DNA from: a virus
Lineage: Duplodnaviria; Caudoviricetes
Strand: one strand, 5' to 3'
DNA: 64,000 bases
IMG/VR virus record: IMGVR_UViG_3300022654_000689
Shown piece after piece: positions 1 to 64,000 of this stretch (positions are counted from its first letter, which is position 1; each line of letters opens with the position of its first letter). The position numbers were made by a program, and so were the translations under genes. The notes under the pieces were generated by a model, which was not told the origin of the DNA, ran no database searches, and saw only the letters and a list, made by a program, of their open reading frames with translations.

Positions 1-2
1 GA

Positions 3-1118
3 ACTAGCAATGGTGGTAGTAATGGCGGTAGCAATGGTGGTGGCGGTGGTAATATAAATTCAAACATCTCAGTAACCGGATTTGCCTGGCCAGTTCCTGG
101 TAGTTCAAAAATATCTTCAAAATTTGGTCCTAGAAATATAAGTGTACCAGGAGCTTCTAAAAATCATAAAGGTATAGATATATCCGGTGGAGGTAAAAAA
201 GATGCAAGCGGTTATCCTATAGTTGCATCAAAAGCAGGTACTGTAACATATGCGGGGCCTGGTAGCGGATATGGAAATTATATAATAATTGATCATGGTA
301 ATGGATACACTACACGATATGCACATATGAATTCAAAATATATGTATGTTAAAAAAGGAGATAAAGTTACACAGGGACAACATATAGCAAATATAGGTAA
401 TGAGGGTGTTAGTGGTGGACCACATCTTCATTTCGAAGTTAGAATAAACGGTACAGCATATGATCCGTCCCAATTTATAGCTTTTGGAGGAAACGCCGAT
501 AGAACTTTAAAAAATGAAAACGGAAGTTCTATACAATTAATAGTACCCCCACAAATGGGAAAAACACAAGAATCATACAATAATTTACCTACTGTAATTG
601 ACCCTGAAGGTGATGATATTAGAAGAACTGAATTTAATAACGTAATGGAAAATGCATTTAATATTAAAAAAGAAATTGATAAGGATAGAACTAACGCTGA
701 AAATGCCACACAACCGACTACAAATAGTAAATCTGTAAGTAACAAACCTAGCAATTCAATTATAAGTAATAATTTAAGTAGTATGCCGTCAACTATTAAT
801 TCTGTAAGATCTAATATTACAGATCTTAACGAATATAAACAACAAAAATTAATTCGAAGTAAAAAAGCCGTAAGTAATATGAAATATCATAATATAAAGC
901 ATAATACCGATGAAAATAAATATAATGAAATTATAGAACTTTTACGAAAATTTAATGAATTAATGGAAATTTATGCAGATAAAGATAAAAAACTTAGTAT
1001 AATTAATGATCAACCATCTCAATCTATACAAAATATACCATTAGATGAAAATGATATTCTAACTGATAAACTAAGAATGATAGATCCAAATTTAATTAAT
1101 ATATTACAGGGAATATAG
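3..1118 (+). CDS. 5'-truncated large tail-associated protein with C-terminal M23 metallopeptidase (peptidoglycan endopeptidase) domain
   Basis: The frame is open from nt 3, upstream of the track start at 327. It reads as a Gly-rich linker, then FAWPVPG..ISSKFGPR..HKGIDI..YGNYIIIDHGNGYTTRYAH..GPHLHFEVR, which contains the HxxxD and HxH M23 motifs. Confidence 0.88.
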   Translation, partial: TSNGGSNGGSNGGGGGNINSNISVTGFAWPVPGSSKISSKFGPRNISVPGASKNHKGIDISGGGKKDASGYPIVASKAGTVTYAGPGSGYGNYIIIDHGNGYTTRYAHMNSKYMYVKKGDKVTQGQHIANIGNEGVSGGPHLHFEVRINGTAYDPSQFIAFGGNADRTLKNENGSSIQLIVPPQMGKTQESYNNLPTVIDPEGDDIRRTEFNNVMENAFNIKKEIDKDRTNAENATQPTTNSKSVSNKPSNSIISNNLSSMPSTINSVRSNITDLNEYKQQKLIRSKKAVSNMKYHNIKHNTDENKYNEIIELLRKFNELMEIYADKDKKLSIINDQPSQSIQNIPLDENDILTDKLRMIDPNLINILQGI

Positions 1119-1121
1119 GAG

Positions 1122-4100
1122 GTGACAAATAAATTGAATGTTAATACTAATAGAAAATTAAATGGCCCATATATACGAAATGTTATAAATTCGTTTGCAA
1201 AATCGGGAAGGGATGTAATGAAGGATACACTCCTTCCTTCTACATCCTCGTTGGTATATGACAAATACAATAAACTCAATGAAATTAAAGATTTTAAATA
1301 TACATTCAAACAATTAAAAGACAAACTTACAACACCTAAATATTATGATGATAAGAGTCTTGATAATATCGAAGAATCTTTTAAAAGTGAACACTATTCA
1401 TTTAGTAAAGACGTTAAAGACGTTACAGATAATAATATTAAATATTTTGAAAAAACTAATATAAATTTAAAAGTTGTAAAAGCAGATCTTATATCAAGCG
1501 ATGTTGTGAAATCTGTTAAACATGCATTTTTAAATTCTAATAATATTCTTATTAAATCATTAGGTATAATATCAGCAAATGCAAATTTATTAGTTAAATT
1601 TCAAAATAACGTTCAAGTAAATTTTTATACTAATGTTACAGCTAACACCGGAACTATACTGCAATTAATAGCTGATAGTAACAATAGTTTTGCGGAATTT
1701 TCTAGACAGAAATTATCAGTGCTTAAAAGTGATAATACAGAAAATCGTATAGAATCGTTAATACGAGTTGAAAAAATGTTTTCACTAGAAGAAATAGGAC
1801 ATGTAGTTAAAAAATCTTTAAAAAAATTAGGTATTGATGAAGATGAAATTGAAGATTTAATAAAATTAGCTTTAAAAAAACCGGCTTTTGGTTTACTAAA
1901 TTTATTAACTACGATTACTGTTGACAAAAATAAAAGTAATCTTTTTAATGATGTAATTTCAGTTCCTAAAAATATTAATAACTATATTGCAATGTTATTA
2001 AATTCTTTTAAAGACAGTGATGACCCTCTTATTAAATTTTTAGGAAAAAAATTTGCTCCTGAAAAAAGAGACACTAAAATTATATACCGCGATAATTATA
2101 ATAAAGAAAGTGCTAAATTTGATACATATAGTAAACGCGCAATTACACATGTAATACCCTCTTTATTATCACAAATATTAAATAAGTTACAAAACAAGAA
2201 CGGCGGTGATGAACTTATATATGACTATGATAATGGAGGATTTACCACACAGAATGCCGTTGAGAAACTTGAATCAAAAGATACAAAAAAAATTCAAATA
2301 CGTATAAATAATTTGGACGATGCAAACAAAAAACGTAAATCTGTTAGAAATTTATTATCATATCAAGATAGGTTTAATAAAGTAAATACAGTTGATTATA
2401 AAAAACGAGAATATAATGAAAATACCAATAATATTAATAATATAGGAAATGCGCCACGAAATATACTTACAAAGTCTATTTTAAAAATAGATAACGCAGT
2501 ATTAAATATTGAAAATCCAGATTCTAAATTGTCAAAAGTTATTAGTAAAACGTTAGGTTTTGTAGATAGCTTATTTGATAGTACGACTGGCATGCCTAGC
2601 GTTGAAAATATAAAAAGAGCAATTATAGTTCCTATTAAGAAAAAATTTGGTGATTATATCACGTCTGTAAAAACTTATGTAAAAGAGACGTATCAAATTG
2701 CAGTAAATAGTATAGTTACTGCATTTAAAAAACCAGATAATAATCAATCTGTTAGATTTAACGAAAAACTTAAAAAATTTTTAACTGAAAAGATAATTAT
2801 CCCATTAGGTACTAAATTAAATGATATAAAAACTAATCTTCTTTTAAAAATAAAAGAAAAATCACGTATAGTAGTTAAATCTATTAAAAAAAGAATAGAA
2901 GCTAAAAAAGGTTCAGCATATATATCAAATGCAAATATTAAAAATGAAAAAACTATTGATATTGATTTAACTAATGATCCTTATAGTTTTAATTTTGTTA
3001 AGTTCAATATGTTAACAATTGATAAAGAATTACTTCCATCTAATAATATAATAGAAACTATTTCAAATAAGATATATGATCTTATGCATATAATAGATAG
3101 TTATATTAAAAAATATAATAAAATTGAAAAACTTGAAAATAGACTTAAAATTCCAACATATGGATGGCTTGAAGCGACTATTAAATATTCGACATTATTA
3201 AAAATGTTTGTTAAAGACGTTATTAAATCAATAGAACCTATGACTATATTATTTAAAGGTTTTCAAACATTAAAAAGAATGGCACTTAATATATTAGGTA
3301 ATATAACAGATGCTTTTGTTGGCGTATTTAAAGAAGCAACTAAATTTGTGCGTAATATAATTAGTATCTTTACAGAAAAAATACCAGCTGCTTTAAAATT
3401 TATTGATAGATTCACAGGCACAATATCTACTTTATTAAAATCTAAATTATCAAAAATCCCAACAATAGCTGTGGGTGCTATAGTATCAACGACTACGGTT
3501 ATTATACATAAGGTTAATTCAATTTTAATAGATGGTGTAGGTTCTGCAATTCAATTTGTGGGAAAAGCAATAAGAAGTGTTTTATTAACAGCTAGATTAT
3601 TAGGCAATTCGCTTAATAAATTAATGACTCAAGGTAAATATTATATTAAACAAGTATTACGAATTGGAAGTAGAATATTGGGAAATGTTTCGAGCGGACG
3701 TGATCCTTTTATAAATCGACTAGAATATGCTAATATTATTAAAGGACATTTAGACTATGTAGTTAAAAATGTTACTGCTGAAATTGTTGAAAAAGATTCA
3801 AGACATGAAGATGAGAAAAAGGATGATGAAAAAGATATTGCAAAAGTGCAAGCAACTGCAAATAAGATTACCGGAACTATATCGTCAAGAATAGAAAACC
3901 GTTCTAATATAGTAAATAACTTAGTTCAAAAATTATTAACTAAGCCCATCAATATTTTAAAAGGAATTTTTTATAATGTTATTGGATTTATTATGGGAGG
4001 GACTATTACTTCTGGTATAGCCAATGTAGCAAGCAAAGCATGGCACACTGTAGGAAATAGTAAAATTGGTAAATTTTTAGGTCTCGATAAAGCTAATAAA

Positions 4101-5978
4101 ATAAATGTTAAAAAAGTATATATTGATGGCGGTAGTCTAGATGATGGTGATAGCGGATTAATTAACAGTATTACTAACGGTAGTAAAAACTCAAAAAAAT
4201 CTAAATCAATATTTAAAAAAATTGGCGGGTTTCTTTCAAAACATAAAAAAGAAGCAGCGATAATGGGAACAGCTGCAGTGGCTAGTGGAATTTTATATAA
4301 GACAAATAAAGATGACGAAAACAAAGAAAATAACGTTGATAATACAGAAACTGAATTAAAAGAATCGCCTTCAGATCAAGCCGAATCTACCGTTCAAACA
4401 GAATCTTCGGCTAAACCAATATCTACTACTTTAAATCGTACTACAGTTCAGCCTAATCAAATATCTGATGTCAATAATAACGACACAGCTAAAGCTGAGA
4501 TAATTATTAAAAATAATTTTAATGATAATTCAGTTGACAGTAATATTGAAAAATTATCATATACTAATGCTACTCCAAACAGTACTAAAACATTTAAAAA
4601 TGTTGATACATCGACTGATAAACTTAAAAGAATATACAAAGAAAATATAGATTCTGAAATACATAATAAATCGTTATTATATAATCGATTAAAAAAATCA
4701 GATAAAGAAATAATGTTAGCTCAAGAAGGGATTCAAGGTATTTATCGTAAAACTGAAGATCCATCTGAATACCATAAATTAAATGCTGAAAGATTTAATT
4801 ATAAAGGAATGCTTAATGATTTTCAAAAAGGATTTATGCAAGGAGGTATAATATTTGGAGTTATTAACGTTTTAGCTAAAAATATTCAGCTTAGTAAGTT
4901 TAGAAGTTTAATTAAAGATAAACAGACACTTATTGATGCTGAAATGGTTGTTAGACGTAATTTAACTGGAAGAGACGTATTTAATGGTAGTTCATATGGC
5001 GAAGACGATTATAATGATGACTATGATAATCCAGGTGGAGGAAGTCCAGGTGGAGGAATGTTACCAGGAGGTAAAATAGATTGGCCATCAGGTAATATGC
5101 GTCTTGGAGAAAAAATAGTTAGATATGCGTTAGCATTTTTACCTCAAGGTAAAATAAATTACTCACAACCATTAAGAGACAAAATAGATAAACAGGGAGA
5201 CAGAGCTGACTGTTCTTCATTCGTAAGACACGTTTATAAAGTTACTACAGGCATAAATCCAGGTAATACTTCAAGAGAACAAGATGATGCTGGTACTAAG
5301 GTGTCTAGAGTTGAAGATTTAAGAGAAGGGGATATTTTATGGAAATCTGGTCACGTTGGTTTATATGCTGGTGCAAACAACTATATCGATGTTGGTGGAC
5401 CAACTAATGGTAAAAATGACCCTAAATTTAAAAATATAGTAAAATTTAATTATTTTACCATGGGTCGAAGAGTTATAGATCCAGATCAAATGGTAGATAA
5501 TACTCTTAATGATCCGAACACTGCACTTACTGGCCTTACAAGTGCAGGACTACCAGCAAGTGAAGTAAACAATGTAGATCCTAATGCCGCACTTAAAAAT
5601 AATGCACAAAATGCCGATGAGGATATGGGAGATCCTGCTATACTTGATTTTAAAAATACTAATAATACAAAACTTAAACCAATTCCATCATCATTAATTA
5701 CTACTGAAAACGATAATAATATGTCAAGTATGCTAACAAGAATAAGCAATGCATCACCAGTTAAAAATATAACTGAAGGAAAAATTCAAGATATGTCGTT
5801 GGAAAAATTGACTAACCAACAAAGACAAGATACAACTTTATATGGAAGAGAAGGTACAATATATAAATTACAATCTGAAATTGTGAATTTATTGAAAAAT
5901 ATTGATGTGAATATAGAAACTATATTAAAACTTGAAGATCATTTAATACTACATCTACAACAAGTAGAGGGGCTATAG
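1122..5978 (+). CDS. Giant tape-measure-like/tail protein with NlpC/P60 peptidoglycan hydrolase domain
   Basis: 1618 aa. The motif ADCSSFVRHVY..EGDILWKSGHVGLYAG near the C-terminus has the NlpC/P60 Cys and His. The N-terminal region is paralogous to the next two ORFs (FDxxxxRAIxxVIPSL..ELxYDY). The true start may be TTG at 1134, after SD AGGAGGTG. Confidence 0.82.
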   Translation: MTNKLNVNTNRKLNGPYIRNVINSFAKSGRDVMKDTLLPSTSSLVYDKYNKLNEIKDFKYTFKQLKDKLTTPKYYDDKSLDNIEESFKSEHYSFSKDVKDVTDNNIKYFEKTNINLKVVKADLISSDVVKSVKHAFLNSNNILIKSLGIISANANLLVKFQNNVQVNFYTNVTANTGTILQLIADSNNSFAEFSRQKLSVLKSDNTENRIESLIRVEKMFSLEEIGHVVKKSLKKLGIDEDEIEDLIKLALKKPAFGLLNLLTTITVDKNKSNLFNDVISVPKNINNYIAMLLNSFKDSDDPLIKFLGKKFAPEKRDTKIIYRDNYNKESAKFDTYSKRAITHVIPSLLSQILNKLQNKNGGDELIYDYDNGGFTTQNAVEKLESKDTKKIQIRINNLDDANKKRKSVRNLLSYQDRFNKVNTVDYKKREYNENTNNINNIGNAPRNILTKSILKIDNAVLNIENPDSKLSKVISKTLGFVDSLFDSTTGMPSVENIKRAIIVPIKKKFGDYITSVKTYVKETYQIAVNSIVTAFKKPDNNQSVRFNEKLKKFLTEKIIIPLGTKLNDIKTNLLLKIKEKSRIVVKSIKKRIEAKKGSAYISNANIKNEKTIDIDLTNDPYSFNFVKFNMLTIDKELLPSNNIIETISNKIYDLMHIIDSYIKKYNKIEKLENRLKIPTYGWLEATIKYSTLLKMFVKDVIKSIEPMTILFKGFQTLKRMALNILGNITDAFVGVFKEATKFVRNIISIFTEKIPAALKFIDRFTGTISTLLKSKLSKIPTIAVGAIVSTTTVIIHKVNSILIDGVGSAIQFVGKAIRSVLLTARLLGNSLNKLMTQGKYYIKQVLRIGSRILGNVSSGRDPFINRLEYANIIKGHLDYVVKNVTAEIVEKDSRHEDEKKDDEKDIAKVQATANKITGTISSRIENRSNIVNNLVQKLLTKPINILKGIFYNVIGFIMGGTITSGIANVASKAWHTVGNSKIGKFLGLDKANKINVKKVYIDGGSLDDGDSGLINSITNGSKNSKKSKSIFKKIGGFLSKHKKEAAIMGTAAVASGILYKTNKDDENKENNVDNTETELKESPSDQAESTVQTESSAKPISTTLNRTTVQPNQISDVNNNDTAKAEIIIKNNFNDNSVDSNIEKLSYTNATPNSTKTFKNVDTSTDKLKRIYKENIDSEIHNKSLLYNRLKKSDKEIMLAQEGIQGIYRKTEDPSEYHKLNAERFNYKGMLNDFQKGFMQGGIIFGVINVLAKNIQLSKFRSLIKDKQTLIDAEMVVRRNLTGRDVFNGSSYGEDDYNDDYDNPGGGSPGGGMLPGGKIDWPSGNMRLGEKIVRYALAFLPQGKINYSQPLRDKIDKQGDRADCSSFVRHVYKVTTGINPGNTSREQDDAGTKVSRVEDLREGDILWKSGHVGLYAGANNYIDVGGPTNGKNDPKFKNIVKFNYFTMGRRVIDPDQMVDNTLNDPNTALTGLTSAGLPASEVNNVDPNAALKNNAQNADEDMGDPAILDFKNTNNTKLKPIPSSLITTENDNNMSSMLTRISNASPVKNITEGKIQDMSLEKLTNQQRQDTTLYGREGTIYKLQSEIVNLLKNIDVNIETILKLEDHLILHLQQVEGL

Positions 5979-6002
5979 TAGCCCCTCAGAAAGGAGAGCG
6001 CT

Positions 6003-9000
6003 ATGGCTGTAAACCTTACTCCGAATAATAATTTCAGTAAACCTAAATTTGTTAAAAATTTAGTACGAACAGTTTCTACTATGGGCAAAGAAATATTTAG
6101 TGAATATATGCCTGAAACTGTAAAAATTTACGACACTAATAAAGATTTTGCAAAAAAGATAAAAGCTAATAATAATATGAAAATTTCCTTAAAAGATATT
6201 ACATCAAATGATGTATATAAATCTGGAAAGCAATTAATAGCTAATGCAGTTGAAGATCTTAAAACAGGTAATTTTTATAATGAAGATCGTATTAATAAAA
6301 ACATGGAAGCTGCAGCTAGTGAAATGTTTGGTATAGATTTTAGTTTTTTAAATAGTCTAGATTCAGATAAAGATAGTATAAACAATGATATTAAAACTGA
6401 AACTAGAGAAATAAATGGCAATAAAGTTACTGTAACTACTAATAGAAGTACATTAGTTATAAATGATAATATGAATGCAATAAATATGTCATTTAAAAGT
6501 ATAGCAAAAGTAATTTCAAAAAATCAAAATATTGCATTTAATAATCTTAACAGAAATTTTAATGAAATGCTATTATTTAAAACTGAAACTACTTTAAAGT
6601 TTTATAATAGTATGTCAAATCAATTTATGCAAATTAATAATACAATTAATACATTTTATCGAAATGCGGAAAAATTAACAAAAATAGAATTAGGCGGACT
6701 TAAAGAGAGCAATACGTTTAATCAGCTTAATATACTTTTAGGGTCTTCAGAGCTATTATCATTAGGTTATTATATAGACAAATTAAAACCGACCGGTTTT
6801 AATAAAAGTGCATTATCACCTATAATGAATGGTATTAAACATGCTTTAATGTTTGCGATGCCTCCAGTGGTTAAAGATACACTAGCTGAAACTAATAAGA
6901 TAATTAAAAATTTACCAATAATGTTAAATCAAAAATTCGGAGATATGAAAAATAGTGATAATTCGTTAAGCCAGTTAATTGGTGGCACTTTTCATAAAGA
7001 TTTAAATGATGGTAAGTCTAATTATAAAATAAAAAATCAAGCCGTAGGCTTTGACGGTATTACGCGACGAGCAATAGTTAATGTTATACCATCGTTAATA
7101 TCAAAAATCATAAATGCTATGCGAAAAGGAAACGATAGTGATGAACTAGTTTATGATTATCAAGCAGGCGCATATAGAACTAAAGGAGATATTAAAAAAG
7201 CCAGCGAAATGCAATTCCAGCAACAAATAAGAGGGACTGCAGGGTTTGAAAGTGATATTGAAAAATATAAAAATAAGGTAATGAGTAATGTAGCTGCGAG
7301 TCTAGGTGTTGATAAAAATAGTAAGAAAACTCGTAGAGAAATTGATAAATCAATTTATAAAATGTTAAAAAATAAAGAGCTACCTATAAAAGGCGGAAAA
7401 TATAGTAAAAATGATAAAATAAACGAAGCAATTATTGAAACTTTTTTAAAAATGACTCCTCTTGAAAAGGTTGATTTTGTTAATGCAGTAACACGTCTTA
7501 CAACACCTCAAGAATGGTTAGAGCAAAATGAATCTTATCATAATATATTTGATCCTCTTGGATATGACGATATTAAAAAGAAATATGATAAAGATCACCG
7601 AGAAGAATTATATCTTTATTTTAAATCAAAAGGAATGGATACATTAGCAGATCATGTTAGAGAGGGAGATGCATATAATAGAAGTGAAAATAAATTAAGT
7701 AAATTAAATCCATTTTATTATATAGTAGAAGGCTTAAGAGCTGGTAATGACCTTATCACAAAAACATTATTGTCAGATCCTGATGATAATATTGACAAGA
7801 ATTCATTTATAGGTAAGCTAAATCAAAAAATAAACTACATACTATCAAAGCCTTTATCTGAACACATACAAGATTTATCTAAAAAATTTAAACAACGAAT
7901 TGGAAAAAATCCTTTTATCGAAGAAATTAAAAATGCCGGTTTAGTAACTGGTATAAAAGGGCTTTTTAAAGAAGCTTCACAATATATTAAAGGTGGAAAT
8001 TTAAATAATAATGGTTCTAATAAAAGTAAATTAGTTGATAAATTAAAAGAAGATTTTATAGATCCGATAATTAAAATATTCAAACATGCAGTAACTGATC
8101 CTATTAAAAAACAAGCAAGCCAAATAGGAGATTTCGCTAAAAATGTATTTTCGACAATTACTGAACCTGTAAAAAGAGTTTTTAATGAATATAAAACTAA
8201 ATATAATACACTAAAAGTACAAAATACTGTAGCAAATTCATATGTCTCACGTGCTAAAACTGAAAATGAATTAAAAACTAATGAAAATCAAGCAAGTAAA
8301 GAAATTACAGATGAATTTAAGAAAAATGAGGAAAAATATACGGAATTAGACAAATCTGTATCTAGGGGAATTTTAGATATGGTTAAATCTATAAGAACTG
8401 ATTTAGTTAGTCCTATAGATGCTTTTACTACATCCATAGCTTTAGTATTAAAAGACGGAGATGCATTTGTTTCAAAAATGAATGATTTTAAATTTAAATT
8501 AGATACTGATCATGAAAATCTTAAGGCTCATGTAATGGATATTGATGACCAAAATTCAGCTGAAAATATTAATAATAGACTTATTGAATATCAAAAATTA
8601 TCTACTGAAATTCAAGATTTAATATTTAATATAGAATCTGCGTTAAATCAAGCTAAATCTGGGGAAGATGATGATGAAGATGACGATGATGATACTAAGA
8701 ATCCAACAATTGAAAAAGTAACTGGTGTACTAAAAAAAGGAATAACTAAAGGTAAAAATGTATTAGAAAAAATTAAAGATAAACTTACGGATCAAGGTTC
8801 TAAAACACCGATTATTGACTCTTTTAAAAAATTAGGAAATAAAACTGTATCTACAATAACAGGAGTCATAGGCGACATGATGAATAATATAAGCAGAACA
8901 TCTGGAGCAGTTTCAAATATTTTAGCAAATGTACTTTCAGTAAGCCAAGATTTTTTTGCAAATACATTTCCTAATTTATTAAAAACTGCGGGGGCTGAAA

Positions 9001-11927
9001 TAAAAAATGTTGCTACTACTGCATTAGAAGAACTTAAAAACACAGGTTCAGATGTTTGGGAGGAACTTAAAAATACAGGATCTAAAATATGGACTAATGC
9101 TAAAAATATTTTCAGCACTATTGGAAATCAAATATTTGATTTTCTAGGTAAGGTGAGACAACAAGAATTTGATGTTTATATTGAAGGCGGTACATTAACG
9201 GGTATACATAACACTGTATATTATATTAAACCTAAAAAATCTGGATACCAATACATGAAAAATAAATTTAAACAAGAAGATGCAGATGACGCAGAAGATA
9301 CAGATGAAAGTAATGAAAATTCTAAAGAAGCTAAAGAAACTATAACTCAACGTATTAAAAATAGATTTAAATTTATGGGTGACATTATTAAATCTGTAGC
9401 TTCTACAGCATTAAATGCCGTTGTGAGTGGAGTTAAAAATTTAGCAAGCTCACTTTTAAGTACAATAGGCACTACTATATTATCAGTAATCGGTCCTAAG
9501 TTAGGCAGTGTTTTGAAAAAATATGGTGGAAAAACTATAAATTGGGCTAGGAACACAATAGGTAAAGCTAAAAATAGGACTAAAAAAGGTAAAAAGAATT
9601 TAAGCAAAATTTTAGGAAAAGCCGGTAGTGCTGCATCAGTTGCAAATGGTTTATTATCTGATTCAACACCAGTATATGTTGTTGGTGGTATTCTGGACGG
9701 CGTTGGAAATGGAATTGTTGACGATGTAGTAGATGATGTAGTAGATGATATAATTGATGATGTTGATGATAAACTAAAAAAAGAAGCGGCTGAAGAAGTA
9801 TCTGAAGAAGCTTTAGAAAAAATGGCTAGAGAAGCAGCTGAACACTCGGACGATGCAGGTAAAGGTCTAGGTAAAATATCTAAGTGGTTCGGTGATACTA
9901 AATTAGGAAAATTAATAGGCGGAACAGCTCTTGGAAAAAAAATAAAATCATTAACTTCAAAATCAGGTAAAAAAACAGGTTGGATTAGTAAATTAAAAAA
10001 ATCGTTAGGTGTTTCCGATGATATTGCGGATGCTACTAAATCTAGTAAGTTTTTACAAAAATTACTTGGAATGACTACTAAATCCGGTGGAAGTATAATG
10101 GATATTATGAAATCAATCGGTGCGGGTAAATTAGCGGGATTACTGGATGGATTTTCTTTATTAAAATCTGGTAAGCTTGTTAAAGCCGGGGGAAAATTAT
10201 TACCAATAGTTGGTGATATAGCATCAATTATAGATATAGGTTCAGATATATGGAAAGCTTTTACATCTGAAACTTTTGGTAAAAAAGTAGGTTCAGCAAT
10301 ATCTGCAATATTAAAAGTAGGAGTAGAAGCTCTGGATATAGTTACTGGAGACACAGGATTAGTTTCAATAGTTGGTGGATTATTAGCTGAATGGTTAACT
10401 GATAAAATCGCTAACGGTATTGATAAATTATTATCAAAATTTGGATTTGGCAAAAAGAAAAAAGATAAAGATAAGGAAGAAGAATCTAAAATTTCACAAA
10501 ATAATGTTTCTATGAATCCAGATGAAAATTCAGCATTTATTGATACAACTAGTAACCCAGTAAATGCATTATCTCAAAATGCAGCACCGGACACTCAAAT
10601 AGCTGTAAAAACTAGTAGTGCAAAAGAATATAGAGATTTCAAACAAGATGAAGCCGATAAAGAAGCAAAATTCCTTGCTAGATTAAGTCAATCTGAACGT
10701 GATGAATACTTAAGCAATAAAAATGCATCAGTATATTCGTCAATATTAAGATCACAAGATGGTGGAAAAATGGTTCGTACATTAATGAACACCGCTATAT
10801 TGGCTAGTTCTATGAACGCTGGAATGACTGAAGGGGATATAATGGCGTTATTAAATAATTCATTAGTTAAAGCTATTAAAACTAATGTTGTCGATGATGG
10901 TGTTCATGGTGACGGTATTTACGGAACTTTATGGGGTACTTATGGTAATAATGGCAATGACGGAGGAGGCGGCTCTGGTGGCGGAGGAGGCGGCTCTGAC
11001 GGCGGAGGAGGCGGTGGAGGTGGAACTTCACCTACACCTGGCGAAGATGTTTCCAAAGAAACAAATGTAACTTCAGCTGTATGGAAATTCTTTACAAGTA
11101 GAGGTTATTCGCCAGCAGCTACAGCTGGTATAATGGGGAACTTGCAACAAGAATCTGGAATGAACCCTTCTAGATACCAATCTGGTGGCGGACCTGGTCG
11201 TGGTATAGCTCAATGGACTGTAAGCGAAGAAAGATTTAAAGGATTAAAAGCACACGCGGCAAGTAAAGGAAAAGATTGGACTGATTTACAATCTCAATTA
11301 GAATGGTTAGAAATGGAATTAAATGGTAAAGACCCTACAACGTCGTCCATACTTAAAAAACAATTTGGCGGGTTAGAAAATTTTAAAAAGGCTACTGACT
11401 ACAAATGGGCAGTTCAAGCTTTTGAGAAATCATTTGAAAGAGCAGGTAAACCGATGTGGGAAAAACGTTATAATTACGCACAATCGTTTTATGATAAATT
11501 TTCATCATCTGCAGTGTCTATGGATAATACATCTAATTCAATTCTCAATTTATTAGGAAATATGCCAATTCCTGAAGGTGCTTTATCAACTAGCGATGCA
11601 ACTTTAACTGGAAGATTTGCTACATCAATGGATACGTCACTTGCAAATGTAAATACAATATCTGAGAACATTAACGTTATAAATAATACTCCATTAAATA
11701 ATCCAGTAACATTAAAAAGTTCGCTAGACGAAGCAATATATCTTCTTAACAATATTAATAACAATATGGAGAAAAGTATTAATAAAGAAGTAGTAGTAGA
11801 AAAAACTCAAAATGATACAAAATTAGATAACAGTAAAAATCCTTTTGTAGATTTTACTGATAATAATATAGATTTAAGTTTAAGAAGCTTCAGTATAGAT
11901 ATAAAGGCAATATTAGAGGGGATATAA
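6003..11927 (+). CDS. Giant tape-measure-like/tail protein with phage tail lysozyme domain
   Basis: 1974 aa. After a poly-Gly linker it has GYSPAATAGIMGNLQQESGMNP..GRGIAQWT..FEKSFERAG, the phage tail lysozyme signature. Confidence 0.85.
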   Translation: MAVNLTPNNNFSKPKFVKNLVRTVSTMGKEIFSEYMPETVKIYDTNKDFAKKIKANNNMKISLKDITSNDVYKSGKQLIANAVEDLKTGNFYNEDRINKNMEAAASEMFGIDFSFLNSLDSDKDSINNDIKTETREINGNKVTVTTNRSTLVINDNMNAINMSFKSIAKVISKNQNIAFNNLNRNFNEMLLFKTETTLKFYNSMSNQFMQINNTINTFYRNAEKLTKIELGGLKESNTFNQLNILLGSSELLSLGYYIDKLKPTGFNKSALSPIMNGIKHALMFAMPPVVKDTLAETNKIIKNLPIMLNQKFGDMKNSDNSLSQLIGGTFHKDLNDGKSNYKIKNQAVGFDGITRRAIVNVIPSLISKIINAMRKGNDSDELVYDYQAGAYRTKGDIKKASEMQFQQQIRGTAGFESDIEKYKNKVMSNVAASLGVDKNSKKTRREIDKSIYKMLKNKELPIKGGKYSKNDKINEAIIETFLKMTPLEKVDFVNAVTRLTTPQEWLEQNESYHNIFDPLGYDDIKKKYDKDHREELYLYFKSKGMDTLADHVREGDAYNRSENKLSKLNPFYYIVEGLRAGNDLITKTLLSDPDDNIDKNSFIGKLNQKINYILSKPLSEHIQDLSKKFKQRIGKNPFIEEIKNAGLVTGIKGLFKEASQYIKGGNLNNNGSNKSKLVDKLKEDFIDPIIKIFKHAVTDPIKKQASQIGDFAKNVFSTITEPVKRVFNEYKTKYNTLKVQNTVANSYVSRAKTENELKTNENQASKEITDEFKKNEEKYTELDKSVSRGILDMVKSIRTDLVSPIDAFTTSIALVLKDGDAFVSKMNDFKFKLDTDHENLKAHVMDIDDQNSAENINNRLIEYQKLSTEIQDLIFNIESALNQAKSGEDDDEDDDDDTKNPTIEKVTGVLKKGITKGKNVLEKIKDKLTDQGSKTPIIDSFKKLGNKTVSTITGVIGDMMNNISRTSGAVSNILANVLSVSQDFFANTFPNLLKTAGAEIKNVATTALEELKNTGSDVWEELKNTGSKIWTNAKNIFSTIGNQIFDFLGKVRQQEFDVYIEGGTLTGIHNTVYYIKPKKSGYQYMKNKFKQEDADDAEDTDESNENSKEAKETITQRIKNRFKFMGDIIKSVASTALNAVVSGVKNLASSLLSTIGTTILSVIGPKLGSVLKKYGGKTINWARNTIGKAKNRTKKGKKNLSKILGKAGSAASVANGLLSDSTPVYVVGGILDGVGNGIVDDVVDDVVDDIIDDVDDKLKKEAAEEVSEEALEKMAREAAEHSDDAGKGLGKISKWFGDTKLGKLIGGTALGKKIKSLTSKSGKKTGWISKLKKSLGVSDDIADATKSSKFLQKLLGMTTKSGGSIMDIMKSIGAGKLAGLLDGFSLLKSGKLVKAGGKLLPIVGDIASIIDIGSDIWKAFTSETFGKKVGSAISAILKVGVEALDIVTGDTGLVSIVGGLLAEWLTDKIANGIDKLLSKFGFGKKKKDKDKEEESKISQNNVSMNPDENSAFIDTTSNPVNALSQNAAPDTQIAVKTSSAKEYRDFKQDEADKEAKFLARLSQSERDEYLSNKNASVYSSILRSQDGGKMVRTLMNTAILASSMNAGMTEGDIMALLNNSLVKAIKTNVVDDGVHGDGIYGTLWGTYGNNGNDGGGGSGGGGGGSDGGGGGGGGTSPTPGEDVSKETNVTSAVWKFFTSRGYSPAATAGIMGNLQQESGMNPSRYQSGGGPGRGIAQWTVSEERFKGLKAHAASKGKDWTDLQSQLEWLEMELNGKDPTTSSILKKQFGGLENFKKATDYKWAVQAFEKSFERAGKPMWEKRYNYAQSFYDKFSSSAVSMDNTSNSILNLLGNMPIPEGALSTSDATLTGRFATSMDTSLANVNTISENINVINNTPLNNPVTLKSSLDEAIYLLNNINNNMEKSINKEVVVEKTQNDTKLDNSKNPFVDFTDNNIDLSLRSFSIDIKAILEGI

Positions 11928-11970
11928 TATTTATCCCCTTTATTACTAAATGAAAGGGGGATAAAAATTT

Positions 11971-14900
11971 GTGTCATCATTAAGCTTCATTAAAAATAAA
12001 AATTATATCATAACCACATTACGAGCTACAACACAATTAAGCGATGAAGTTATAAAATCTGCAGCCCCAATAACTGCAGATATTATATCTAAAAATACAA
12101 AATATGTAAATAATAAATTATCTAATATTGCTGGTCTTAATAAAAATAATGAATATTATAAAAGCTCTAAAGAATTAATTGAGGATAGTATTAATGCACT
12201 CAAAAATGATCCATATACAAAAGACCAATTTAACAAAACAATGACTAAAATTAAAAATTTTTCCACAAATAATAATTCTATTATGGATTATATTACTGAT
12301 ACTGAAACAGCAACCGATATACGTAATATTCAAAATGAATCTAATGTATTTATGAAAAGTGATATAAAAACCACTTTATCAATTATACATATCATTAATA
12401 ATAATATATCAACAATACAAATTGAAAGACTATCTAAATCTGAAAACTACATATCTTATATTAACAAATTTAATCAAGATAAATCAATTTATTATTATAA
12501 TATGATAAATGAAGGTTTTAAAACTGCAATAGAGACTCTTACGAAATTAAAAGGCAGATTGTCGATAATATCAAAATTTGAACAAGGTGTGTTTCAAGTA
12601 AATAATAAATATAATCAATTAAAAACTATTGTAAACACAATTGATATGTTTGGTAGTGATTATTATAAATCAAAAATGTTAGATACTGAAGCTACTGAAG
12701 TTGCAAAAAACTTTATTACAGATAATGTACCTCCATTAATATCTAATATAGCAAATGTTATAAGTCAAATATTACCAGCTCCTATTAAAGAAGCATTGAA
12801 TGAAACTGAATCATTATTAAAAATAACACCAGTTATATTAAATAAAAAATATGAATCAATGTTGGATAGTGATAATCATTTGCAATCAGCAATAGGTACT
12901 ATGTTTCATAAAAAAATTAATTCTCAGTTATATGATAAAGGAAACATGAATTATGACGGTATAACTAGAAGGTCAATTTTAAATGCAATACCTTCTGGCT
13001 TAGCTAAAATTTTAAATATTGTAAACGGTTTTAAAGACCCTTTAAAAGAAAAAGTTTTCGATTATGAGAAAAATATTTTTATGACTGGAGAAACTATATA
13101 TCAGCATGCCAAAGATGAATATGAATTTAATAGAAACAGATTAGATTCACCTATAAATGGATATAAAAATTTAGTAATATCTAAATTAAAAAAAGAAAAG
13201 CTTTTTAATACATCAATTAGTTCTGAAGTGGAAACTGCTATAGACAAAATTGTTAATGATAAATTGCTTCCATCAAAATTGGTTAAATTGTCTAACAACG
13301 ATAAATTAAATGAAATAATGAGAGAATCATATATGGATTTATCTCCATATGAAAAAACTAGATTTATGCATTATGTATTTAATATTGTAAAAACACCTGA
13401 AGAAATCATAGGTGAAAATGAATCATATCATAACGTGTTAGATACAATAGGGTTACAAGATATTATTCCTGAAAGAAAAATTGATTTTAAAAATGAATTA
13501 TCTAATTATTTAATTGGTAAAAATTATAATGGTCTGGCTGCATATATAAATCAAAAACCCGATAGCGAAAATCCTTATGAGCCAGGAACAGCGTTGTATA
13601 GTGTTGTGTCAGGAATAAGATCTATTAACGTATTAATAACTGAATTACTTTTTGGAGTTCCTGACGGTAAAAAATCTGAATTGAGTATTATTGGTGAAAA
13701 AAGTTTAATGTTTGTAGGAAAGATTGCTGACAAGGCCGTAGATTCATATAGAACCTATATAAGCAGCGATAAGCGAGGGGCTAAATTATTAAAAGATATT
13801 AAAAACACAGGTATTGTTAAAGCAACTGCTGATTATTTAAAATTAGTATGGACAGAATTAAAAGAAAATGGCATTGGTAAATGGACATATGAAACATTAA
13901 TAACACCTATTGCTAATTTTGCTAAAACCCATGTTTTTGACAAGATGGCTGATGGGTATAAAACTTTAGTTGCAAATTTAAAATCTAAAGCATCTAAACT
14001 TGACGATTCATCCCAACAAAATAAACATGTAATAAAGAAAAAAATAACACTAGAAAAAGTATATCAGATTAAAATTAAAAAAAGTATCAAAACGGTAGGA
14101 AAGTCTATTAAAGAAAATTTAGTAGATAATATTTTAAATCTTAATAATGACATAAAAAGTCTTAATCCTGCATTAAGTAATGAAGAATATGAAAAAAAAT
14201 TACTAGATGTATTTGATACCAGTCTTTATATAAAATTAAAAGAAAAACAAAGAGAATATGATGAAAAACATAAGCATGATAATAAAACTTTATTAACATT
14301 AACATCAGGTATAGTAAAAATTATGGGAATTGTAAAAAGTGTATATCGAGGTATAAAAGCTGCAAAAAATATGAGACCTGATATAGAAAAAAGAACTTTT
14401 TTTGAAAAAATGAAAGATATTATCGATCATGGTCGAGAAGAAAAAAGAAAACGTACTACAACTAAAACGCATATACTTAAAAACGCAGCTACAATTGCAT
14501 ATAATATTGTAGACTTAAGATTGATTACTCCATTTAAAACTTTTATAAAAGTAATGAAAGAAAATAAAGAATCAATATGGAATATTATAAAAAATACAAT
14601 ATCAATTGTTATTAATTTTTATACCAAATTTATGATTCCTATAAAGATGTTTAATTTTTATAAAAATCATGTATTAGGCGTGCAGTTATTCTTAGAAACT
14701 AAAAGATTTGCAATAAGTGTAAGAAAAAATATCATAAAAGAAGCGATAACTACTATTAAGGAAGCTGCTCGAATTAATAAGAACTTTAAAAAAGTATATA
14801 TGATAAATCCTGAATACGACCAAGTTGGTTTTGTTACTAAAAATTTTAATATAATTGGTGGATATTTAGACAATATATATGAAAAAATAGAAATCGATAA

Positions 14901-17202
14901 ATACCTATCAGGATATGAAAAAGGTAAATTACATGCATTAAATGAAAAAGATGATGATGAAAAAGATACTAAAAAAGCTGAAACAGTTATAGAAAAACAC
15001 AAAAAAACAATAAAAGAGAGAATTAAGAAAAGACTTGATACAGTTACAGATTTTCTTAAAGATAAAGCATTAGGATCAGTGAAAAACGTATTTTCAGGAG
15101 TTGGAAGTTTTGCAAAAGGTATAACTGGAACATTATTTATGAAATTATTTAAAAATTCTAAAACAGAAGCAATTGTAAATAAAGTTAAAAATATATTTAA
15201 AGGTACAAAAACGGATATTAATGCTAGAATAGAACATGTATATGTAATTGGCGGTAATTTAACTGGAGGAGGAATAACTGGGATATCGAATATCGGAACA
15301 GGTAAAATTGGAGACGCAGTTGAAAATAATACAAAAAATCTTGCCAATGGAAAAAAAGGAAAAATTAAATATATTGCCCTTATAGGGGCTTACATTGCAG
15401 GAAGTGCATACGCCATGAAAACCTTAAATAAAAATGAAGATGAAAATGAAGATATTAAAGATGAAAAACAAGAGAGTATAGCTGAACCTGCGCCTACTAA
15501 ACAACAAACAAACTCAAACGATCAATTAAATGAACAACCCACAGATCCGAATAAGTCTATTGAAATACCGTATAATAATACAACATCAACTATCTCTTTA
15601 GAAAATAATGTAAATCTGAAATCTTCAATAATTGTTGACGAAGAAATTACTACAGATCAATTAAATCAATATATTGCTAATGGAAAAATAAAAATTCCTA
15701 ATAATGAACAAGGAGCACAGTTAAAAGAAAAATCTGTTGCAAATGAAAATAGTATTAGCGCAACACAATTACAATTGAATTCATCATTTTTTACATCATC
15801 AATGGTAAGTGTTAATAAATTAGTTAATATTGATGCTAGAGAGATGCGAAATTATTATGATGATAAGAGTTATAATGAAAAAATCGAAAAAGAATTTACT
15901 AATAAATTAACTGCATCTGAACTCGAAGAATATAATGCAAATAAAAATGCAAGTTTACTTGCTGCAAAACTTCGTATGGGAGATAAAAGCGTAATAGATA
16001 CCTTAATGGGTAAAGAGTCATTAGGAGCATTAGCTAGAGGTGGATTATCACTAAAACAAGCTCAACGTTTAGTCGATGAGTATGTTATGCAAAGTGGATT
16101 TACTAAAATAAAATATAATAATCATGCAGGTGATGGAGGTTATGCAAACTATGATTATTCAGATCCTAATGATGATGGTAATTATGACGATGCACCCGGC
16201 GGTGGAATAGAACTAGGAGAAAACGACTTATTTGGTAGAGTATCTCAAAAATATGAAACCGGTACATCAGATTATACAGGGGCTGCAAAAATATCAAGTG
16301 GTAAAGGAGATTACGGTGGAGTATCCTATGGTATTCCTCAATTTTCTACTACGATGGGTTCAGCAAAATCATTTGCAAATTGGTTACAAACGACATATCC
16401 TAAATTTGGGCAACATCTTGCTGGATTATCCCCTGGAACAGAAGCATTTAATAGAGGATGGCGTAATGCATATAATACAGACCCTCAAGGTTTTGCAAAT
16501 GCACAAATTGCATATATAGTAAAAAACGAAACATTACCATTTATATCAAAAATATATAAAACAATGGGTGTAAATCTTAATTTAAATAGAGGTTTACAAG
16601 AATTAGCTCATTCAGTAGTAATTCAACATGGTTCAGGCGGAGGTCCAAGATTAATGAAAAATGCAGGAATTACTAGTGCTGATGACCCTGCAACTATTAT
16701 TAATAAATTATATGCCGAAAGAAGTAAAGTCCATATTTATTTTAAAAGTAGTAGTGGGGCCGTACAGAATAGTGTTAAGGATCGTTTTGTAGATGAAAGA
16801 AGACATTGTTTAGAACTAGTAAATTCCCCAGCAATAGATTTACATGCATTAGTAAACGGAATGACCTCATCAATAAGTTCTGCTGACATGGATAAAACAA
16901 ATTCAACAATGGAAAATTCAATTAATATGTTGAATAGCACACTTGAAAACGCAGTAGTTAATAAAGATAATATAAGAAATATAATTAAAAATATTAAATC
17001 TATGCAAATATTGAAAGATGATCCGGAAGTTAAGCAATTAATAGAAATTATAGTTTTATTAGATAAAATGTCTAATAATTCATCTAAATTAGCAAATGAT
17101 GATAATATTATATTGAAATACTCTAACGAAATTTCAAATAATTCTAACAAAAAAATATTAAAAAATGTATTTATAGGAGGTTATGAGGGGAAATTAGCTT
17201 AA
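11971..17202 (+). CDS. Giant tape-measure-like/tail protein with VgrG3-like (lysozyme-fold) muramidase domain
   Basis: 1743 aa. The motif SQKYETG..ISSGKGDYGGVSYGIPQF..VIQHG..SVKDRFVDE resembles VgrG3-type lysozyme-like effector domains. The N-terminus is paralogous to 6003..11927 (ENESYHN, YDGITRRSILNAIP). Confidence 0.75.
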   Translation: MSSLSFIKNKNYIITTLRATTQLSDEVIKSAAPITADIISKNTKYVNNKLSNIAGLNKNNEYYKSSKELIEDSINALKNDPYTKDQFNKTMTKIKNFSTNNNSIMDYITDTETATDIRNIQNESNVFMKSDIKTTLSIIHIINNNISTIQIERLSKSENYISYINKFNQDKSIYYYNMINEGFKTAIETLTKLKGRLSIISKFEQGVFQVNNKYNQLKTIVNTIDMFGSDYYKSKMLDTEATEVAKNFITDNVPPLISNIANVISQILPAPIKEALNETESLLKITPVILNKKYESMLDSDNHLQSAIGTMFHKKINSQLYDKGNMNYDGITRRSILNAIPSGLAKILNIVNGFKDPLKEKVFDYEKNIFMTGETIYQHAKDEYEFNRNRLDSPINGYKNLVISKLKKEKLFNTSISSEVETAIDKIVNDKLLPSKLVKLSNNDKLNEIMRESYMDLSPYEKTRFMHYVFNIVKTPEEIIGENESYHNVLDTIGLQDIIPERKIDFKNELSNYLIGKNYNGLAAYINQKPDSENPYEPGTALYSVVSGIRSINVLITELLFGVPDGKKSELSIIGEKSLMFVGKIADKAVDSYRTYISSDKRGAKLLKDIKNTGIVKATADYLKLVWTELKENGIGKWTYETLITPIANFAKTHVFDKMADGYKTLVANLKSKASKLDDSSQQNKHVIKKKITLEKVYQIKIKKSIKTVGKSIKENLVDNILNLNNDIKSLNPALSNEEYEKKLLDVFDTSLYIKLKEKQREYDEKHKHDNKTLLTLTSGIVKIMGIVKSVYRGIKAAKNMRPDIEKRTFFEKMKDIIDHGREEKRKRTTTKTHILKNAATIAYNIVDLRLITPFKTFIKVMKENKESIWNIIKNTISIVINFYTKFMIPIKMFNFYKNHVLGVQLFLETKRFAISVRKNIIKEAITTIKEAARINKNFKKVYMINPEYDQVGFVTKNFNIIGGYLDNIYEKIEIDKYLSGYEKGKLHALNEKDDDEKDTKKAETVIEKHKKTIKERIKKRLDTVTDFLKDKALGSVKNVFSGVGSFAKGITGTLFMKLFKNSKTEAIVNKVKNIFKGTKTDINARIEHVYVIGGNLTGGGITGISNIGTGKIGDAVENNTKNLANGKKGKIKYIALIGAYIAGSAYAMKTLNKNEDENEDIKDEKQESIAEPAPTKQQTNSNDQLNEQPTDPNKSIEIPYNNTTSTISLENNVNLKSSIIVDEEITTDQLNQYIANGKIKIPNNEQGAQLKEKSVANENSISATQLQLNSSFFTSSMVSVNKLVNIDAREMRNYYDDKSYNEKIEKEFTNKLTASELEEYNANKNASLLAAKLRMGDKSVIDTLMGKESLGALARGGLSLKQAQRLVDEYVMQSGFTKIKYNNHAGDGGYANYDYSDPNDDGNYDDAPGGGIELGENDLFGRVSQKYETGTSDYTGAAKISSGKGDYGGVSYGIPQFSTTMGSAKSFANWLQTTYPKFGQHLAGLSPGTEAFNRGWRNAYNTDPQGFANAQIAYIVKNETLPFISKIYKTMGVNLNLNRGLQELAHSVVIQHGSGGGPRLMKNAGITSADDPATIINKLYAERSKVHIYFKSSSGAVQNSVKDRFVDERRHCLELVNSPAIDLHALVNGMTSSISSADMDKTNSTMENSINMLNSTLENAVVNKDNIRNIIKNIKSMQILKDDPEVKQLIEIIVLLDKMSNNSSKLANDDNIILKYSNEISNNSNKKILKNVFIGGYEGKLA

Positions 17203-17232
17203 TATTTCCCCTTAACTTCAGAAAGGGGAAAT

Positions 17233-19764
17233 ATGTCAAGAGCTGATAGAAATTCGAATGGATTTGGCTGTAAATTTGGAAATAATTGTACTAAGTTTAA
17301 TCCAAATAATATAGATGATGCTAGTCGTCTAAGACGAATTTTAGTAAATCTAACAGATCGCGAATTATTTTCGTGGGAATTAATTCCAGAGCTATTCAGA
17401 TTATTTAAATTGGAACACAATAAAATTGCAAGAATTTCAAATTACAATCAATTAACAAACGAATGGAAAAAACATTTTAAAGACTATGTCATTATAAGAA
17501 CATCCTGTAATAATGGAAGTTTATATAAAGACGCATATGATTATTATAATACTTTAAACTTACAAAAAAATAAAATTGCAAATTATGACAATATAAAAAT
17601 AGATGATAACACATTCTATTATAATTATGAAAATAAAGAAAATTTTATAGAAGAAGATAACAGTGAACCAATTAAATCATATTTATCAAAAATGTATGCT
17701 GATGAAGTTAAAAATAATTTATCAGCTGTTCGAAAAGTATCTAACAGAGATAATGTAATAGATGATGACGGAGCGGGAACAACTACTAAATCTAAATATA
17801 TAGTTATGAGAGCTAAATCATCATATGAGCCTGGAGCTTTTACGTTTAATGCGGCACAATTTGAAACTGTTGCTAAACGAATTAGAGATGGTTCTCTTAC
17901 ATCGACATGTACTACTAAAGATACTAAAATTACTGCAACAGAACCTAAAGCTAACACGAACTATTTAATGAATACTACATTTGACAATAAATGTAAATGT
18001 GGTAAATACCATATAAATACAGAAGCACATAAACTTTGGAATAGTGCAGCCGCTGGTAGTAAACCTAGATATAGTGTTGATGGCGAATGGATAAAATACA
18101 GATACACTGCTGAAGAAGAAGCAGATAATCAGCGTCATTTTTTAGCCAGCGATAGTTCTGGAACTAAGCTTAATGGACAAAATACAGGTAAACAACCATC
18201 CGGTGGTGTTCCAAATGGATCGACACCCGAAACTCAAACAGGCGATGTTCCAAATGGATCGACACCCGAAACTCAAACAGGCGATGTTACTACTCAAATA
18301 TCAAATTCGTCAGCCAGTGGGGCTGGTCCTGGTATGTACGGAATGCCGTCATCTGATGGGGGGAAAGATTTAGCTGTATTCGTTAATGCTGGTGGTAGTA
18401 GTGCTATTGACACTAATATTAATAACGGCTCAAATCAAATAGACGATTCAACAAATGCTGATATTGTTGATGGTGGTATACCTACCGGAGAGAACGGAAC
18501 GGTTTCTGCTACTGTCGAGCCTACTATCGGTTTAGTCGGGAATTACGATAATAATAGTAATGCACCCGGTTCCGCAGCTGTAAGTCAAGGAAATAATACT
18601 AATAATAGTAATGCACCCGGTTCCGCAGCTGTAAGTCAAGGAAATAATGTTAACAACCAAAATCAAAATAGTACAATTCCTAATGCCGCAGCTGTAAGTC
18701 AAAATAATGGAGGAGGAGGTGGTGGCGGTACCTCATCAGCAAGTAGCCATACTACAAAAACACTTACTCTTGCAGATGTAGATAATGCGGCTGGTAAAAA
18801 TGGTAAAACAATTTATGGTGATGATATAGGATCATTACCTAAAATTGAAATTCTACCAGGTTTTAGTGAGGCTGGCCACAAACCTCCAATATTTGGAGTT
18901 CCGTTAATGTATAATCCAGTTTGCGACCCTAATGGAAGAATATATGCCGAAACAACAATGATGGATCTGCCTATTATTTATATAGAACCAGGTAGAGGTA
19001 AATTAAATAATACGGTCGACGACCAAGAAACAATGGAAGCCTTACAAGATGCATATAAAGATCCTAGCGGAGGAGGAATTCAGACAGCTCGTACATCAGA
19101 AGACCTTAGAGCGTTATCTTTTGAAAATGCATTTTCTGAATTTATGGAATATTTTCAAAATATTTGTAGTATTGTATATGGTAATATGGGACTTGGTATA
19201 TTTGACTGGAAAGATGGAGTATCTAGTAGCGGTGGTGCCTTAGATACAGTTAAAAGATTATTTTTAGATAGAAGTTTATTATTCTTTGCAGACACTGCAA
19301 CTTCCGTATCTGACGCTTTTAGTAACGAATTTTCAGATGCACCTCTTACTTCATCTATTAACAACTTTGGAGTATTGGTTAGAAATCTTAAAATGATGAC
19401 AATCCAAAATGCAGTTGATGTTGCAAAAGATGACCTTGGAGACGGTATAGTTGGTAACTTCCAATCTAAAGGTGATACTGGTAAAAATAGATCTAATCTT
19501 GTGTCTATTCTAAATGATATAGTTAGTAAAGGCGCGACCATATTCAACGGATCTCAATTATTATTCCCTCAAGTATGGAATGATTCAAGACATGATAGAT
19601 CGTATAGTTTATCGTTTAAGTTCTTTTCTCCTTATGGAAATAAAGAAGCAATATTTCAAAAAGTCTATCTTCCAGTATTAGCTTTAATTACTTTAACATT
19701 ACCTAGAATGGATGGTATTTCAGGTTATGCACAGCCATTTTATGTAAGAACTAATGCACCGGGT
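17233..19764 (+). CDS. Exon 1 of virion baseplate/tail-hub-like structural protein (spliced product about 960 aa)
   Basis: The C-terminal part PQVWNDS..SFKFFSPYGNKEAIFQKVYLP..PFYVRTNAPG resembles conserved virion proteins of phiKZ/AR9-like phages. It continues in exon 2 after the intron. Confidence 0.7.
18208..18288 (+). repeat. 39-bp tandem duplication in coding sequence (VPNGSTPETQTGD x2)
   Basis: Unit gttccaaatggatcgacacccgaaactcaaacaggcgat is repeated exactly. Confidence 0.95.
18550..18648 (+). repeat. 51-bp-period tandem repeat in coding sequence (NNSNAPGSAAVSQGNN x2, degenerate third copy near 18680)
   Basis: aataatagtaatgcacccggttccgcagctgtaagtcaaggaaataat occurs at 18550 and 18601. 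Confidence 0.95.
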
Positions 19765-19967
19765 TACTCAGATTAGCTCGGTATAAACTTCTTTAATTGC
19801 TGGGAAATCTCTATGAGACAATCAGCAGCCAATATCAGAGATGATAAGGTTCAACGACTATCGAAACCGATAATAAGGGAGTAGAGTACCGAAAGGGAAA
19901 TGGGAAGCACTAGAAATAGTGAAGATATAGTCTGAACTATATAGCGATATATAGATTAACATTATTG
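19765..19967 (+). ncRNA. Group I intron (203 nt, no ORF)
   Basis: Core elements P AATTGCTGGGAA, Q AATCAGCAGCC, R GTTCAACGACTA and S AAGATATAGTCT are present. P1 forms between exon CCGGGU and IGS GCUCGG, with a U.G pair at the splice site. The terminal G is at 19967. Removing the intron joins NAPG to WFESS in frame. Confidence 0.93.
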
Positions 19968-20318
19968 TGGTTTGAATCTTCTATAGGTGTTATTCAATCT
20001 CTTACAATAGAACGTGGAGGAGACGATCGTTTATGGAGTGTTGATAATATGCCGTTAGAAATAAATTGTACAGTAACCATACAAGACATGTATTCTACAA
20101 CTGCCTTAACTAAAAGCTCAAGATTAGTAGCATTTAATGCAGGACTTACTAGTTATTTGGATAATATGGCTGGTATACGTACAGATAGATTAATTGACAT
20201 GAGAAGAGTTACTGGTTGGTGGTCAAGTAAAGTATCGAGATTGCATTATAATCTTACTAGATTTCCGTTACTTTTAGCCGATGGGTTTTATAGTATGATT
20301 GGTAATTTTCTAAATTAA
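19968..20318 (+). CDS. Exon 2 of baseplate/tail-hub-like structural protein
   Basis: WFESSIGVIQSLTIERGGDDRLWSVDNMPLEINCTVTIQDMY continues the domain from exon 1. It has no SD of its own. Confidence 0.85.
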   Translation, partial: WFESSIGVIQSLTIERGGDDRLWSVDNMPLEINCTVTIQDMYSTTALTKSSRLVAFNAGLTSYLDNMAGIRTDRLIDMRRVTGWWSSKVSRLHYNLTRFPLLLADGFYSMIGNFLN

Positions 20319-20328
20319 AATTATTTGT

Positions 20329-20340
20329 AACAATTTGATA
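20329..20340 (+). promoter_or_regulatory. AR9-type nvRNAP promoter motif AACA-N6-TA (rusA)
   Basis: aaca-atttga-ta, immediately before the SD. Confidence 0.65.
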
Positions 20341-20357
20341 ATGGAGGAGGTAATTGT

Positions 20358-20957
20358 ATGAATGATTTAGATAAAAGAAAATATAATAAATTAGTAAATG
20401 CTGAATTAGTTGTAACAGTTACTGAAAATTCGGATACACGATTAATAATTGATATATACGTATCTGAAAACATAGAACCTTATGTTAGACATAGAGACAG
20501 AAGAGGGCATAAAGGTAAATATGATCCATTATCAGAATATAAAATATATTTAGGAAATACTGTTAAAAAACAATTAAACGATTTAGGAATACTTACACCA
20601 TTAAACGGAGAATTATCATTACAAGTTAAATATTATAAGACTTTTAATAAAGACCATAGTCAAGTTTTTCGTTTGATGGCATTGGCAAATGAAATAAGAC
20701 CTACCGTTAAACCCGATAGTGATAATATATTAAAAACTATACAAGATGCATTTAACGAAAAAGTCTTTATTGATGATATTCAGATTAATAGCGTTAGCCT
20801 AGAAAAGTATTATTACAATGATCCACGAACTTATATAAGAATAATACAAAATAAAGTTAATAATTCTAATAGAAATTTATCTAAAGGCAAAAGATTAAAC
20901 AAAAAATTACAAGAAGAATATGAAAACAAAATAAAAAATATTAACATAGGATTCTAG
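20358..20957 (+). CDS. rusA: RusA-like Holliday junction resolvase
   Basis: KPDSDNILKTIQDAFNEKVFIDDIQI matches the RusA DxDNxxKxxxD...DD catalytic signature. SD GGAGGAGG. Confidence 0.8.
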   Translation: MNDLDKRKYNKLVNAELVVTVTENSDTRLIIDIYVSENIEPYVRHRDRRGHKGKYDPLSEYKIYLGNTVKKQLNDLGILTPLNGELSLQVKYYKTFNKDHSQVFRLMALANEIRPTVKPDSDNILKTIQDAFNEKVFIDDIQINSVSLEKYYYNDPRTYIRIIQNKVNNSNRNLSKGKRLNKKLQEEYENKIKNINIGF

Positions 20958-20972
20958 GAGGTGTCCATTATT

Positions 20973-21431
20973 ATGGATTTAACAGGAGATCAAGAAAAAA
21001 GATTAGATGAGTATATGACTATTAAAAAACATATTAAAGCATGTTTTAATATGGAAAAATTTGTAGAGATAATGAAAGAGGGAATAGATGCTGCAGAAGA
21101 TTTTGATTTTAACAACCCTTATAACCGTAAATTTATAGATCCCAAGAGACCGATATTTATATTAAAAACACCGCTACTTGCAGGTATAGATATGAAAAAA
21201 TTAGATCCAAAACAACAAGATGCTATAATAAACAAAGTTACAGCAGCATTAACTGAGCAAGTTGTTGGAAATATAGAAGAAAAAATGATGAAATGTTTAT
21301 GTGATAAAGAAACCTATCATGAATTATGTGAAGTAGACAGAGACTTAGTTAATTTATGTATAACTAATGTATATAAAGTAAAAATAGATAATACTAAAGG
21401 GTTTGTTACTTTAGAATATTTCGACTTTTAA
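20973..21431 (+). CDS. Hypothetical protein
   Basis: The track start GTG 20961 lies within the SD. ATG 20973 is better spaced. Confidence 0.75.
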   Translation: MDLTGDQEKRLDEYMTIKKHIKACFNMEKFVEIMKEGIDAAEDFDFNNPYNRKFIDPKRPIFILKTPLLAGIDMKKLDPKQQDAIINKVTAALTEQVVGNIEEKMMKCLCDKETYHELCEVDRDLVNLCITNVYKVKIDNTKGFVTLEYFDF

Positions 21432-21464
21432 AACAAAAAAATTTATAAATGTATACTATAATTT

Positions 21465-21498
21465 TGAGAATGAGATAATAATTATTATCTCATTCTCA
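21465..21498. repeat. Perfect 34-bp palindrome (hairpin/operator/terminator-like)
   Basis: tgagaatgagataataattattatctcattctca. Confidence 0.85.
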
Positions 21499-21527
21499 CA
21501 TTTTAGTTAAATTCAGGAGGTACTAAA

Positions 21528-21728
21528 ATGAAAAAGAATAGCAATGAATGCATTTATAGAAACGTATGTTTTGGTTTTGGAAGCATATGTGCTGGATGCA
21601 AACATAAACATGATAATGTCATAAATGATGAGCTGTACAAAGCTTTAAAAGAAGAATATAATAAAGACAAAGAAGAAATTGACGAAGACTTAAAAAATGA
21701 CATTATAAAATCTAAACGTGAAAGATAA
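21528..21728 (+). CDS. Small hypothetical protein (Cys-rich N-terminus)
   Basis: SD AGGAGG; C-x5-C-x6-C-x2-C pattern. Confidence 0.7.
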   Translation: MKKNSNECIYRNVCFGFGSICAGCKHKHDNVINDELYKALKEEYNKDKEEIDEDLKNDIIKSKRER

Positions 21729-21796
21729 ATTAAATTGCTATTCTAAAGATAAAACTCAAGTTAGAGTAAAAAATTAAATTAAATGGAGATGACATA

Positions 21797-22105
21797 GTGA
21801 TATTACAATTATTACAAAATTTAAATGACAGAGAAGAATTAGCTTTAATATTAATAAAAAAACTTCCTAATGAAACAGCAATGAATATACCTCATGGAAA
21901 ATTATGGATGGTAAGAAAAGATAAAAAACAATCATTCATAACAATAGTACAAGATCAAGTTGAAAAGACAATAGGTGTAGTTGTTAGAATTAACGATGGA
22001 AGTTCAACAACATTCAACCATACAGCTTCTTATACATTTAACGAAGATGATGACCAATTCTTTAACTTATTTGTATTAATAAACAAAAACTGTTTGCTAA
22101 GATAA
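21797..22105 (+). CDS. Hypothetical protein
   Basis: GTG start after GGAG; 102 aa. Confidence 0.65.
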   Translation: MILQLLQNLNDREELALILIKKLPNETAMNIPHGKLWMVRKDKKQSFITIVQDQVEKTIGVVVRINDGSSTTFNHTASYTFNEDDDQFFNLFVLINKNCLLR

Positions 22106-22128
22106 TTTTACAATTTTAAAATGCCATT

Positions 22129-22140
22129 AACAAATCAATA
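22129..22140 (+). promoter_or_regulatory. AACA-N6-TA promoter motif (clpP)
   Basis: aaca-aatcaa-ta. Confidence 0.65.
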
Positions 22141-22182
22141 CCAAGTATATAAAAAAATTATAATTAAATTGGAGGTAATTTT

Positions 22183-22857
22183 ATGAATAGAATAATGAGT
22201 TTAGTAAATGGAGAAAAAATGAGCATGACTAACGGTGGAGACATAATGGCAAGTAACTTAGTTCCAACAGTATTACAAAAAGATCATAATGGAGAACGTG
22301 CATTTGACTTATATTCAAGAATGCTTAATGATAGAATAATATTTGTAGACGGAGAAGTTAATACAACAATGGCAAGTTTAGTAACAGCTCAATTATTATA
22401 TCTTGACGCATTAGATTCAGAAGCTCCAATACAAATGTATATAAACAGTCCTGGTGGATCTGTAACATCAGGAATGGCAATACATGATACAATGCAATAT
22501 ATATCTGCTCCAGTATCAACTATAGTAACTGGTATGGCAGCTTCAATGGGATGCTTCCTATTATCAGCAGGTGAACCAGGAATGAGATATGCGTTACCAA
22601 ATGCTGAGATAATGTGTCATCAACCATTAATAAGTGGTGGTGTAGGAGGTCAACAAACTGATATACAAATTACTGCAGATAACTTATTAAAAACAAGAAA
22701 CAAACTTGAAAAATTAATGGCTGAATATACAGGAGTAACACAAGAATTTATGAATATAGCTTGTGAAAGAGATAACTGGATGTCAGCTGAAGAAGCCGCT
22801 GCATTCGGAGGAAAAGGATTTGTAGATGAAGTTATTAAAAAGAAACCAAGATTTTAA
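22183..22857 (+). CDS. clpP: ATP-dependent Clp protease proteolytic subunit
   Basis: FDLYSRMLNDRIIF, YINSPGGSV, GMAASMG (catalytic Ser), HQP (His) and ERDNWMSAEEA (Asp). The triad is intact. Confidence 0.97.
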   Translation: MNRIMSLVNGEKMSMTNGGDIMASNLVPTVLQKDHNGERAFDLYSRMLNDRIIFVDGEVNTTMASLVTAQLLYLDALDSEAPIQMYINSPGGSVTSGMAIHDTMQYISAPVSTIVTGMAASMGCFLLSAGEPGMRYALPNAEIMCHQPLISGGVGGQQTDIQITADNLLKTRNKLEKLMAEYTGVTQEFMNIACERDNWMSAEEAAAFGGKGFVDEVIKKKPRF

Positions 22858-22864
22858 TAAAATG

Positions 22865-22899
22865 AATAAAGGATAACGAAAGTTATCCTTTATTTTTTT
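22865..22899 (+). terminator. Rho-independent terminator after clpP
   Basis: 13-bp stem aataaaggataac-gaaa-gttatcctttatt followed by a T-tract. Confidence 0.85.
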
Positions 22900-22934
22900 C
22901 TGTGTTCCGTAAAATTAAATTAGGAGGATATAAT

Positions 22935-23288
22935 ATGTATAAGTTAAAAATTATTGAAAATTGTACGAGCGAATATGGATACCCCATTTCAGTAATATCT
23001 GATTCATTTGATTTTTGTGTCGCAGTTGATAATGAACTTAATTTATTAGGTTTTACTACGTGTCTTACAAAAAAAGATTTATTATGTGAAGGTATTGGTG
23101 AGGATAGCCTTAATGTTTTTATATCAGACGTAGGCGATGAATTTGCTATTAAACCTGGAACCTACAATGAGTTTTTATCAAGTTATTACTATCAATATGA
23201 TGCATATAATGAATGGTGGGAAACTATTGATCATAAAGAATTTACAAAAAAAATTAGTGGATGTAATCCTATAGAGGTGATTAACTAA
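22935..23288 (+). CDS. Hypothetical protein
   Basis: ATG 22935 follows AGGAGG; the track start at 22902 is upstream of the SD. Confidence 0.75.
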   Translation: MYKLKIIENCTSEYGYPISVISDSFDFCVAVDNELNLLGFTTCLTKKDLLCEGIGEDSLNVFISDVGDEFAIKPGTYNEFLSSYYYQYDAYNEWWETIDHKEFTKKISGCNPIEVIN

Positions 23289-23710
23289 TGAGAGGAAAGA
23301 TAAAATCATTAACTAAAATTTCAAAACTAGAATTATTGTCTGATAAAAGATTTGCAAAAGTAGAATTTCTATTTGATGTTATTCAGGTTAATAGCCCTTT
23401 AGATGGAAGACCAACTGTATTTAGTAGTTATGAAAATTTAGTATGGGACTATGTTGATAGAAAATTATTATTTTTCACAACTTTAAGTAGTACAGGTGGA
23501 AAAATTCCAGATAAAGTTCATATAATACGAAGTGATGACTCAATGCCAATTATTGTATATGAAAAATTATCAGACCTTATTAGTAATCCAATCATGTATT
23601 TTGATGGGTATTTAAACAATGAGAAAAGACCGGGTGCGGTTAAATTAATGAAGTATATAAAAGATAATAATATTAATGTGGAAAGAATGATTATCGATTT
23701 AGATATATAG
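23288..23710 (+). CDS. Small paralog-family protein (RY..YD family) with conserved C-terminal tag
   Basis: SDKRFAKVEF..VWDYVDRKLLFF; ends ERMIIDLDI. Confidence 0.75.
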   Translation: MRGKIKSLTKISKLELLSDKRFAKVEFLFDVIQVNSPLDGRPTVFSSYENLVWDYVDRKLLFFTTLSSTGGKIPDKVHIIRSDDSMPIIVYEKLSDLISNPIMYFDGYLNNEKRPGAVKLMKYIKDNNINVERMIIDLDI

Positions 23711-23723
23711 CAGGAGGAAACTA

Positions 23724-24065
23724 ATGATAACAATAGGTAATGCAGAAAATGTAGATTATAACGGAGATACAGAAAGATATATGTTTATACTATTCTTACT
23801 TACAAATGAAAATGGAGAGATATATAATGCTGTATGGAACGGGTGGGATACAATAGAAAAAAGATTATTATATTTTAACAGTTCAATACACCCAAGTAAA
23901 GATGCAATTAATTTAACTGATACTAGAGGTATTACATTTAGTATGGTGTATGATATTATTCCAGATGACAAAGAAGCATATACTGTATCGGCAACTGAAA
24001 TTTATGAAGCATTTTCCAGTGGAGAATTAGATGTAGAACGTATGTTAGTTGAATTTTTATTATAG
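23724..24065 (+). CDS. Small paralog-family protein (RY..YD family) with conserved C-terminal tag
   Basis: DTERYMFILF..GWDTIEKRLLYF; ends ERMLVEFLL. Confidence 0.75.
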   Translation: MITIGNAENVDYNGDTERYMFILFLLTNENGEIYNAVWNGWDTIEKRLLYFNSSIHPSKDAINLTDTRGITFSMVYDIIPDDKEAYTVSATEIYEAFSSGELDVERMLVEFLL

Positions 24066-24075
24066 GAGGTAGTAC

Positions 24076-24597
24076 ATGTTTAATAATTCAGAAGATAAAT
24101 GGGATATTACTTACATCAATATTGCTAACGAATATGCTAAACATAGTAAATGTGCTGCAAAAAAAGTAGCTTGTATATTGGTAAAAGATAATAATATAAT
24201 AGGCGTAGGAGTTAATGGAACCCTTCCAGGTAAGACTAATTGTTGCGATAAATTTTATAAAGACTGGACACTTAATAGTGATGGTAATTGGGTAGCTCAA
24301 TGGCATGAAAAAGTAAATGGTAAATGGGAAATTTGTGATAATAAAGCTCATCATCGCTGGAGCAACCTTAATGAAACACATGCCGAAGTTAATGCTTTAT
24401 CAAAAGCAAATCATAATGGAGTATCGGTTGAAGGGGCAACGGCTTATATTACACTTTCTCCGTGTTACAACTGTGCTAAGATACTTACCACATTTGGTGT
24501 AAAGCGTATAGTATTTACTAATAGATATGACGATGCTGACGAAGTTATAGATTATTTAGTTGAAAATGGTATATGGGTTACTGAATATAAAGAATAA
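24076..24597 (+). CDS. dCMP deaminase (ComEB-like cytidine/deoxycytidylate deaminase)
   Basis: SKCAAKKVACILVKDNNIIGVGVNG; HAEVNA..TLSPCYNC zinc motif. Confidence 0.92.
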   Translation: MFNNSEDKWDITYINIANEYAKHSKCAAKKVACILVKDNNIIGVGVNGTLPGKTNCCDKFYKDWTLNSDGNWVAQWHEKVNGKWEICDNKAHHRWSNLNETHAEVNALSKANHNGVSVEGATAYITLSPCYNCAKILTTFGVKRIVFTNRYDDADEVIDYLVENGIWVTEYKE

Positions 24598-24618
24598 AAT
24601 TAAATTGGAGGTATATTT

Positions 24619-25020
24619 ATGATATATACACATACTGTAGAATTTGAATTAAAATGCAAGTTAGATTTAGTATATTCTTATTGTGACTACTATGCTAACG
24701 ACATAGATGACGTTAAAAACGATCCAGAATGTTATTTAGGTGAATATGACGGTGCTGAAATTCTTATGGACTTGGGAGGTTGGGTATTTGTAAATGGAGA
24801 TCCTTTTAGATGGGTTTCATTATATATAGAAGATAGAAACCAATTTACATTAGAAACAATGTTAGAAAGACTTGATAAACATTTAACATTTGTAGTAATA
24901 ATTTGCGATTACGACGATAGTAGATTATATGACTATTGTAACGTAAATGAAGCCGATGAAGAACTACAAGAATATATAAAGAAAGAGTTTAAAAGAAATT
25001 TAGTAGAACTATTTTTATAG
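24619..25020 (+). CDS. Small hypothetical protein with conserved C-terminal tag
   Basis: SD GGAGGT; ends KRNLVELFL. Confidence 0.75.
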   Translation: MIYTHTVEFELKCKLDLVYSYCDYYANDIDDVKNDPECYLGEYDGAEILMDLGGWVFVNGDPFRWVSLYIEDRNQFTLETMLERLDKHLTFVVIICDYDDSRLYDYCNVNEADEELQEYIKKEFKRNLVELFL

Positions 25021-25046
25021 AATACTCATATGAGTATTCTTTTTTT
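25019..25046 (+). terminator. Rho-independent terminator
   Basis: Palindrome agaatactcatatgagtattct followed by a T-tract. Confidence 0.75.
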
Positions 25047-25058
25047 GTTTATCGCTAA

Positions 25059-25070
25059 AACAATAAGCTA
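25059..25070 (+). promoter_or_regulatory. AACA-N6-TA promoter motif (25097 ORF)
   Basis: aaca-ataagc-ta, just after a terminator. Confidence 0.65.
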
Positions 25071-25096
25071 TTACAGATATATTGGAGGTGTGATAA

Positions 25097-25786
25097 ATGG
25101 CGATGAAAAAAATTATACGTACTGAAGAAAATTCATTACTAAATATTAAATCTATTAAAAATACTACAAATATAACTATTGAAAATGAAGAAGATATGTT
25201 TGAATGTGAAGAATTTTATTTCACTGACGTTTATGATGATAAAGCTGTAAAATCATTTATAAAAGCATGTGAAAAGAATATACGTAGATCAACCTATTAT
25301 TCTCAATATATAGGAACTCTTAAAGAAACATACAATGTTACAAATTGTGCTGTAATGGGTAATATAAGTTGTGATATCGCAGATGTTGAAATGCATCATT
25401 ATCCTTTCTCGTTATATGATATAGTTATGCTAAATATATTGAGATGTAACGATAAAGATATTAAAATGACTACATTTTCAGTAGCTTATGACGTTTTAAA
25501 GGATCATTTTAACAATATCATACCTTTAGTTCCATTAAGCAAAACTGCCCATGAACTAGCTCACGATGGTGAAGTATCAATATCACTAAAACAGATTTTT
25601 GGAAATATTGAGTTATTTATTGAAAAATATAAGGACTACATGTCAGATTCAATGAAAATTAAATTCAATAAAATAGTCGAGTATACCGAAAATGCAGATG
25701 CAATGTATAGTTCTAATAGTGAAACTTTAGCTGTAAAGAAAATGAATGACTTTGGAGACAATTTTTTTACAGACGTATCTTTCTAA
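25097..25786 (+). CDS. Conserved jumbo-phage protein, possible HNH-like fold
   Basis: NCAVMGN..VEMHHYPFSLYDI..VPLSKTAHELAH pattern. The function call is tentative. Confidence 0.55.
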   Translation: MAMKKIIRTEENSLLNIKSIKNTTNITIENEEDMFECEEFYFTDVYDDKAVKSFIKACEKNIRRSTYYSQYIGTLKETYNVTNCAVMGNISCDIADVEMHHYPFSLYDIVMLNILRCNDKDIKMTTFSVAYDVLKDHFNNIIPLVPLSKTAHELAHDGEVSISLKQIFGNIELFIEKYKDYMSDSMKIKFNKIVEYTENADAMYSSNSETLAVKKMNDFGDNFFTDVSF

Positions 25787-25787
25787 A

Positions 25788-25799
25788 AACAAAATATTA
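25788..25799 (+). promoter_or_regulatory. AACA-N6-TA promoter motif (25837 ORF)
   Basis: aaca-aaatat-ta. Confidence 0.6.
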
Positions 25800-25836
25800 G
25801 ATTATAAAATATAAAATTTGAAAGGAGACTTTAATT

Positions 25837-26133
25837 ATGGCAAATATATCATGTTCAGGTGGATTTATACCATCTGTAGTTAACACAGCATTAGATGCAA
25901 GAACTGTAATAGAAAATATAGAGGAAATGGCTAATATAAGTTATCCATTTGTAGGGATGGTAGTATATGTTAAAAACGAAAATAAACTTTATTTAGTAAC
26001 ATCTTTAAAAGCTAAAAATGTTATGGGTATTTCGACACCAGATTCACAAGTCGATGGTTACGAATCTTTGGCTATAGAATTTGCAACGACAGATGAAGTA
26101 AATGCAATGATGGAAGAGTTAGGTTTAAATTAG
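25837..26133 (+). CDS. Small virion/fibre-associated domain protein
   Basis: LDARTV..GMVVYVKNENKLYLV resembles N-terminal modules of phage fibre proteins. Preceded by AACA-N6-TA. Confidence 0.55.
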   Translation: MANISCSGGFIPSVVNTALDARTVIENIEEMANISYPFVGMVVYVKNENKLYLVTSLKAKNVMGISTPDSQVDGYESLAIEFATTDEVNAMMEELGLN

Positions 26134-26151
26134 TAAAGAGGTGGTATATAA

Positions 26152-26886
26152 ATGGCAAATAAAACTGTATCAGAGTTAGATGTAAAAACTAATGCCAGAT
26201 CTGAAGACGTAATGCTTATTGAAGACCAACTAAAAACATATCAAATATCTATATCAAATTTATTCAAAGATTATGTTACTAGAGATGAATTTGAACGTCG
26301 ATTACAAGAACTAATGGATAAAATAAATGATTTATTAAATAGAATCAACGAATTAGAATCTTTATTTGAATCCCTACAAGATAAGATCAAGCAGTTAGAA
26401 GATAAAATTAAAGAATTAGAAGGAAATAAACCACCAACTGAAGATCCTGAAGATCCTGAAGATCCACCAGTTGATGATACGTTTGATTTCGCAAATAACA
26501 TTATATATGGTTATTATGTAACAGCAGGTGAAAACGCAGACCCTACTAATATTACTTTAAATGAATTAAAATTAGAAACTACTAAAATTTTAAAAGCTCC
26601 ATTAGAACCATCTGAGAAACCTATTCTAATGTGTGGAGAACATACTGACGCATGTCCTGAACCTTGTACATACTTCGCTATAGTACCAAAAGCTTCCGAT
26701 TTAGTAGTGTATAATGATGATGGAAACGGTGGTAAAGTTCCATTTGATGATAGTAAAATACCTGGAACAGAATTACATTTTGGATGTAATGCTGTAGAAA
26801 AAGTTTTTAATGACGTTCCAGTATTAGTATGGGGTAAAATAATACAATCTGATAGTCTTAATTACATGCATATTGTTAAAAAGTAA
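26152..26886 (+). CDS. Coiled-coil protein with PED-repeat linker, probable virion component
   Basis: Heptad region at about aa 45-90, then PPTEDPEDPEDPPV, then a beta-rich C-terminal domain. Confidence 0.6.
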   Translation: MANKTVSELDVKTNARSEDVMLIEDQLKTYQISISNLFKDYVTRDEFERRLQELMDKINDLLNRINELESLFESLQDKIKQLEDKIKELEGNKPPTEDPEDPEDPPVDDTFDFANNIIYGYYVTAGENADPTNITLNELKLETTKILKAPLEPSEKPILMCGEHTDACPEPCTYFAIVPKASDLVVYNDDGNGGKVPFDDSKIPGTELHFGCNAVEKVFNDVPVLVWGKIIQSDSLNYMHIVKK

Positions 26887-26912
26887 TGGATCATTTAGAT
26901 CCATTACTTTTT
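26878..26912. terminator. Bidirectional terminator between convergent genes
   Basis: aaaaagtaatggatc-attta-gatccattacttttt. Confidence 0.85.
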
Positions 26913-27762
26913 AATATTTTCTTCCGCTACCAATTAATATTTGTACTACCGTATCGGCAACATCTTTTACAAATCTTTCATAACTTTTATTAAACAAATA
27001 ATCTAATTCTTCTTTTTTTATATAATCTTGTAAAATTGAATCTACATCTCTATACGTTAATACTAAGTTATCATTTTCTTTTATTAAATATTTACGCCCT
27101 TTAATATAACTAAAATCAACATCATAAACTTTACTATCAGGATGCCATCCATTCGCACATGATTCAACTAACAGTTTAAGTCCTAGTAAGTCTTCACCCA
27201 TTTCAGCTGATTGATTTATATATTGAACTTTCATACATTGATAGATTGCGGTATCCATACGTTCTCTTAATAAGCCTATATAATTATTATATGCAACCCT
27301 TACAGCTGCATTAGTTAAATCAGGTTCATTGTCGATATAATTTACATGATCATCCATTATAATTTTTATTGCTTTAATTTTTTTAATTTCTTTAAATTTA
27401 ACATGTATAATCATAGGGTTTACAAATGAATGAACATGCCCTTCACTATCATCAATTACATCTTCTAATTTTTTTGTAGACAGTGATGGTTCTAATTTAA
27501 AATCACTAGTTATTTCTTCTATATCATCTTTAACTAGTTGCACATCATTTTCATCAAATATTAATATAGATCTAAGAGATGCATATCTTAATATAAGTTC
27601 ATTACCTATAGTTACTATTATTTCATTAGTCTCTATAATATCAGTATTAGTAGGTATTATGACTAAATTATTTTCAATTTCGTTCATGATATATTCATTT
27701 TGTATTTCAATCATTTCAACTCTATTACTCATATCATTTAAATATCTATAAATAGTTGCCAC
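26911..27762 (-). CDS. Hypothetical protein
   Basis: 283 aa ORF; GTG start with SD GGGGTGAT. Confidence 0.75.
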   Translation of the reverse strand: MATIYRYLNDMSNRVEMIEIQNEYIMNEIENNLVIIPTNTDIIETNEIIVTIGNELILRYASLRSILIFDENDVQLVKDDIEEITSDFKLEPSLSTKKLEDVIDDSEGHVHSFVNPMIIHVKFKEIKKIKAIKIIMDDHVNYIDNEPDLTNAAVRVAYNNYIGLLRERMDTAIYQCMKVQYINQSAEMGEDLLGLKLLVESCANGWHPDSKVYDVDFSYIKGRKYLIKENDNLVLTYRDVDSILQDYIKKEELDYLFNKSYERFVKDVADTVVQILIGSGRKY

Positions 27763-27773
27763 ATTATCACCCC

Positions 27774-29072
27774 TTATATATCAGTGTCTCTTATTATAGT
27801 CTTAGCATAATTTGTGTACTTAGATAGTAATCCTGCATCGTCAGGATGTAATTGTTGTTCAATTTCATTAATCTTAGATAAGTCTCCATAAATTATTATT
27901 CTATATGTAGTATTTACCATTGGGTCATTAGTTTTTAATTCAAATTTATCCCAATCAACTTTATACTCTTCAGGCATAAGTAATCTTGCGTTTGCAGATA
28001 CTAATACTTCCATTATATTATCAATTCTATATCCTTGTTTTCTTAAAGTTTGTATTACTTCTACTAAATTATAGTCTAGTATAGATTTGAAATTAAGGAC
28101 ATCATACTCGACATTAACATCTGGGAAAAATTCTTCTGTTCTTATTAAGTGTTTTCCATCTTTCATAGCACGTACATAATCCATAGGTAAATATAATGTA
28201 AACATAAGTGTATTGTTATCTATAGCTTCAATTTCGTTAAATGGTCTCGTTTCTTTTTCAGTAAGCTTGTCAGCTTCAAATAAAAAGTTAGCAGGAGTCC
28301 AAAATTCTGCAGAAAAACTAAAATCAACATATGTGTCTCCAACACTAAGGTCTTCTGGATTTCTTGTAACATCTGGATAGTCCTGAACATTTATTAATAC
28401 ATTACATCTATAATTATATGCATACATTCTATTTCCTGTACTCATATTTCTTTTAGCATGAATACCATTATATGAGTATTCGCTAAGATAAGTTGCAACT
28501 TGGTCTTTACCTTCATCAGTACTCCAATCATATCCTTGTTTTAAACATATAGGTTTAACTAACATTGGAGGCAACTCTGTCTGTAGCCTTACATTATTAA
28601 GATATCTATATCCGCCTATATCAAATATATTAGTTAACATATGTGCAACATCGACACCTTGCATATACGTTTTCAATTTTATACGACATTGAAAGTTAAC
28701 TTTAAGTCTATTAGGAACTGAATAAATAAAAGTCTTATTATCCCAATCTTCTAATACTGGTGAGTAATTTCTTCTTCTATTACTTAATACAAATTCATTC
28801 GTTTTATGCCATCTAGGAAGATCATACGAAAAATTGCTTGGGTCCCAAGTAGGTTGAATGTACAATGTTTGATTTCCATATTTATGATAAGTTGGGTGGT
28901 TATCATCTGACATTGTTGTCATAGGAATAAAAAAATCAGCAACGTGTAAATTACGAATATAACCTTTTGGAAATTGATTTATAAGCCAATTACCCATAAC
29001 AGATGTTATACTACTGATTACCGAACTTGTGTTTGTCATAGTTCTACAAGACATTATCATATTATTTTTCAC
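27774..29072 (-). CDS. Hypothetical protein, probable jumbo-phage virion structural protein
   Basis: 432 aa. Preceded by the late-type AACA-N6-TA site at 29091-29102. Confidence 0.6.
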   Translation of the reverse strand: MKNNMIMSCRTMTNTSSVISSITSVMGNWLINQFPKGYIRNLHVADFFIPMTTMSDDNHPTYHKYGNQTLYIQPTWDPSNFSYDLPRWHKTNEFVLSNRRRNYSPVLEDWDNKTFIYSVPNRLKVNFQCRIKLKTYMQGVDVAHMLTNIFDIGGYRYLNNVRLQTELPPMLVKPICLKQGYDWSTDEGKDQVATYLSEYSYNGIHAKRNMSTGNRMYAYNYRCNVLINVQDYPDVTRNPEDLSVGDTYVDFSFSAEFWTPANFLFEADKLTEKETRPFNEIEAIDNNTLMFTLYLPMDYVRAMKDGKHLIRTEEFFPDVNVEYDVLNFKSILDYNLVEVIQTLRKQGYRIDNIMEVLVSANARLLMPEEYKVDWDKFELKTNDPMVNTTYRIIIYGDLSKINEIEQQLHPDDAGLLSKYTNYAKTIIRDTDI

Positions 29073-29090
29073 ATTAACACCCCCGTTTTA

Positions 29091-29102
29091 TATGGGTATG
29101 TT
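29091..29102 (-). promoter_or_regulatory. AACA-N6-TA promoter motif (29072 ORF)
   Basis: Minus strand aaca-taccca-ta, just after a terminator. Confidence 0.65.
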
Positions 29103-29120
29103 CACATCGTCGGAACATAC

Positions 29121-29151
29121 AAAAAAAGAGAAGCTTAATGGCTTCTCTTTT
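29121..29151 (-). terminator. Rho-independent terminator after aminopeptidase
   Basis: aaaaaaagagaagc-ttaatg-gcttctctttt. Confidence 0.8.
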
Positions 29152-29155
29152 CATT

Positions 29156-30421
29156 TTATTCAAATTTACTTTCATAGAATACTTTGTATAATTTATAAGT
29201 TTCATGTAAATCTGTTTTAGATATAACTTCTTGTGGAGAGTGCATCGCTAATACTGGCACTCCTATATCTATAACATGACATCCTTTAATTGCAAAGAAT
29301 GAAGATACAGTACCTCCTCCACCTTCTCCAAGTTTATTAGTTTCTATTGAATACTTAATTTCATTATCAACTGCTAACTTTTTAATCCAATGTTTAAATG
29401 CAAATTCAGTATCATTACCTCTTTTACATCCTAAATAAGGCACTATTCCAGCACCTTTACCACATACAGCCATTGCACTCTTTTCAAAATGGCTTCCAAA
29501 ATTGCTATCATATCCAGCACATACATCAGCTGATATTACACAAGAATTTCTTATAGCAGCTCTAGCAAATACTTCATTATTAAATTCTGATGTTGCAAAT
29601 AGTATAAGTCTAAATATATCATCTATATATTCACTTTCGCAACCTGTAGTTTGCCCACTACCTGTTTCTTCATAAGATGCAAATAAAGCCATTTGTGTTC
29701 TTTCTGTATCTTTACTATCAAAGAAAGCTTTTAATTCAGCAAAAGCGCAACAACTATCATCGTGTCCATAACCTGTAATTAAATCTTTGTCAAATCCAAG
29801 TTCTCTAACTCCGTCAGCAGGTACAAAACTTAAATCTGCAAATTCTAGATCTTTATCTTCTATTCCATACTTTTCTTTAATAAATTCTAAAACATTTTCT
29901 TTTTTATTATTGCCTATTCTTACTATTAAGTCTTTACATTTTAAATCTTGCATTTCATCTCGTCCATTTAAATGTGGTAATAAACTTGTAACTACAAATT
30001 CAAATTCACCTTTAGTGTTTATATCTATAACACCTTTTTCTGTAGTAACTCTACCTACTAATATAAGTGGTCTATCTAACCAACTTTGTGCTATTATTCC
30101 TCCATAAGGTATTGTCTTTAAAAATACTCCGTCATCTTCTTCTATAAATGGGTCTCCTGTTATAACGTCTAATCTAGGGCTATCTAAATGGCTAACTATT
30201 ACATTTGCACCTTCAACTAGGTTTTTACCAACTTTAACCAATGCTATAAATTTATCTCTGAATTTAAATATTAGTCTATCACCTTGTTTTATCTCTGAAT
30301 CTTCAAGTTGTAACTTTTTAAAACCTTTTTCTTTAGCTTGCCCCTCTATATAGTCTACTAATAGTCTTTCATGGAATCCATGGTTTTCTATCATATACTT
30401 GTATTCATCAAAAAACATCAT
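29156..30421 (-). CDS. M18 family (aspartyl/aminopeptidase I-like) metallo-aminopeptidase
   Basis: SHLDSPRLD, YGGIIAQSWLDRPL, GHDD, EETGS, ISADV, DIGVPVLAMHSPQE. Confidence 0.93.
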   Translation of the reverse strand: MMFFDEYKYMIENHGFHERLLVDYIEGQAKEKGFKKLQLEDSEIKQGDRLIFKFRDKFIALVKVGKNLVEGANVIVSHLDSPRLDVITGDPFIEEDDGVFLKTIPYGGIIAQSWLDRPLILVGRVTTEKGVIDINTKGEFEFVVTSLLPHLNGRDEMQDLKCKDLIVRIGNNKKENVLEFIKEKYGIEDKDLEFADLSFVPADGVRELGFDKDLITGYGHDDSCCAFAELKAFFDSKDTERTQMALFASYEETGSGQTTGCESEYIDDIFRLILFATSEFNNEVFARAAIRNSCVISADVCAGYDSNFGSHFEKSAMAVCGKGAGIVPYLGCKRGNDTEFAFKHWIKKLAVDNEIKYSIETNKLGEGGGGTVSSFFAIKGCHVIDIGVPVLAMHSPQEVISKTDLHETYKLYKVFYESKFE

Positions 30422-30459
30422 AAGCAGTACCTCCCAAAATATAAATTTTTATATTATAA

Positions 30460-30768
30460 TTATAATATGCTATCGATTATTAGTTTGTCCATCATGACTC
30501 TTTTTTCTTCTTCTGTAAATTTATCCCACCAATTACTAATTTCTGGATTCTTCAATTCTATTAAAAATATGTTAGTACCTAATTTATTTGTGTAATTTAC
30601 AGTGCAAGTTTCTCTAAAATAAATTCCTCTAAAAGAATATAGCTTATTATTTTCTTTATCATATACTACTACATCTGAAACATCAACATTTTTATTATCA
30701 ATTACATATGTTAACCAAAAGCGTCCATCTTCTGAATCTTGTAACATACGTGCTATCTTTAATTCCAA
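30460..30768 (-). CDS. Small paralog-family protein (RY..YD family) with conserved C-terminal tag
   Basis: EDGRFWLTY..VVYDKENNKLYSF; ends DKLIIDSIL. Confidence 0.75.
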   Translation of the reverse strand: MELKIARMLQDSEDGRFWLTYVIDNKNVDVSDVVVYDKENNKLYSFRGIYFRETCTVNYTNKLGTNIFLIELKNPEISNWWDKFTEEEKRVMMDKLIIDSIL

Positions 30769-30783
30769 AATTTATACCTCCTC

Positions 30784-30813
30784 AAAAAAAATAAATCCCA
30801 TTAAGGGATTTAT
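30784..30813 (-). terminator. Rho-independent terminator after antiporter
   Basis: ataaatccc-attaa-gggatttat with an adjacent A-run (a T-tract on the minus strand). Confidence 0.7.
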
Positions 30814-31739
30814 CTTAAAAATGTAAATATTATATATCCAATATATAATACTACAAAAATTATTCCTTCTTTTCTATTAATAATTTTTTCTTTGTCTTTT
30901 ACAAATATAAAAAGTAATATAGTTATTAGAGTCATAAATATTACGTCATAAAGAGCTACCATACTAAATGTTAATGGATTGATAAAACTTGATAGACCTA
31001 ATATAAATAATATATTAAATATATTACTTCCAACAACGTTACCTACTGCTAACTCTTTTTCACCTTTTCTTATTGCTATTAAGCTAGTTACTAATTCAGG
31101 TAAACTTGTTCCTAGAGCTACTATTGTTAATCCTATAAAGTTCTCGCTTAATCCTAATGATCTAGCTATATCAGACGCTGAAAGTACTACTAAATCTCCA
31201 CCTTTAACTATTAAACCAATACCTATAACGCCTAATATTAATTTTATTATAAACTTTTTAGTTGTTTCTTTTTCTTCAACACTGTCATTATCCATGTTTT
31301 TAGCTTTTAATATATTACTTACTATATAGAATATAAATGCTATTACCAATATTCCTGCTTCAATTCTAGTTATACTTAAATCTATAGCACAAGCAAATAA
31401 TAGTATACATATTGATATTAGTAATTTTATACTGATATAGTTTTCTTTATCGACTGGTAAACTATTAGTCATTATACTGGAAAATCCAAGTATTACTAAT
31501 ATATTGAAGAAATTACTTCCAACTACATTAGCCATACACATTTCATTAACTCCGTGTAATCCAGCTGCTATATTAACACTCGCTTCTGGTAAACTTGTTC
31601 CCATTGCGACTAATGTCAACCCTATTATTACTGTTGGTATATTAAATTTTCTTGCGATAGCAGATGCTCCGTCTACAAAGAAATCAGCACCTTTTATTAA
31701 ACATACAAAACCTAATACTAATAAGAATAATGACATCAT
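30810..31739 (-). CDS. Ca2+/cation (Na+/Ca2+) antiporter, CaCA/YrbG family
   Basis: About 10 TM segments; two alpha repeats, GTSLPE..NVVGSNFFN and GTSLPE..GNVVGSNIFN. Confidence 0.93.
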   Translation of the reverse strand: MMSLFLLVLGFVCLIKGADFFVDGASAIARKFNIPTVIIGLTLVAMGTSLPEASVNIAAGLHGVNEMCMANVVGSNFFNILVILGFSSIMTNSLPVDKENYISIKLLISICILLFACAIDLSITRIEAGILVIAFIFYIVSNILKAKNMDNDSVEEKETTKKFIIKLILGVIGIGLIVKGGDLVVLSASDIARSLGLSENFIGLTIVALGTSLPELVTSLIAIRKGEKELAVGNVVGSNIFNILFILGLSSFINPLTFSMVALYDVIFMTLITILLFIFVKDKEKIINRKEGIIFVVLYIGYIIFTFLR

Positions 31740-31771
31740 AAAATAACCCCTCCCAAAATTTAATTTTATTC

Positions 31772-31805
31772 AAAAAATTAAGATAGGACTATGAAGTCCT
31801 ATCTT
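31772..31805 (-). terminator. Rho-independent terminator
   Basis: aagataggact-atga-agtcctatctt with an adjacent A-run. Confidence 0.7.
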
Positions 31806-31808
31806 TCT

Positions 31809-32192
31809 TTAATCTATTGCTACTTCACATTGAACTAATAGTTCATTAATAACATTTATTACTTTTTCTTTATTAGTGTTATAGAATTTATGAAGATCAT
31901 CGAATTTTTCAAGTTCATCATTATTATATGATGCTATAAATTCTTTGACATCCTGTTCTGTTAATAGATATAAAGACATTTTACCATAGTAAATTTCAGG
32001 TGGTAATTCCATACTTATTAAATTATTATAGTATTCTATTCCTGTTCGTTCTATCATATAATCATAGATATCGTTTGTTTCTCTATCAAATAATACAACT
32101 CTGTTTTTATCATTATTATCTTTAAATGTTACTTTTACATATCTAGATTCTAAACCTTCTATAAACATTACATCGTTTACTAAATATATCAT
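31809..32192 (-). CDS. Small paralog-family protein (RY..YD family), C-terminal tag diverged
   Basis: LESRYVKVTF..VLFDRETNDIYDY; ends ELLVQCEVAID. Confidence 0.75.
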   Translation of the reverse strand: MIYLVNDVMFIEGLESRYVKVTFKDNNDKNRVVLFDRETNDIYDYMIERTGIEYYNNLISMELPPEIYYGKMSLYLLTEQDVKEFIASYNNDELEKFDDLHKFYNTNKEKVINVINELLVQCEVAID

Positions 32193-32258
32193 ATAAATAC
32201 CTCCTAATTTGATCTAATAATTTTTATTACCATAGAAATAATATATAATTGAAATTTA

Positions 32259-32609
32259 TTATAATACGCCTTCTACTATTCGTTTAGTAATTTCTTTATC
32301 AAATTCTTCATGTTTATCTTTATTAAATTTAATAAAATTTAAAAATCTGCAAAGTACAGGATGGAATTGTCTACTAATGTTTTTATAAACATAAACTTTT
32401 AGTTCTTTACCTGTCGTATCTCTGTATGTGAATGTATCATTGTATCCACTAAGCGGAGCTAGTGAATAAAGATAAAACTGTTTATCAACAGTATCGTATA
32501 CAATCCATAATTGGTCTTCTTCGTAATTAATATCTATCATTATAAAATAATATCTACCTTCTATATCACTGGCTACTGTATCAACAAATCTAATAGAATA
32601 TTGATCCAT
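32259..32609 (-). CDS. Small paralog-family protein (RY..YD family) with conserved C-terminal tag
   Basis: IEGRYYFIMI..IVYDTVDKQFYLY; ends TKRIVEGVL. Confidence 0.78.
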   Translation of the reverse strand: MDQYSIRFVDTVASDIEGRYYFIMIDINYEEDQLWIVYDTVDKQFYLYSLAPLSGYNDTFTYRDTTGKELKVYVYKNISRQFHPVLCRFLNFIKFNKDKHEEFDKEITKRIVEGVL

Positions 32610-32621
32610 AATTTTATCCTC

Positions 32622-32999
32622 CTATATCATAGATTCTATTACTTCTTTTTTACAAGATTCTATTAATGTATTATCATTGACGATATATTCTTCTAAATAC
32701 ATAAACTTATCATCAACTAATTTTCCATATTCTGGTGTTTTGTAAATATATACATTAGCCATTACAGTAGTACAATCATCTAAATATAATGAATAACGAT
32801 CGTTGTAAGACAATCCTTTAACATTATCAGTAATATATTCATAGCCGTAAATTTTTTCGTCAATACTATCGAATATCACCCACCACGCATCTTCAGTATC
32901 AAATTCATCTTCTCTTATTCCTCTAAGTAGAATATTGTAATATCTTTCCGTTGATTCTGACAAATCAAGATCAATGACTTCTATAAATTTATAATACAT
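32622..32999 (-). CDS. Small paralog-family protein (RY..YD family) with conserved C-terminal tag
   Basis: STERYYNILL..VIFDSIDEKIYGY; ends KKEVIESMI. Confidence 0.78.
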   Translation of the reverse strand: MYYKFIEVIDLDLSESTERYYNILLRGIREDEFDTEDAWWVIFDSIDEKIYGYEYITDNVKGLSYNDRYSLYLDDCTTVMANVYIYKTPEYGKLVDDKFMYLEEYIVNDNTLIESCKKEVIESMI

Positions 33000-33017
33000 A
33001 GAAACCTCCTAATTTAA

Positions 33018-33416
33018 CTATAATAAATTATCAACTATCATTCTTTCTATATCTTTTGTAACTTCATCTAATTTTTCATAATTAAATACATATTCCATTA
33101 TAACTGGAGACATATATCCATTCATTTCATCTAACGAATATAATACACCATTTATACCAGCAATAATTTTACTTGAATTATAATTTTCTTTATTAATTAA
33201 ACTGTAATTATAAAATTTTTTATCATCATTGTCCCATATTAATCTTATTACATATATATTAAAAATAATATCGTTTAAATCTGAAGACACTTCTAATTCA
33301 ACTAAATAATATCTTTCGTTATCATTAATTGGGCTGACCAATTTAACTGAAAGTTCATTCCATATATCCGTTTGAATTTTAAATGTTGTAAATGGAGTTA
33401 TATACTTCTTATTCAT
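33018..33416 (-). CDS. Small paralog-family protein (RY..YD family) with conserved C-terminal tag
   Basis: DNERYYLVEL..LIWDNDDKKFYNY; ends ERMIVDNLL. Confidence 0.78.
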   Translation of the reverse strand: MNKKYITPFTTFKIQTDIWNELSVKLVSPINDNERYYLVELEVSSDLNDIIFNIYVIRLIWDNDDKKFYNYSLINKENYNSSKIIAGINGVLYSLDEMNGYMSPVIMEYVFNYEKLDEVTKDIERMIVDNLL

Positions 33417-33420
33417 AATA

Positions 33421-33777
33421 TCACTCCCTATTAATTAACTCATTAAATTTTTCATCTACAGTTCGTTTATGCATTTCATAGAATTTTTTAAAATCTGTAG
33501 TGTACCTACTTCCATTGTTTACATTAATTAGAGTTATAAAATATTCATCATTGTTAGATAAATATTCAATATCATTATTAGAACGTAATCCGAAAAATGA
33601 CATATTAGGTTTTCTTAAAAAATCGAATATTGCTTTTTGCTCTTTATCATAAACTATATTAAATTCTGTATTGAACGTTTCTTTACCAATTCTTTCCTTA
33701 GCTATAATACTAACTAAATAATATCTTTCGTTTTTATCACTTAGTTCTCTATTAACATTTTTTAATTCAAATTCCAT
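33421..33777 (-). CDS. Small paralog-family protein (RY..YD family), C-terminal tag absent
   Basis: KNERYYLVSI..IVYDKEQKAIFDF; ends NELINRE, with the TGA stop inside the SD of the next gene. Confidence 0.78.
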   Translation of the reverse strand: MEFELKNVNRELSDKNERYYLVSIIAKERIGKETFNTEFNIVYDKEQKAIFDFLRKPNMSFFGLRSNNDIEYLSNNDEYFITLINVNNGSRYTTDFKKFYEMHKRTVDEKFNELINRE

Positions 33778-33791
33778 ATTAATCTTCTCCT

Positions 33792-34163
33792 TTATAATAA
33801 ATTATCTATATAAGATTTTTCAATAAGCTTTTCAGTATACTCTATATTATCCGTAAGTTCTTTCATAACAGCATCAGTATCTATAATTACACCAATACAG
33901 CCTCTAACAACTTCCTTATCAACTTTAGTTGCATAATATGTTTTGTTATCGTTAGCTTCATATATAGCTACCACTTCACTTCCAGATATCTTTCTTTTCA
34001 TTAATACTACATGCTCAAATTTTTTTAATATAGTATCATATAAATATACAGGCCCGTATAATGTATCACGTATAGCAATTCGTATAAATATATATCTATC
34101 GTCTTTGCTGCATCTTTCAGTTTTAACTTCAATTTTTTCCATAATATCAAATATTGATTTCAT
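33792..34163 (-). CDS. Small paralog-family protein (RY..YD family) with conserved C-terminal tag
   Basis: KDDRYIFIRI..YLYDTILKKFEHV; ends EKSYIDNLL. ATG 34163 follows GGAGGAG; the track start at 34178 is within the SD. Confidence 0.78.
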   Translation of the reverse strand: MKSIFDIMEKIEVKTERCSKDDRYIFIRIAIRDTLYGPVYLYDTILKKFEHVVLMKRKISGSEVVAIYEANDNKTYYATKVDKEVVRGCIGVIIDTDAVMKELTDNIEYTEKLIEKSYIDNLL

Positions 34164-34186
34164 AATATACTCCTCCAAATTTAATT

Positions 34187-34537
34187 TTATATCATACTAT
34201 CAACTACAATAGATTTTACTTTTTTAAAAAACTCTGTATTGTTTTTCATTTCGTTGTCTAGAAATTTTCCATGTTCAGAAAAAGTTATATCATCCATTAT
34301 CAATATAGGGGTTGGTTCCTTACTATAAAAACCTCTTATGAAAAAATCTGTATCTACGTCTATATCATCAGGATCCATTGTATAATTAACTAAACATTCG
34401 TTTAAAGTATCATATAAAAACCAATCAGTAATATACTCATCACCAACCATAATATCGAATTCTAAACTTACAAATCTACCACAAATAGTATTAAGATAAT
34501 CAACATTTTTTACCCCAATAATTTTAATATCACTCAA
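34187..34537 (-). CDS. Small paralog-family protein (RY..YD family) with conserved C-terminal tag
   Basis: ICGRFVSLEF..FLYDTLNECLVNY; ends KSIVVDSMI. Confidence 0.75.
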   Translation of the reverse strand: MSDIKIIGVKNVDYLNTICGRFVSLEFDIMVGDEYITDWFLYDTLNECLVNYTMDPDDIDVDTDFFIRGFYSKEPTPILIMDDITFSEHGKFLDNEMKNNTEFFKKVKSIVVDSMI

Positions 34538-34549
34538 TGATAAACCCCC

Positions 34550-34882
34550 TTATAATTGGATTTCTACTAAATGTCTTTCAAGTTCTTTAATAAGTGTTTC
34601 TTCCCCTACGGAATTCATATAATTAAAGAAAATTCTATCATTTTTATATTCACTAGGTGAAGCTTTATATACCGAATGTCCTTCTAAATCTATAAATAAT
34701 TTTTTAGACTCATCATCAGAATGGTATTCATGTGGAATAAGTTCCTTACTTAAACTATCATATAAAACAGTCCAATCACTATCAATTGTGAAATTATCAC
34801 ACATATAATATTGTATTAAGTAATATCTATCATCAGGATCAATTAAATGTATCTTCACAAATTCAACTTTTAATATTAACAT
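34550..34882 (-). CDS. Small paralog-family protein (RY..YD family) with conserved C-terminal tag
   Basis: PDDRYYLIQY..VLYDSLSKELIPH; ends ERHLVEIQL. Confidence 0.78.
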   Translation of the reverse strand: MLILKVEFVKIHLIDPDDRYYLIQYYMCDNFTIDSDWTVLYDSLSKELIPHEYHSDDESKKLFIDLEGHSVYKASPSEYKNDRIFFNYMNSVGEETLIKELERHLVEIQL

Positions 34883-34900
34883 AAATACCTCCTAGAAATA

Positions 34901-34926
34901 AAGGTAAGACTATACGGTCTTACCTT
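34901..34926 (-). terminator. Hairpin after RNAP subunit gene (terminator or processing stem)
   Basis: aaggtaagac-tatacg-gtcttacctt. Confidence 0.6.
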
Positions 34927-35476
34927 AATGATTTAGTATATGAATTCCTATAATTTGGTCTTTATCTAATGAAAGTTTCTTGTTAAATTTACCATCATTG
35001 TTACTTATGATTAAGTTTACAGGAGATAATATCTCAAATGTTTTCTTCATATCTTCATCAAATATAGGTACTACATTCAGAACGTCGCCATCAAAGTCAC
35101 CTGCTAATGACACAAGTAAATTATTACTTATACTTAATGTTAAATCACTATAGTCTTTCTTAATCTCTCCTATTCTTAAGAAGAATATTGACCCGATCGC
35201 TAAGGTTGGATTGCGGTTTAAAAGTATTCTTAAACCAGTTTTAGTCTTATTCTTTAATAACATTAAATACTTATACATCTCTTCATCGAATTTTAATGAT
35301 TTTTGTCTCCATATCTTTTCAGCTTCTATATAGTTTATATTCTTACTAGCACTTATCATACTTACTAATTGATACTTATAAAGCTCACAAGCGCCCACAT
35401 ATGGTATATCAACTTCATCTATTGGTGCGTTTATCTTTGGTGTTATAACGAATCTAGCTGAGAAGTTTATCTTGGA
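34925..35476 (-). CDS. Exon 2 of phage multisubunit RNA polymerase beta'-like (N-terminal half) subunit, catalytic DxDGD
   Basis: SKINFSARFVITP (cf. GKRVDYSGRSVI), LLNRNPTL (cf. NRAPTLH) and LAGDFDGDVLN (cf. NADFDGD). Confidence 0.93.
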   Translation of the reverse strand, partial: SKINFSARFVITPKINAPIDEVDIPYVGACELYKYQLVSMISASKNINYIEAEKIWRQKSLKFDEEMYKYLMLLKNKTKTGLRILLNRNPTLAIGSIFFLRIGEIKKDYSDLTLSISNNLLVSLAGDFDGDVLNVVPIFDEDMKKTFEILSPVNLIISNNDGKFNKKLSLDKDQIIGIHILNH

Positions 35477-35564
35477 CATATATGTTAACTGTATATTTCT
35501 ATACAGATCAGACTATATCTTCACCATCTCTGGTGCTCCATGTTTCCACTCAATTAAGTGTACT

Positions 35565-36557
35565 CTACTCCCTTATTAACGGTTTCGATAGTCGTTGAAC
35601 TTCTATAAATTCTTCAATTAAATTTAATAACTCTTTTTTCTGTTTATAAGAAATACGTAATAATGGTATATTATGGTCTTTACAATAATTATTCTTAATT
35701 GAATCTCTTTGTTGACATTCTTTTAATTTTTCTTCCGGATTTCTATTAAGAATTTTATCATGATATTCACCATCATATTCAATTATACAATTTAAATCTG
35801 TAATATAAAAATCGAAACGAAGAGGGTAACCTGTTTTAGGATTTATTAAGCCATCAAAAGTTTTTTCAATTTCGAAATTTATGTTTTCAGATTCTAAATA
35901 CATTTGTATAAATTTTGTGGAATTTGATTGAATGTTTGAGGCACAGTATGGACATCTTCTGCCATCTAAAAATTTACCAGGACTAACTTTATATCTATTG
36001 CCACATTTTTTATGAGTTACAGAAATCTTACCATCACGCCCCTTATTAAACTTTTCTTCAAAATTATATTCATCATAATCAATACATTCTTTTTTAATTA
36101 GATTCATATAATAACTATGAGGTTTTCGTTTTTTAGAACCTATTCGTTCACCTCGGTGTTTAGGGCATCTTTGTCCTGATAGAAAATTATTAACTGTCAT
36201 TTCAAAAATATGTCCACACGTTATATGTTTAAATTTAACTTTGTCAGCAGTTGTTTTATAGTGTAACCAGTCATGTATTAAATATTCTGATTTACCTTCA
36301 ACATCAATACGTTTAATTATATCATTTTTACTTAATTTTTGATTACTAACATGTTCATTTTTTGAACATTCAGGGCATCCTGTAGCTTTTTTAGCAGTTA
36401 CATGGCATGCAGTAGTTTTCCACTTACAACCACATTTTAAACATTCAAATTCCATACGATTTTTAGCCAATGTATAAATATCATGAGTTATTATTGTTCC
36501 TTTTGATACGCGTTTTAAATCTTCTATAAACTCATTATGAGTTTTTCTTTTAGTCAT
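35565..36557 (-). CDS. Intron-encoded homing endonuclease (zinc-ribbon repeats plus Vsr/DUF559-like, EDxHD-type PD-(D/E)xK domain)
   Basis: Three C/H-x2-C...CPxC/H repeats; C-terminal LRFDFYITDLNCIIEYDGEYHD..RDSIKNNYC..IPLLRI. Confidence 0.85.
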   Translation of the reverse strand: MTKRKTHNEFIEDLKRVSKGTIITHDIYTLAKNRMEFECLKCGCKWKTTACHVTAKKATGCPECSKNEHVSNQKLSKNDIIKRIDVEGKSEYLIHDWLHYKTTADKVKFKHITCGHIFEMTVNNFLSGQRCPKHRGERIGSKKRKPHSYYMNLIKKECIDYDEYNFEEKFNKGRDGKISVTHKKCGNRYKVSPGKFLDGRRCPYCASNIQSNSTKFIQMYLESENINFEIEKTFDGLINPKTGYPLRFDFYITDLNCIIEYDGEYHDKILNRNPEEKLKECQQRDSIKNNYCKDHNIPLLRISYKQKKELLNLIEEFIEVQRLSKPLIRE

Positions 36558-36580
36558 AACAAAACCTCCACAAAAATTGA

Positions 36581-36592
36581 TATAGTTTTGTT
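36581..36592 (-). promoter_or_regulatory. AACA-N6-TA promoter motif inside the intron, upstream of the homing endonuclease
   Basis: Minus strand aaca-aaacta-ta, 24 nt before the ATG. Confidence 0.6.
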
Positions 36593-36679
36593 ATAATTTT
36601 TGAAGAATTTATAGTAGCTGCTGATTGTCTCAATGAGAGGTTCCAGCAATTAATGGAGTTTTAATTGAGCTACCAATTA

Positions 36680-37375
36680 ACCCAAATTATTCTTTCTTAA
36701 CCATCCACGTTTACCCATAAGATAATCTTTTATTATTGTCATAAATATCTTATTAGCAAACATTTGTATATTGTATAATAACGGCATTATTATATATTCA
36801 GCTGTGATGCCATTTATCTCTTTAAGATATCTAAGTATCATATTGTATTCATTATTAATTTCATCAAACGTTATTGTATTCGAAATTAGAGTACAAGGTC
36901 TTTGTTTGGCATTTAATACAGGAAACTTGTTTATCCATACGTACTTCATATTAGCCATTATAAATTTATATTCATCTGGATACTTTTTCTGATTTCCCCA
37001 CTCATTGACTATTCTTACAAAATTATCTTTAAATTCTCTTAATCCTATATTATCATCTTTTTCGTCTTCTTCATTTTCTTCTTCAATTTCTCCTTCTCTA
37101 CTTATAAGTTTATCATATGATATTATCTTATTAAGTTTTTTAGTTCCTAATATTCGCTCTAAATGTTTAAACATAACTGGATTAATTATATAGTGTTCTT
37201 CTAAATCAATCCATCCTAATTCTTCATTTTCATCATCAGCCATATCTCCAAATATCTTTTCACTGAATACTCCATCTTCTGTAAACGTTTTATCTTTATT
37301 AAGTGGACTAAAATTAGTTATCTTATTCTCTTCTTTAAAGTCATTATTAAAATCTGCTAATTTTATCTTTTTCAT
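36680..37375 (-). CDS. Exon 1 of phage RNA polymerase beta'-like (N-terminal half) subunit (spliced product about 415 aa)
   Basis: DGVFSEKIFG (cf. DGLFCxRIFG), GWIDL, FPVLNAKQRP, GKRGWLRKNNLG (cf. GKQGRFRQNLLG). Confidence 0.9.
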
Positions 37376-37458
37376 TACAACTCACTCCTTTAATTTTAAT
37401 TTAATGCTAATATATAATATATATTTTATTTATCTAATATTTTTATTAATTTGAGGTT

Positions 37459-37470
37459 AACAATACAATA
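37459..37470 (+). promoter_or_regulatory. AACA-N6-TA promoter motif (37537 operon)
   Basis: aaca-atacaa-ta. Confidence 0.6.
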
Positions 37471-37536
37471 TTATAATAATTAGGTTTTTTATTTCTAAAA
37501 AATTTAAAAATAGAAATAAAATAAGGAGGTAAAAAT

Positions 37537-37992
37537 ATGGAATATGGTTATATACTAATTTTAGCAATTTTATCAGGGGTGGGAGCATACAAATATGTAA
37601 AAACCAAACAACTTAAAGAAATTAAAATTTCAAAAATGGTTCCGCAACAAAGAGATATGGACATAGACTTTAAATATATGAAATTTTTAATTAAAGAAGA
37701 ATGTGATAATGTAGAAAAATTAGTACTTGACCCAAAACACCGAAATAAAGGTGAGTTTTCATTAATTGAAGACAATATTCATAAAGAAGCTGTAATACTA
37801 GCCAGTAAATCTGTATTGAATAAGTTATCCGAAGAACAATCAAAGATTATAGCTTTTTATTGTGGTGTAGATTCTTTAGAAAAATTTATATGTGATATAA
37901 TTATAAGAGATCTAAGAGACCGAGTTAATAAATTTAATAATAAAACACTTAGTAAATATAATATGAGTGACCTGTACAATGATGAAAAATAA
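37537..37992 (+). CDS. Hypothetical membrane-anchored protein
   Basis: N-terminal hydrophobic segment YGYILILAILSGVGAY; SD AAGGAGGT. Confidence 0.7.
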   Translation: MEYGYILILAILSGVGAYKYVKTKQLKEIKISKMVPQQRDMDIDFKYMKFLIKEECDNVEKLVLDPKHRNKGEFSLIEDNIHKEAVILASKSVLNKLSEEQSKIIAFYCGVDSLEKFICDIIIRDLRDRVNKFNNKTLSKYNMSDLYNDEK

Positions 37993-38013
37993 AGAAAGGG
38001 GATGAATTAAGTA

Positions 38014-41000
38014 ATGTCAAAAACAAATAATGCGATTGAGGCGGCAGTGACGCCATTTAATAATTTTCATAAAAAGAGCATTATTAAAGATATCCCACCA
38101 TTGTATCTTTATAAATCTAAATATGATAATGTAATTTATATATCATATTTAGATAATGGAAATTGCACTATAGAAATAAGAGATAAAGATATGCATAAAA
38201 TTAAAAATATGCAAAGTAGACAACTAAATGAAAATATTATTTTTATTGATGAAACTGAAGATTTTTTATTTTGCATAACTGAAAACCTTAAAGTTTATAA
38301 ATATGAAAAAGATAAAACTTATGGTCTAGGTATGCGTGAAGAGATTGACTATGGTTTAAATCTTTTAAAAATGAATGACATTTATAATAATTTTTTCACA
38401 TCTAATGATACATATTTAATTTTAATAATTAATAATAATGCTTTTATAATTAATAAAATTACAAATAAATATTTTTTATATGAAAATATTTTCAATATAA
38501 ATGATTACACATATCTTATGGTTGGACCTGATAAAGACGAATATGTAATAACTAAAAAAAGTGAAAAAATTTTAATAAAACCTTTACATTTAAATTTAGA
38601 TGGCATAATGGAACCGTTATTCATCGCTACAACAGATAATGAACTCATTATTTGTTGTAAACACACAAATTCATATATTGACGAAAAAACTTTTATAAGA
38701 AAATTAAATTATAAATATTATGCAATCGTTTACAAATACAATGATAATCAGGAAACATTAGAACCGTATCCATATGAAATTCCTGAAGGATATGTTCCTA
38801 CATGTGTAGAAGGTTTTGATAAACATGCTGCATTTGGATTAAGAAATGAAAATATTAGTATTGAAGCGGATCAAAATAAACATTTATTATTAATTGTAGA
38901 TATTCCAAATTTATTAAATAATTCAGCTAATACAGAAAAAGAAAATTTAAAATTAGATATAACAAGACATAAACAATATAGTACTAAATTTAAAAATTCA
39001 AATTTTGTAAGTGTAACAAGAGATAATACGTATATATATGCTGGAAGTGAGAATGGTGATATTACAATATTTAATATAAACGATTTTTATGATACAAGTA
39101 GCCAATATAGAATAATAACTAAGAGGAATGAAGATTTTGTTATAACTCAATATGAAGATTATTTATCTTACATTCCAGGAAACACTACAGAATTAACATA
39201 TTTAGGTAATTCTAGTTTTTATATAAATAACGCATGTAATGGAAGACTAAATTTTATATATGTTGACGGTTATTATTTATATGCAGCTAGTAAAAATAAT
39301 CACGATATAACAGTATATATACGAGATGTAAAGCCTAGTATAGTTAAAGATTCTGATAAAATATATACTTACGTAAAAGATTCGTCATATATGATAAACT
39401 ATAGTGCAACTATTGATCATGATGATAAACTGATTCAATCACGTTATAGATTTAGTTTAATTATTAATGGAAAAACTACAATTATTAAAGATTGGTCTAC
39501 ATACTACTATTCTCGTTATAAAATAAAAGAAAAATTAGAAGTTAATCTTAAGAATTTAGATTATTATAATTGTAAACTTTTAATAGAAGTAGAAGATATT
39601 AACGGAGTTAAAGTAGATTCAGAATATGAATTAGATATGTTATTAGATAAAGAATGTAGATTATTTAGTAATAAAATTATTATACCATATAAAACGATAC
39701 CCGACAAAGATTTAACTCTTAAATATAGTTTTTATATCTTGAATAATGACACTCTTGAACTAATTGAACATGATGAGTTTAATATATTGTCTACTCATAA
39801 TACTGAATGGAATGTAACTATAGCAGAAGACAAATGCAAAAAGTTAGATGCTGATGGGAATCTTATAGATATTATAATTCCTCACATTAATACAACTCCG
39901 GTAAATATTCATAATTTTGACTATATAGAAATATATAAACCAGAAATAACTGATAATATTAAGAAAAAAATACTATATTTAACATATACATTTGAAGCTA
40001 AAGATGAAAATTGGTCTAAACGATATCCTGAAAATGATGAATATTATATTTATGACTTAAGCGAATTTTATAAACCTAAAGCTATTGCTAAAGCTGATGG
40101 AGGAATATCGAATATTGACAAATTTAATATTTTAGATTTGTCATACGGTCCAGGTATAGAAACAGTACAATCATTATTATTCAAAGGTGAATCTGGAAAT
40201 AAGTACGAAATGACAATAACTAATGAAGGTAATATAGCTCTTAACAAAGTAATTACTTCATCAGAAAATATAGTTGATAATATCAAATTATGTTTTAGAG
40301 TTAATGATAACTCTAAATATGATTTTGGAATAAAGTCACCTGATGGAAAAATATGGGATTTTGATATTATATCTAATAGTAATGGTAGACACAAACATAA
40401 ATATTTAGTGCCTTATTATGTAGATAATGAGAATACTTTAAGAAATTTATATGGTATGAAATATAAACTTAGAAATGATAGTTCTTCAGAAGAAAAAATA
40501 ATAACAGAAAACGTGGCAAAATATTTGGTAGGTAAAACTATTTATTTATACTCATCTAGTTCATATACATTTACTAATGGTTTAGAACGAGAAAATTTAT
40601 TTTTATATAAAAAAGATTATGACTATGATAACATTGAAAATATTGTTAAAGCATTGTCAAATCCTATAAAATCTAGCATAATACGTGATAACGAGTTAGA
40701 AAAATATAAACTTACAGATAAATATGATAAATATGGAGAACCTACTAATAATAAAAATAAAATAGGTTATACAATGCATCCTAATGGTTTAGCTGAAGAA
40801 ACATTTAAAGACCATAGTCATTATTTTAATGTATATATAGATGGTCTAAAACTGCCATATAAATATATAGAGTCTGATACTGATAAACGTGGTGAATATT
40901 CTGTAAAATTCGAATATGATAACACTAAAGAAACATCATTTATAATAGATTCTGATAAAAATAAATTAATAAATTATGACGATACCAGTTATAATAATTT

Positions 41001-43692
41001 AGTTCATAAAGGTAATGACAAATATAAAGAAGGAACTGTAGAAATTGAATTAATGCACTCAGACAATATAGATAGTGAAAATTTTATACACCGAATTAAA
41101 ATTCAAACTGAAAAAGATATAGAAAATTTATATACAGGCGAATACCAAGTTTATATACCTAAAATTCAAAAATCTATAGATTTAAAAGAATTTAAATTAT
41201 TCGTAGAATACCCACTAGTAAATTCAACATATAGAATAGATAACTGTAATTACGTAATTAAAAGAGATTCTTTAAATCCTTCTAAATTATATATTAAATT
41301 AAAAAATTATATACTTAATAATATTGGATGCAATTTAGTTATAACTACAGTAGATGTCGACAAACAATTGTCGTATTATCTTGAAAATAACGGTGAAAAT
41401 AGTAAACCATATTATTATCTACCATTAATGAAATATGATGAAAATGGTAATTTGATGTATTATTATTGTGACGATATAAAAGCTTTTGATGTTGTAGTGA
41501 ATGGTTATACATTAATGCCTAATATCGATTATATGCTAGTTAATTATTATTTACATTCACACATGCCTTCATTTATTTTATTTAATGAAATACTTAAACC
41601 GGATACAAATGTAGAAATTATTTTTAATAATGAAGAAGTTTCTAATATAATTTCAATACCAGATAATGATACACCAAAAATTACAGTAGAAGATGGTTAC
41701 AATATGTTTATTGATGGTTGCTTTAGTATTTTTGTTGAAGGTAAAAAATTAAGAAGAGATCAATATATAATACTGGATCGACAAAATATTTATTTATTAG
41801 TAAGTAGTTATAAACGCGTATATATTAAATTTCAATATAAAGGTTATGAAAATTTATCATCTCTTGTTGAAATACTTTATGCAGCAAAAGATAAAACGAA
41901 AAATTCAAGTGAATTATATTATCAAATAACATATAACGATTATTTATCAAATATAGGAATTGAAGATGTTAAAAAAGAAGGAAAATTGTATTTAATTGAA
42001 GCTCATTCAGATAGATGTTTCAAAGATCAAAATGATGCTATATTTGATTGTAATATTGTTGACGATAAAATGTTTGATGTACATATAGATTGTGGAATAA
42101 ATTACGATCTTTCATATATAAATAATGATATAATAATAGATAGTAATGAATGTTATAATCGAAATGATTTTACTATGACCTCAATATTTACTAATGATAT
42201 TATGATAGAGCCTGAACGCAGAAATACGCCTCCTGAATTTACAGAACAACCTTCAGTAAAAGATATTAATGACGATGAGATTATGGTAGTATTTAGTATC
42301 AAAGATGCAGAATCTATTTTCTTTGATTATAAAATGTCTATAAATGAAGAAGAATTTAAGCCTATTGATAAGTATAATGTTGCAGGTAATAAAGTATTTG
42401 TATATATAAGCGGATTGAGTACTACGAGAGATCATACGGTTCAATTTTTAGTATCTGATGGTGAACTAAAAACTGAATCTGATATGATAGAAATAAACTT
42501 TAATATGAATTCCGCTATAAAATATCCAATATTTAACCAACAACCTAAACTAATAAGCTCACCTAATAAATTGGATGCTGAATTTTTTATAGATGCATTT
42601 GAACCGAATGGATATCCAATGTATTTATACATTTATATAAATGGTAGAGAATATAATTTAGGAACTTTTAGTACGGCCGTGAATGGTAATAAAATTAAAT
42701 GTGATAAATTTAAAAGTTATGGCGATTATACTGTAAATTTTAAATTGGTAAACATGTTTAATACTAAAATTTTTAAAAATTCTAGAGAACTTCATATAAA
42801 ATTAGTTAAAAATGAAAATCCTATATTAGGAAATTTTGTTATTGATAATATTAATCATAATGAAAAATATATAATTACACATGTACCTATAGCTGACGTT
42901 GATAGCGATATTAGAAATATGAAAGTTAACGTATTTTTAGATAATAATAAAGTATACAATAATTATGAGTATCTTATAGTTAAAGATATAGCATATGTTT
43001 TTGTAGATAACATAGCTCCTGGCAAACACAAAATTTATTTAGAAATAATTGACGATTATGAAAATATTGTAAAAACAGAAACTTGTAGTTTCGAATTATT
43101 TGATCTTTTCGAACCAATAGAAGATATTGGATATAATAAAGGTATTCATAATCTTGAATTGGATAAATTTGGAAATATAATATTTGAATACAGCGTTAAA
43201 GACCAAAATAATATGAGTTTAAAACATGAAATATCGTACAATAATTTTAAATTTATTGAAATAGACCCTATACGATATGATGATAATTATATATTTATGG
43301 GAAATATTGGTACTAAACTAAAAGAAATTAAAAATTTAAAAGTTAAAGTAACCAACGATGTTGGAAGTTATATTATTCTTGAATACCATGATACTATATT
43401 GCTACCGCTTAATGAACACATTAAATTTAACGGTAAACCTTATATAACTTCATTAAGTGCCAATAGAATTGAAATAGAATATTCTCCAATAAATTATGAT
43501 AATGATTTATTATACTTATATTATAGTTTAGATGATAAACCTTGGATAAGGGCTTATCCTAGATTGAAAAATAATGTAGGCGTTTATAGCTTTATCTTAG
43601 ATAACTTATCAAATGGTAAACATAGAATACGATTGAAAATAACAGATAAAATAACAACTGACATTAGCGATTATCTTGACTTTGAATTATAA
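38014..43692 (+). CDS. Very large virion structural protein (beta-propeller-like N-terminus, Ig/FN3-like C-terminal modules)
   Basis: 1892 aa, beta-rich. YIYAGSENGDITIFN is WD-like. The repeated VxVNG/IDG..Y elements are typical of jumbo-phage baseplate proteins. NTPPEF/ENPILG modules are also present. Confidence 0.6.
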   Translation: MSKTNNAIEAAVTPFNNFHKKSIIKDIPPLYLYKSKYDNVIYISYLDNGNCTIEIRDKDMHKIKNMQSRQLNENIIFIDETEDFLFCITENLKVYKYEKDKTYGLGMREEIDYGLNLLKMNDIYNNFFTSNDTYLILIINNNAFIINKITNKYFLYENIFNINDYTYLMVGPDKDEYVITKKSEKILIKPLHLNLDGIMEPLFIATTDNELIICCKHTNSYIDEKTFIRKLNYKYYAIVYKYNDNQETLEPYPYEIPEGYVPTCVEGFDKHAAFGLRNENISIEADQNKHLLLIVDIPNLLNNSANTEKENLKLDITRHKQYSTKFKNSNFVSVTRDNTYIYAGSENGDITIFNINDFYDTSSQYRIITKRNEDFVITQYEDYLSYIPGNTTELTYLGNSSFYINNACNGRLNFIYVDGYYLYAASKNNHDITVYIRDVKPSIVKDSDKIYTYVKDSSYMINYSATIDHDDKLIQSRYRFSLIINGKTTIIKDWSTYYYSRYKIKEKLEVNLKNLDYYNCKLLIEVEDINGVKVDSEYELDMLLDKECRLFSNKIIIPYKTIPDKDLTLKYSFYILNNDTLELIEHDEFNILSTHNTEWNVTIAEDKCKKLDADGNLIDIIIPHINTTPVNIHNFDYIEIYKPEITDNIKKKILYLTYTFEAKDENWSKRYPENDEYYIYDLSEFYKPKAIAKADGGISNIDKFNILDLSYGPGIETVQSLLFKGESGNKYEMTITNEGNIALNKVITSSENIVDNIKLCFRVNDNSKYDFGIKSPDGKIWDFDIISNSNGRHKHKYLVPYYVDNENTLRNLYGMKYKLRNDSSSEEKIITENVAKYLVGKTIYLYSSSSYTFTNGLERENLFLYKKDYDYDNIENIVKALSNPIKSSIIRDNELEKYKLTDKYDKYGEPTNNKNKIGYTMHPNGLAEETFKDHSHYFNVYIDGLKLPYKYIESDTDKRGEYSVKFEYDNTKETSFIIDSDKNKLINYDDTSYNNLVHKGNDKYKEGTVEIELMHSDNIDSENFIHRIKIQTEKDIENLYTGEYQVYIPKIQKSIDLKEFKLFVEYPLVNSTYRIDNCNYVIKRDSLNPSKLYIKLKNYILNNIGCNLVITTVDVDKQLSYYLENNGENSKPYYYLPLMKYDENGNLMYYYCDDIKAFDVVVNGYTLMPNIDYMLVNYYLHSHMPSFILFNEILKPDTNVEIIFNNEEVSNIISIPDNDTPKITVEDGYNMFIDGCFSIFVEGKKLRRDQYIILDRQNIYLLVSSYKRVYIKFQYKGYENLSSLVEILYAAKDKTKNSSELYYQITYNDYLSNIGIEDVKKEGKLYLIEAHSDRCFKDQNDAIFDCNIVDDKMFDVHIDCGINYDLSYINNDIIIDSNECYNRNDFTMTSIFTNDIMIEPERRNTPPEFTEQPSVKDINDDEIMVVFSIKDAESIFFDYKMSINEEEFKPIDKYNVAGNKVFVYISGLSTTRDHTVQFLVSDGELKTESDMIEINFNMNSAIKYPIFNQQPKLISSPNKLDAEFFIDAFEPNGYPMYLYIYINGREYNLGTFSTAVNGNKIKCDKFKSYGDYTVNFKLVNMFNTKIFKNSRELHIKLVKNENPILGNFVIDNINHNEKYIITHVPIADVDSDIRNMKVNVFLDNNKVYNNYEYLIVKDIAYVFVDNIAPGKHKIYLEIIDDYENIVKTETCSFELFDLFEPIEDIGYNKGIHNLELDKFGNIIFEYSVKDQNNMSLKHEISYNNFKFIEIDPIRYDDNYIFMGNIGTKLKEIKNLKVKVTNDVGSYIILEYHDTILLPLNEHIKFNGKPYITSLSANRIEIEYSPINYDNDLLYLYYSLDDKPWIRAYPRLKNNVGVYSFILDNLSNGKHRIRLKITDKITTDISDYLDFEL

Positions 43693-43694
43693 AT

Positions 43695-43729
43695 ATAGTA
43701 TGTTTGGGTTTTCATCCCAAACATACTAT
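43695..43729. terminator. 14-bp hairpin overlapping an AACA-N6-TA promoter motif
   Basis: atagtatgtttggg-ttttcat-cccaaacatactat. Confidence 0.7.
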
Positions 43730-43731
43730 TA
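43720..43731 (+). promoter_or_regulatory. AACA-N6-TA promoter motif (43768 ORF)
   Basis: aaca-tactat-ta, in the 3' arm of a hairpin. Confidence 0.55.
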
Positions 43732-43767
43732 TAATATAATAAGATATTAAATAAAGGGGGGTTTTTA

Positions 43768-45282
43768 ATGGCGGATAGTATTTTTGATTTACCTGAAAAC
43801 CGAGACGGTAAACTTGAAAATTTAGGAATTCCTTCAAATAAAACTAGAAATAATCAAACTACGGCTGCTGATTTTGATGTATATTATGATTTATCTAAAT
43901 CCATGTATACTAAAAATGCAGTTAATAAAACTTTCGCTTATAGATCACAAAGAGATAGTTTTGAATTTCAAAATATGTTTAGCGGTCTAGTTCAATCTAT
44001 GTTATCTAAAGAAATGATGTTAAGTTTAGCTAATAACAATAAAATAGAAGAAGTAATAGAAAAAGCTCACGATCAAAATACAGATTTATTAATATGCGGT
44101 AAATTAGGTATTGAACCACCTATGATAGTTACAGCATGTGATAATATGTCTACAGCTGAAGGAGTTTTAGTAAGATTTTGTACTCCAAAAGGCGATAATT
44201 TTATTACATTTAACAGAGAATATGTTGGCGGCATTATGCGAAGTGTTGCTAAAGGCCTATATATTGATGGTGAATATATTATTAACTTTGATGGAAGATT
44301 GCGAAAATCGCCACTAATAGATGATATTTTGAATAATATGGTAAGAAAAAAAGAAATATTTGATATTAATGATAATATTTTAAATAAACATATAAAATAT
44401 ATTATGTATAAACCTGGAACTCGTTTAGATAATCATATTAAAAATATTATAACTGAAGATGATAAATTTATTCATGTAACAGAAGAAGAAAAAAAAATTT
44501 GGAATAGTAAATATTATAAACCAGCAAACGGCATTCCTAAAGAAGATTTAGAAAAAAATCTTAGTAATGAAATCGATGTTGCATATAAACATGCTTTAAC
44601 TTCTTCATTACATGTAAGTGTTCAAGATAGACGCTCATGGGACAATAAATTTGATTTGCCACCAACAGGAATTGATCAATACCATTTATCATTAAAATTA
44701 CAAGATAAAATAAATAATATGGTAATATGGAATCAACTAATAGATATTGAAGAAGGAAAAATAAAAAAAGATCTTTTACCAGATATGGATCTTGATATAG
44801 ATTTTGATAAATATCTAGAACGAGAAATATATGAAAAATTTTTAGAAGAAGAATGGAAACCACATTCAAACCCAGCTAATATAAGACATGTTTTAGATGG
44901 AGAAAGAGATGTATGGAATGGTAAATACCATAAACCTGATGATGGCATACCTGAAACTGATTTACAAAAAGAATTAGCTGATAAAATAAATAAAGCTGTT
45001 CAATCAGATTATCTTTTTAATTATTATTATAATGGTGATATTAAAATAAAAGATAAATTTTTACCTGTTGAGCTAGGTTCAATTATATCACATATCCGTA
45101 ATGAAAAAATACATTTAACTGAAATAGAAAAGGAACACGTACAACGTATAGGAGATCCATCAACTTTAAATACTACTAGCAAAACTGTAGTTAGTGCTAT
45201 AAATGAATTACTTATTACTATTAATAATTTACGTAATGAAGTAAATAAATTAAGAGCAGAATCACATCTTAAAATTAAATAA
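43768..45282 (+). CDS. Tail fibre-like protein with His-containing repeats
   Basis: Four H-x5/6-HV(T/S/L)xxE(K/R)xxW-type repeats, KPxxGIPxxDL twice, and IGDPSTLNTTSKTVVSAINEL, a fibre-type motif. Confidence 0.65.
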   Translation: MADSIFDLPENRDGKLENLGIPSNKTRNNQTTAADFDVYYDLSKSMYTKNAVNKTFAYRSQRDSFEFQNMFSGLVQSMLSKEMMLSLANNNKIEEVIEKAHDQNTDLLICGKLGIEPPMIVTACDNMSTAEGVLVRFCTPKGDNFITFNREYVGGIMRSVAKGLYIDGEYIINFDGRLRKSPLIDDILNNMVRKKEIFDINDNILNKHIKYIMYKPGTRLDNHIKNIITEDDKFIHVTEEEKKIWNSKYYKPANGIPKEDLEKNLSNEIDVAYKHALTSSLHVSVQDRRSWDNKFDLPPTGIDQYHLSLKLQDKINNMVIWNQLIDIEEGKIKKDLLPDMDLDIDFDKYLEREIYEKFLEEEWKPHSNPANIRHVLDGERDVWNGKYHKPDDGIPETDLQKELADKINKAVQSDYLFNYYYNGDIKIKDKFLPVELGSIISHIRNEKIHLTEIEKEHVQRIGDPSTLNTTSKTVVSAINELLITINNLRNEVNKLRAESHLKIK

Positions 45283-45306
45283 TATTTTTTTATAAAAAAA
45301 AATATT

Positions 45307-45318
45307 AACATATACATA
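45307..45318 (+). promoter_or_regulatory. AACA-N6-TA promoter motif (45358 ORF)
   Basis: aaca-tataca-ta. Confidence 0.6.
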
Positions 45319-45357
45319 TTGAAATAAAAACTTATTAATTATTAGGAGGAACGTATT

Positions 45358-45834
45358 ATGGAAAATTCAATAGAAATATCAAGAGTAGGAGAATGTTTAT
45401 TAAACGAAGTTGCTGAAATGGAATCATATCAAAATGAATTAAAAAATAGAATGGATGAAGCTAATAAAAAAGTTCAAGATATACATAGAGCTATGGATGA
45501 AAATAGAGGTCAAGCTGAAGCAATAAAAATAAAAGCAGATCAACTAACTGAATTAGCTAATGAATTTGAAGAGGAAGATGTAAAATCTAAAATACTTGAA
45601 AAAAGAGATGCACAACTTGAAGGTCTAAATCCATTAAATGATGAATTAAAAAATTATGAAGCTAAAATATTAGAAATAGAAAATGATTTTGAATCACTAA
45701 ATAATTTATATCATACTGCAGAATATGGTAAAAATATATTACTTGCTTTTGGAGTTAAATATGGTTTTTTAATAAAAAAAGGTGAAGCTTCTGAAAACGA
45801 AGCTGATACACCTAATAATGTAGTTGAAGAATAG
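45358..45834 (+). CDS. Coiled-coil hypothetical protein
   Basis: Acidic heptad-rich ORF; SD AGGAGG; AACA-N6-TA upstream. Confidence 0.7.
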   Translation: MENSIEISRVGECLLNEVAEMESYQNELKNRMDEANKKVQDIHRAMDENRGQAEAIKIKADQLTELANEFEEEDVKSKILEKRDAQLEGLNPLNDELKNYEAKILEIENDFESLNNLYHTAEYGKNILLAFGVKYGFLIKKGEASENEADTPNNVVEE

Positions 45835-45845
45835 TAGGTGAAAGT

Positions 45846-46253
45846 GTGGCACAAGTAACTAATTTTAATAGTAATAATACCGAAAATGGTTGGATTTATA
45901 AGTATTTTAGTGAAAAAATTAATAAAATAGAAACTGATATTGTGGAACTTATGAACACTGTTGAACAAGCTTACAGTGATATGAAAATAAGTTTAAATGA
46001 ATATCAAACATTAATTAAAAATATAAATAGTAAATGTAGTGTTGAACTTTATAATACACATGTAAGTAATAATTCATTGCATGTAAGTTCTACTGAAAAA
46101 GCTATATGGAATTCTAAGTTAGATCTAGATGAAATAAAAGAAATTTCAGTCAATATAAATGCTGAAACTGGAACTCCATATGAAATTAACATTATACCGA
46201 AAGGCGATGGTAGAGACACATATATCATCCCAATTAAATATAATGTACAATAA
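45846..46253 (+). CDS. Fibre-associated protein sharing the His repeat of 43768..45282
   Basis: HVSNNSLHVSSTEKAIWNSK. Confidence 0.6.
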   Translation: MAQVTNFNSNNTENGWIYKYFSEKINKIETDIVELMNTVEQAYSDMKISLNEYQTLIKNINSKCSVELYNTHVSNNSLHVSSTEKAIWNSKLDLDEIKEISVNINAETGTPYEINIIPKGDGRDTYIIPIKYNVQ

Positions 46254-46256
46254 AAT

Positions 46257-46290
46257 AAGGAAGTAGAATCTGTATGATTCTACTTCCTTT
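46257..46290 (+). terminator. Rho-independent terminator-like hairpin
   Basis: aaggaagtagaatc-tgtat-gattctacttccttt. Confidence 0.75.
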
Positions 46291-46305
46291 CAATTTTCGT
46301 CGGAG

Positions 46306-48522
46306 GTGAAAAATTTGAATTATAATAAAATAGAAGTAACTCCAAATGACATAAATGACTATAAAACTGTAAAAATAAATTGTAATGCTGAATTTAAACC
46401 ATTAAGTAATTTTTATAACATAAAAAAAGTAATAGATAAAAATCCATTTGATATTAAGGATGAAGACAAATGGTATTATTATTTACCATCAGTTAATGAA
46501 ATTTCCTATCCAAATCATCCTCTAGAATATTTAGATAAATTTAATATATACGACGAATCAACTATTACTATAGAAGATGGCGAAAAAGTACTAATAAGAA
46601 ATATTGGACGAAGAAAACCCCCAACTCCAATAATTAAAATTTTTTGGCATGATGATCATTTGGATATTAACATTGTTAATTATAATGAAAAATATATAAC
46701 TCGTGTAATTATAGATGGAACTCTTCAAAAAAATAATAATGAAAGTAATTTATATTCTATATATAATGAAGGAACTCATATTGTTTATATTGAATATGTT
46801 GATGAAGAAACATTGGAAATGAGTTATATTACAAAAAGAATAGAATATGAGAAAAAATATAAAGTCCCAGCCCCAAATATAATGCATGAAGACAGCAAAG
46901 CTACAATATTTTATCATCCAGAATCTCAAAATAGAGAAAATTATTACAAAATTGGCAATAATGAATTTAGAGCAAAATCTTTAAAAGAAGAAATAGTGTT
47001 AAATAATAATGAAACAGTAACAGCTTACACAATTAATACGGATTTAAATGACAAACTACTATATGAAGCGTCTAATAGTTTTCCAGAAAAAATATCAGAA
47101 AAATGTACGCTTCCTAACACTGATAGTAATTGGAAAGACACATATAATGATTATAAAAAATATAATAAATTATGGAATATAGAGTACATGTCGTTACCAG
47201 AAATTAGAGAGCTAAATAAAGGTCATGAATATTTTGAAAATTATGTTAAAGTATTTAAGAATATAAGTCTAGACGATATTTCAATTAAACCTGAAATAAT
47301 CGGTCTTAATTCAAAAGATAATGTTTTTTCGTGTTTTCCTCATGTAAAGCGATATCCGGGATGTAATTATTATTCGTATCTTAATAGAGATATTTATGAA
47401 CTAGGACAACCTATTGACAATATTTATAGTCCTATACGAAAAAATATAGATCTAATAGTGGGATGTGAGTATCAGCTGCAAAATGATGGAGAAATTAGAA
47501 GATCAGAAACTAGAATCAGTGATGCAATGATAGATACAACATTTCCTGCGTATCCTAAATTGACAGAAGATATTGAAAGTATAATGGTTGAACCTTTTGA
47601 GATAGATATTATTAGAGAAAAAGATGTTAATGGAGAATATATAAATTATAAAGCTAAATTAAATAATGAAGAGTGGAACTTAGATAAAAAAGTTAAAGAT
47701 CGCTATATATTAGAAGATGGAGAATATATGTTAGATATGTTTGCATTTAAAAAGTCTAACGGAACATTTAGACATAGAAGCTCATACTTCACAATTAATA
47801 CGTTTCAACATGTACCACTTCAGCCGCTTAAAACTAAAATTGTACCTCTTAAAATAACAAATAGCCCAACTACAGGCACTGAAGGTGAATTAGTTTTAGA
47901 TTCAAATTCAGGACATTATGGAGTAGTTCGTAAAATAGATGGAGATAATAAAATTTGTTCTCCAACATGTATTTTATCTTCAGAATTGTTAAAATTAGAA
48001 GAAATGAGTAATGACATAAGCAAAATGTATTTAAATTCTAAAAATAGATTAAATACACTATTAGAGCGATACAATATTAATAGTGAAAATATGATAAATG
48101 TATTTAGCGGGGAAAATTGGGATAATATCAAAGAAAGTATTATAGACGATGAAATTACTGAAATATATACAGAGATCGGTATTTTGAAAAAAAGTTATAA
48201 TGGAATAACGTGTATAGACCAGATTGGAAAAAATAAAACTCTTTTAGGTTCGTTTATTATACCTAGAATAAAAAACTTATCTATTAAAGTGGATGAGTGT
48301 AAAAATATTCTTGAAGACGATAAAAAATCTGCATTTAGAATAGTTAGAAATTTAATACTACTAACGTTTAGTGAATTACGAGAAATTATACGTGAAAATT
48401 ATGAGTTCGGAGAAAATTTAAAAAATTATTTAGATCTATCATTTGAAGAATATAAACAAAAAGAAATTGATAAATTTAATGCTATAAAAACTGAAATAGA
48501 AAAAGGTGATTATGATGAGTGA
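46306..48522 (+). CDS. Probable virion structural protein
   Basis: 738 aa, with likely start TTG 46315. It has the motif EGELVLDSNSGH followed by a coiled coil, shared with the next ORF. Confidence 0.6.
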   Translation: MKNLNYNKIEVTPNDINDYKTVKINCNAEFKPLSNFYNIKKVIDKNPFDIKDEDKWYYYLPSVNEISYPNHPLEYLDKFNIYDESTITIEDGEKVLIRNIGRRKPPTPIIKIFWHDDHLDINIVNYNEKYITRVIIDGTLQKNNNESNLYSIYNEGTHIVYIEYVDEETLEMSYITKRIEYEKKYKVPAPNIMHEDSKATIFYHPESQNRENYYKIGNNEFRAKSLKEEIVLNNNETVTAYTINTDLNDKLLYEASNSFPEKISEKCTLPNTDSNWKDTYNDYKKYNKLWNIEYMSLPEIRELNKGHEYFENYVKVFKNISLDDISIKPEIIGLNSKDNVFSCFPHVKRYPGCNYYSYLNRDIYELGQPIDNIYSPIRKNIDLIVGCEYQLQNDGEIRRSETRISDAMIDTTFPAYPKLTEDIESIMVEPFEIDIIREKDVNGEYINYKAKLNNEEWNLDKKVKDRYILEDGEYMLDMFAFKKSNGTFRHRSSYFTINTFQHVPLQPLKTKIVPLKITNSPTTGTEGELVLDSNSGHYGVVRKIDGDNKICSPTCILSSELLKLEEMSNDISKMYLNSKNRLNTLLERYNINSENMINVFSGENWDNIKESIIDDEITEIYTEIGILKKSYNGITCIDQIGKNKTLLGSFIIPRIKNLSIKVDECKNILEDDKKSAFRIVRNLILLTFSELREIIRENYEFGENLKNYLDLSFEEYKQKEIDKFNAIKTEIEKGDYDE

Positions 48523-49177
48523 TTCACATAAAGTAAGAGTTAAACATTTAACTGAAGAGAATACTCGTGAAGCCATAGAAGGTGAAATGATTATATCTCA
48601 AGTGTCTGGACACATTTCAGTAAAAGATCTATATTTTGTAAATAGTTCAACAAAAGATATAGCTGCTAGAAATAGCGCATTAAATAATTTTTATGATTAT
48701 GTAGCAACAGATATTAATCAATTAAACAAAGAAGTTATAAATTTTAATAAATCGGTTAATCGTCTTAATAATTGCGATATAAAAAGAGAAACTGATTTGA
48801 ACTTAGCAGATACAAAAGAAAAAGTAGAATCAATATATCATGATGCGTCTAATTTAGAAAAAAAGATAATAGACTATATAGAAATATATACTGAAATTGA
48901 AAAAACTGTTAAACAAATAGAATTAACATGCAGACGTTTTCAAAACATGTATCAGTATATATTACAACAAAGACATATTTTTCACGAAAATAATGATACT
49001 ATGGAATATGACTATAATATGAATATAGATGTTTATAAGAAAAATATAATAGAATTTAGAATAGAGATGTTAAAAAAATACATAGCTCTTGCAGAGGAAT
49101 ATCCAAAAGCATTAATTGAATTTGAAGGCACGGATGTATTAAAATTAAAAGATTATTTATCGGATCTAAATTTATAG
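48512..49177 (+). CDS. Probable virion protein, paralog of the C-terminal part of 46306..48522
   Basis: AIEGEMIISQVSGHISV followed by a coiled coil. Confidence 0.6.
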   Translation: MMSDSHKVRVKHLTEENTREAIEGEMIISQVSGHISVKDLYFVNSSTKDIAARNSALNNFYDYVATDINQLNKEVINFNKSVNRLNNCDIKRETDLNLADTKEKVESIYHDASNLEKKIIDYIEIYTEIEKTVKQIELTCRRFQNMYQYILQQRHIFHENNDTMEYDYNMNIDVYKKNIIEFRIEMLKKYIALAEEYPKALIEFEGTDVLKLKDYLSDLNL

Positions 49178-49207
49178 AATTTAAAGGAAAGGAGATGTAA
49201 TAAAACT

Positions 49208-50008
49208 ATGGGGCGATTTAAATATATTCCGCAAGAATATAATCTTAAAGATGAAAATAGTAAAGAAAAAGCTATAAAAGATTCAGATTTATGGGAAATT
49301 AATATTAAAAGAAATGGTAAAATTGTTGATAATACTTTAATGGTTTATAATGATTATAAAATTCCTTTAGATGTTACTGAAAATTTAGCTAATGATATTA
49401 AAGATATAAATGAAAAAATATATGGATTATATCAAACAATGGAACAAACAAATGATTTATTAGAATCTACATCAGACTTATATGAAATATTTGAAAATAA
49501 AGTGTTCGGAAAAGCTCTTTACGATTATGAAACTTGCAAGTTTAATAATCCTGTTATAGAACCTATGCCAAAACCTAATGGTGATAGTAAATTTAATTTA
49601 AATGAAATTAAATATCTAGACATGATAAAATCATGGCACGAATATAATAAGCATTATATATCAAAACAGTATGAATTTATAAATGATCTTTCATTTAAAA
49701 GACTTACTGAATTTACACATAAATCTGATATAGAAATTGCACAAGAAATTTCTAATAAAACAGAAAATACAAATTACGAAATTAAAGATGACGAATCGGA
49801 CGTTGAATATGAACTAAATATTATTATGGAAAATTATTCGAATGATATTAGAAAAATAGTAGCAGATGTTGATTACTGGAATGAACGCAGACGTAATTTA
49901 AAAAAAATTAAGGATAACATAATTGAAAAAGAAAATAAAATGAAAAAAGATTATATGATGAATATCACGTTATCTCATAGAGAAAATGGTGGTGATAAAA
50001 AACAATGA
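49208..50008 (+). CDS. Hypothetical coiled-coil protein
   Basis: 266 aa; SD AAGGAG. Confidence 0.65.
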   Translation: MGRFKYIPQEYNLKDENSKEKAIKDSDLWEINIKRNGKIVDNTLMVYNDYKIPLDVTENLANDIKDINEKIYGLYQTMEQTNDLLESTSDLYEIFENKVFGKALYDYETCKFNNPVIEPMPKPNGDSKFNLNEIKYLDMIKSWHEYNKHYISKQYEFINDLSFKRLTEFTHKSDIEIAQEISNKTENTNYEIKDDESDVEYELNIIMENYSNDIRKIVADVDYWNERRRNLKKIKDNIIEKENKMKKDYMMNITLSHRENGGDKKQ

Positions 50009-51246
50009 TAATAAACCATATCGAGCTAAGTGGAAATAAAGAATTTATTGAAAAAGGACTTAAACCCGTAATGATTGTTGTACGCGATACAAACGGAAAA
50101 TCCATATTTGATTTAAATAATGAAAAAATATTAAATGGAAAACTAATGTTAGAAAGCCATTATTTTATTAAAAAAGACGGAACTATTTTAAAAGTAAGAG
50201 ACGAAGACATGTTTACCGAATTAGATCGTCCATTATTTAATAAATATGTGTTACTTATAGACATAGAAGGTGATTTCAACACAGAAACAATGGATCATAC
50301 TAGAGGAAATTCATTAGTAAAATTAGTACATACTATTAGAGAAAAATACAGTCATCTTAATAAAATAGTACCATACCATGATATATATCCTCAAAGTAAA
50401 ACACCCGGAAGCAACTTTCCAATATCATATATTAATGAATTAATTAATGATAATGATAAACATTATGTAAAAGTTAATAAAAATTCACCATCAAGTAATC
50501 CATTTTTAATTAATAAAACTGAAACCATATATAAAACTCGTAAATTATTTTTAAATTCACCATATTTATCAGGTAGTGATGTTTCTACATTAAAATATAA
50601 ATTAGCAGAATTAGGATTTGATGTAGACGTGGATACTGATGCTTATGACGAATCTTTAGTTACAGTTATAAATATACTTAGGAAAAAATTAGGTTTGCCC
50701 CAAAATGGTATAGCGACTATAGATTTAATGGAAGAGATAGATGCAATGGTGAATGCTATGAATTTAAAAGATGATACAGCAGCTTCAGTTCAGTTTACAA
50801 GAATGTTAATGCTTACAACACCATATACCAAGGGAATTGACGTAAGACAAGTTCAAATGATATTAAAAGCTAATAATTTTTATAATGGTGAAATAAGTGA
50901 TACCTATGACGTTTATACATCAGAAGCAGTAAAACTTTTTCAAGATGCAAACAATATGGATGTAAATGGTATAGTTACATTAGATGTTTGGAAAAAACTT
51001 TCCAAATTGGCTATTGTTAAATTTACAAGATTAATATATCTTACAACACCCAATATGACAGGAGATGATATATTAGCAATACAAAATAGATTACTGTCAT
51101 TGGGATACAGCAGTACAGAACTTAGTGGTATTTATGATATGCACACAGAAAGTATTATTAAAGATTTTCAAAAAAATAATAGCATTAAAACTGATGGAAA
51201 AATAACAAAAACTGTTTTCAATATATTATTTAAAATAAAAGAATAA
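50005..51246 (+). CDS. Amidase_2-like domain (catalytic residues degenerate) plus three peptidoglycan-binding domains
   Basis: SHYFIKKDGTI, IDIEGDF and SKTPG. Three GxDVxxLQxxL..AVKxFQ..NGIV PG_binding_1-type repeats follow. Confidence 0.78.
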   Translation: MIINHIELSGNKEFIEKGLKPVMIVVRDTNGKSIFDLNNEKILNGKLMLESHYFIKKDGTILKVRDEDMFTELDRPLFNKYVLLIDIEGDFNTETMDHTRGNSLVKLVHTIREKYSHLNKIVPYHDIYPQSKTPGSNFPISYINELINDNDKHYVKVNKNSPSSNPFLINKTETIYKTRKLFLNSPYLSGSDVSTLKYKLAELGFDVDVDTDAYDESLVTVINILRKKLGLPQNGIATIDLMEEIDAMVNAMNLKDDTAASVQFTRMLMLTTPYTKGIDVRQVQMILKANNFYNGEISDTYDVYTSEAVKLFQDANNMDVNGIVTLDVWKKLSKLAIVKFTRLIYLTTPNMTGDDILAIQNRLLSLGYSSTELSGIYDMHTESIIKDFQKNNSIKTDGKITKTVFNILFKIKE

Positions 51247-51270
51247 CTATAAAGTTATTCTTTTATTTTA
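51231..51270. terminator. Bidirectional terminator between convergent genes
   Basis: taaaataaaagaataact-ataa-agttattcttttatttta. Confidence 0.8.
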
Positions 51271-51275
51271 AATAA

Positions 51276-52232
51276 TTAATTACACATTTTTGCAAATGCA
51301 CTATAGGCTCCTACTATTTCTCTTTCACATATAGAATTAAATATAGGATCTGTAACAAGTCCTCCTAAAGCTACTGTACTAAATAACATTCCTAAGAATG
51401 ATGGTAAATAGTCTATAGCTAATGCAAATCCTGTTCCGTACATTCTAACCCAGTTTTCAGTAAAACTACGCATATTTAGACTAAATAAACCTGGAACTCC
51501 TTTAAACGCTGCAAACAATGTATTTATATTTTCATATTTGGTCTTATCGCTACCTAATTCAGCTTCTAATCTTTCTATTTCAGTTTTACTAGTTCCTCCA
51601 ACACATGACATATATGCTATTTCATGTAATGCTTTTTGGTCTAGTTGACATCCTGACATACTTAATAGATAAAATTTAGCAAACATGAATCTTATAAGAT
51701 CTGATTTCATAGCATCATTATCAACCGCATATAATTTTATTAATATTTTAGTAGCTAATTTACTATAAGCTATACTTCCTTGTTTTCTTAAATTATCGTT
51801 ATTGGCAACTACTTCCCATTTTTCGTTAAACATTTCAAGCACTGCTGCATTTTGCATTAAGCAGAATAAAGTTCTAGCATTTACTACTAATTCTTCATCC
51901 CTGTTACCTCTGCAAGGTATACTTGATAAATCTACTACAAAGTATGGTTTAGGGAAACCTGGTTTACGTATACCAACTACATTTAAATATTTAGGTAAAT
52001 TTACAACACCAGGGTTATATACAAATTTTATACGTCCTTGTTGCATTAAATCTGCAACTTTTGAACTAGTAGGGTATTTTAATTTTCTATTTATTTGATC
52101 TATCGCATCTCTTAGAACAGATAATTCAACTGCGTCTCTTCTTAGATCAATTTTAGATATCATTTCTCCCATTTTAGGAGTTTTTATCATCATACTAAAA
52201 ACAAATGAGTCATTTAATGTTCTTCTCGCCAT
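51276..52232 (-). CDS. Hypothetical protein (late-type promoter)
   Basis: 318 aa; SD GGAGGT; AACA-N6-TA at 52259-52270. Confidence 0.75.
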   Translation of the reverse strand: MARRTLNDSFVFSMMIKTPKMGEMISKIDLRRDAVELSVLRDAIDQINRKLKYPTSSKVADLMQQGRIKFVYNPGVVNLPKYLNVVGIRKPGFPKPYFVVDLSSIPCRGNRDEELVVNARTLFCLMQNAAVLEMFNEKWEVVANNDNLRKQGSIAYSKLATKILIKLYAVDNDAMKSDLIRFMFAKFYLLSMSGCQLDQKALHEIAYMSCVGGTSKTEIERLEAELGSDKTKYENINTLFAAFKGVPGLFSLNMRSFTENWVRMYGTGFALAIDYLPSFLGMLFSTVALGGLVTDPIFNSICEREIVGAYSAFAKMCN

Positions 52233-52258
52233 CGTATTACCTCCGTTTTCTTAATTCA

Positions 52259-52270
52259 TATGGTTTTGTT
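52259..52270 (-). promoter_or_regulatory. AACA-N6-TA promoter motif (52232 ORF)
   Basis: Minus strand aaca-aaacca-ta. Confidence 0.65.
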
Positions 52271-52328
52271 TTGATTATATTTACATATTATAAAAATGAG
52301 AAACAAAATGTATAATGGAGGTATGAAT

Positions 52329-53381
52329 ATGTATAATTATAAAATTAGCGTGACTGCCGATTGGCATTGGGGTTGTAAAGATGATAATAAATTATTTTAT
52401 GAAGAGTTTCCGTTATATATGCAACATTTAAGAGAAGATAAACCTGATGCTATAATAATATGTGGAGATTGGTATCATAGAATACTTAAACTTACAGAAT
52501 CTCCAAGCAAGTACTCGTTCAATGCAATGTATCAATTAAATGAGTATTCAATAAATCATAAAGTTCCATTAATTATATTAAAAGGAACCAAAACACATGA
52601 TAATAATCAGCTTAACAATCTAGCACGTATTAATAATCCATATTTTAAAATTATTAATACTGTAACAGAAGATATTCTTTTACCAGGGCTTAAAGTTTTG
52701 TATGTTCCAGAAGAATATATTGAAGATGGATATTATGATAAGTACTTTAATGTAGAAGAACATTATTATGACATAATATTTGGGCACGGAATGTTTGATT
52801 TTGCAGGATTTAATAAAGACTCTAAAGAAAGACAACTTAAAAATGCACCAACATTCAAATCTAATCTATTTGATAGAATATCTAGAGTTACATTATTTGG
52901 ACACGTTCATAATAGACAACAGAAAGGTAATGTGTATTATATAGGAAGCTATAGCGCTAATAGCTTTGATGAGATAGGAGATAGAGGTTGGATATTATTA
53001 AACATTACTGATGACGAACATGAAGTAGAATATAAGAATAATGAAAAAGCTCCTAAGTATATAACCGTTAATATTGATAAGATTGAAGGAGAAACTGATA
53101 TAGAAAAAATGTCAGTTATAAATCAGATAAGAGAGGATTATGACTATATAAGAATAATAAGTAATTCTAAAGACGCAGAAGGACTTAAAGCTTTAACAGC
53201 TTCAACTAATATTAAAGTTCAAGTAAAACAACAAACGGAAACCAAACAAGTACCAGAAGAATATAGATTTGTATTGGACGATACAATAGATTTAGATGAA
53301 AAGATAAAACGTTATGCTAAGTTGCAATACGGTATAGATTTAGATAAAGAATTCATACAAACTAACATTAAGGAGGAATAA
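52329..53381 (+). CDS. sbcD: SbcD/Mre11-like metallophosphoesterase nuclease
   Basis: Motifs ADWH, GDWYH, KGTKTHD, GHG and GHVH. ATG 52329 follows GGAGGT (track start 52296). Confidence 0.85.
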   Translation: MYNYKISVTADWHWGCKDDNKLFYEEFPLYMQHLREDKPDAIIICGDWYHRILKLTESPSKYSFNAMYQLNEYSINHKVPLIILKGTKTHDNNQLNNLARINNPYFKIINTVTEDILLPGLKVLYVPEEYIEDGYYDKYFNVEEHYYDIIFGHGMFDFAGFNKDSKERQLKNAPTFKSNLFDRISRVTLFGHVHNRQQKGNVYYIGSYSANSFDEIGDRGWILLNITDDEHEVEYKNNEKAPKYITVNIDKIEGETDIEKMSVINQIREDYDYIRIISNSKDAEGLKALTASTNIKVQVKQQTETKQVPEEYRFVLDDTIDLDEKIKRYAKLQYGIDLDKEFIQTNIKEE

Positions 53382-53383
53382 AC

Positions 53384-53719
53384 TTGCCTACCGTCAAGGA
53401 GATAAAAGGAGTAAAAAGAATACATTTTAATAATAATCTCACTATAGAATTTGACATAATAGCTTTAGAAAAAGGGGAAGAAGTAGAATCAGTATTATAT
53501 GTTTTATATTATGGATTATTCCATGTGGACAGAATGGAAATTCTTATACAAAATCTACTCCGACGAATTGATAATGATTGGTTGGATGACATGATGTTAT
53601 TTGTCGGAAGTAGACCTAATAGAACATACGGAATAGGTACTGAATATCCATTATTTAATAGTATTATAAAATCCATCAAAGATAATAGAGATAGATTTAT
53701 AATTGAAGCTAGTTTATAA
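53384..53719 (+). CDS. Small hypothetical protein with conserved C-terminal tag
   Basis: TTG start after AAGGAGG; ends DRFIIEASL. Confidence 0.72.
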   Translation: MPTVKEIKGVKRIHFNNNLTIEFDIIALEKGEEVESVLYVLYYGLFHVDRMEILIQNLLRRIDNDWLDDMMLFVGSRPNRTYGIGTEYPLFNSIIKSIKDNRDRFIIEASL

Positions 53720-53749
53720 TTGCATATTATATTTTTGTAGTAAAAATTT

Positions 53750-53761
53750 AACATATAGTTA
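53750..53761 (+). promoter_or_regulatory. AACA-N6-TA promoter motif (dnaB)
   Basis: aaca-tatagt-ta. Confidence 0.6.
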
Positions 53762-53783
53762 ACTATGAGGAGAGTGATATTAA

Positions 53784-55454
53784 ATGGCATTGAAAAAGAG
53801 AGGAGAAAACAAGTATAAGTTTGATTTAAATTCTAATCATTTAGATCTGATGCTTGCATATTGCTATAGTGGCAATGAGAATATCACAATGAGAGGAATA
53901 ATGAATTTAAAGAATTTCGTAGATATGGTTGATGAAAAACAATATGAAAATGACTATGGAATGAATTTAAGAATAATTATGCTTAAATTTACGTTAGATG
54001 CAGTAGTATCTAATGGAATAAGAGAGTATGAATTAATAAGAGGCCATGTAGAGAATAATTTAACAGATCAAAACATGAAATCTGACATGGATATTATACT
54101 TGAAAGTATAGAGGAATTTGGTGAGTTATCTAATAGTGACATACAATTTATAAATGATTATGTATCAGATAGACTAACTAATTTATATCTTTATAAGTAT
54201 GAGGCTCCATTAAATGAATGCTTAGAAAGACTTAAAACAGGTAATACTAGTATTAAAGAACTTAATGAAAGATTTGATACGTTAATAACTGAATTGTATA
54301 CCAATATTAAACACGCAAGAAGTACTAAGAGCAATATGGGAAGTAGCGATTTCTCATTTAGAAACGAAAGATCATTCACTGAAGTTACAAACAGAACTAT
54401 CAAACAATTAAACAAACCTTCTAACTTTATTAAAACTGGTATTAAAGAATTGAATAACATGTTAGGTGGAGGATGGGAAAGTGGTAGATGCTACGTGCTC
54501 CTTGGTCTTCCTAAACGTTTTAAAAGTGGTTCACTTCTTAATGCAGCTATATGGGGTGCTAAGTATAATAAAGACGTTGTAACCAAAGATCCAACTAAAA
54601 AACCTGCAGTTGTTTATATAAGTATGGAAAACAGTTCTGAAGAAACATTAGAACGTATATTTCACTATGCAAGTGGAGAAAGCATTAAGAAGTATACAAC
54701 GAGACAGGCACAAGATCTAATACTAGAAGAACTTACTATTGAAGGCAGTGAAACAGATTTAGTTATATGGTATAGACCTAATAGGAGTATAAGTACAATG
54801 GATCTTGATGCATTATTAGATGATTTAGCTATAGAAGGATTAGAGTGTATAATGCTAGTACAAGACTATATAGCTCGTATTAAACCTTCTGAATATACTG
54901 GTGATACTCGTATAGATTATGGGACAGTTGTTAACGATTTCACTGTCTGCGCTAAAAGTAGGAATATACCTGTATTAACGGCAGGACAGTTGAATAGGGA
55001 AGCTTTAAGAAAATTAGAAAATGGAATAGACAATAATAATTCCGACTTAGCTAAGAAGATAGGTTCTGCAGAAGTTGGTGAATCACAATTAATTATAAAC
55101 AACTGTGATATGGCAATAGTAGTTAATAAAGAAGCAAGTGCTACACTTAATAAAAATTTCTTAACATTTAAATGTGTTGCTTGTAGATATAAAGATGTAG
55201 AGAAACCATATTTTGCACATCCATTTGTAGATGGTAATGGTATGAGATTAGAAGAAGATTTAAGAATGACTAAGTCTATGTCAACAGCAACAATAAGTGA
55301 AAAACTTAATAAGTTTGATCCTAATATAAACCAAAGTGTAAATCCACGTTTTGGTGGAAAATCACAAAGTGTAAATGCGCAAATGAGTAAACGTAATTTA
55401 GGACAAGATGTAGATGCATTAAATCCAAATGATGATGACTTTGCGAATATATAA
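53784..55454 (+). CDS. dnaB: DnaB-like replicative helicase (SF4)
   Basis: IKTGIKELNNMLGGG, atypical Walker A LGLPKRFKS, YISMEN, LVQDYI, TAGQLNR. Confidence 0.88.
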   Translation: MALKKRGENKYKFDLNSNHLDLMLAYCYSGNENITMRGIMNLKNFVDMVDEKQYENDYGMNLRIIMLKFTLDAVVSNGIREYELIRGHVENNLTDQNMKSDMDIILESIEEFGELSNSDIQFINDYVSDRLTNLYLYKYEAPLNECLERLKTGNTSIKELNERFDTLITELYTNIKHARSTKSNMGSSDFSFRNERSFTEVTNRTIKQLNKPSNFIKTGIKELNNMLGGGWESGRCYVLLGLPKRFKSGSLLNAAIWGAKYNKDVVTKDPTKKPAVVYISMENSSEETLERIFHYASGESIKKYTTRQAQDLILEELTIEGSETDLVIWYRPNRSISTMDLDALLDDLAIEGLECIMLVQDYIARIKPSEYTGDTRIDYGTVVNDFTVCAKSRNIPVLTAGQLNREALRKLENGIDNNNSDLAKKIGSAEVGESQLIINNCDMAIVVNKEASATLNKNFLTFKCVACRYKDVEKPYFAHPFVDGNGMRLEEDLRMTKSMSTATISEKLNKFDPNINQSVNPRFGGKSQSVNAQMSKRNLGQDVDALNPNDDDFANI

Positions 55455-55483
55455 GAGAATAGTTTAATAAAACTATTCTCTTA
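55452..55483 (+). terminator. Hairpin after dnaB
   Basis: taagagaatagttt-aata-aaactattctctta. Confidence 0.65.
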
Positions 55484-55511
55484 ATTAAATTTAAATTAGA
55501 GGAGGCAATTT

Positions 55512-55898
55512 ATGAGAATTAAACTTGGAGTTTGTAAGTGTGCAACTGCTAAAGTGCGTGAACATAATACACCAATTATAATAAACATTAGTGACAATAT
55601 CATAATTAAAGATGACAAAGAATATAGAGGAGATGTAACTTTAATATGTTCTACTATAGATACTCATGTTATAAAAAATCCCGTTAGTTCAGGTTCAGTA
55701 TTTACTAATTTTGCAGCATTTAGAATTATATTTGGAGAGGAAACACACACGTTATCAAATGTGATATTAACAGATAACACAGCTTATGGAAGTAAAGAAC
55801 AATTAAAAACATTAGAAGAGGATAAACTTATAATTGAAGATATAGTACGATTTCTAGAAACCTATAAAGAAAGAATTAATATAGATATTTTAATTTAA
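55512..55898 (+). CDS. Small hypothetical protein with conserved C-terminal tag (paralog of 55916..56254)
   Basis: MRIKLG..FAAFRI; ends ERINIDILI. Confidence 0.75.
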   Translation: MRIKLGVCKCATAKVREHNTPIIINISDNIIIKDDKEYRGDVTLICSTIDTHVIKNPVSSGSVFTNFAAFRIIFGEETHTLSNVILTDNTAYGSKEQLKTLEEDKLIIEDIVRFLETYKERINIDILI

Positions 55899-55915
55899 AT
55901 TAGAGGAGGTAATTT

Positions 55916-56254
55916 ATGAAAATTAAATTTGGAACATATGCCTATGCTGAAAAAGCTAAAGGAGATAATTTTAAATTATATATAGACCATTGTGATGTAT
56001 GGATTAAAGATGAGGAGATACATGATGAACAAGTATCTATATTATGTATGCCATCGTGTTTTGTAGACGATGATTCTTCTTTTGCGGAATTCAGAATATA
56101 TGTCATGCATTACTGTATTCCTTTATTAGTTTTTCATACAGGTGGTATTGTAAGTAATAGAAAGCTATGGAATGAAACTAGAGAATTAACAAAACAAATT
56201 ACAGAATTTATAGAAAAACATAAAGAAAAAATTGATATAGATGTACAAATTTAA
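55916..56254 (+). CDS. Small hypothetical protein with conserved C-terminal tag (paralog of 55512..55898)
   Basis: MKIKFG..FAEFRI; ends EKIDIDVQI. Confidence 0.75.
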   Translation: MKIKFGTYAYAEKAKGDNFKLYIDHCDVWIKDEEIHDEQVSILCMPSCFVDDDSSFAEFRIYVMHYCIPLLVFHTGGIVSNRKLWNETRELTKQITEFIEKHKEKIDIDVQI

Positions 56255-56275
56255 TTAAATCAGGAGGCGTAACTA

Positions 56276-57521
56276 ATGGCGATAACTTTAACACCTAAAC
56301 AAGAGAAAGCTAAAAAAATGATATATGATTGGTATAATGGTAATTACACAAGCAGATATCCTGACTCTAATGTATTTGTATTAGCTGGAATAGCTGGATC
56401 CGGTAAATCAACAATGTTATTTGAAGCTATAAATGAATTAGGTTTAACAATAGGAAAAGATGTATTATTTTGTACATTTACTGGAATGGCTGCATCGGTG
56501 TTAAGTAGAAAGAAGTGTCCGGCAGCAACTATTCATAGAACAATTTATAATATTGCAAAAATTAAAGATAATAAAACTAAAAAGTATAAGTATGTATATA
56601 GATTAAAAACTAAAGATGAATTAGACGGAGTAAAGTTAATAGTAAATGATGAAGCTTCTATGACTCCTCCTAATATTCTTGAACAACTAAGGAGTTTTGG
56701 GATAAAATTATTAACAGTAGGTGATCCCTGAACAGCTACCTCCGATAACGGGTTCTAATGACTTATTCGACTATATGGACGTATTTTTAGATGAACCTCA
56801 TAGACAAGCTTTAGACAATCCAATATTCTGGTTAGCTAATGAGATTCGTTTAGGAAATTATGTGGATTACGGGAGGTATGGAGGAAATGTACAAATTGTT
56901 CCGAAACTTTCTGTCTCCGAGGATAATCTTGTTAAGCTTATTAAAACTGCCGATCAAGTTATGGTTGCTAAAAACAAGACGGCTAAGTATATTAATGATT
57001 TATATAGGGCTAGGGTGTTGGATATATATCCCGAAGATAATAGACCTCTACCAACAGTGGGAGAGAAATTAATGTGTGTAAAGAACAACTGGGGAAATTC
57101 TGTTAAATTAGAAAATGGTGCTGAGATATTTTTAGTAAATGGAATAATTGGATACATGGATGGATTAGTAGAATCTCATAAAAAAGCTAATGTTAGTAAT
57201 ATAGTATTTAGACCTGAATTTTCAGATAACCCTTATGACCCGATTATGATGGATAATATTCCATTTATAGACCCTAAAGTAGATCCTAAAGGAGATAATA
57301 TATTAGATATCCATCCTGAGTTACAATTACATCGTCATGATGAAGCTTATAGTAATTTAGATTATTTCATGTTTGCATATGCATGTACTGTGCATAAGTT
57401 ACAAGGTAGCAGTATGAAAAAAGGTTTGTTAATAGAAGAAATCCTTAATAAAAAATGGCATAAAAATTTATTATATACTGCAGTGACTAGAGCAGAAGAA
57501 AAATTAATAATATTAAGATAA
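56276..57521 (+). CDS. Dda/RecD-like SF1B helicase, interrupted by a +1 frame change at CCC-TGA (56726-56731); fused product about 414 aa
   Basis: Frame 0 has GIAGSGKST, FTGMAA, TIHR, DEASM and VGDP. The +1 frame has EQLPPI, HRQA, AYACTVHKLQGS and LYTAVTRA. Motif III (GDxxQLPP) straddles the junction. Confidence 0.88.
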
Positions 57522-57533
57522 TGGAGGATTTAC

Positions 57534-59003
57534 ATGAGAAAAAGCGGAATATTATTACCAATAACAAGTTTACCATCTAAGTATGGAATAGGAAGATTAT
57601 CTAAAGAAGCCTTTCAATTTATAGACCAACTTAAAAATGCCAAACAAAAAATTTGGCAGATATTACCACTAGTTCCAATTGGTGGCGGTGATTCTCCCTA
57701 TCAATCATATTCGACATTTGCAGGAAATCCGTTATTAATAGATCTAGATCAATTAATTACAGAAGGGTTATTAGAACAATACGAGGTTGATAGTATTAAT
57801 TGGGGAGATAGCATAGATTTTGTAGATTATGATAAAGTTCGTAATGGAATGAATATAGTATTATATAAAGCATTTAAACGATTTAAGCCTATACTAAATC
57901 CAGATTATTTCACATTCTGTAAGAAAAATGAGTATTGGCTAGAAGATTTCTCATTATATATGTCAATTAAAGATGAAAATGATGGAAAAATGTGGTGTGA
58001 TTGGGAAGATTATAGATTAAAAATGAGATATCCTGATGCAGTTAATGCAGCAAAACTTAGATTAGGAAACAGAATGGATTATTATAAGTTCCAACAATAC
58101 AAATTTTATCAACAATGGTTGCTTATTAAAACATATGCAAATTTATCAGATATAGAGATATTTGGAGACCTACCTATATATGTATCACTAGACAGTTCAG
58201 ATGTATGGTGTCATCAACAATTATTTAAATTATGGGAAGGAAAACCTACTGAAGTAGCAGGATGTCCACCTGATGATTTTGCAGAGGATGGACAACTTTG
58301 GAATAACCCATTATATTATTGGCCAAATCATAAAATGACAAATTATAGTTGGTGGGTTGATAGAATAAAACATTGCTTTGAGTTGTATGATATTGTAAGA
58401 TTAGACCATTTTAGAGGATTTGATGAATGCTATTCAATACCATATGGTGAAACAACCGCTAGATATGGATACTGGAAGAAAGGACCAGGAATGGAACTAT
58501 TTAATGAGGTAAAAAGAAAATTAGGTAATGTTAAACTAATTGCTGAAGATTTAGGATTAATGACTGACGGAGTTAGACAATTACTAAAAGATAGCGGTTT
58601 CCCTGGAATGAAAGTGCTTCAATTCGCTTTTGGTTATGGAGATAAGAACGAACAGATACCAGCTAATTACGAAACTACAAACTGTGTAGCGTATACAGGA
58701 ACTCATGATAACAATACTTTAAAAGGTTGGTGGGAAACCGCATCAAATGATGAAAAAGAATTATGTAAGAGTTATTTCGAACATCACAATGATATATATT
58801 GGGAAATGATAAAACTTGTAATGACTAGTAAAGCTGATACTTGTATAATTCCAATGCAAGATTATTTAGGTTTAGACGAACATGCTAGAATGAACACACC
58901 AGGAACGGTAGGTATTAACTGGAAGTGGCGAATGAAACCTGAAGCGTTCCGCAAAGACTTAATAAAACGTATAAGACTACTAACAGAATTTAGTAATAGA
59001 TAA
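57534..59003 (+). CDS. malQ: 4-alpha-glucanotransferase (amylomaltase, GH77)
   Basis: GILLPITSLPS, WQILPL, GDLPIYV, GQLWNNPLY, RLDHFRGF, IAEDLG, YTGTHDNNT, RMNTPG. Confidence 0.96.
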   Translation: MRKSGILLPITSLPSKYGIGRLSKEAFQFIDQLKNAKQKIWQILPLVPIGGGDSPYQSYSTFAGNPLLIDLDQLITEGLLEQYEVDSINWGDSIDFVDYDKVRNGMNIVLYKAFKRFKPILNPDYFTFCKKNEYWLEDFSLYMSIKDENDGKMWCDWEDYRLKMRYPDAVNAAKLRLGNRMDYYKFQQYKFYQQWLLIKTYANLSDIEIFGDLPIYVSLDSSDVWCHQQLFKLWEGKPTEVAGCPPDDFAEDGQLWNNPLYYWPNHKMTNYSWWVDRIKHCFELYDIVRLDHFRGFDECYSIPYGETTARYGYWKKGPGMELFNEVKRKLGNVKLIAEDLGLMTDGVRQLLKDSGFPGMKVLQFAFGYGDKNEQIPANYETTNCVAYTGTHDNNTLKGWWETASNDEKELCKSYFEHHNDIYWEMIKLVMTSKADTCIIPMQDYLGLDEHARMNTPGTVGINWKWRMKPEAFRKDLIKRIRLLTEFSNR

Positions 59004-59008
59004 GAATG

Positions 59009-59039
59009 AAAGAGAGGAATTATGTTCCTCTCTTTTTTT
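59009..59039 (+). terminator. Rho-independent terminator after malQ
   Basis: aaagagaggaa-ttatg-ttcctctcttt followed by a T-tract. Confidence 0.85.
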
Positions 59040-59054
59040 GTGAAAAATTTGAAT

Positions 59055-59066
59055 AACAACTTTATA
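59055..59066 (+). promoter_or_regulatory. AACA-N6-TA promoter motif (59090 operon)
   Basis: aaca-acttta-ta, just after the malQ terminator. Confidence 0.65.
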
Positions 59067-59089
59067 TTACGCAACTTAGGGGGATTTAT

Positions 59090-59263
59090 ATGAAAAATGA
59101 AGAAAGCCTATTTAATGAAGATTTTAATTTAAAAGAATCATTAAAATTAGATTTTGAATATACTGATGATGAATTATTCGTTGAACCTTATCAAAAATAT
59201 TTAGATAAATTAAAGGCTCAAGGTAAACTACAAGGACATAATAAATCTACTAAGAAAAAATAG
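59090..59263 (+). CDS. 57-aa hypothetical protein missing from the ORF track
   Basis: SD AGGGGG and ATG at 59090; MKNEESLFNEDF...NKSTKKK-TAG. It lies directly downstream of an AACA-N6-TA motif, and its stop overlaps the SD of the next gene. Confidence 0.7.
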   Translation: MKNEESLFNEDFNLKESLKLDFEYTDDELFVEPYQKYLDKLKAQGKLQGHNKSTKKK

Positions 59264-59274
59264 GAGGGAACTTA

Positions 59275-59658
59275 ATGAAATTAGAAGCTGTTAAAAGTTT
59301 TATGGAAGACCCTAATAAATGGCAAAATTTTGAATATATGATTACATCTGCGAACGGAAAATTCCCAGCTAACAGTATAATGGGATTTAAGCGTAAACGT
59401 AAGTTTATAGATCCAAATAAAGAAACTATATTTAACAATCCAAGAAACGGAATATATGAAAATAACTGGTATTTTACATACGATGAAAATGACGAACCTA
59501 GTTTAGGAACTTTAGAATTTGACGAAGGATTAGAAATATTAAGATTTCAAGAAAAATCAACAAGCCGTATAATAGAATATGATATAAGTCAAATATTATT
59601 AATAGCATACAGAGAAGTAGATTCACCAAACTATCCAGGTTTAGCAGCTAATATATAA
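59275..59658 (+). CDS. Hypothetical protein
   Basis: SD AGGAGG; 127 aa. Confidence 0.75.
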   Translation: MKLEAVKSFMEDPNKWQNFEYMITSANGKFPANSIMGFKRKRKFIDPNKETIFNNPRNGIYENNWYFTYDENDEPSLGTLEFDEGLEILRFQEKSTSRIIEYDISQILLIAYREVDSPNYPGLAANI

Positions 59659-59670
59659 AGGAGGATAACT

Positions 59671-60429
59671 ATGAAATATTTAGATAAAGACTATAAAAAG
59701 AAATTTATAGATAATGATCAATTATATAAAGAAGATGTATATATACCTGATAACTCACAAGTTGGATTCTGTGAAAATTTTAGTAGAGATTGCATGATAA
59801 CTATACCAGAAAAAGAGCAACCAATGGTTATGCTGGAAGATGTTTCGGATTTTTCACAAGGAAGAGTATTGTCTGAAAATTCATTATTTACAGGATCATA
59901 CAAATTTGCTAAGGATGTATTATTAGAACAAAGAAAAGGACAATTTGACCAAATGTGTGATGATTTAGCATTTGCTGTTAGAGAAAATTGTTTAGATGCA
60001 TTTATGGAGGATTATGAATTAATAAGAGGGTATATAGATGACTGTTATGCTTTAAAATTAATGGAAGCTGAAGAACCTTCTGTTAATGCTTGTATAAAAT
60101 ATTACGAGCATTTAATAAATGCAGTTAATAATAATGAATTACTTAATGAATGGAAAGCTGATAAATTTATAATAGAAGAATGTATAAAAAATAGTGCAAA
60201 ATTAGATGCTGTTAAAGATAAATTCTGCCCACCAAGTACTAAAGGTTGTCAAAAACATATAGAGGCTACTGGAGTTCCTGGATGTGTTGGAAGTCAAAAG
60301 GCAGATGGATTGAAAAAAGATGTTGATAGATCTGGAGTTGTTAAAACTCCATTGTTAGAACCAGATACTCAATTAGTAACTATAGAAGACAGAAGTCTTG
60401 AAGAAAATATATGGGATATAGATATGTAA
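59671..60429 (+). CDS. Hypothetical acidic protein
   Basis: SD AGGAGG; 252 aa. Confidence 0.75.
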   Translation: MKYLDKDYKKKFIDNDQLYKEDVYIPDNSQVGFCENFSRDCMITIPEKEQPMVMLEDVSDFSQGRVLSENSLFTGSYKFAKDVLLEQRKGQFDQMCDDLAFAVRENCLDAFMEDYELIRGYIDDCYALKLMEAEEPSVNACIKYYEHLINAVNNNELLNEWKADKFIIEECIKNSAKLDAVKDKFCPPSTKGCQKHIEATGVPGCVGSQKADGLKKDVDRSGVVKTPLLEPDTQLVTIEDRSLEENIWDIDM

Positions 60430-60462
60430 AAAAAGAATGACTATTATAGTCATTCTTTTTTT
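60428..60462. terminator. Bidirectional terminator
   Basis: aaaaaaagaatgacta-tta-tagtcattcttttttt. Confidence 0.85.
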
Positions 60463-62548
60463 ATAATGATGAATTTATTCGTTTAATTTTTCTATTACCT
60501 AAACTTATTGTTTTAATTGATGTTGAATTGCCAAATATTTTTACATTAGAATTCTTAGTTACTTTCCAATATTTACTTTCAGCTGTATTTAAGTTTATTA
60601 AAGATATATCTTCGAAACCTAGTATTTTCATTCTACCCCAATCATCATTAGTTTTTGTAGGAAGTAATCCTATTATTGTATTAATAATTGTATCACTGTT
60701 TTTTCCACTTATTTTAAAAGTTTTTAAAGAGTTGCAATTAGTAAACATGGGATTTAATACACATGAATCATTTAATATTACATTATCCATATTTATTTTT
60801 GTTAAAGAAGAACAATCTGAAAACATTGTATCTAACGTTGTTGCAAGAGACGCATCTAAATTAGGCATAATTATTCGTTTTAAAGAAGAACACGCTTCAA
60901 ACATACGTCTATTACTTCCAGACGATAATTTCTTGATATTCTCTAAACCTATAATTTCTTCTAATGATGAACACATATGGAACATTGCAAGTACGTTAAT
61001 TTCGCCATTGAATTTTGGAATACTTAAATAATTTAATGAAGTGCATGTTGTAAACATACTATTCGCACTAACATTATAATTTATAATCCATTTACTTAAA
61101 TCTAACTTAGTCAACGACGTACAATTTGCAAATGGAGCAACAACAGCTCTTGTTGTATTATTCAATCCAAAAGAACTTGTATCCCAGTCTTCAATCCCAA
61201 TTATTTCAGTTAATGCTGAACACATATAGAACATTAGGTCTATCAGAGTTACGTTAGACATATTCCAATCAGTTGAATCTATTTTAGTCAACGCTGAACA
61301 ACCTTGGAAACAACTTGTCAATGCGGTTACATTATTAAATTCCATATATCCACATTCAATCAATCCAGTATAACCGTAAAAACTAATACTAGATGGTGCA
61401 TCAGTACTATATATTGATCTGGTAACTAAGTTTTCAGCAGTATGTGTTGAAACAGGTTCTTCGTATTCAGTACTCATTATTGGATATTGATCAGGTTCAT
61501 CATTTTCATCAAGATTTATTAATAAAGTAGGATTAGTTGATAATACATTTTGAGTGTTTAAATATTCATCTACTATTTCATAGTTAACAAATTCTTCATT
61601 AAACATAGGCAGTAAATTATCTTGTATAGACTTATCAAAAGTATATTGAGCTATTAATAAAGGCATACCGTCGTAGTTCCAATATTTATTATATAAAGAT
61701 CTTATATTAATTCCCTTAGTACTATCCATTTCAGATACAAATAGTCTACCTGGATTATCCGAAGTTTTTGTAGGTAATACTTCAATTATTTTATTTAAAA
61801 ATTTTACATTTGTTTTTTTAGGTATTTGAACTTCTTTTAAAGCAGGACAGTTGCTAAACATAAGAGTTGTACTACCATTTTCATTATCACTAAATAATAG
61901 TACTGTTTCTAAAGCAGCGCAATTAGTAAATATTTGAGCTAATGTAGTTGCATTAGTAATTTTCCAATTACTAATATCTAATGATTTTAAAGCTCTACAA
62001 TCTTGGAATGTACCAGCAACTAGTTCTGCATTATTTGTATTCCAATTATTAACATCTAATTCTTTTAAAACATAGCATCCTCTAAACATAGCTCCGAAAT
62101 TAGTTACTTTACTAACATCCCAATTACCAACATCTATTGAAGTTAATAAACGACAGCCTGAAAAAAGACCTCCCATATTAGTAACATTACTAACATCTAA
62201 ATTTTCCAAACCAACTATAGTTTCTAATTTACTACAAGAATTGAACATACCTTCTATGGTTTCCATTTTACTAAAATTTGATTTACTAAAATCAACAAAT
62301 TTTAAATTTGAACATTTATAAAATGCTCCATACATATTTGTAGTTTCCCTGGTGTCCATTTCTAAAATTTCTAATAAACTGCTTTTTCCTTGAAAACTTA
62401 TGTGCGTAGGTAAATCATCGCTATATATAGTTCTAGTAGTAATAGTTCCATCTACTATATCTTCATATGTATAATTAGTAAATTCAGTATTAAAAGTTGG
62501 TAATACACTGGATGTACCACTAAATTTATACTTAACTATTAAATTCAT
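60461..62548 (-). CDS. BspA-like/DUF285 leucine-rich-repeat protein (internally duplicated)
   Basis: Repeated NWDVSKVTNFGAMFRGC-type units. The two halves each begin with YxF..LPxFNxEFxNY..TRxIYSxDxPxxISF and end with LPTKT..GR..KYW. Confidence 0.85.
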   Translation of the reverse strand: MNLIVKYKFSGTSSVLPTFNTEFTNYTYEDIVDGTITTRTIYSDDLPTHISFQGKSSLLEILEMDTRETTNMYGAFYKCSNLKFVDFSKSNFSKMETIEGMFNSCSKLETIVGLENLDVSNVTNMGGLFSGCRLLTSIDVGNWDVSKVTNFGAMFRGCYVLKELDVNNWNTNNAELVAGTFQDCRALKSLDISNWKITNATTLAQIFTNCAALETVLLFSDNENGSTTLMFSNCPALKEVQIPKKTNVKFLNKIIEVLPTKTSDNPGRLFVSEMDSTKGINIRSLYNKYWNYDGMPLLIAQYTFDKSIQDNLLPMFNEEFVNYEIVDEYLNTQNVLSTNPTLLINLDENDEPDQYPIMSTEYEEPVSTHTAENLVTRSIYSTDAPSSISFYGYTGLIECGYMEFNNVTALTSCFQGCSALTKIDSTDWNMSNVTLIDLMFYMCSALTEIIGIEDWDTSSFGLNNTTRAVVAPFANCTSLTKLDLSKWIINYNVSANSMFTTCTSLNYLSIPKFNGEINVLAMFHMCSSLEEIIGLENIKKLSSGSNRRMFEACSSLKRIIMPNLDASLATTLDTMFSDCSSLTKINMDNVILNDSCVLNPMFTNCNSLKTFKISGKNSDTIINTIIGLLPTKTNDDWGRMKILGFEDISLINLNTAESKYWKVTKNSNVKIFGNSTSIKTISLGNRKIKRINSSL

Positions 62549-62572
62549 TTGTACTCTCCTTTCTTAAAATTT

Positions 62573-62604
62573 TATAAAGGGCTCTCAATTGAGAGCCCTT
62601 TATA
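62573..62604. terminator. Perfect 32-bp palindrome / terminator hairpin
   Basis: tataaagggctctcaattgagagccctttata. Confidence 0.75.
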
Positions 62605-62611
62605 TATTATT

Positions 62612-62956
62612 TTATAAGCTATCATCGTTAAGTTCTAATGTTTGTATTAACATTGCAGATAAATTTCCTACTTCATTTTCTAAATTAGTAACTCTATCTT
62701 CTAGAGCTGGTTCTGGTTCTTGTAATTCTAATACTTCATAACTTATGAATATATAATCACCATATACATTATAACCTTTAATGTGTAAATATTGAGTTTC
62801 TTCGTTATATACAGGTCTTATATCTTTTACTTCTTTAAACCCATATTTTATCATAAGACCTACATTTTTATTAAAATTTGCTATGTATTGCCCATTTTCC
62901 GTTACATAGTTTTTAGGTGCATAATTTATTACACCATTATTTAATTTAGCATACAT
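62612..62956 (-). CDS. Small phage protein, probable tail-fibre-associated/chaperone
   Basis: MYAKLNNGVINYAP..PALEDRVTNLE pattern, located between two repeat-protein genes. Confidence 0.55.
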   Translation of the reverse strand: MYAKLNNGVINYAPKNYVTENGQYIANFNKNVGLMIKYGFKEVKDIRPVYNEETQYLHIKGYNVYGDYIFISYEVLELQEPEPALEDRVTNLENEVGNLSAMLIQTLELNDDSL

Positions 62957-62958
62957 TA

Positions 62959-63999
62959 TTATTCACCTTCCCCTTCTATTTTTTCAGCCATAGAAGCTTC
63001 TATTGTTATATTACTAGGCTGTATTTTGTATTCATCTGTTATTACTTGTATATATGAAATAGTTGTGTCAAAATTTATTTTTTCTGTTATATCCGTTTCT
63101 ATTATAATAGGTGTTTCTAAAATTAATGATTCATTTAAAGTTTCGTTATATCCTTCTGGAATTGCTACCCACTGTTCTATACAATATTTACCTTTTCCTT
63201 CGTCCCAATAAAATTTATCTTTATATTCGCCTATACTTCTTAAAGGTTGTGGTAAATAAACAATAATTTTCTGTTCTTTATAGTCTCTAAATTCTAAATA
63301 ATTAGTATTTTCGTATTCATAAAATTTAGTATCTTGAACATATATAGCTCTTTTTAATCCTGTAATATCTGGTAATTCATCTTTAATTTTGTTACAAGAA
63401 TTTTTATCTGAATACAGCATGCCTATATATTTTAAAGCATTACAACCTTCAAACATTGAAGTTGAGTTAGTTACATTAATAGTATTAAAATTACTTAAAT
63501 CTAATGAAGTTAATTTATTACAATTATAGAACATACTATTCATAGTAGTTACTTTACTAGTATTAAAATTACTTACATCTAATGAAGTTAATGATTTACA
63601 ACCATAGAACATATTTCTCATAACAGTTACATTACTAGTATCCCAATTACTTAAATCTAATGAAGTTAAGCTGTTACAATGAACGAACATAAAACTCATA
63701 TTAGTCACATTACTAGTATTCCAATTACTTACATCTAATGTAGTTAAATTATTACAATAATAGAACATAGAATCCATATTATTTACAATACTAGTATTAA
63801 AATTACTTACATCTAATGTAGTTAAATTATTACAATAACAGAACATACTTCTCATATTAGTCACATTACTAGTATCCCAATTACTTAAATCTAATGAAGT
63901 TAAGCTGTTACAATGATCAAACATATAACCCATATTAGTTACATTACTAGTATCAAAATTACTTACATCTAATTGAGTTAAATTATTACAATAATAGAA
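62959..63999 (-). CDS. 5'-truncated BspA-like/DUF285 repeat protein
   Basis: The frame is open to the window end. It consists of 26-aa repeats LDxSN(W/F)xTSNVTNMxxMFxxCNxLTx and a C-terminal PLRSIGEYKDKF segment. Confidence 0.88.
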   Translation of the reverse strand, partial: FYYCNNLTQLDVSNFDTSNVTNMGYMFDHCNSLTSLDLSNWDTSNVTNMRSMFCYCNNLTTLDVSNFNTSIVNNMDSMFYYCNNLTTLDVSNWNTSNVTNMSFMFVHCNSLTSLDLSNWDTSNVTVMRNMFYGCKSLTSLDVSNFNTSKVTTMNSMFYNCNKLTSLDLSNFNTINVTNSTSMFEGCNALKYIGMLYSDKNSCNKIKDELPDITGLKRAIYVQDTKFYEYENTNYLEFRDYKEQKIIVYLPQPLRSIGEYKDKFYWDEGKGKYCIEQWVAIPEGYNETLNESLILETPIIIETDITEKINFDTTISYIQVITDEYKIQPSNITIEASMAEKIEGEGE

Positions 64000-64000
64000 C
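63430..64000 (-). repeat. 78-bp-period tandem repeats (at least 7 units) encoding DUF285 repeats
   Basis: acattactagtatcccaattacttaaatctaatgaagttaa and variants recur at 78-bp spacing. Confidence 0.9.

Follow-up and report, generated by a model that had tools for sequence, protein, structure and literature searches.

A shared C-terminal motif in small proteins of an uncultured giant phage: keystone helix of an amplified superfamily or docking tag?

The C-terminal motif found on thirteen small proteins of an uncultured 330-kb phage is best explained, with a probability that we put at about 0.55, as the structural keystone of one tandemly amplified, hypervariable superfamily, and not as a tag on 13 unrelated proteins. 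The window, which is the whole stretch of 64,000 nucleotides that was analysed, contains the genes listed in Table 1, each named here by its first coordinate. The tail itself is genuine: several sequence groups carry it, its place at the C-terminus is fixed, and selection on it acts at the level of the protein.

Table 1. Tailed genes of the window and their relatives without an intact tail
Coordinates	Strand	Group	Last nine residues	Remarks
22902..23288	+	G5, 22902-type small ORF		Tail lost by frameshift in this genotype
23288..23710	+	RY..YD family	ERMIIDLDI
23724..24065	+	RY..YD family	ERMLVEFLL
24619..25020	+	G2	KRNLVELFL
30460..30768	-	RY..YD family	DKLIIDSIL
31809..32192	-	RY..YD family		Degenerate tail with a 3-residue extension
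32259..32609	-	RY..YD family	TKRIVEGVL	Folded with AF2
32622..32999	-	RY..YD family	KKEVIESMI
33018..33416	-	RY..YD family	ERMIVDNLL
33421..33777	-	RY..YD family		Without tail motif; conserved in sister phage
33792..34178	-	RY..YD family	EKSYIDNLL
34187..34537	-	RY..YD family	KSIVVDSMI	S, not R/K, at -8
34550..34882	-	RY..YD family	ERHLVEIQL
53384..53719	+	G3	DRFIIEASL	Accessory gene
55512..55898	+	G4	ERINIDILI	Paralog of 55916
55916..56254	+	G4	EKIDIDVQI

The motif and its fixed register

All 13 C-terminal nonamers on which the original prediction was built were reproduced by translating the ORFs, which are distributed, as it had described, over four loci and both strands of the window. Its reading of the motif was also borne out, as I/V at position -5, D/E at -4 and I/L at -1 are present in 13/13 tails, R/K at -8 in 12/13 (the exception being 34187) and E/D at -9 in 9/13. 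Conservation reaches further upstream than these nine residues: position -10 is hydrophobic, and -12 is K in 17 of 25 tails. The C-terminal register is the same in all 25 tails examined from this phage lineage. The last position is conserved (L in 14 tails, I in 11) while -3 is not (S9, I3, L2, N2, A2, V2), and the conserved positions follow a helical periodicity. The tailed proteins are all 100-142 aa long and mostly acidic, and within the ~80 kb examined the tail was found on no enzyme, structural protein or large protein (>142 aa).

In the ORF set of the window (greedy, non-overlapping, at least 50 aa, n=59), the core motif [IV][DE]xx[IL] forms the C-terminal end of 13 proteins and of none of the remaining 46, in agreement with the claim that no enzyme or structural gene of the window carries the full motif. 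The internal rate of the core motif was 0.0039 per position (0.0007 with R/K at -8), and the C-terminal matches expected among 59 proteins were ~0.2 (~0.03 with R/K at -8), confirming an enrichment over chance at the C-termini of the window. When the whole RY..YD family was taken as one event, the presence of at least three further independent groups among 48 proteins had a p of ~1e-3 with the core motif and 1e-5 when R/K was included. The codons at the 3' ends vary between the copies (ATC, GTT, GTA, ATA or ATT at -5; GAT or GAA at -4; ATA, TTA or ATT at -1), therefore it is the peptide that is under selection and there is no DNA motif in common.

One family and its neighbours

The description of the carriers as apparently unrelated groups was overstated, because nine of the 13 proteins belong to one homologous family, RY..YD; the other four have no significant similarity to it in their bodies. 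A profile HMM from which the tails had been trimmed joined 11 ORFs of the window, comprising the nine tailed members and the paralogs 31809 and 33421. With this trimmed profile, 23288 was matched at E 1.8e-3 in iteration 1 and at 4.5e-23 after inclusion, compared to 1e-20 with the full HMM, and the full-length family HMM gave E-values of 1e-17 to 1e-33. An arginine at the start of strand 2 (R19) and an aspartate at the end of strand 3 (D39) are invariant among 20 sequences, and apart from these two and the tail columns no column of the family is conserved. The R-Y motif, the Y-D motif and the tail are also present, in the same register, in distant homologs that other phages encode; for example, 33018 and its distant homolog P0028 are 39% identical in the body and agree at 7/9 tail positions. 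23724 and its ortholog in the sister phage, with bodies that are 42% identical, differ at each of the three core tail positions, every time by an exchange within the residue class.

Neither Pfam nor PHROGs gave a match for the tailed proteins, the family accounted for ~15 clusters among 1.8 billion representatives, and a search of 5.8 billion clusters with the tail profile returned small proteins of this lineage only. No structural neighbour of the family model rose above background in Foldseek (PDB, BFVD), VIA-align wide or the ESM Atlas shape search, and the ESM Atlas feature search with 55512 found nothing beyond chance level. RY..YD is a previously undescribed family, without sequence or structural relatives in the searches made. 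The long matches of the family profile (P0021, P0023, P0027 and P0029) were discarded as low-complexity artefacts, which match many unrelated Pfam families.

With their tails removed, 24619, 53384, the 55512/55916 pair and the 22902 type matched the family no better than control proteins did, and the invariant R and D are both missing from all of these except 24619. The latter is the best match of the family HMM outside the family (E 0.008-0.015), and it contains an R-W/R-Y strand and a YD-like strand, which could be the equivalents of the invariant R and D; comparison with the family by hhalign gave no significant match. Among 50,697 phage records, tblastn gave no match to 53384 or to the 22902 type, and 24619 matched an internal helix in hypothetical proteins of Staphylococcus Silviavirus/Kayvirus at E 0.05-0.4, which was judged to be chance. 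The sister phage lacks 53384, and the flanking genes are only 90 bp apart there.

Carriers of the tail fall into at least five sequence groups, and these adjoin members of the family in the same co-directional clusters. The four non-family proteins of the window show residual family-like features, lie in the same tandem arrays and are of the same size and build. The 55512/55916 pair, whose proteins are 29% identical, is the least secure member of the tailed set. Its tail looks strand-like because of a polar residue at -6 and an alternation of hydrophobic and polar residues, the probability of a single chance match to the motif is roughly 0.03-0.17, and the AF2 model of 55916, made from a 6-row alignment, was unusable (pLDDT 35).

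A 14th member of the window is 22902, the tail of which is frameshifted by one extra A. Its poly-A run is A8 in the window and A7 in the sister phage L002, and reading the gene with A7 restores the tail motif at the end of the ORF. An intact-tail form of this type, P0049, is present in other samples, and in the helix upstream of the tail the 22902 type resembles the 30460/P0030 subfamily (p ~0.001).

At a second locus of the same phage, 11 of 30 ORFs are tailed. The array there consists of eight tandem family genes, 8/8 of them tailed, followed by three more tailed ORFs, one of which can be aligned colinearly (E 8e-4) with the part of the family HMM between the YD strand and the C-terminus. 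The copy number of the family varies between sister phages, and the tailed genes lie outside the head module, surrounded by genes for replication, transcription and nucleotide metabolism.

Predicted fold and explanations for the tail

The AF2 model of 32259 is compact and confident (pLDDT 90.9, pTM 0.84), with six strands between residues 4 and 75 and two helices (84-95 and 97-115). The fold predicted for the family is an antiparallel sheet of six strands with two helices after it, and in this model the motif (residues 108-116) is the final two to three turns of the C-terminal helix. The block 101-110 has a pLDDT of 96, the highest in the protein, and the final block has 86. A terminal helix, as had been proposed, is seen in the family model, but it is not a flexible appendage like the SspB tail. 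The original prediction had named a single fold with this helix as a buried element as the finding that would speak against it, and because the tail is the end of a helix within a compact, confident domain, nine of the 13 proteins come close to that situation.

We propose that the hydrophobic residues at -1, -2, -5, -6 and -10 would form a face packing on the sheet, and that K/R at -8 and D/E at -4 would make an i to i+4 pair on the helix rim. With such a face and rim pair, the helix could serve as a folding keystone, which would have to stop at the last buried residue, leaving the sheet and the loops free to vary. The burial of the tail is deduced from the confidence values and the helical periodicity. 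In the same way, 24619, 53384, the 22902 type and three ORFs of locus L006 may be offshoots that arose in the same arrays as chimeras or by far-reaching divergence, and the 55512/55916 pair perhaps likewise. The proteins could act as fast-turnover binders in early infection, with a role in host takeover or counter-defence, and it would be the variable body that binds the target.

The motif is not strictly required for the fold, as 31809 and 33421 persist with a degenerate tail, and strains and sister phage alike keep the tail-less end of 31809. Nearly all members stop exactly after the final I/L, a stricter ending than a purely structural helix usually shows. The retention of the tail in 53384, 55512/55916 and the 22902 type, where the invariant R and D are gone, is unexpected under plain divergence and suggests, from the sequences, an extra constraint on the tail.

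This constraint could be explained by a portable docking or address tag, a reading that we consider less likely, in which a 12-residue C-terminal helix with its free carboxylate plugs varied small proteins into one receptor. The candidates for this receptor are an unfoldase or protease, the capsid interior, RNA polymerase and an export device, with the variable body for binding and the constant tail as adaptor. A docking tag would account for the register of the 25 tails, for their presence in so many sequence groups, for a tail that outlasts body similarity, the invariant R and D included, and for the exchange of core positions only within residue class. However, the tail in the family continues the helix of a compact domain without a linker, its hydrophobic arc of ~180 degrees fits intramolecular packing, it is never carried by an enzyme, a structural protein or a longer protein, and the carriers could all be one diverged superfamily. 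A true ClpP gene is located directly upstream of three tailed genes, which favours a docking tag, and a use of phage ClpP against the host has been suggested (PMC7824862). Complex prediction with three phage ClpP copies and 32259 gave a score of 0.00, which counts neither way on binding. That the tag is used genome-wide, by at least 25 small proteins with five or more unrelated bodies, perhaps a tenth of the genes, all addressed to one receptor, appears unlikely.

The helix could also be an oligomerisation element, through which tailed proteins form homo- or hetero-oligomers and paralogs with differing bodies enter mixed complexes. The amphipathic pattern is conserved across paralogs, many of which would be co-expressed from the same operon-like arrays, and small phage inhibitors are often dimers. 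This explanation seems improbable to us, as a compact and confident model with the helix in place is already obtained for the monomer, and there is no heptad-type pattern beyond approximately three turns. Finally, chance, composition (AT-rich codon bias) or a DNA signal at gene ends such as a promoter, terminator or recombination site can be dismissed, because, although I, K, N, D, E and L are common in a genome of ~27% G+C and chance is non-negligible for the 55512/55916 pair taken by itself, the full set refutes it by the 13 matches observed, the differing codons, the ordinary ribosome-binding sites downstream of the tails and the conservation of the motif in distant homologs.

Known systems and meaning

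The SspB-type adaptor tails, with which the motif had been compared, are similar in having a conserved extreme C-terminal peptide on differing bodies, and in the window a Clp-family gene is nearby. The ClpX-binding peptide of SspB sits on a long disordered linker. By contrast, the tail in 32259 lies inside a helix that is part of a compact predicted domain, no flexible linker precedes it, and there is no sequence similarity. The suggested likeness to PDZ ligands, and one to the C-terminal ligands of tail-specific proteases, did not hold, as -3 is variable and the periodicity is that of a helix, not of an extended C-terminus. A degron of the ssrA type (L-A-A, unstructured end) is contradicted by the absence of A-A from the end of every tail and by the helical end of the model.

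Encapsulin cargo-loading peptides and the T4 capsid-targeting sequence are short terminal peptides on otherwise different proteins, which direct their carriers to a single receptor, namely the interior of an HK97-fold shell. The former are extended and follow a linker, and the latter is N-terminal and cleaved off. In contrast, the tailed genes are in non-structural modules. In poxvirus ankyrin/PRANC proteins and cellular F-box/SOCS-box proteins, multigene families combine a variable target-binding body with a constant C-terminal module, which in PRANC/F-box is a helical domain of 40-50 residues with Skp1 as its receptor. The tailed proteins resemble PRANC in that a large virus has expanded a multigene family whose products vary in the body and agree at the C-terminus, but their conserved part is of ~12 residues and there is no homology. 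A genome-wide address tag, if true, would be the counterpart in bacterial viruses of F-box/PRANC adaptors or encapsulin cargo peptides.

Small sheet-plus-helix inhibitors, such as polymorphic-toxin immunity proteins, CdiI and AcrF10, may be comparable in fold. In jumbo phages, small proteins have also undergone lineage-specific expansions, such as that to ~35 zinc-ribbon copies in Bacillus phage G (PMC7824862). The resemblance to these expansions lies in dozens of paralogs within one large genome, tandem arrays, fast divergence and restriction to one lineage. They differ in that the most persistent feature here is a helix fixed to the C-terminus, which is also present on proteins with bodies that are no longer recognisably related.

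A large part of this phage's small genes belongs to the family, the copy number of which shifts between close relatives, as is typically seen for genes at the phage-host interface. If the helix is only structural, the family would be a clean case of the divergence of a small fold around a fixed keystone, and a warning not to take common termini for tags. If it is read by a partner, it would be a modular targeting system in giant phages, with the tail peptide as a handle for finding the receptor.

The AR9-type early promoter had 2 matches in the window (at most one mismatch) against 1.2 expected, which is not an enrichment and serves as a positional lead only. Downstream of 24619, a hairpin is followed by a T-run.

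The C-terminal tail and its carriers

The 13 C-termini reported to carry the pattern [ED][RK]xx[IV][DE]xx[IL]-COOH (the tail), together with the residue counts given for them, were all recovered on translation. In a non-overlapping ORF set for the window, the core motif [IV][DE]xx[IL] ends 13 of 59 ORFs and none of the other 46. Internally it occurs at 0.0039 per position, or 0.0007 with R/K at -8 (counting back from the last residue, -1), giving chance expectations of about 0.2 and 0.03 C-terminal matches, respectively. The last nine codons vary freely from copy to copy and an ordinary GGAGG ribosome-binding site lies 3' of each stop codon, therefore conservation is at the peptide rather than the DNA level. 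With 13 matches against so few expected, and with differing codons, chance or a DNA signal as the source of the tails was ruled out for the set as a whole.

Pooling 25 tails of the lineage showed lysine at -12 in 17 of them, and a hydrophobic residue at -10 was also part of the pattern. The tailed proteins have net charges of +2 to -18, the majority being acidic. The original observation that no enzyme or structural gene of the window ends in the tail held throughout the ~80 kb examined, which contained no such carrier and no tailed protein longer than 142 aa. When 5.8 billion clusters were searched with a profile covering the final 40 residues, in a search limited to longer proteins, every match was a small protein from this phage lineage.

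The RY..YD family and the outlier groups

The carriers had been described as coming from apparently unrelated groups. A family HMM, built iteratively after cutting the last 12 residues off every small protein, united 11 ORFs (named by start coordinate: 23288, 23724, 30460, 31809, 32259, 32622, 33018, 33421, 33792, 34187 and 34550), with full-length scores of E 1e-17 to 1e-33. Nine of the 13 therefore belong to one family, RY..YD. After tail trimming, the family scores of 24619, 53384, the 55512/55916 pair and the 22902 type (ORF 22902-23288) did not exceed those of control proteins. In the family members 31809 and 33421 the end is degenerate or extended, and it is kept so in other strains.

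In a 20-sequence family alignment the only invariant columns are one Arg and one Asp, which belong to the RY and YD motifs. Next in conservation come columns of the tail: -1, -5 and -6 (95% class conservation), -10 (90%), -4 (85%) and -8 (80%). When 1.8 billion representatives were searched exhaustively with a profile, about 15 real family clusters emerged, all of 102-152 aa, the distant ones retaining both motifs and the tail in unchanged register; the long matches of this search were rejected as low-complexity artefacts. The family had no match in Pfam or PHROG, and full-text literature searches returned no description of it or of the tail motif. Lineage-specific expansions of small proteins are known in jumbo phages, as is host-directed ClpP (PMC7824862).

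The top non-family match of the family HMM was 24619 (E ~0.01), and this protein and its ortholog in a sister phage each contain an R-W/R-Y strand as well as one that is YD-like. In the 22902 type, the helix immediately preceding the tail resembles that of the 30460/P0030 subfamily (empirical p ~0.001); this test was not significant for the remaining outliers. These features of 24619 and the 22902 type are weak residual signals of family likeness. The 55512/55916 tails, with a polar -6 and alternating hydrophobic and polar residues, look more strand-like, and a chance match for this pair alone is not negligible. The predicted model of 55916 had a pLDDT of 35, too low to read a fold.

Related phages and the role of the tail

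The sister phage (L002 and L004), whose proteins are 40-95% identical to those of the window, keeps the tails although the bodies diverge. For 23724, body identity to the sister ortholog is 42%, and at the three core tail positions of the ortholog V is replaced by I, E by D and L by I. Its array has fewer copies, and 53384 is wholly absent. The sister ortholog of ORF 22902-23288 terminates in the tail motif; in the window, an extra A in a poly-A run shifts the frame just ahead of the tail, which is lost. The run is A8 in the window and in L001, a locus from a JGI contig of the same phage, versus A7 in L002; the difference could be a genuine mutation or could come from misassembly of the homopolymer. 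The intact-tail form is also present in other samples.

Further tailed arrays exist beyond those of the window, as shown by L006, a second locus of the same phage, in which 11 of 30 ORFs are tailed. Eight tandem family genes, all tailed, are followed by an exoribonuclease gene and three more tailed ORFs, which are mutually related and barely related to the family, one being colinear with the family HMM over the stretch that runs from the YD strand through to its C-terminus (E 8e-4).

We favour, with a probability of roughly 0.55, a single tandemly amplified, hypervariable superfamily, in which the C-terminal helix would be a conserved structural element and the unassigned groups would be far-diverged or chimeric members. 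A tag is a rather unlikely alternative. In favour of a tag, the tail persists where even the invariant residues of the family are gone, it keeps to an unusually exact register and it is dispensable in two surviving subfamilies, therefore it may do more than hold the fold together. That the tail would serve oligomerisation is quite improbable.

Genomic setting and other features

Among the products of the window (G+C ~27%) are virion proteins of very large size and fragments of a split multisubunit RNA polymerase. The phage is a distant relative of the Bacillus AR9/PBS1 jumbo phages, with which one of its virion proteins shares 26% identity. Metagenome contigs carrying the same phage reach 330,661 bp, and L001 matches the window without a difference over 20,351 bases. 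The tailed genes have non-structural neighbours.

Coordinates of features in the window, unless another contig is named
Position	Strand	Feature
22.9-25.0 kb		Tailed cluster among ClpP, dCMP deaminase and RusA genes
30.4-34.9 kb		Tailed cluster among RNA-polymerase beta' fragments, Na/Ca exchanger and M18 aminopeptidase
53.4-56.3 kb		Tailed cluster among metallophosphoesterase, DnaB-like and UvrD-like helicases
23237-23262		Homopolymer run of the 22902 frameshift
25021-25050		Perfect hairpin then T-run, directly 3' of 24619; likely intrinsic terminator of the 22.9-25.0 kb cluster
37407-37426	-	Perfect AR9 early-promoter match, intergenic, pointing into the gene starting 37375
32231-32250	-	One-mismatch AR9 early-promoter match, intergenic, upstream of 31809 (start 32192)
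29156-30421, 30810-31739, 57534-59003, 22183-22857		Unusual auxiliary genes: M18/M42 aminopeptidase, Na/Ca-exchanger family membrane protein, 4-alpha-glucanotransferase (GH77, E 1.7e-169), true ClpP
34925-37375	-	Split RNA-polymerase beta' fragment
35565-36557		330-aa ORF between the beta' pieces
56276-57521		UvrD/PIF1-like helicase as two overlapping ORFs (151 and 266 aa)
327-1118, 6003-11927		Virion-module proteins with similar C-terminal pentapeptide, I-L-Q/E-G-I
L006 8774-10696		RNB-family (RNase II/R-like) exoribonuclease with OB and cold-shock domains, between two tailed-gene groups
L004 5737-8296		Sister helicase gene, further broken

The AR9 early-promoter consensus (PMC5312081) was scanned as a 13-mer, six bases and then G. 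The beta' gene heading the 34.9-32.3 kb array has the perfect match immediately upstream. The window is AT-rich and such matches were not statistically enriched in it, which leaves early expression of the tailed arrays as only a lead.

ORFs 36677-37375 and 34925-35479 are continuous within one ORF of the sister phage (region L002 6977-8708). Treble-clef zinc-finger, CapR and DUF2726 matches suggest that the ORF between them is an endonuclease cassette inserted there, as an intron or the like. The sister phage shows another interruption, of ~600 nt, immediately ahead of the DFDGD segment, and the sister helicase gene contains a 334-aa endonuclease-like ORF (DUF723/DUF4379). The sister phage is without the M18/M42 aminopeptidase. 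The I-L-Q/E-G-I ending may represent a C-terminal module that the fibre or virion proteins have in common.
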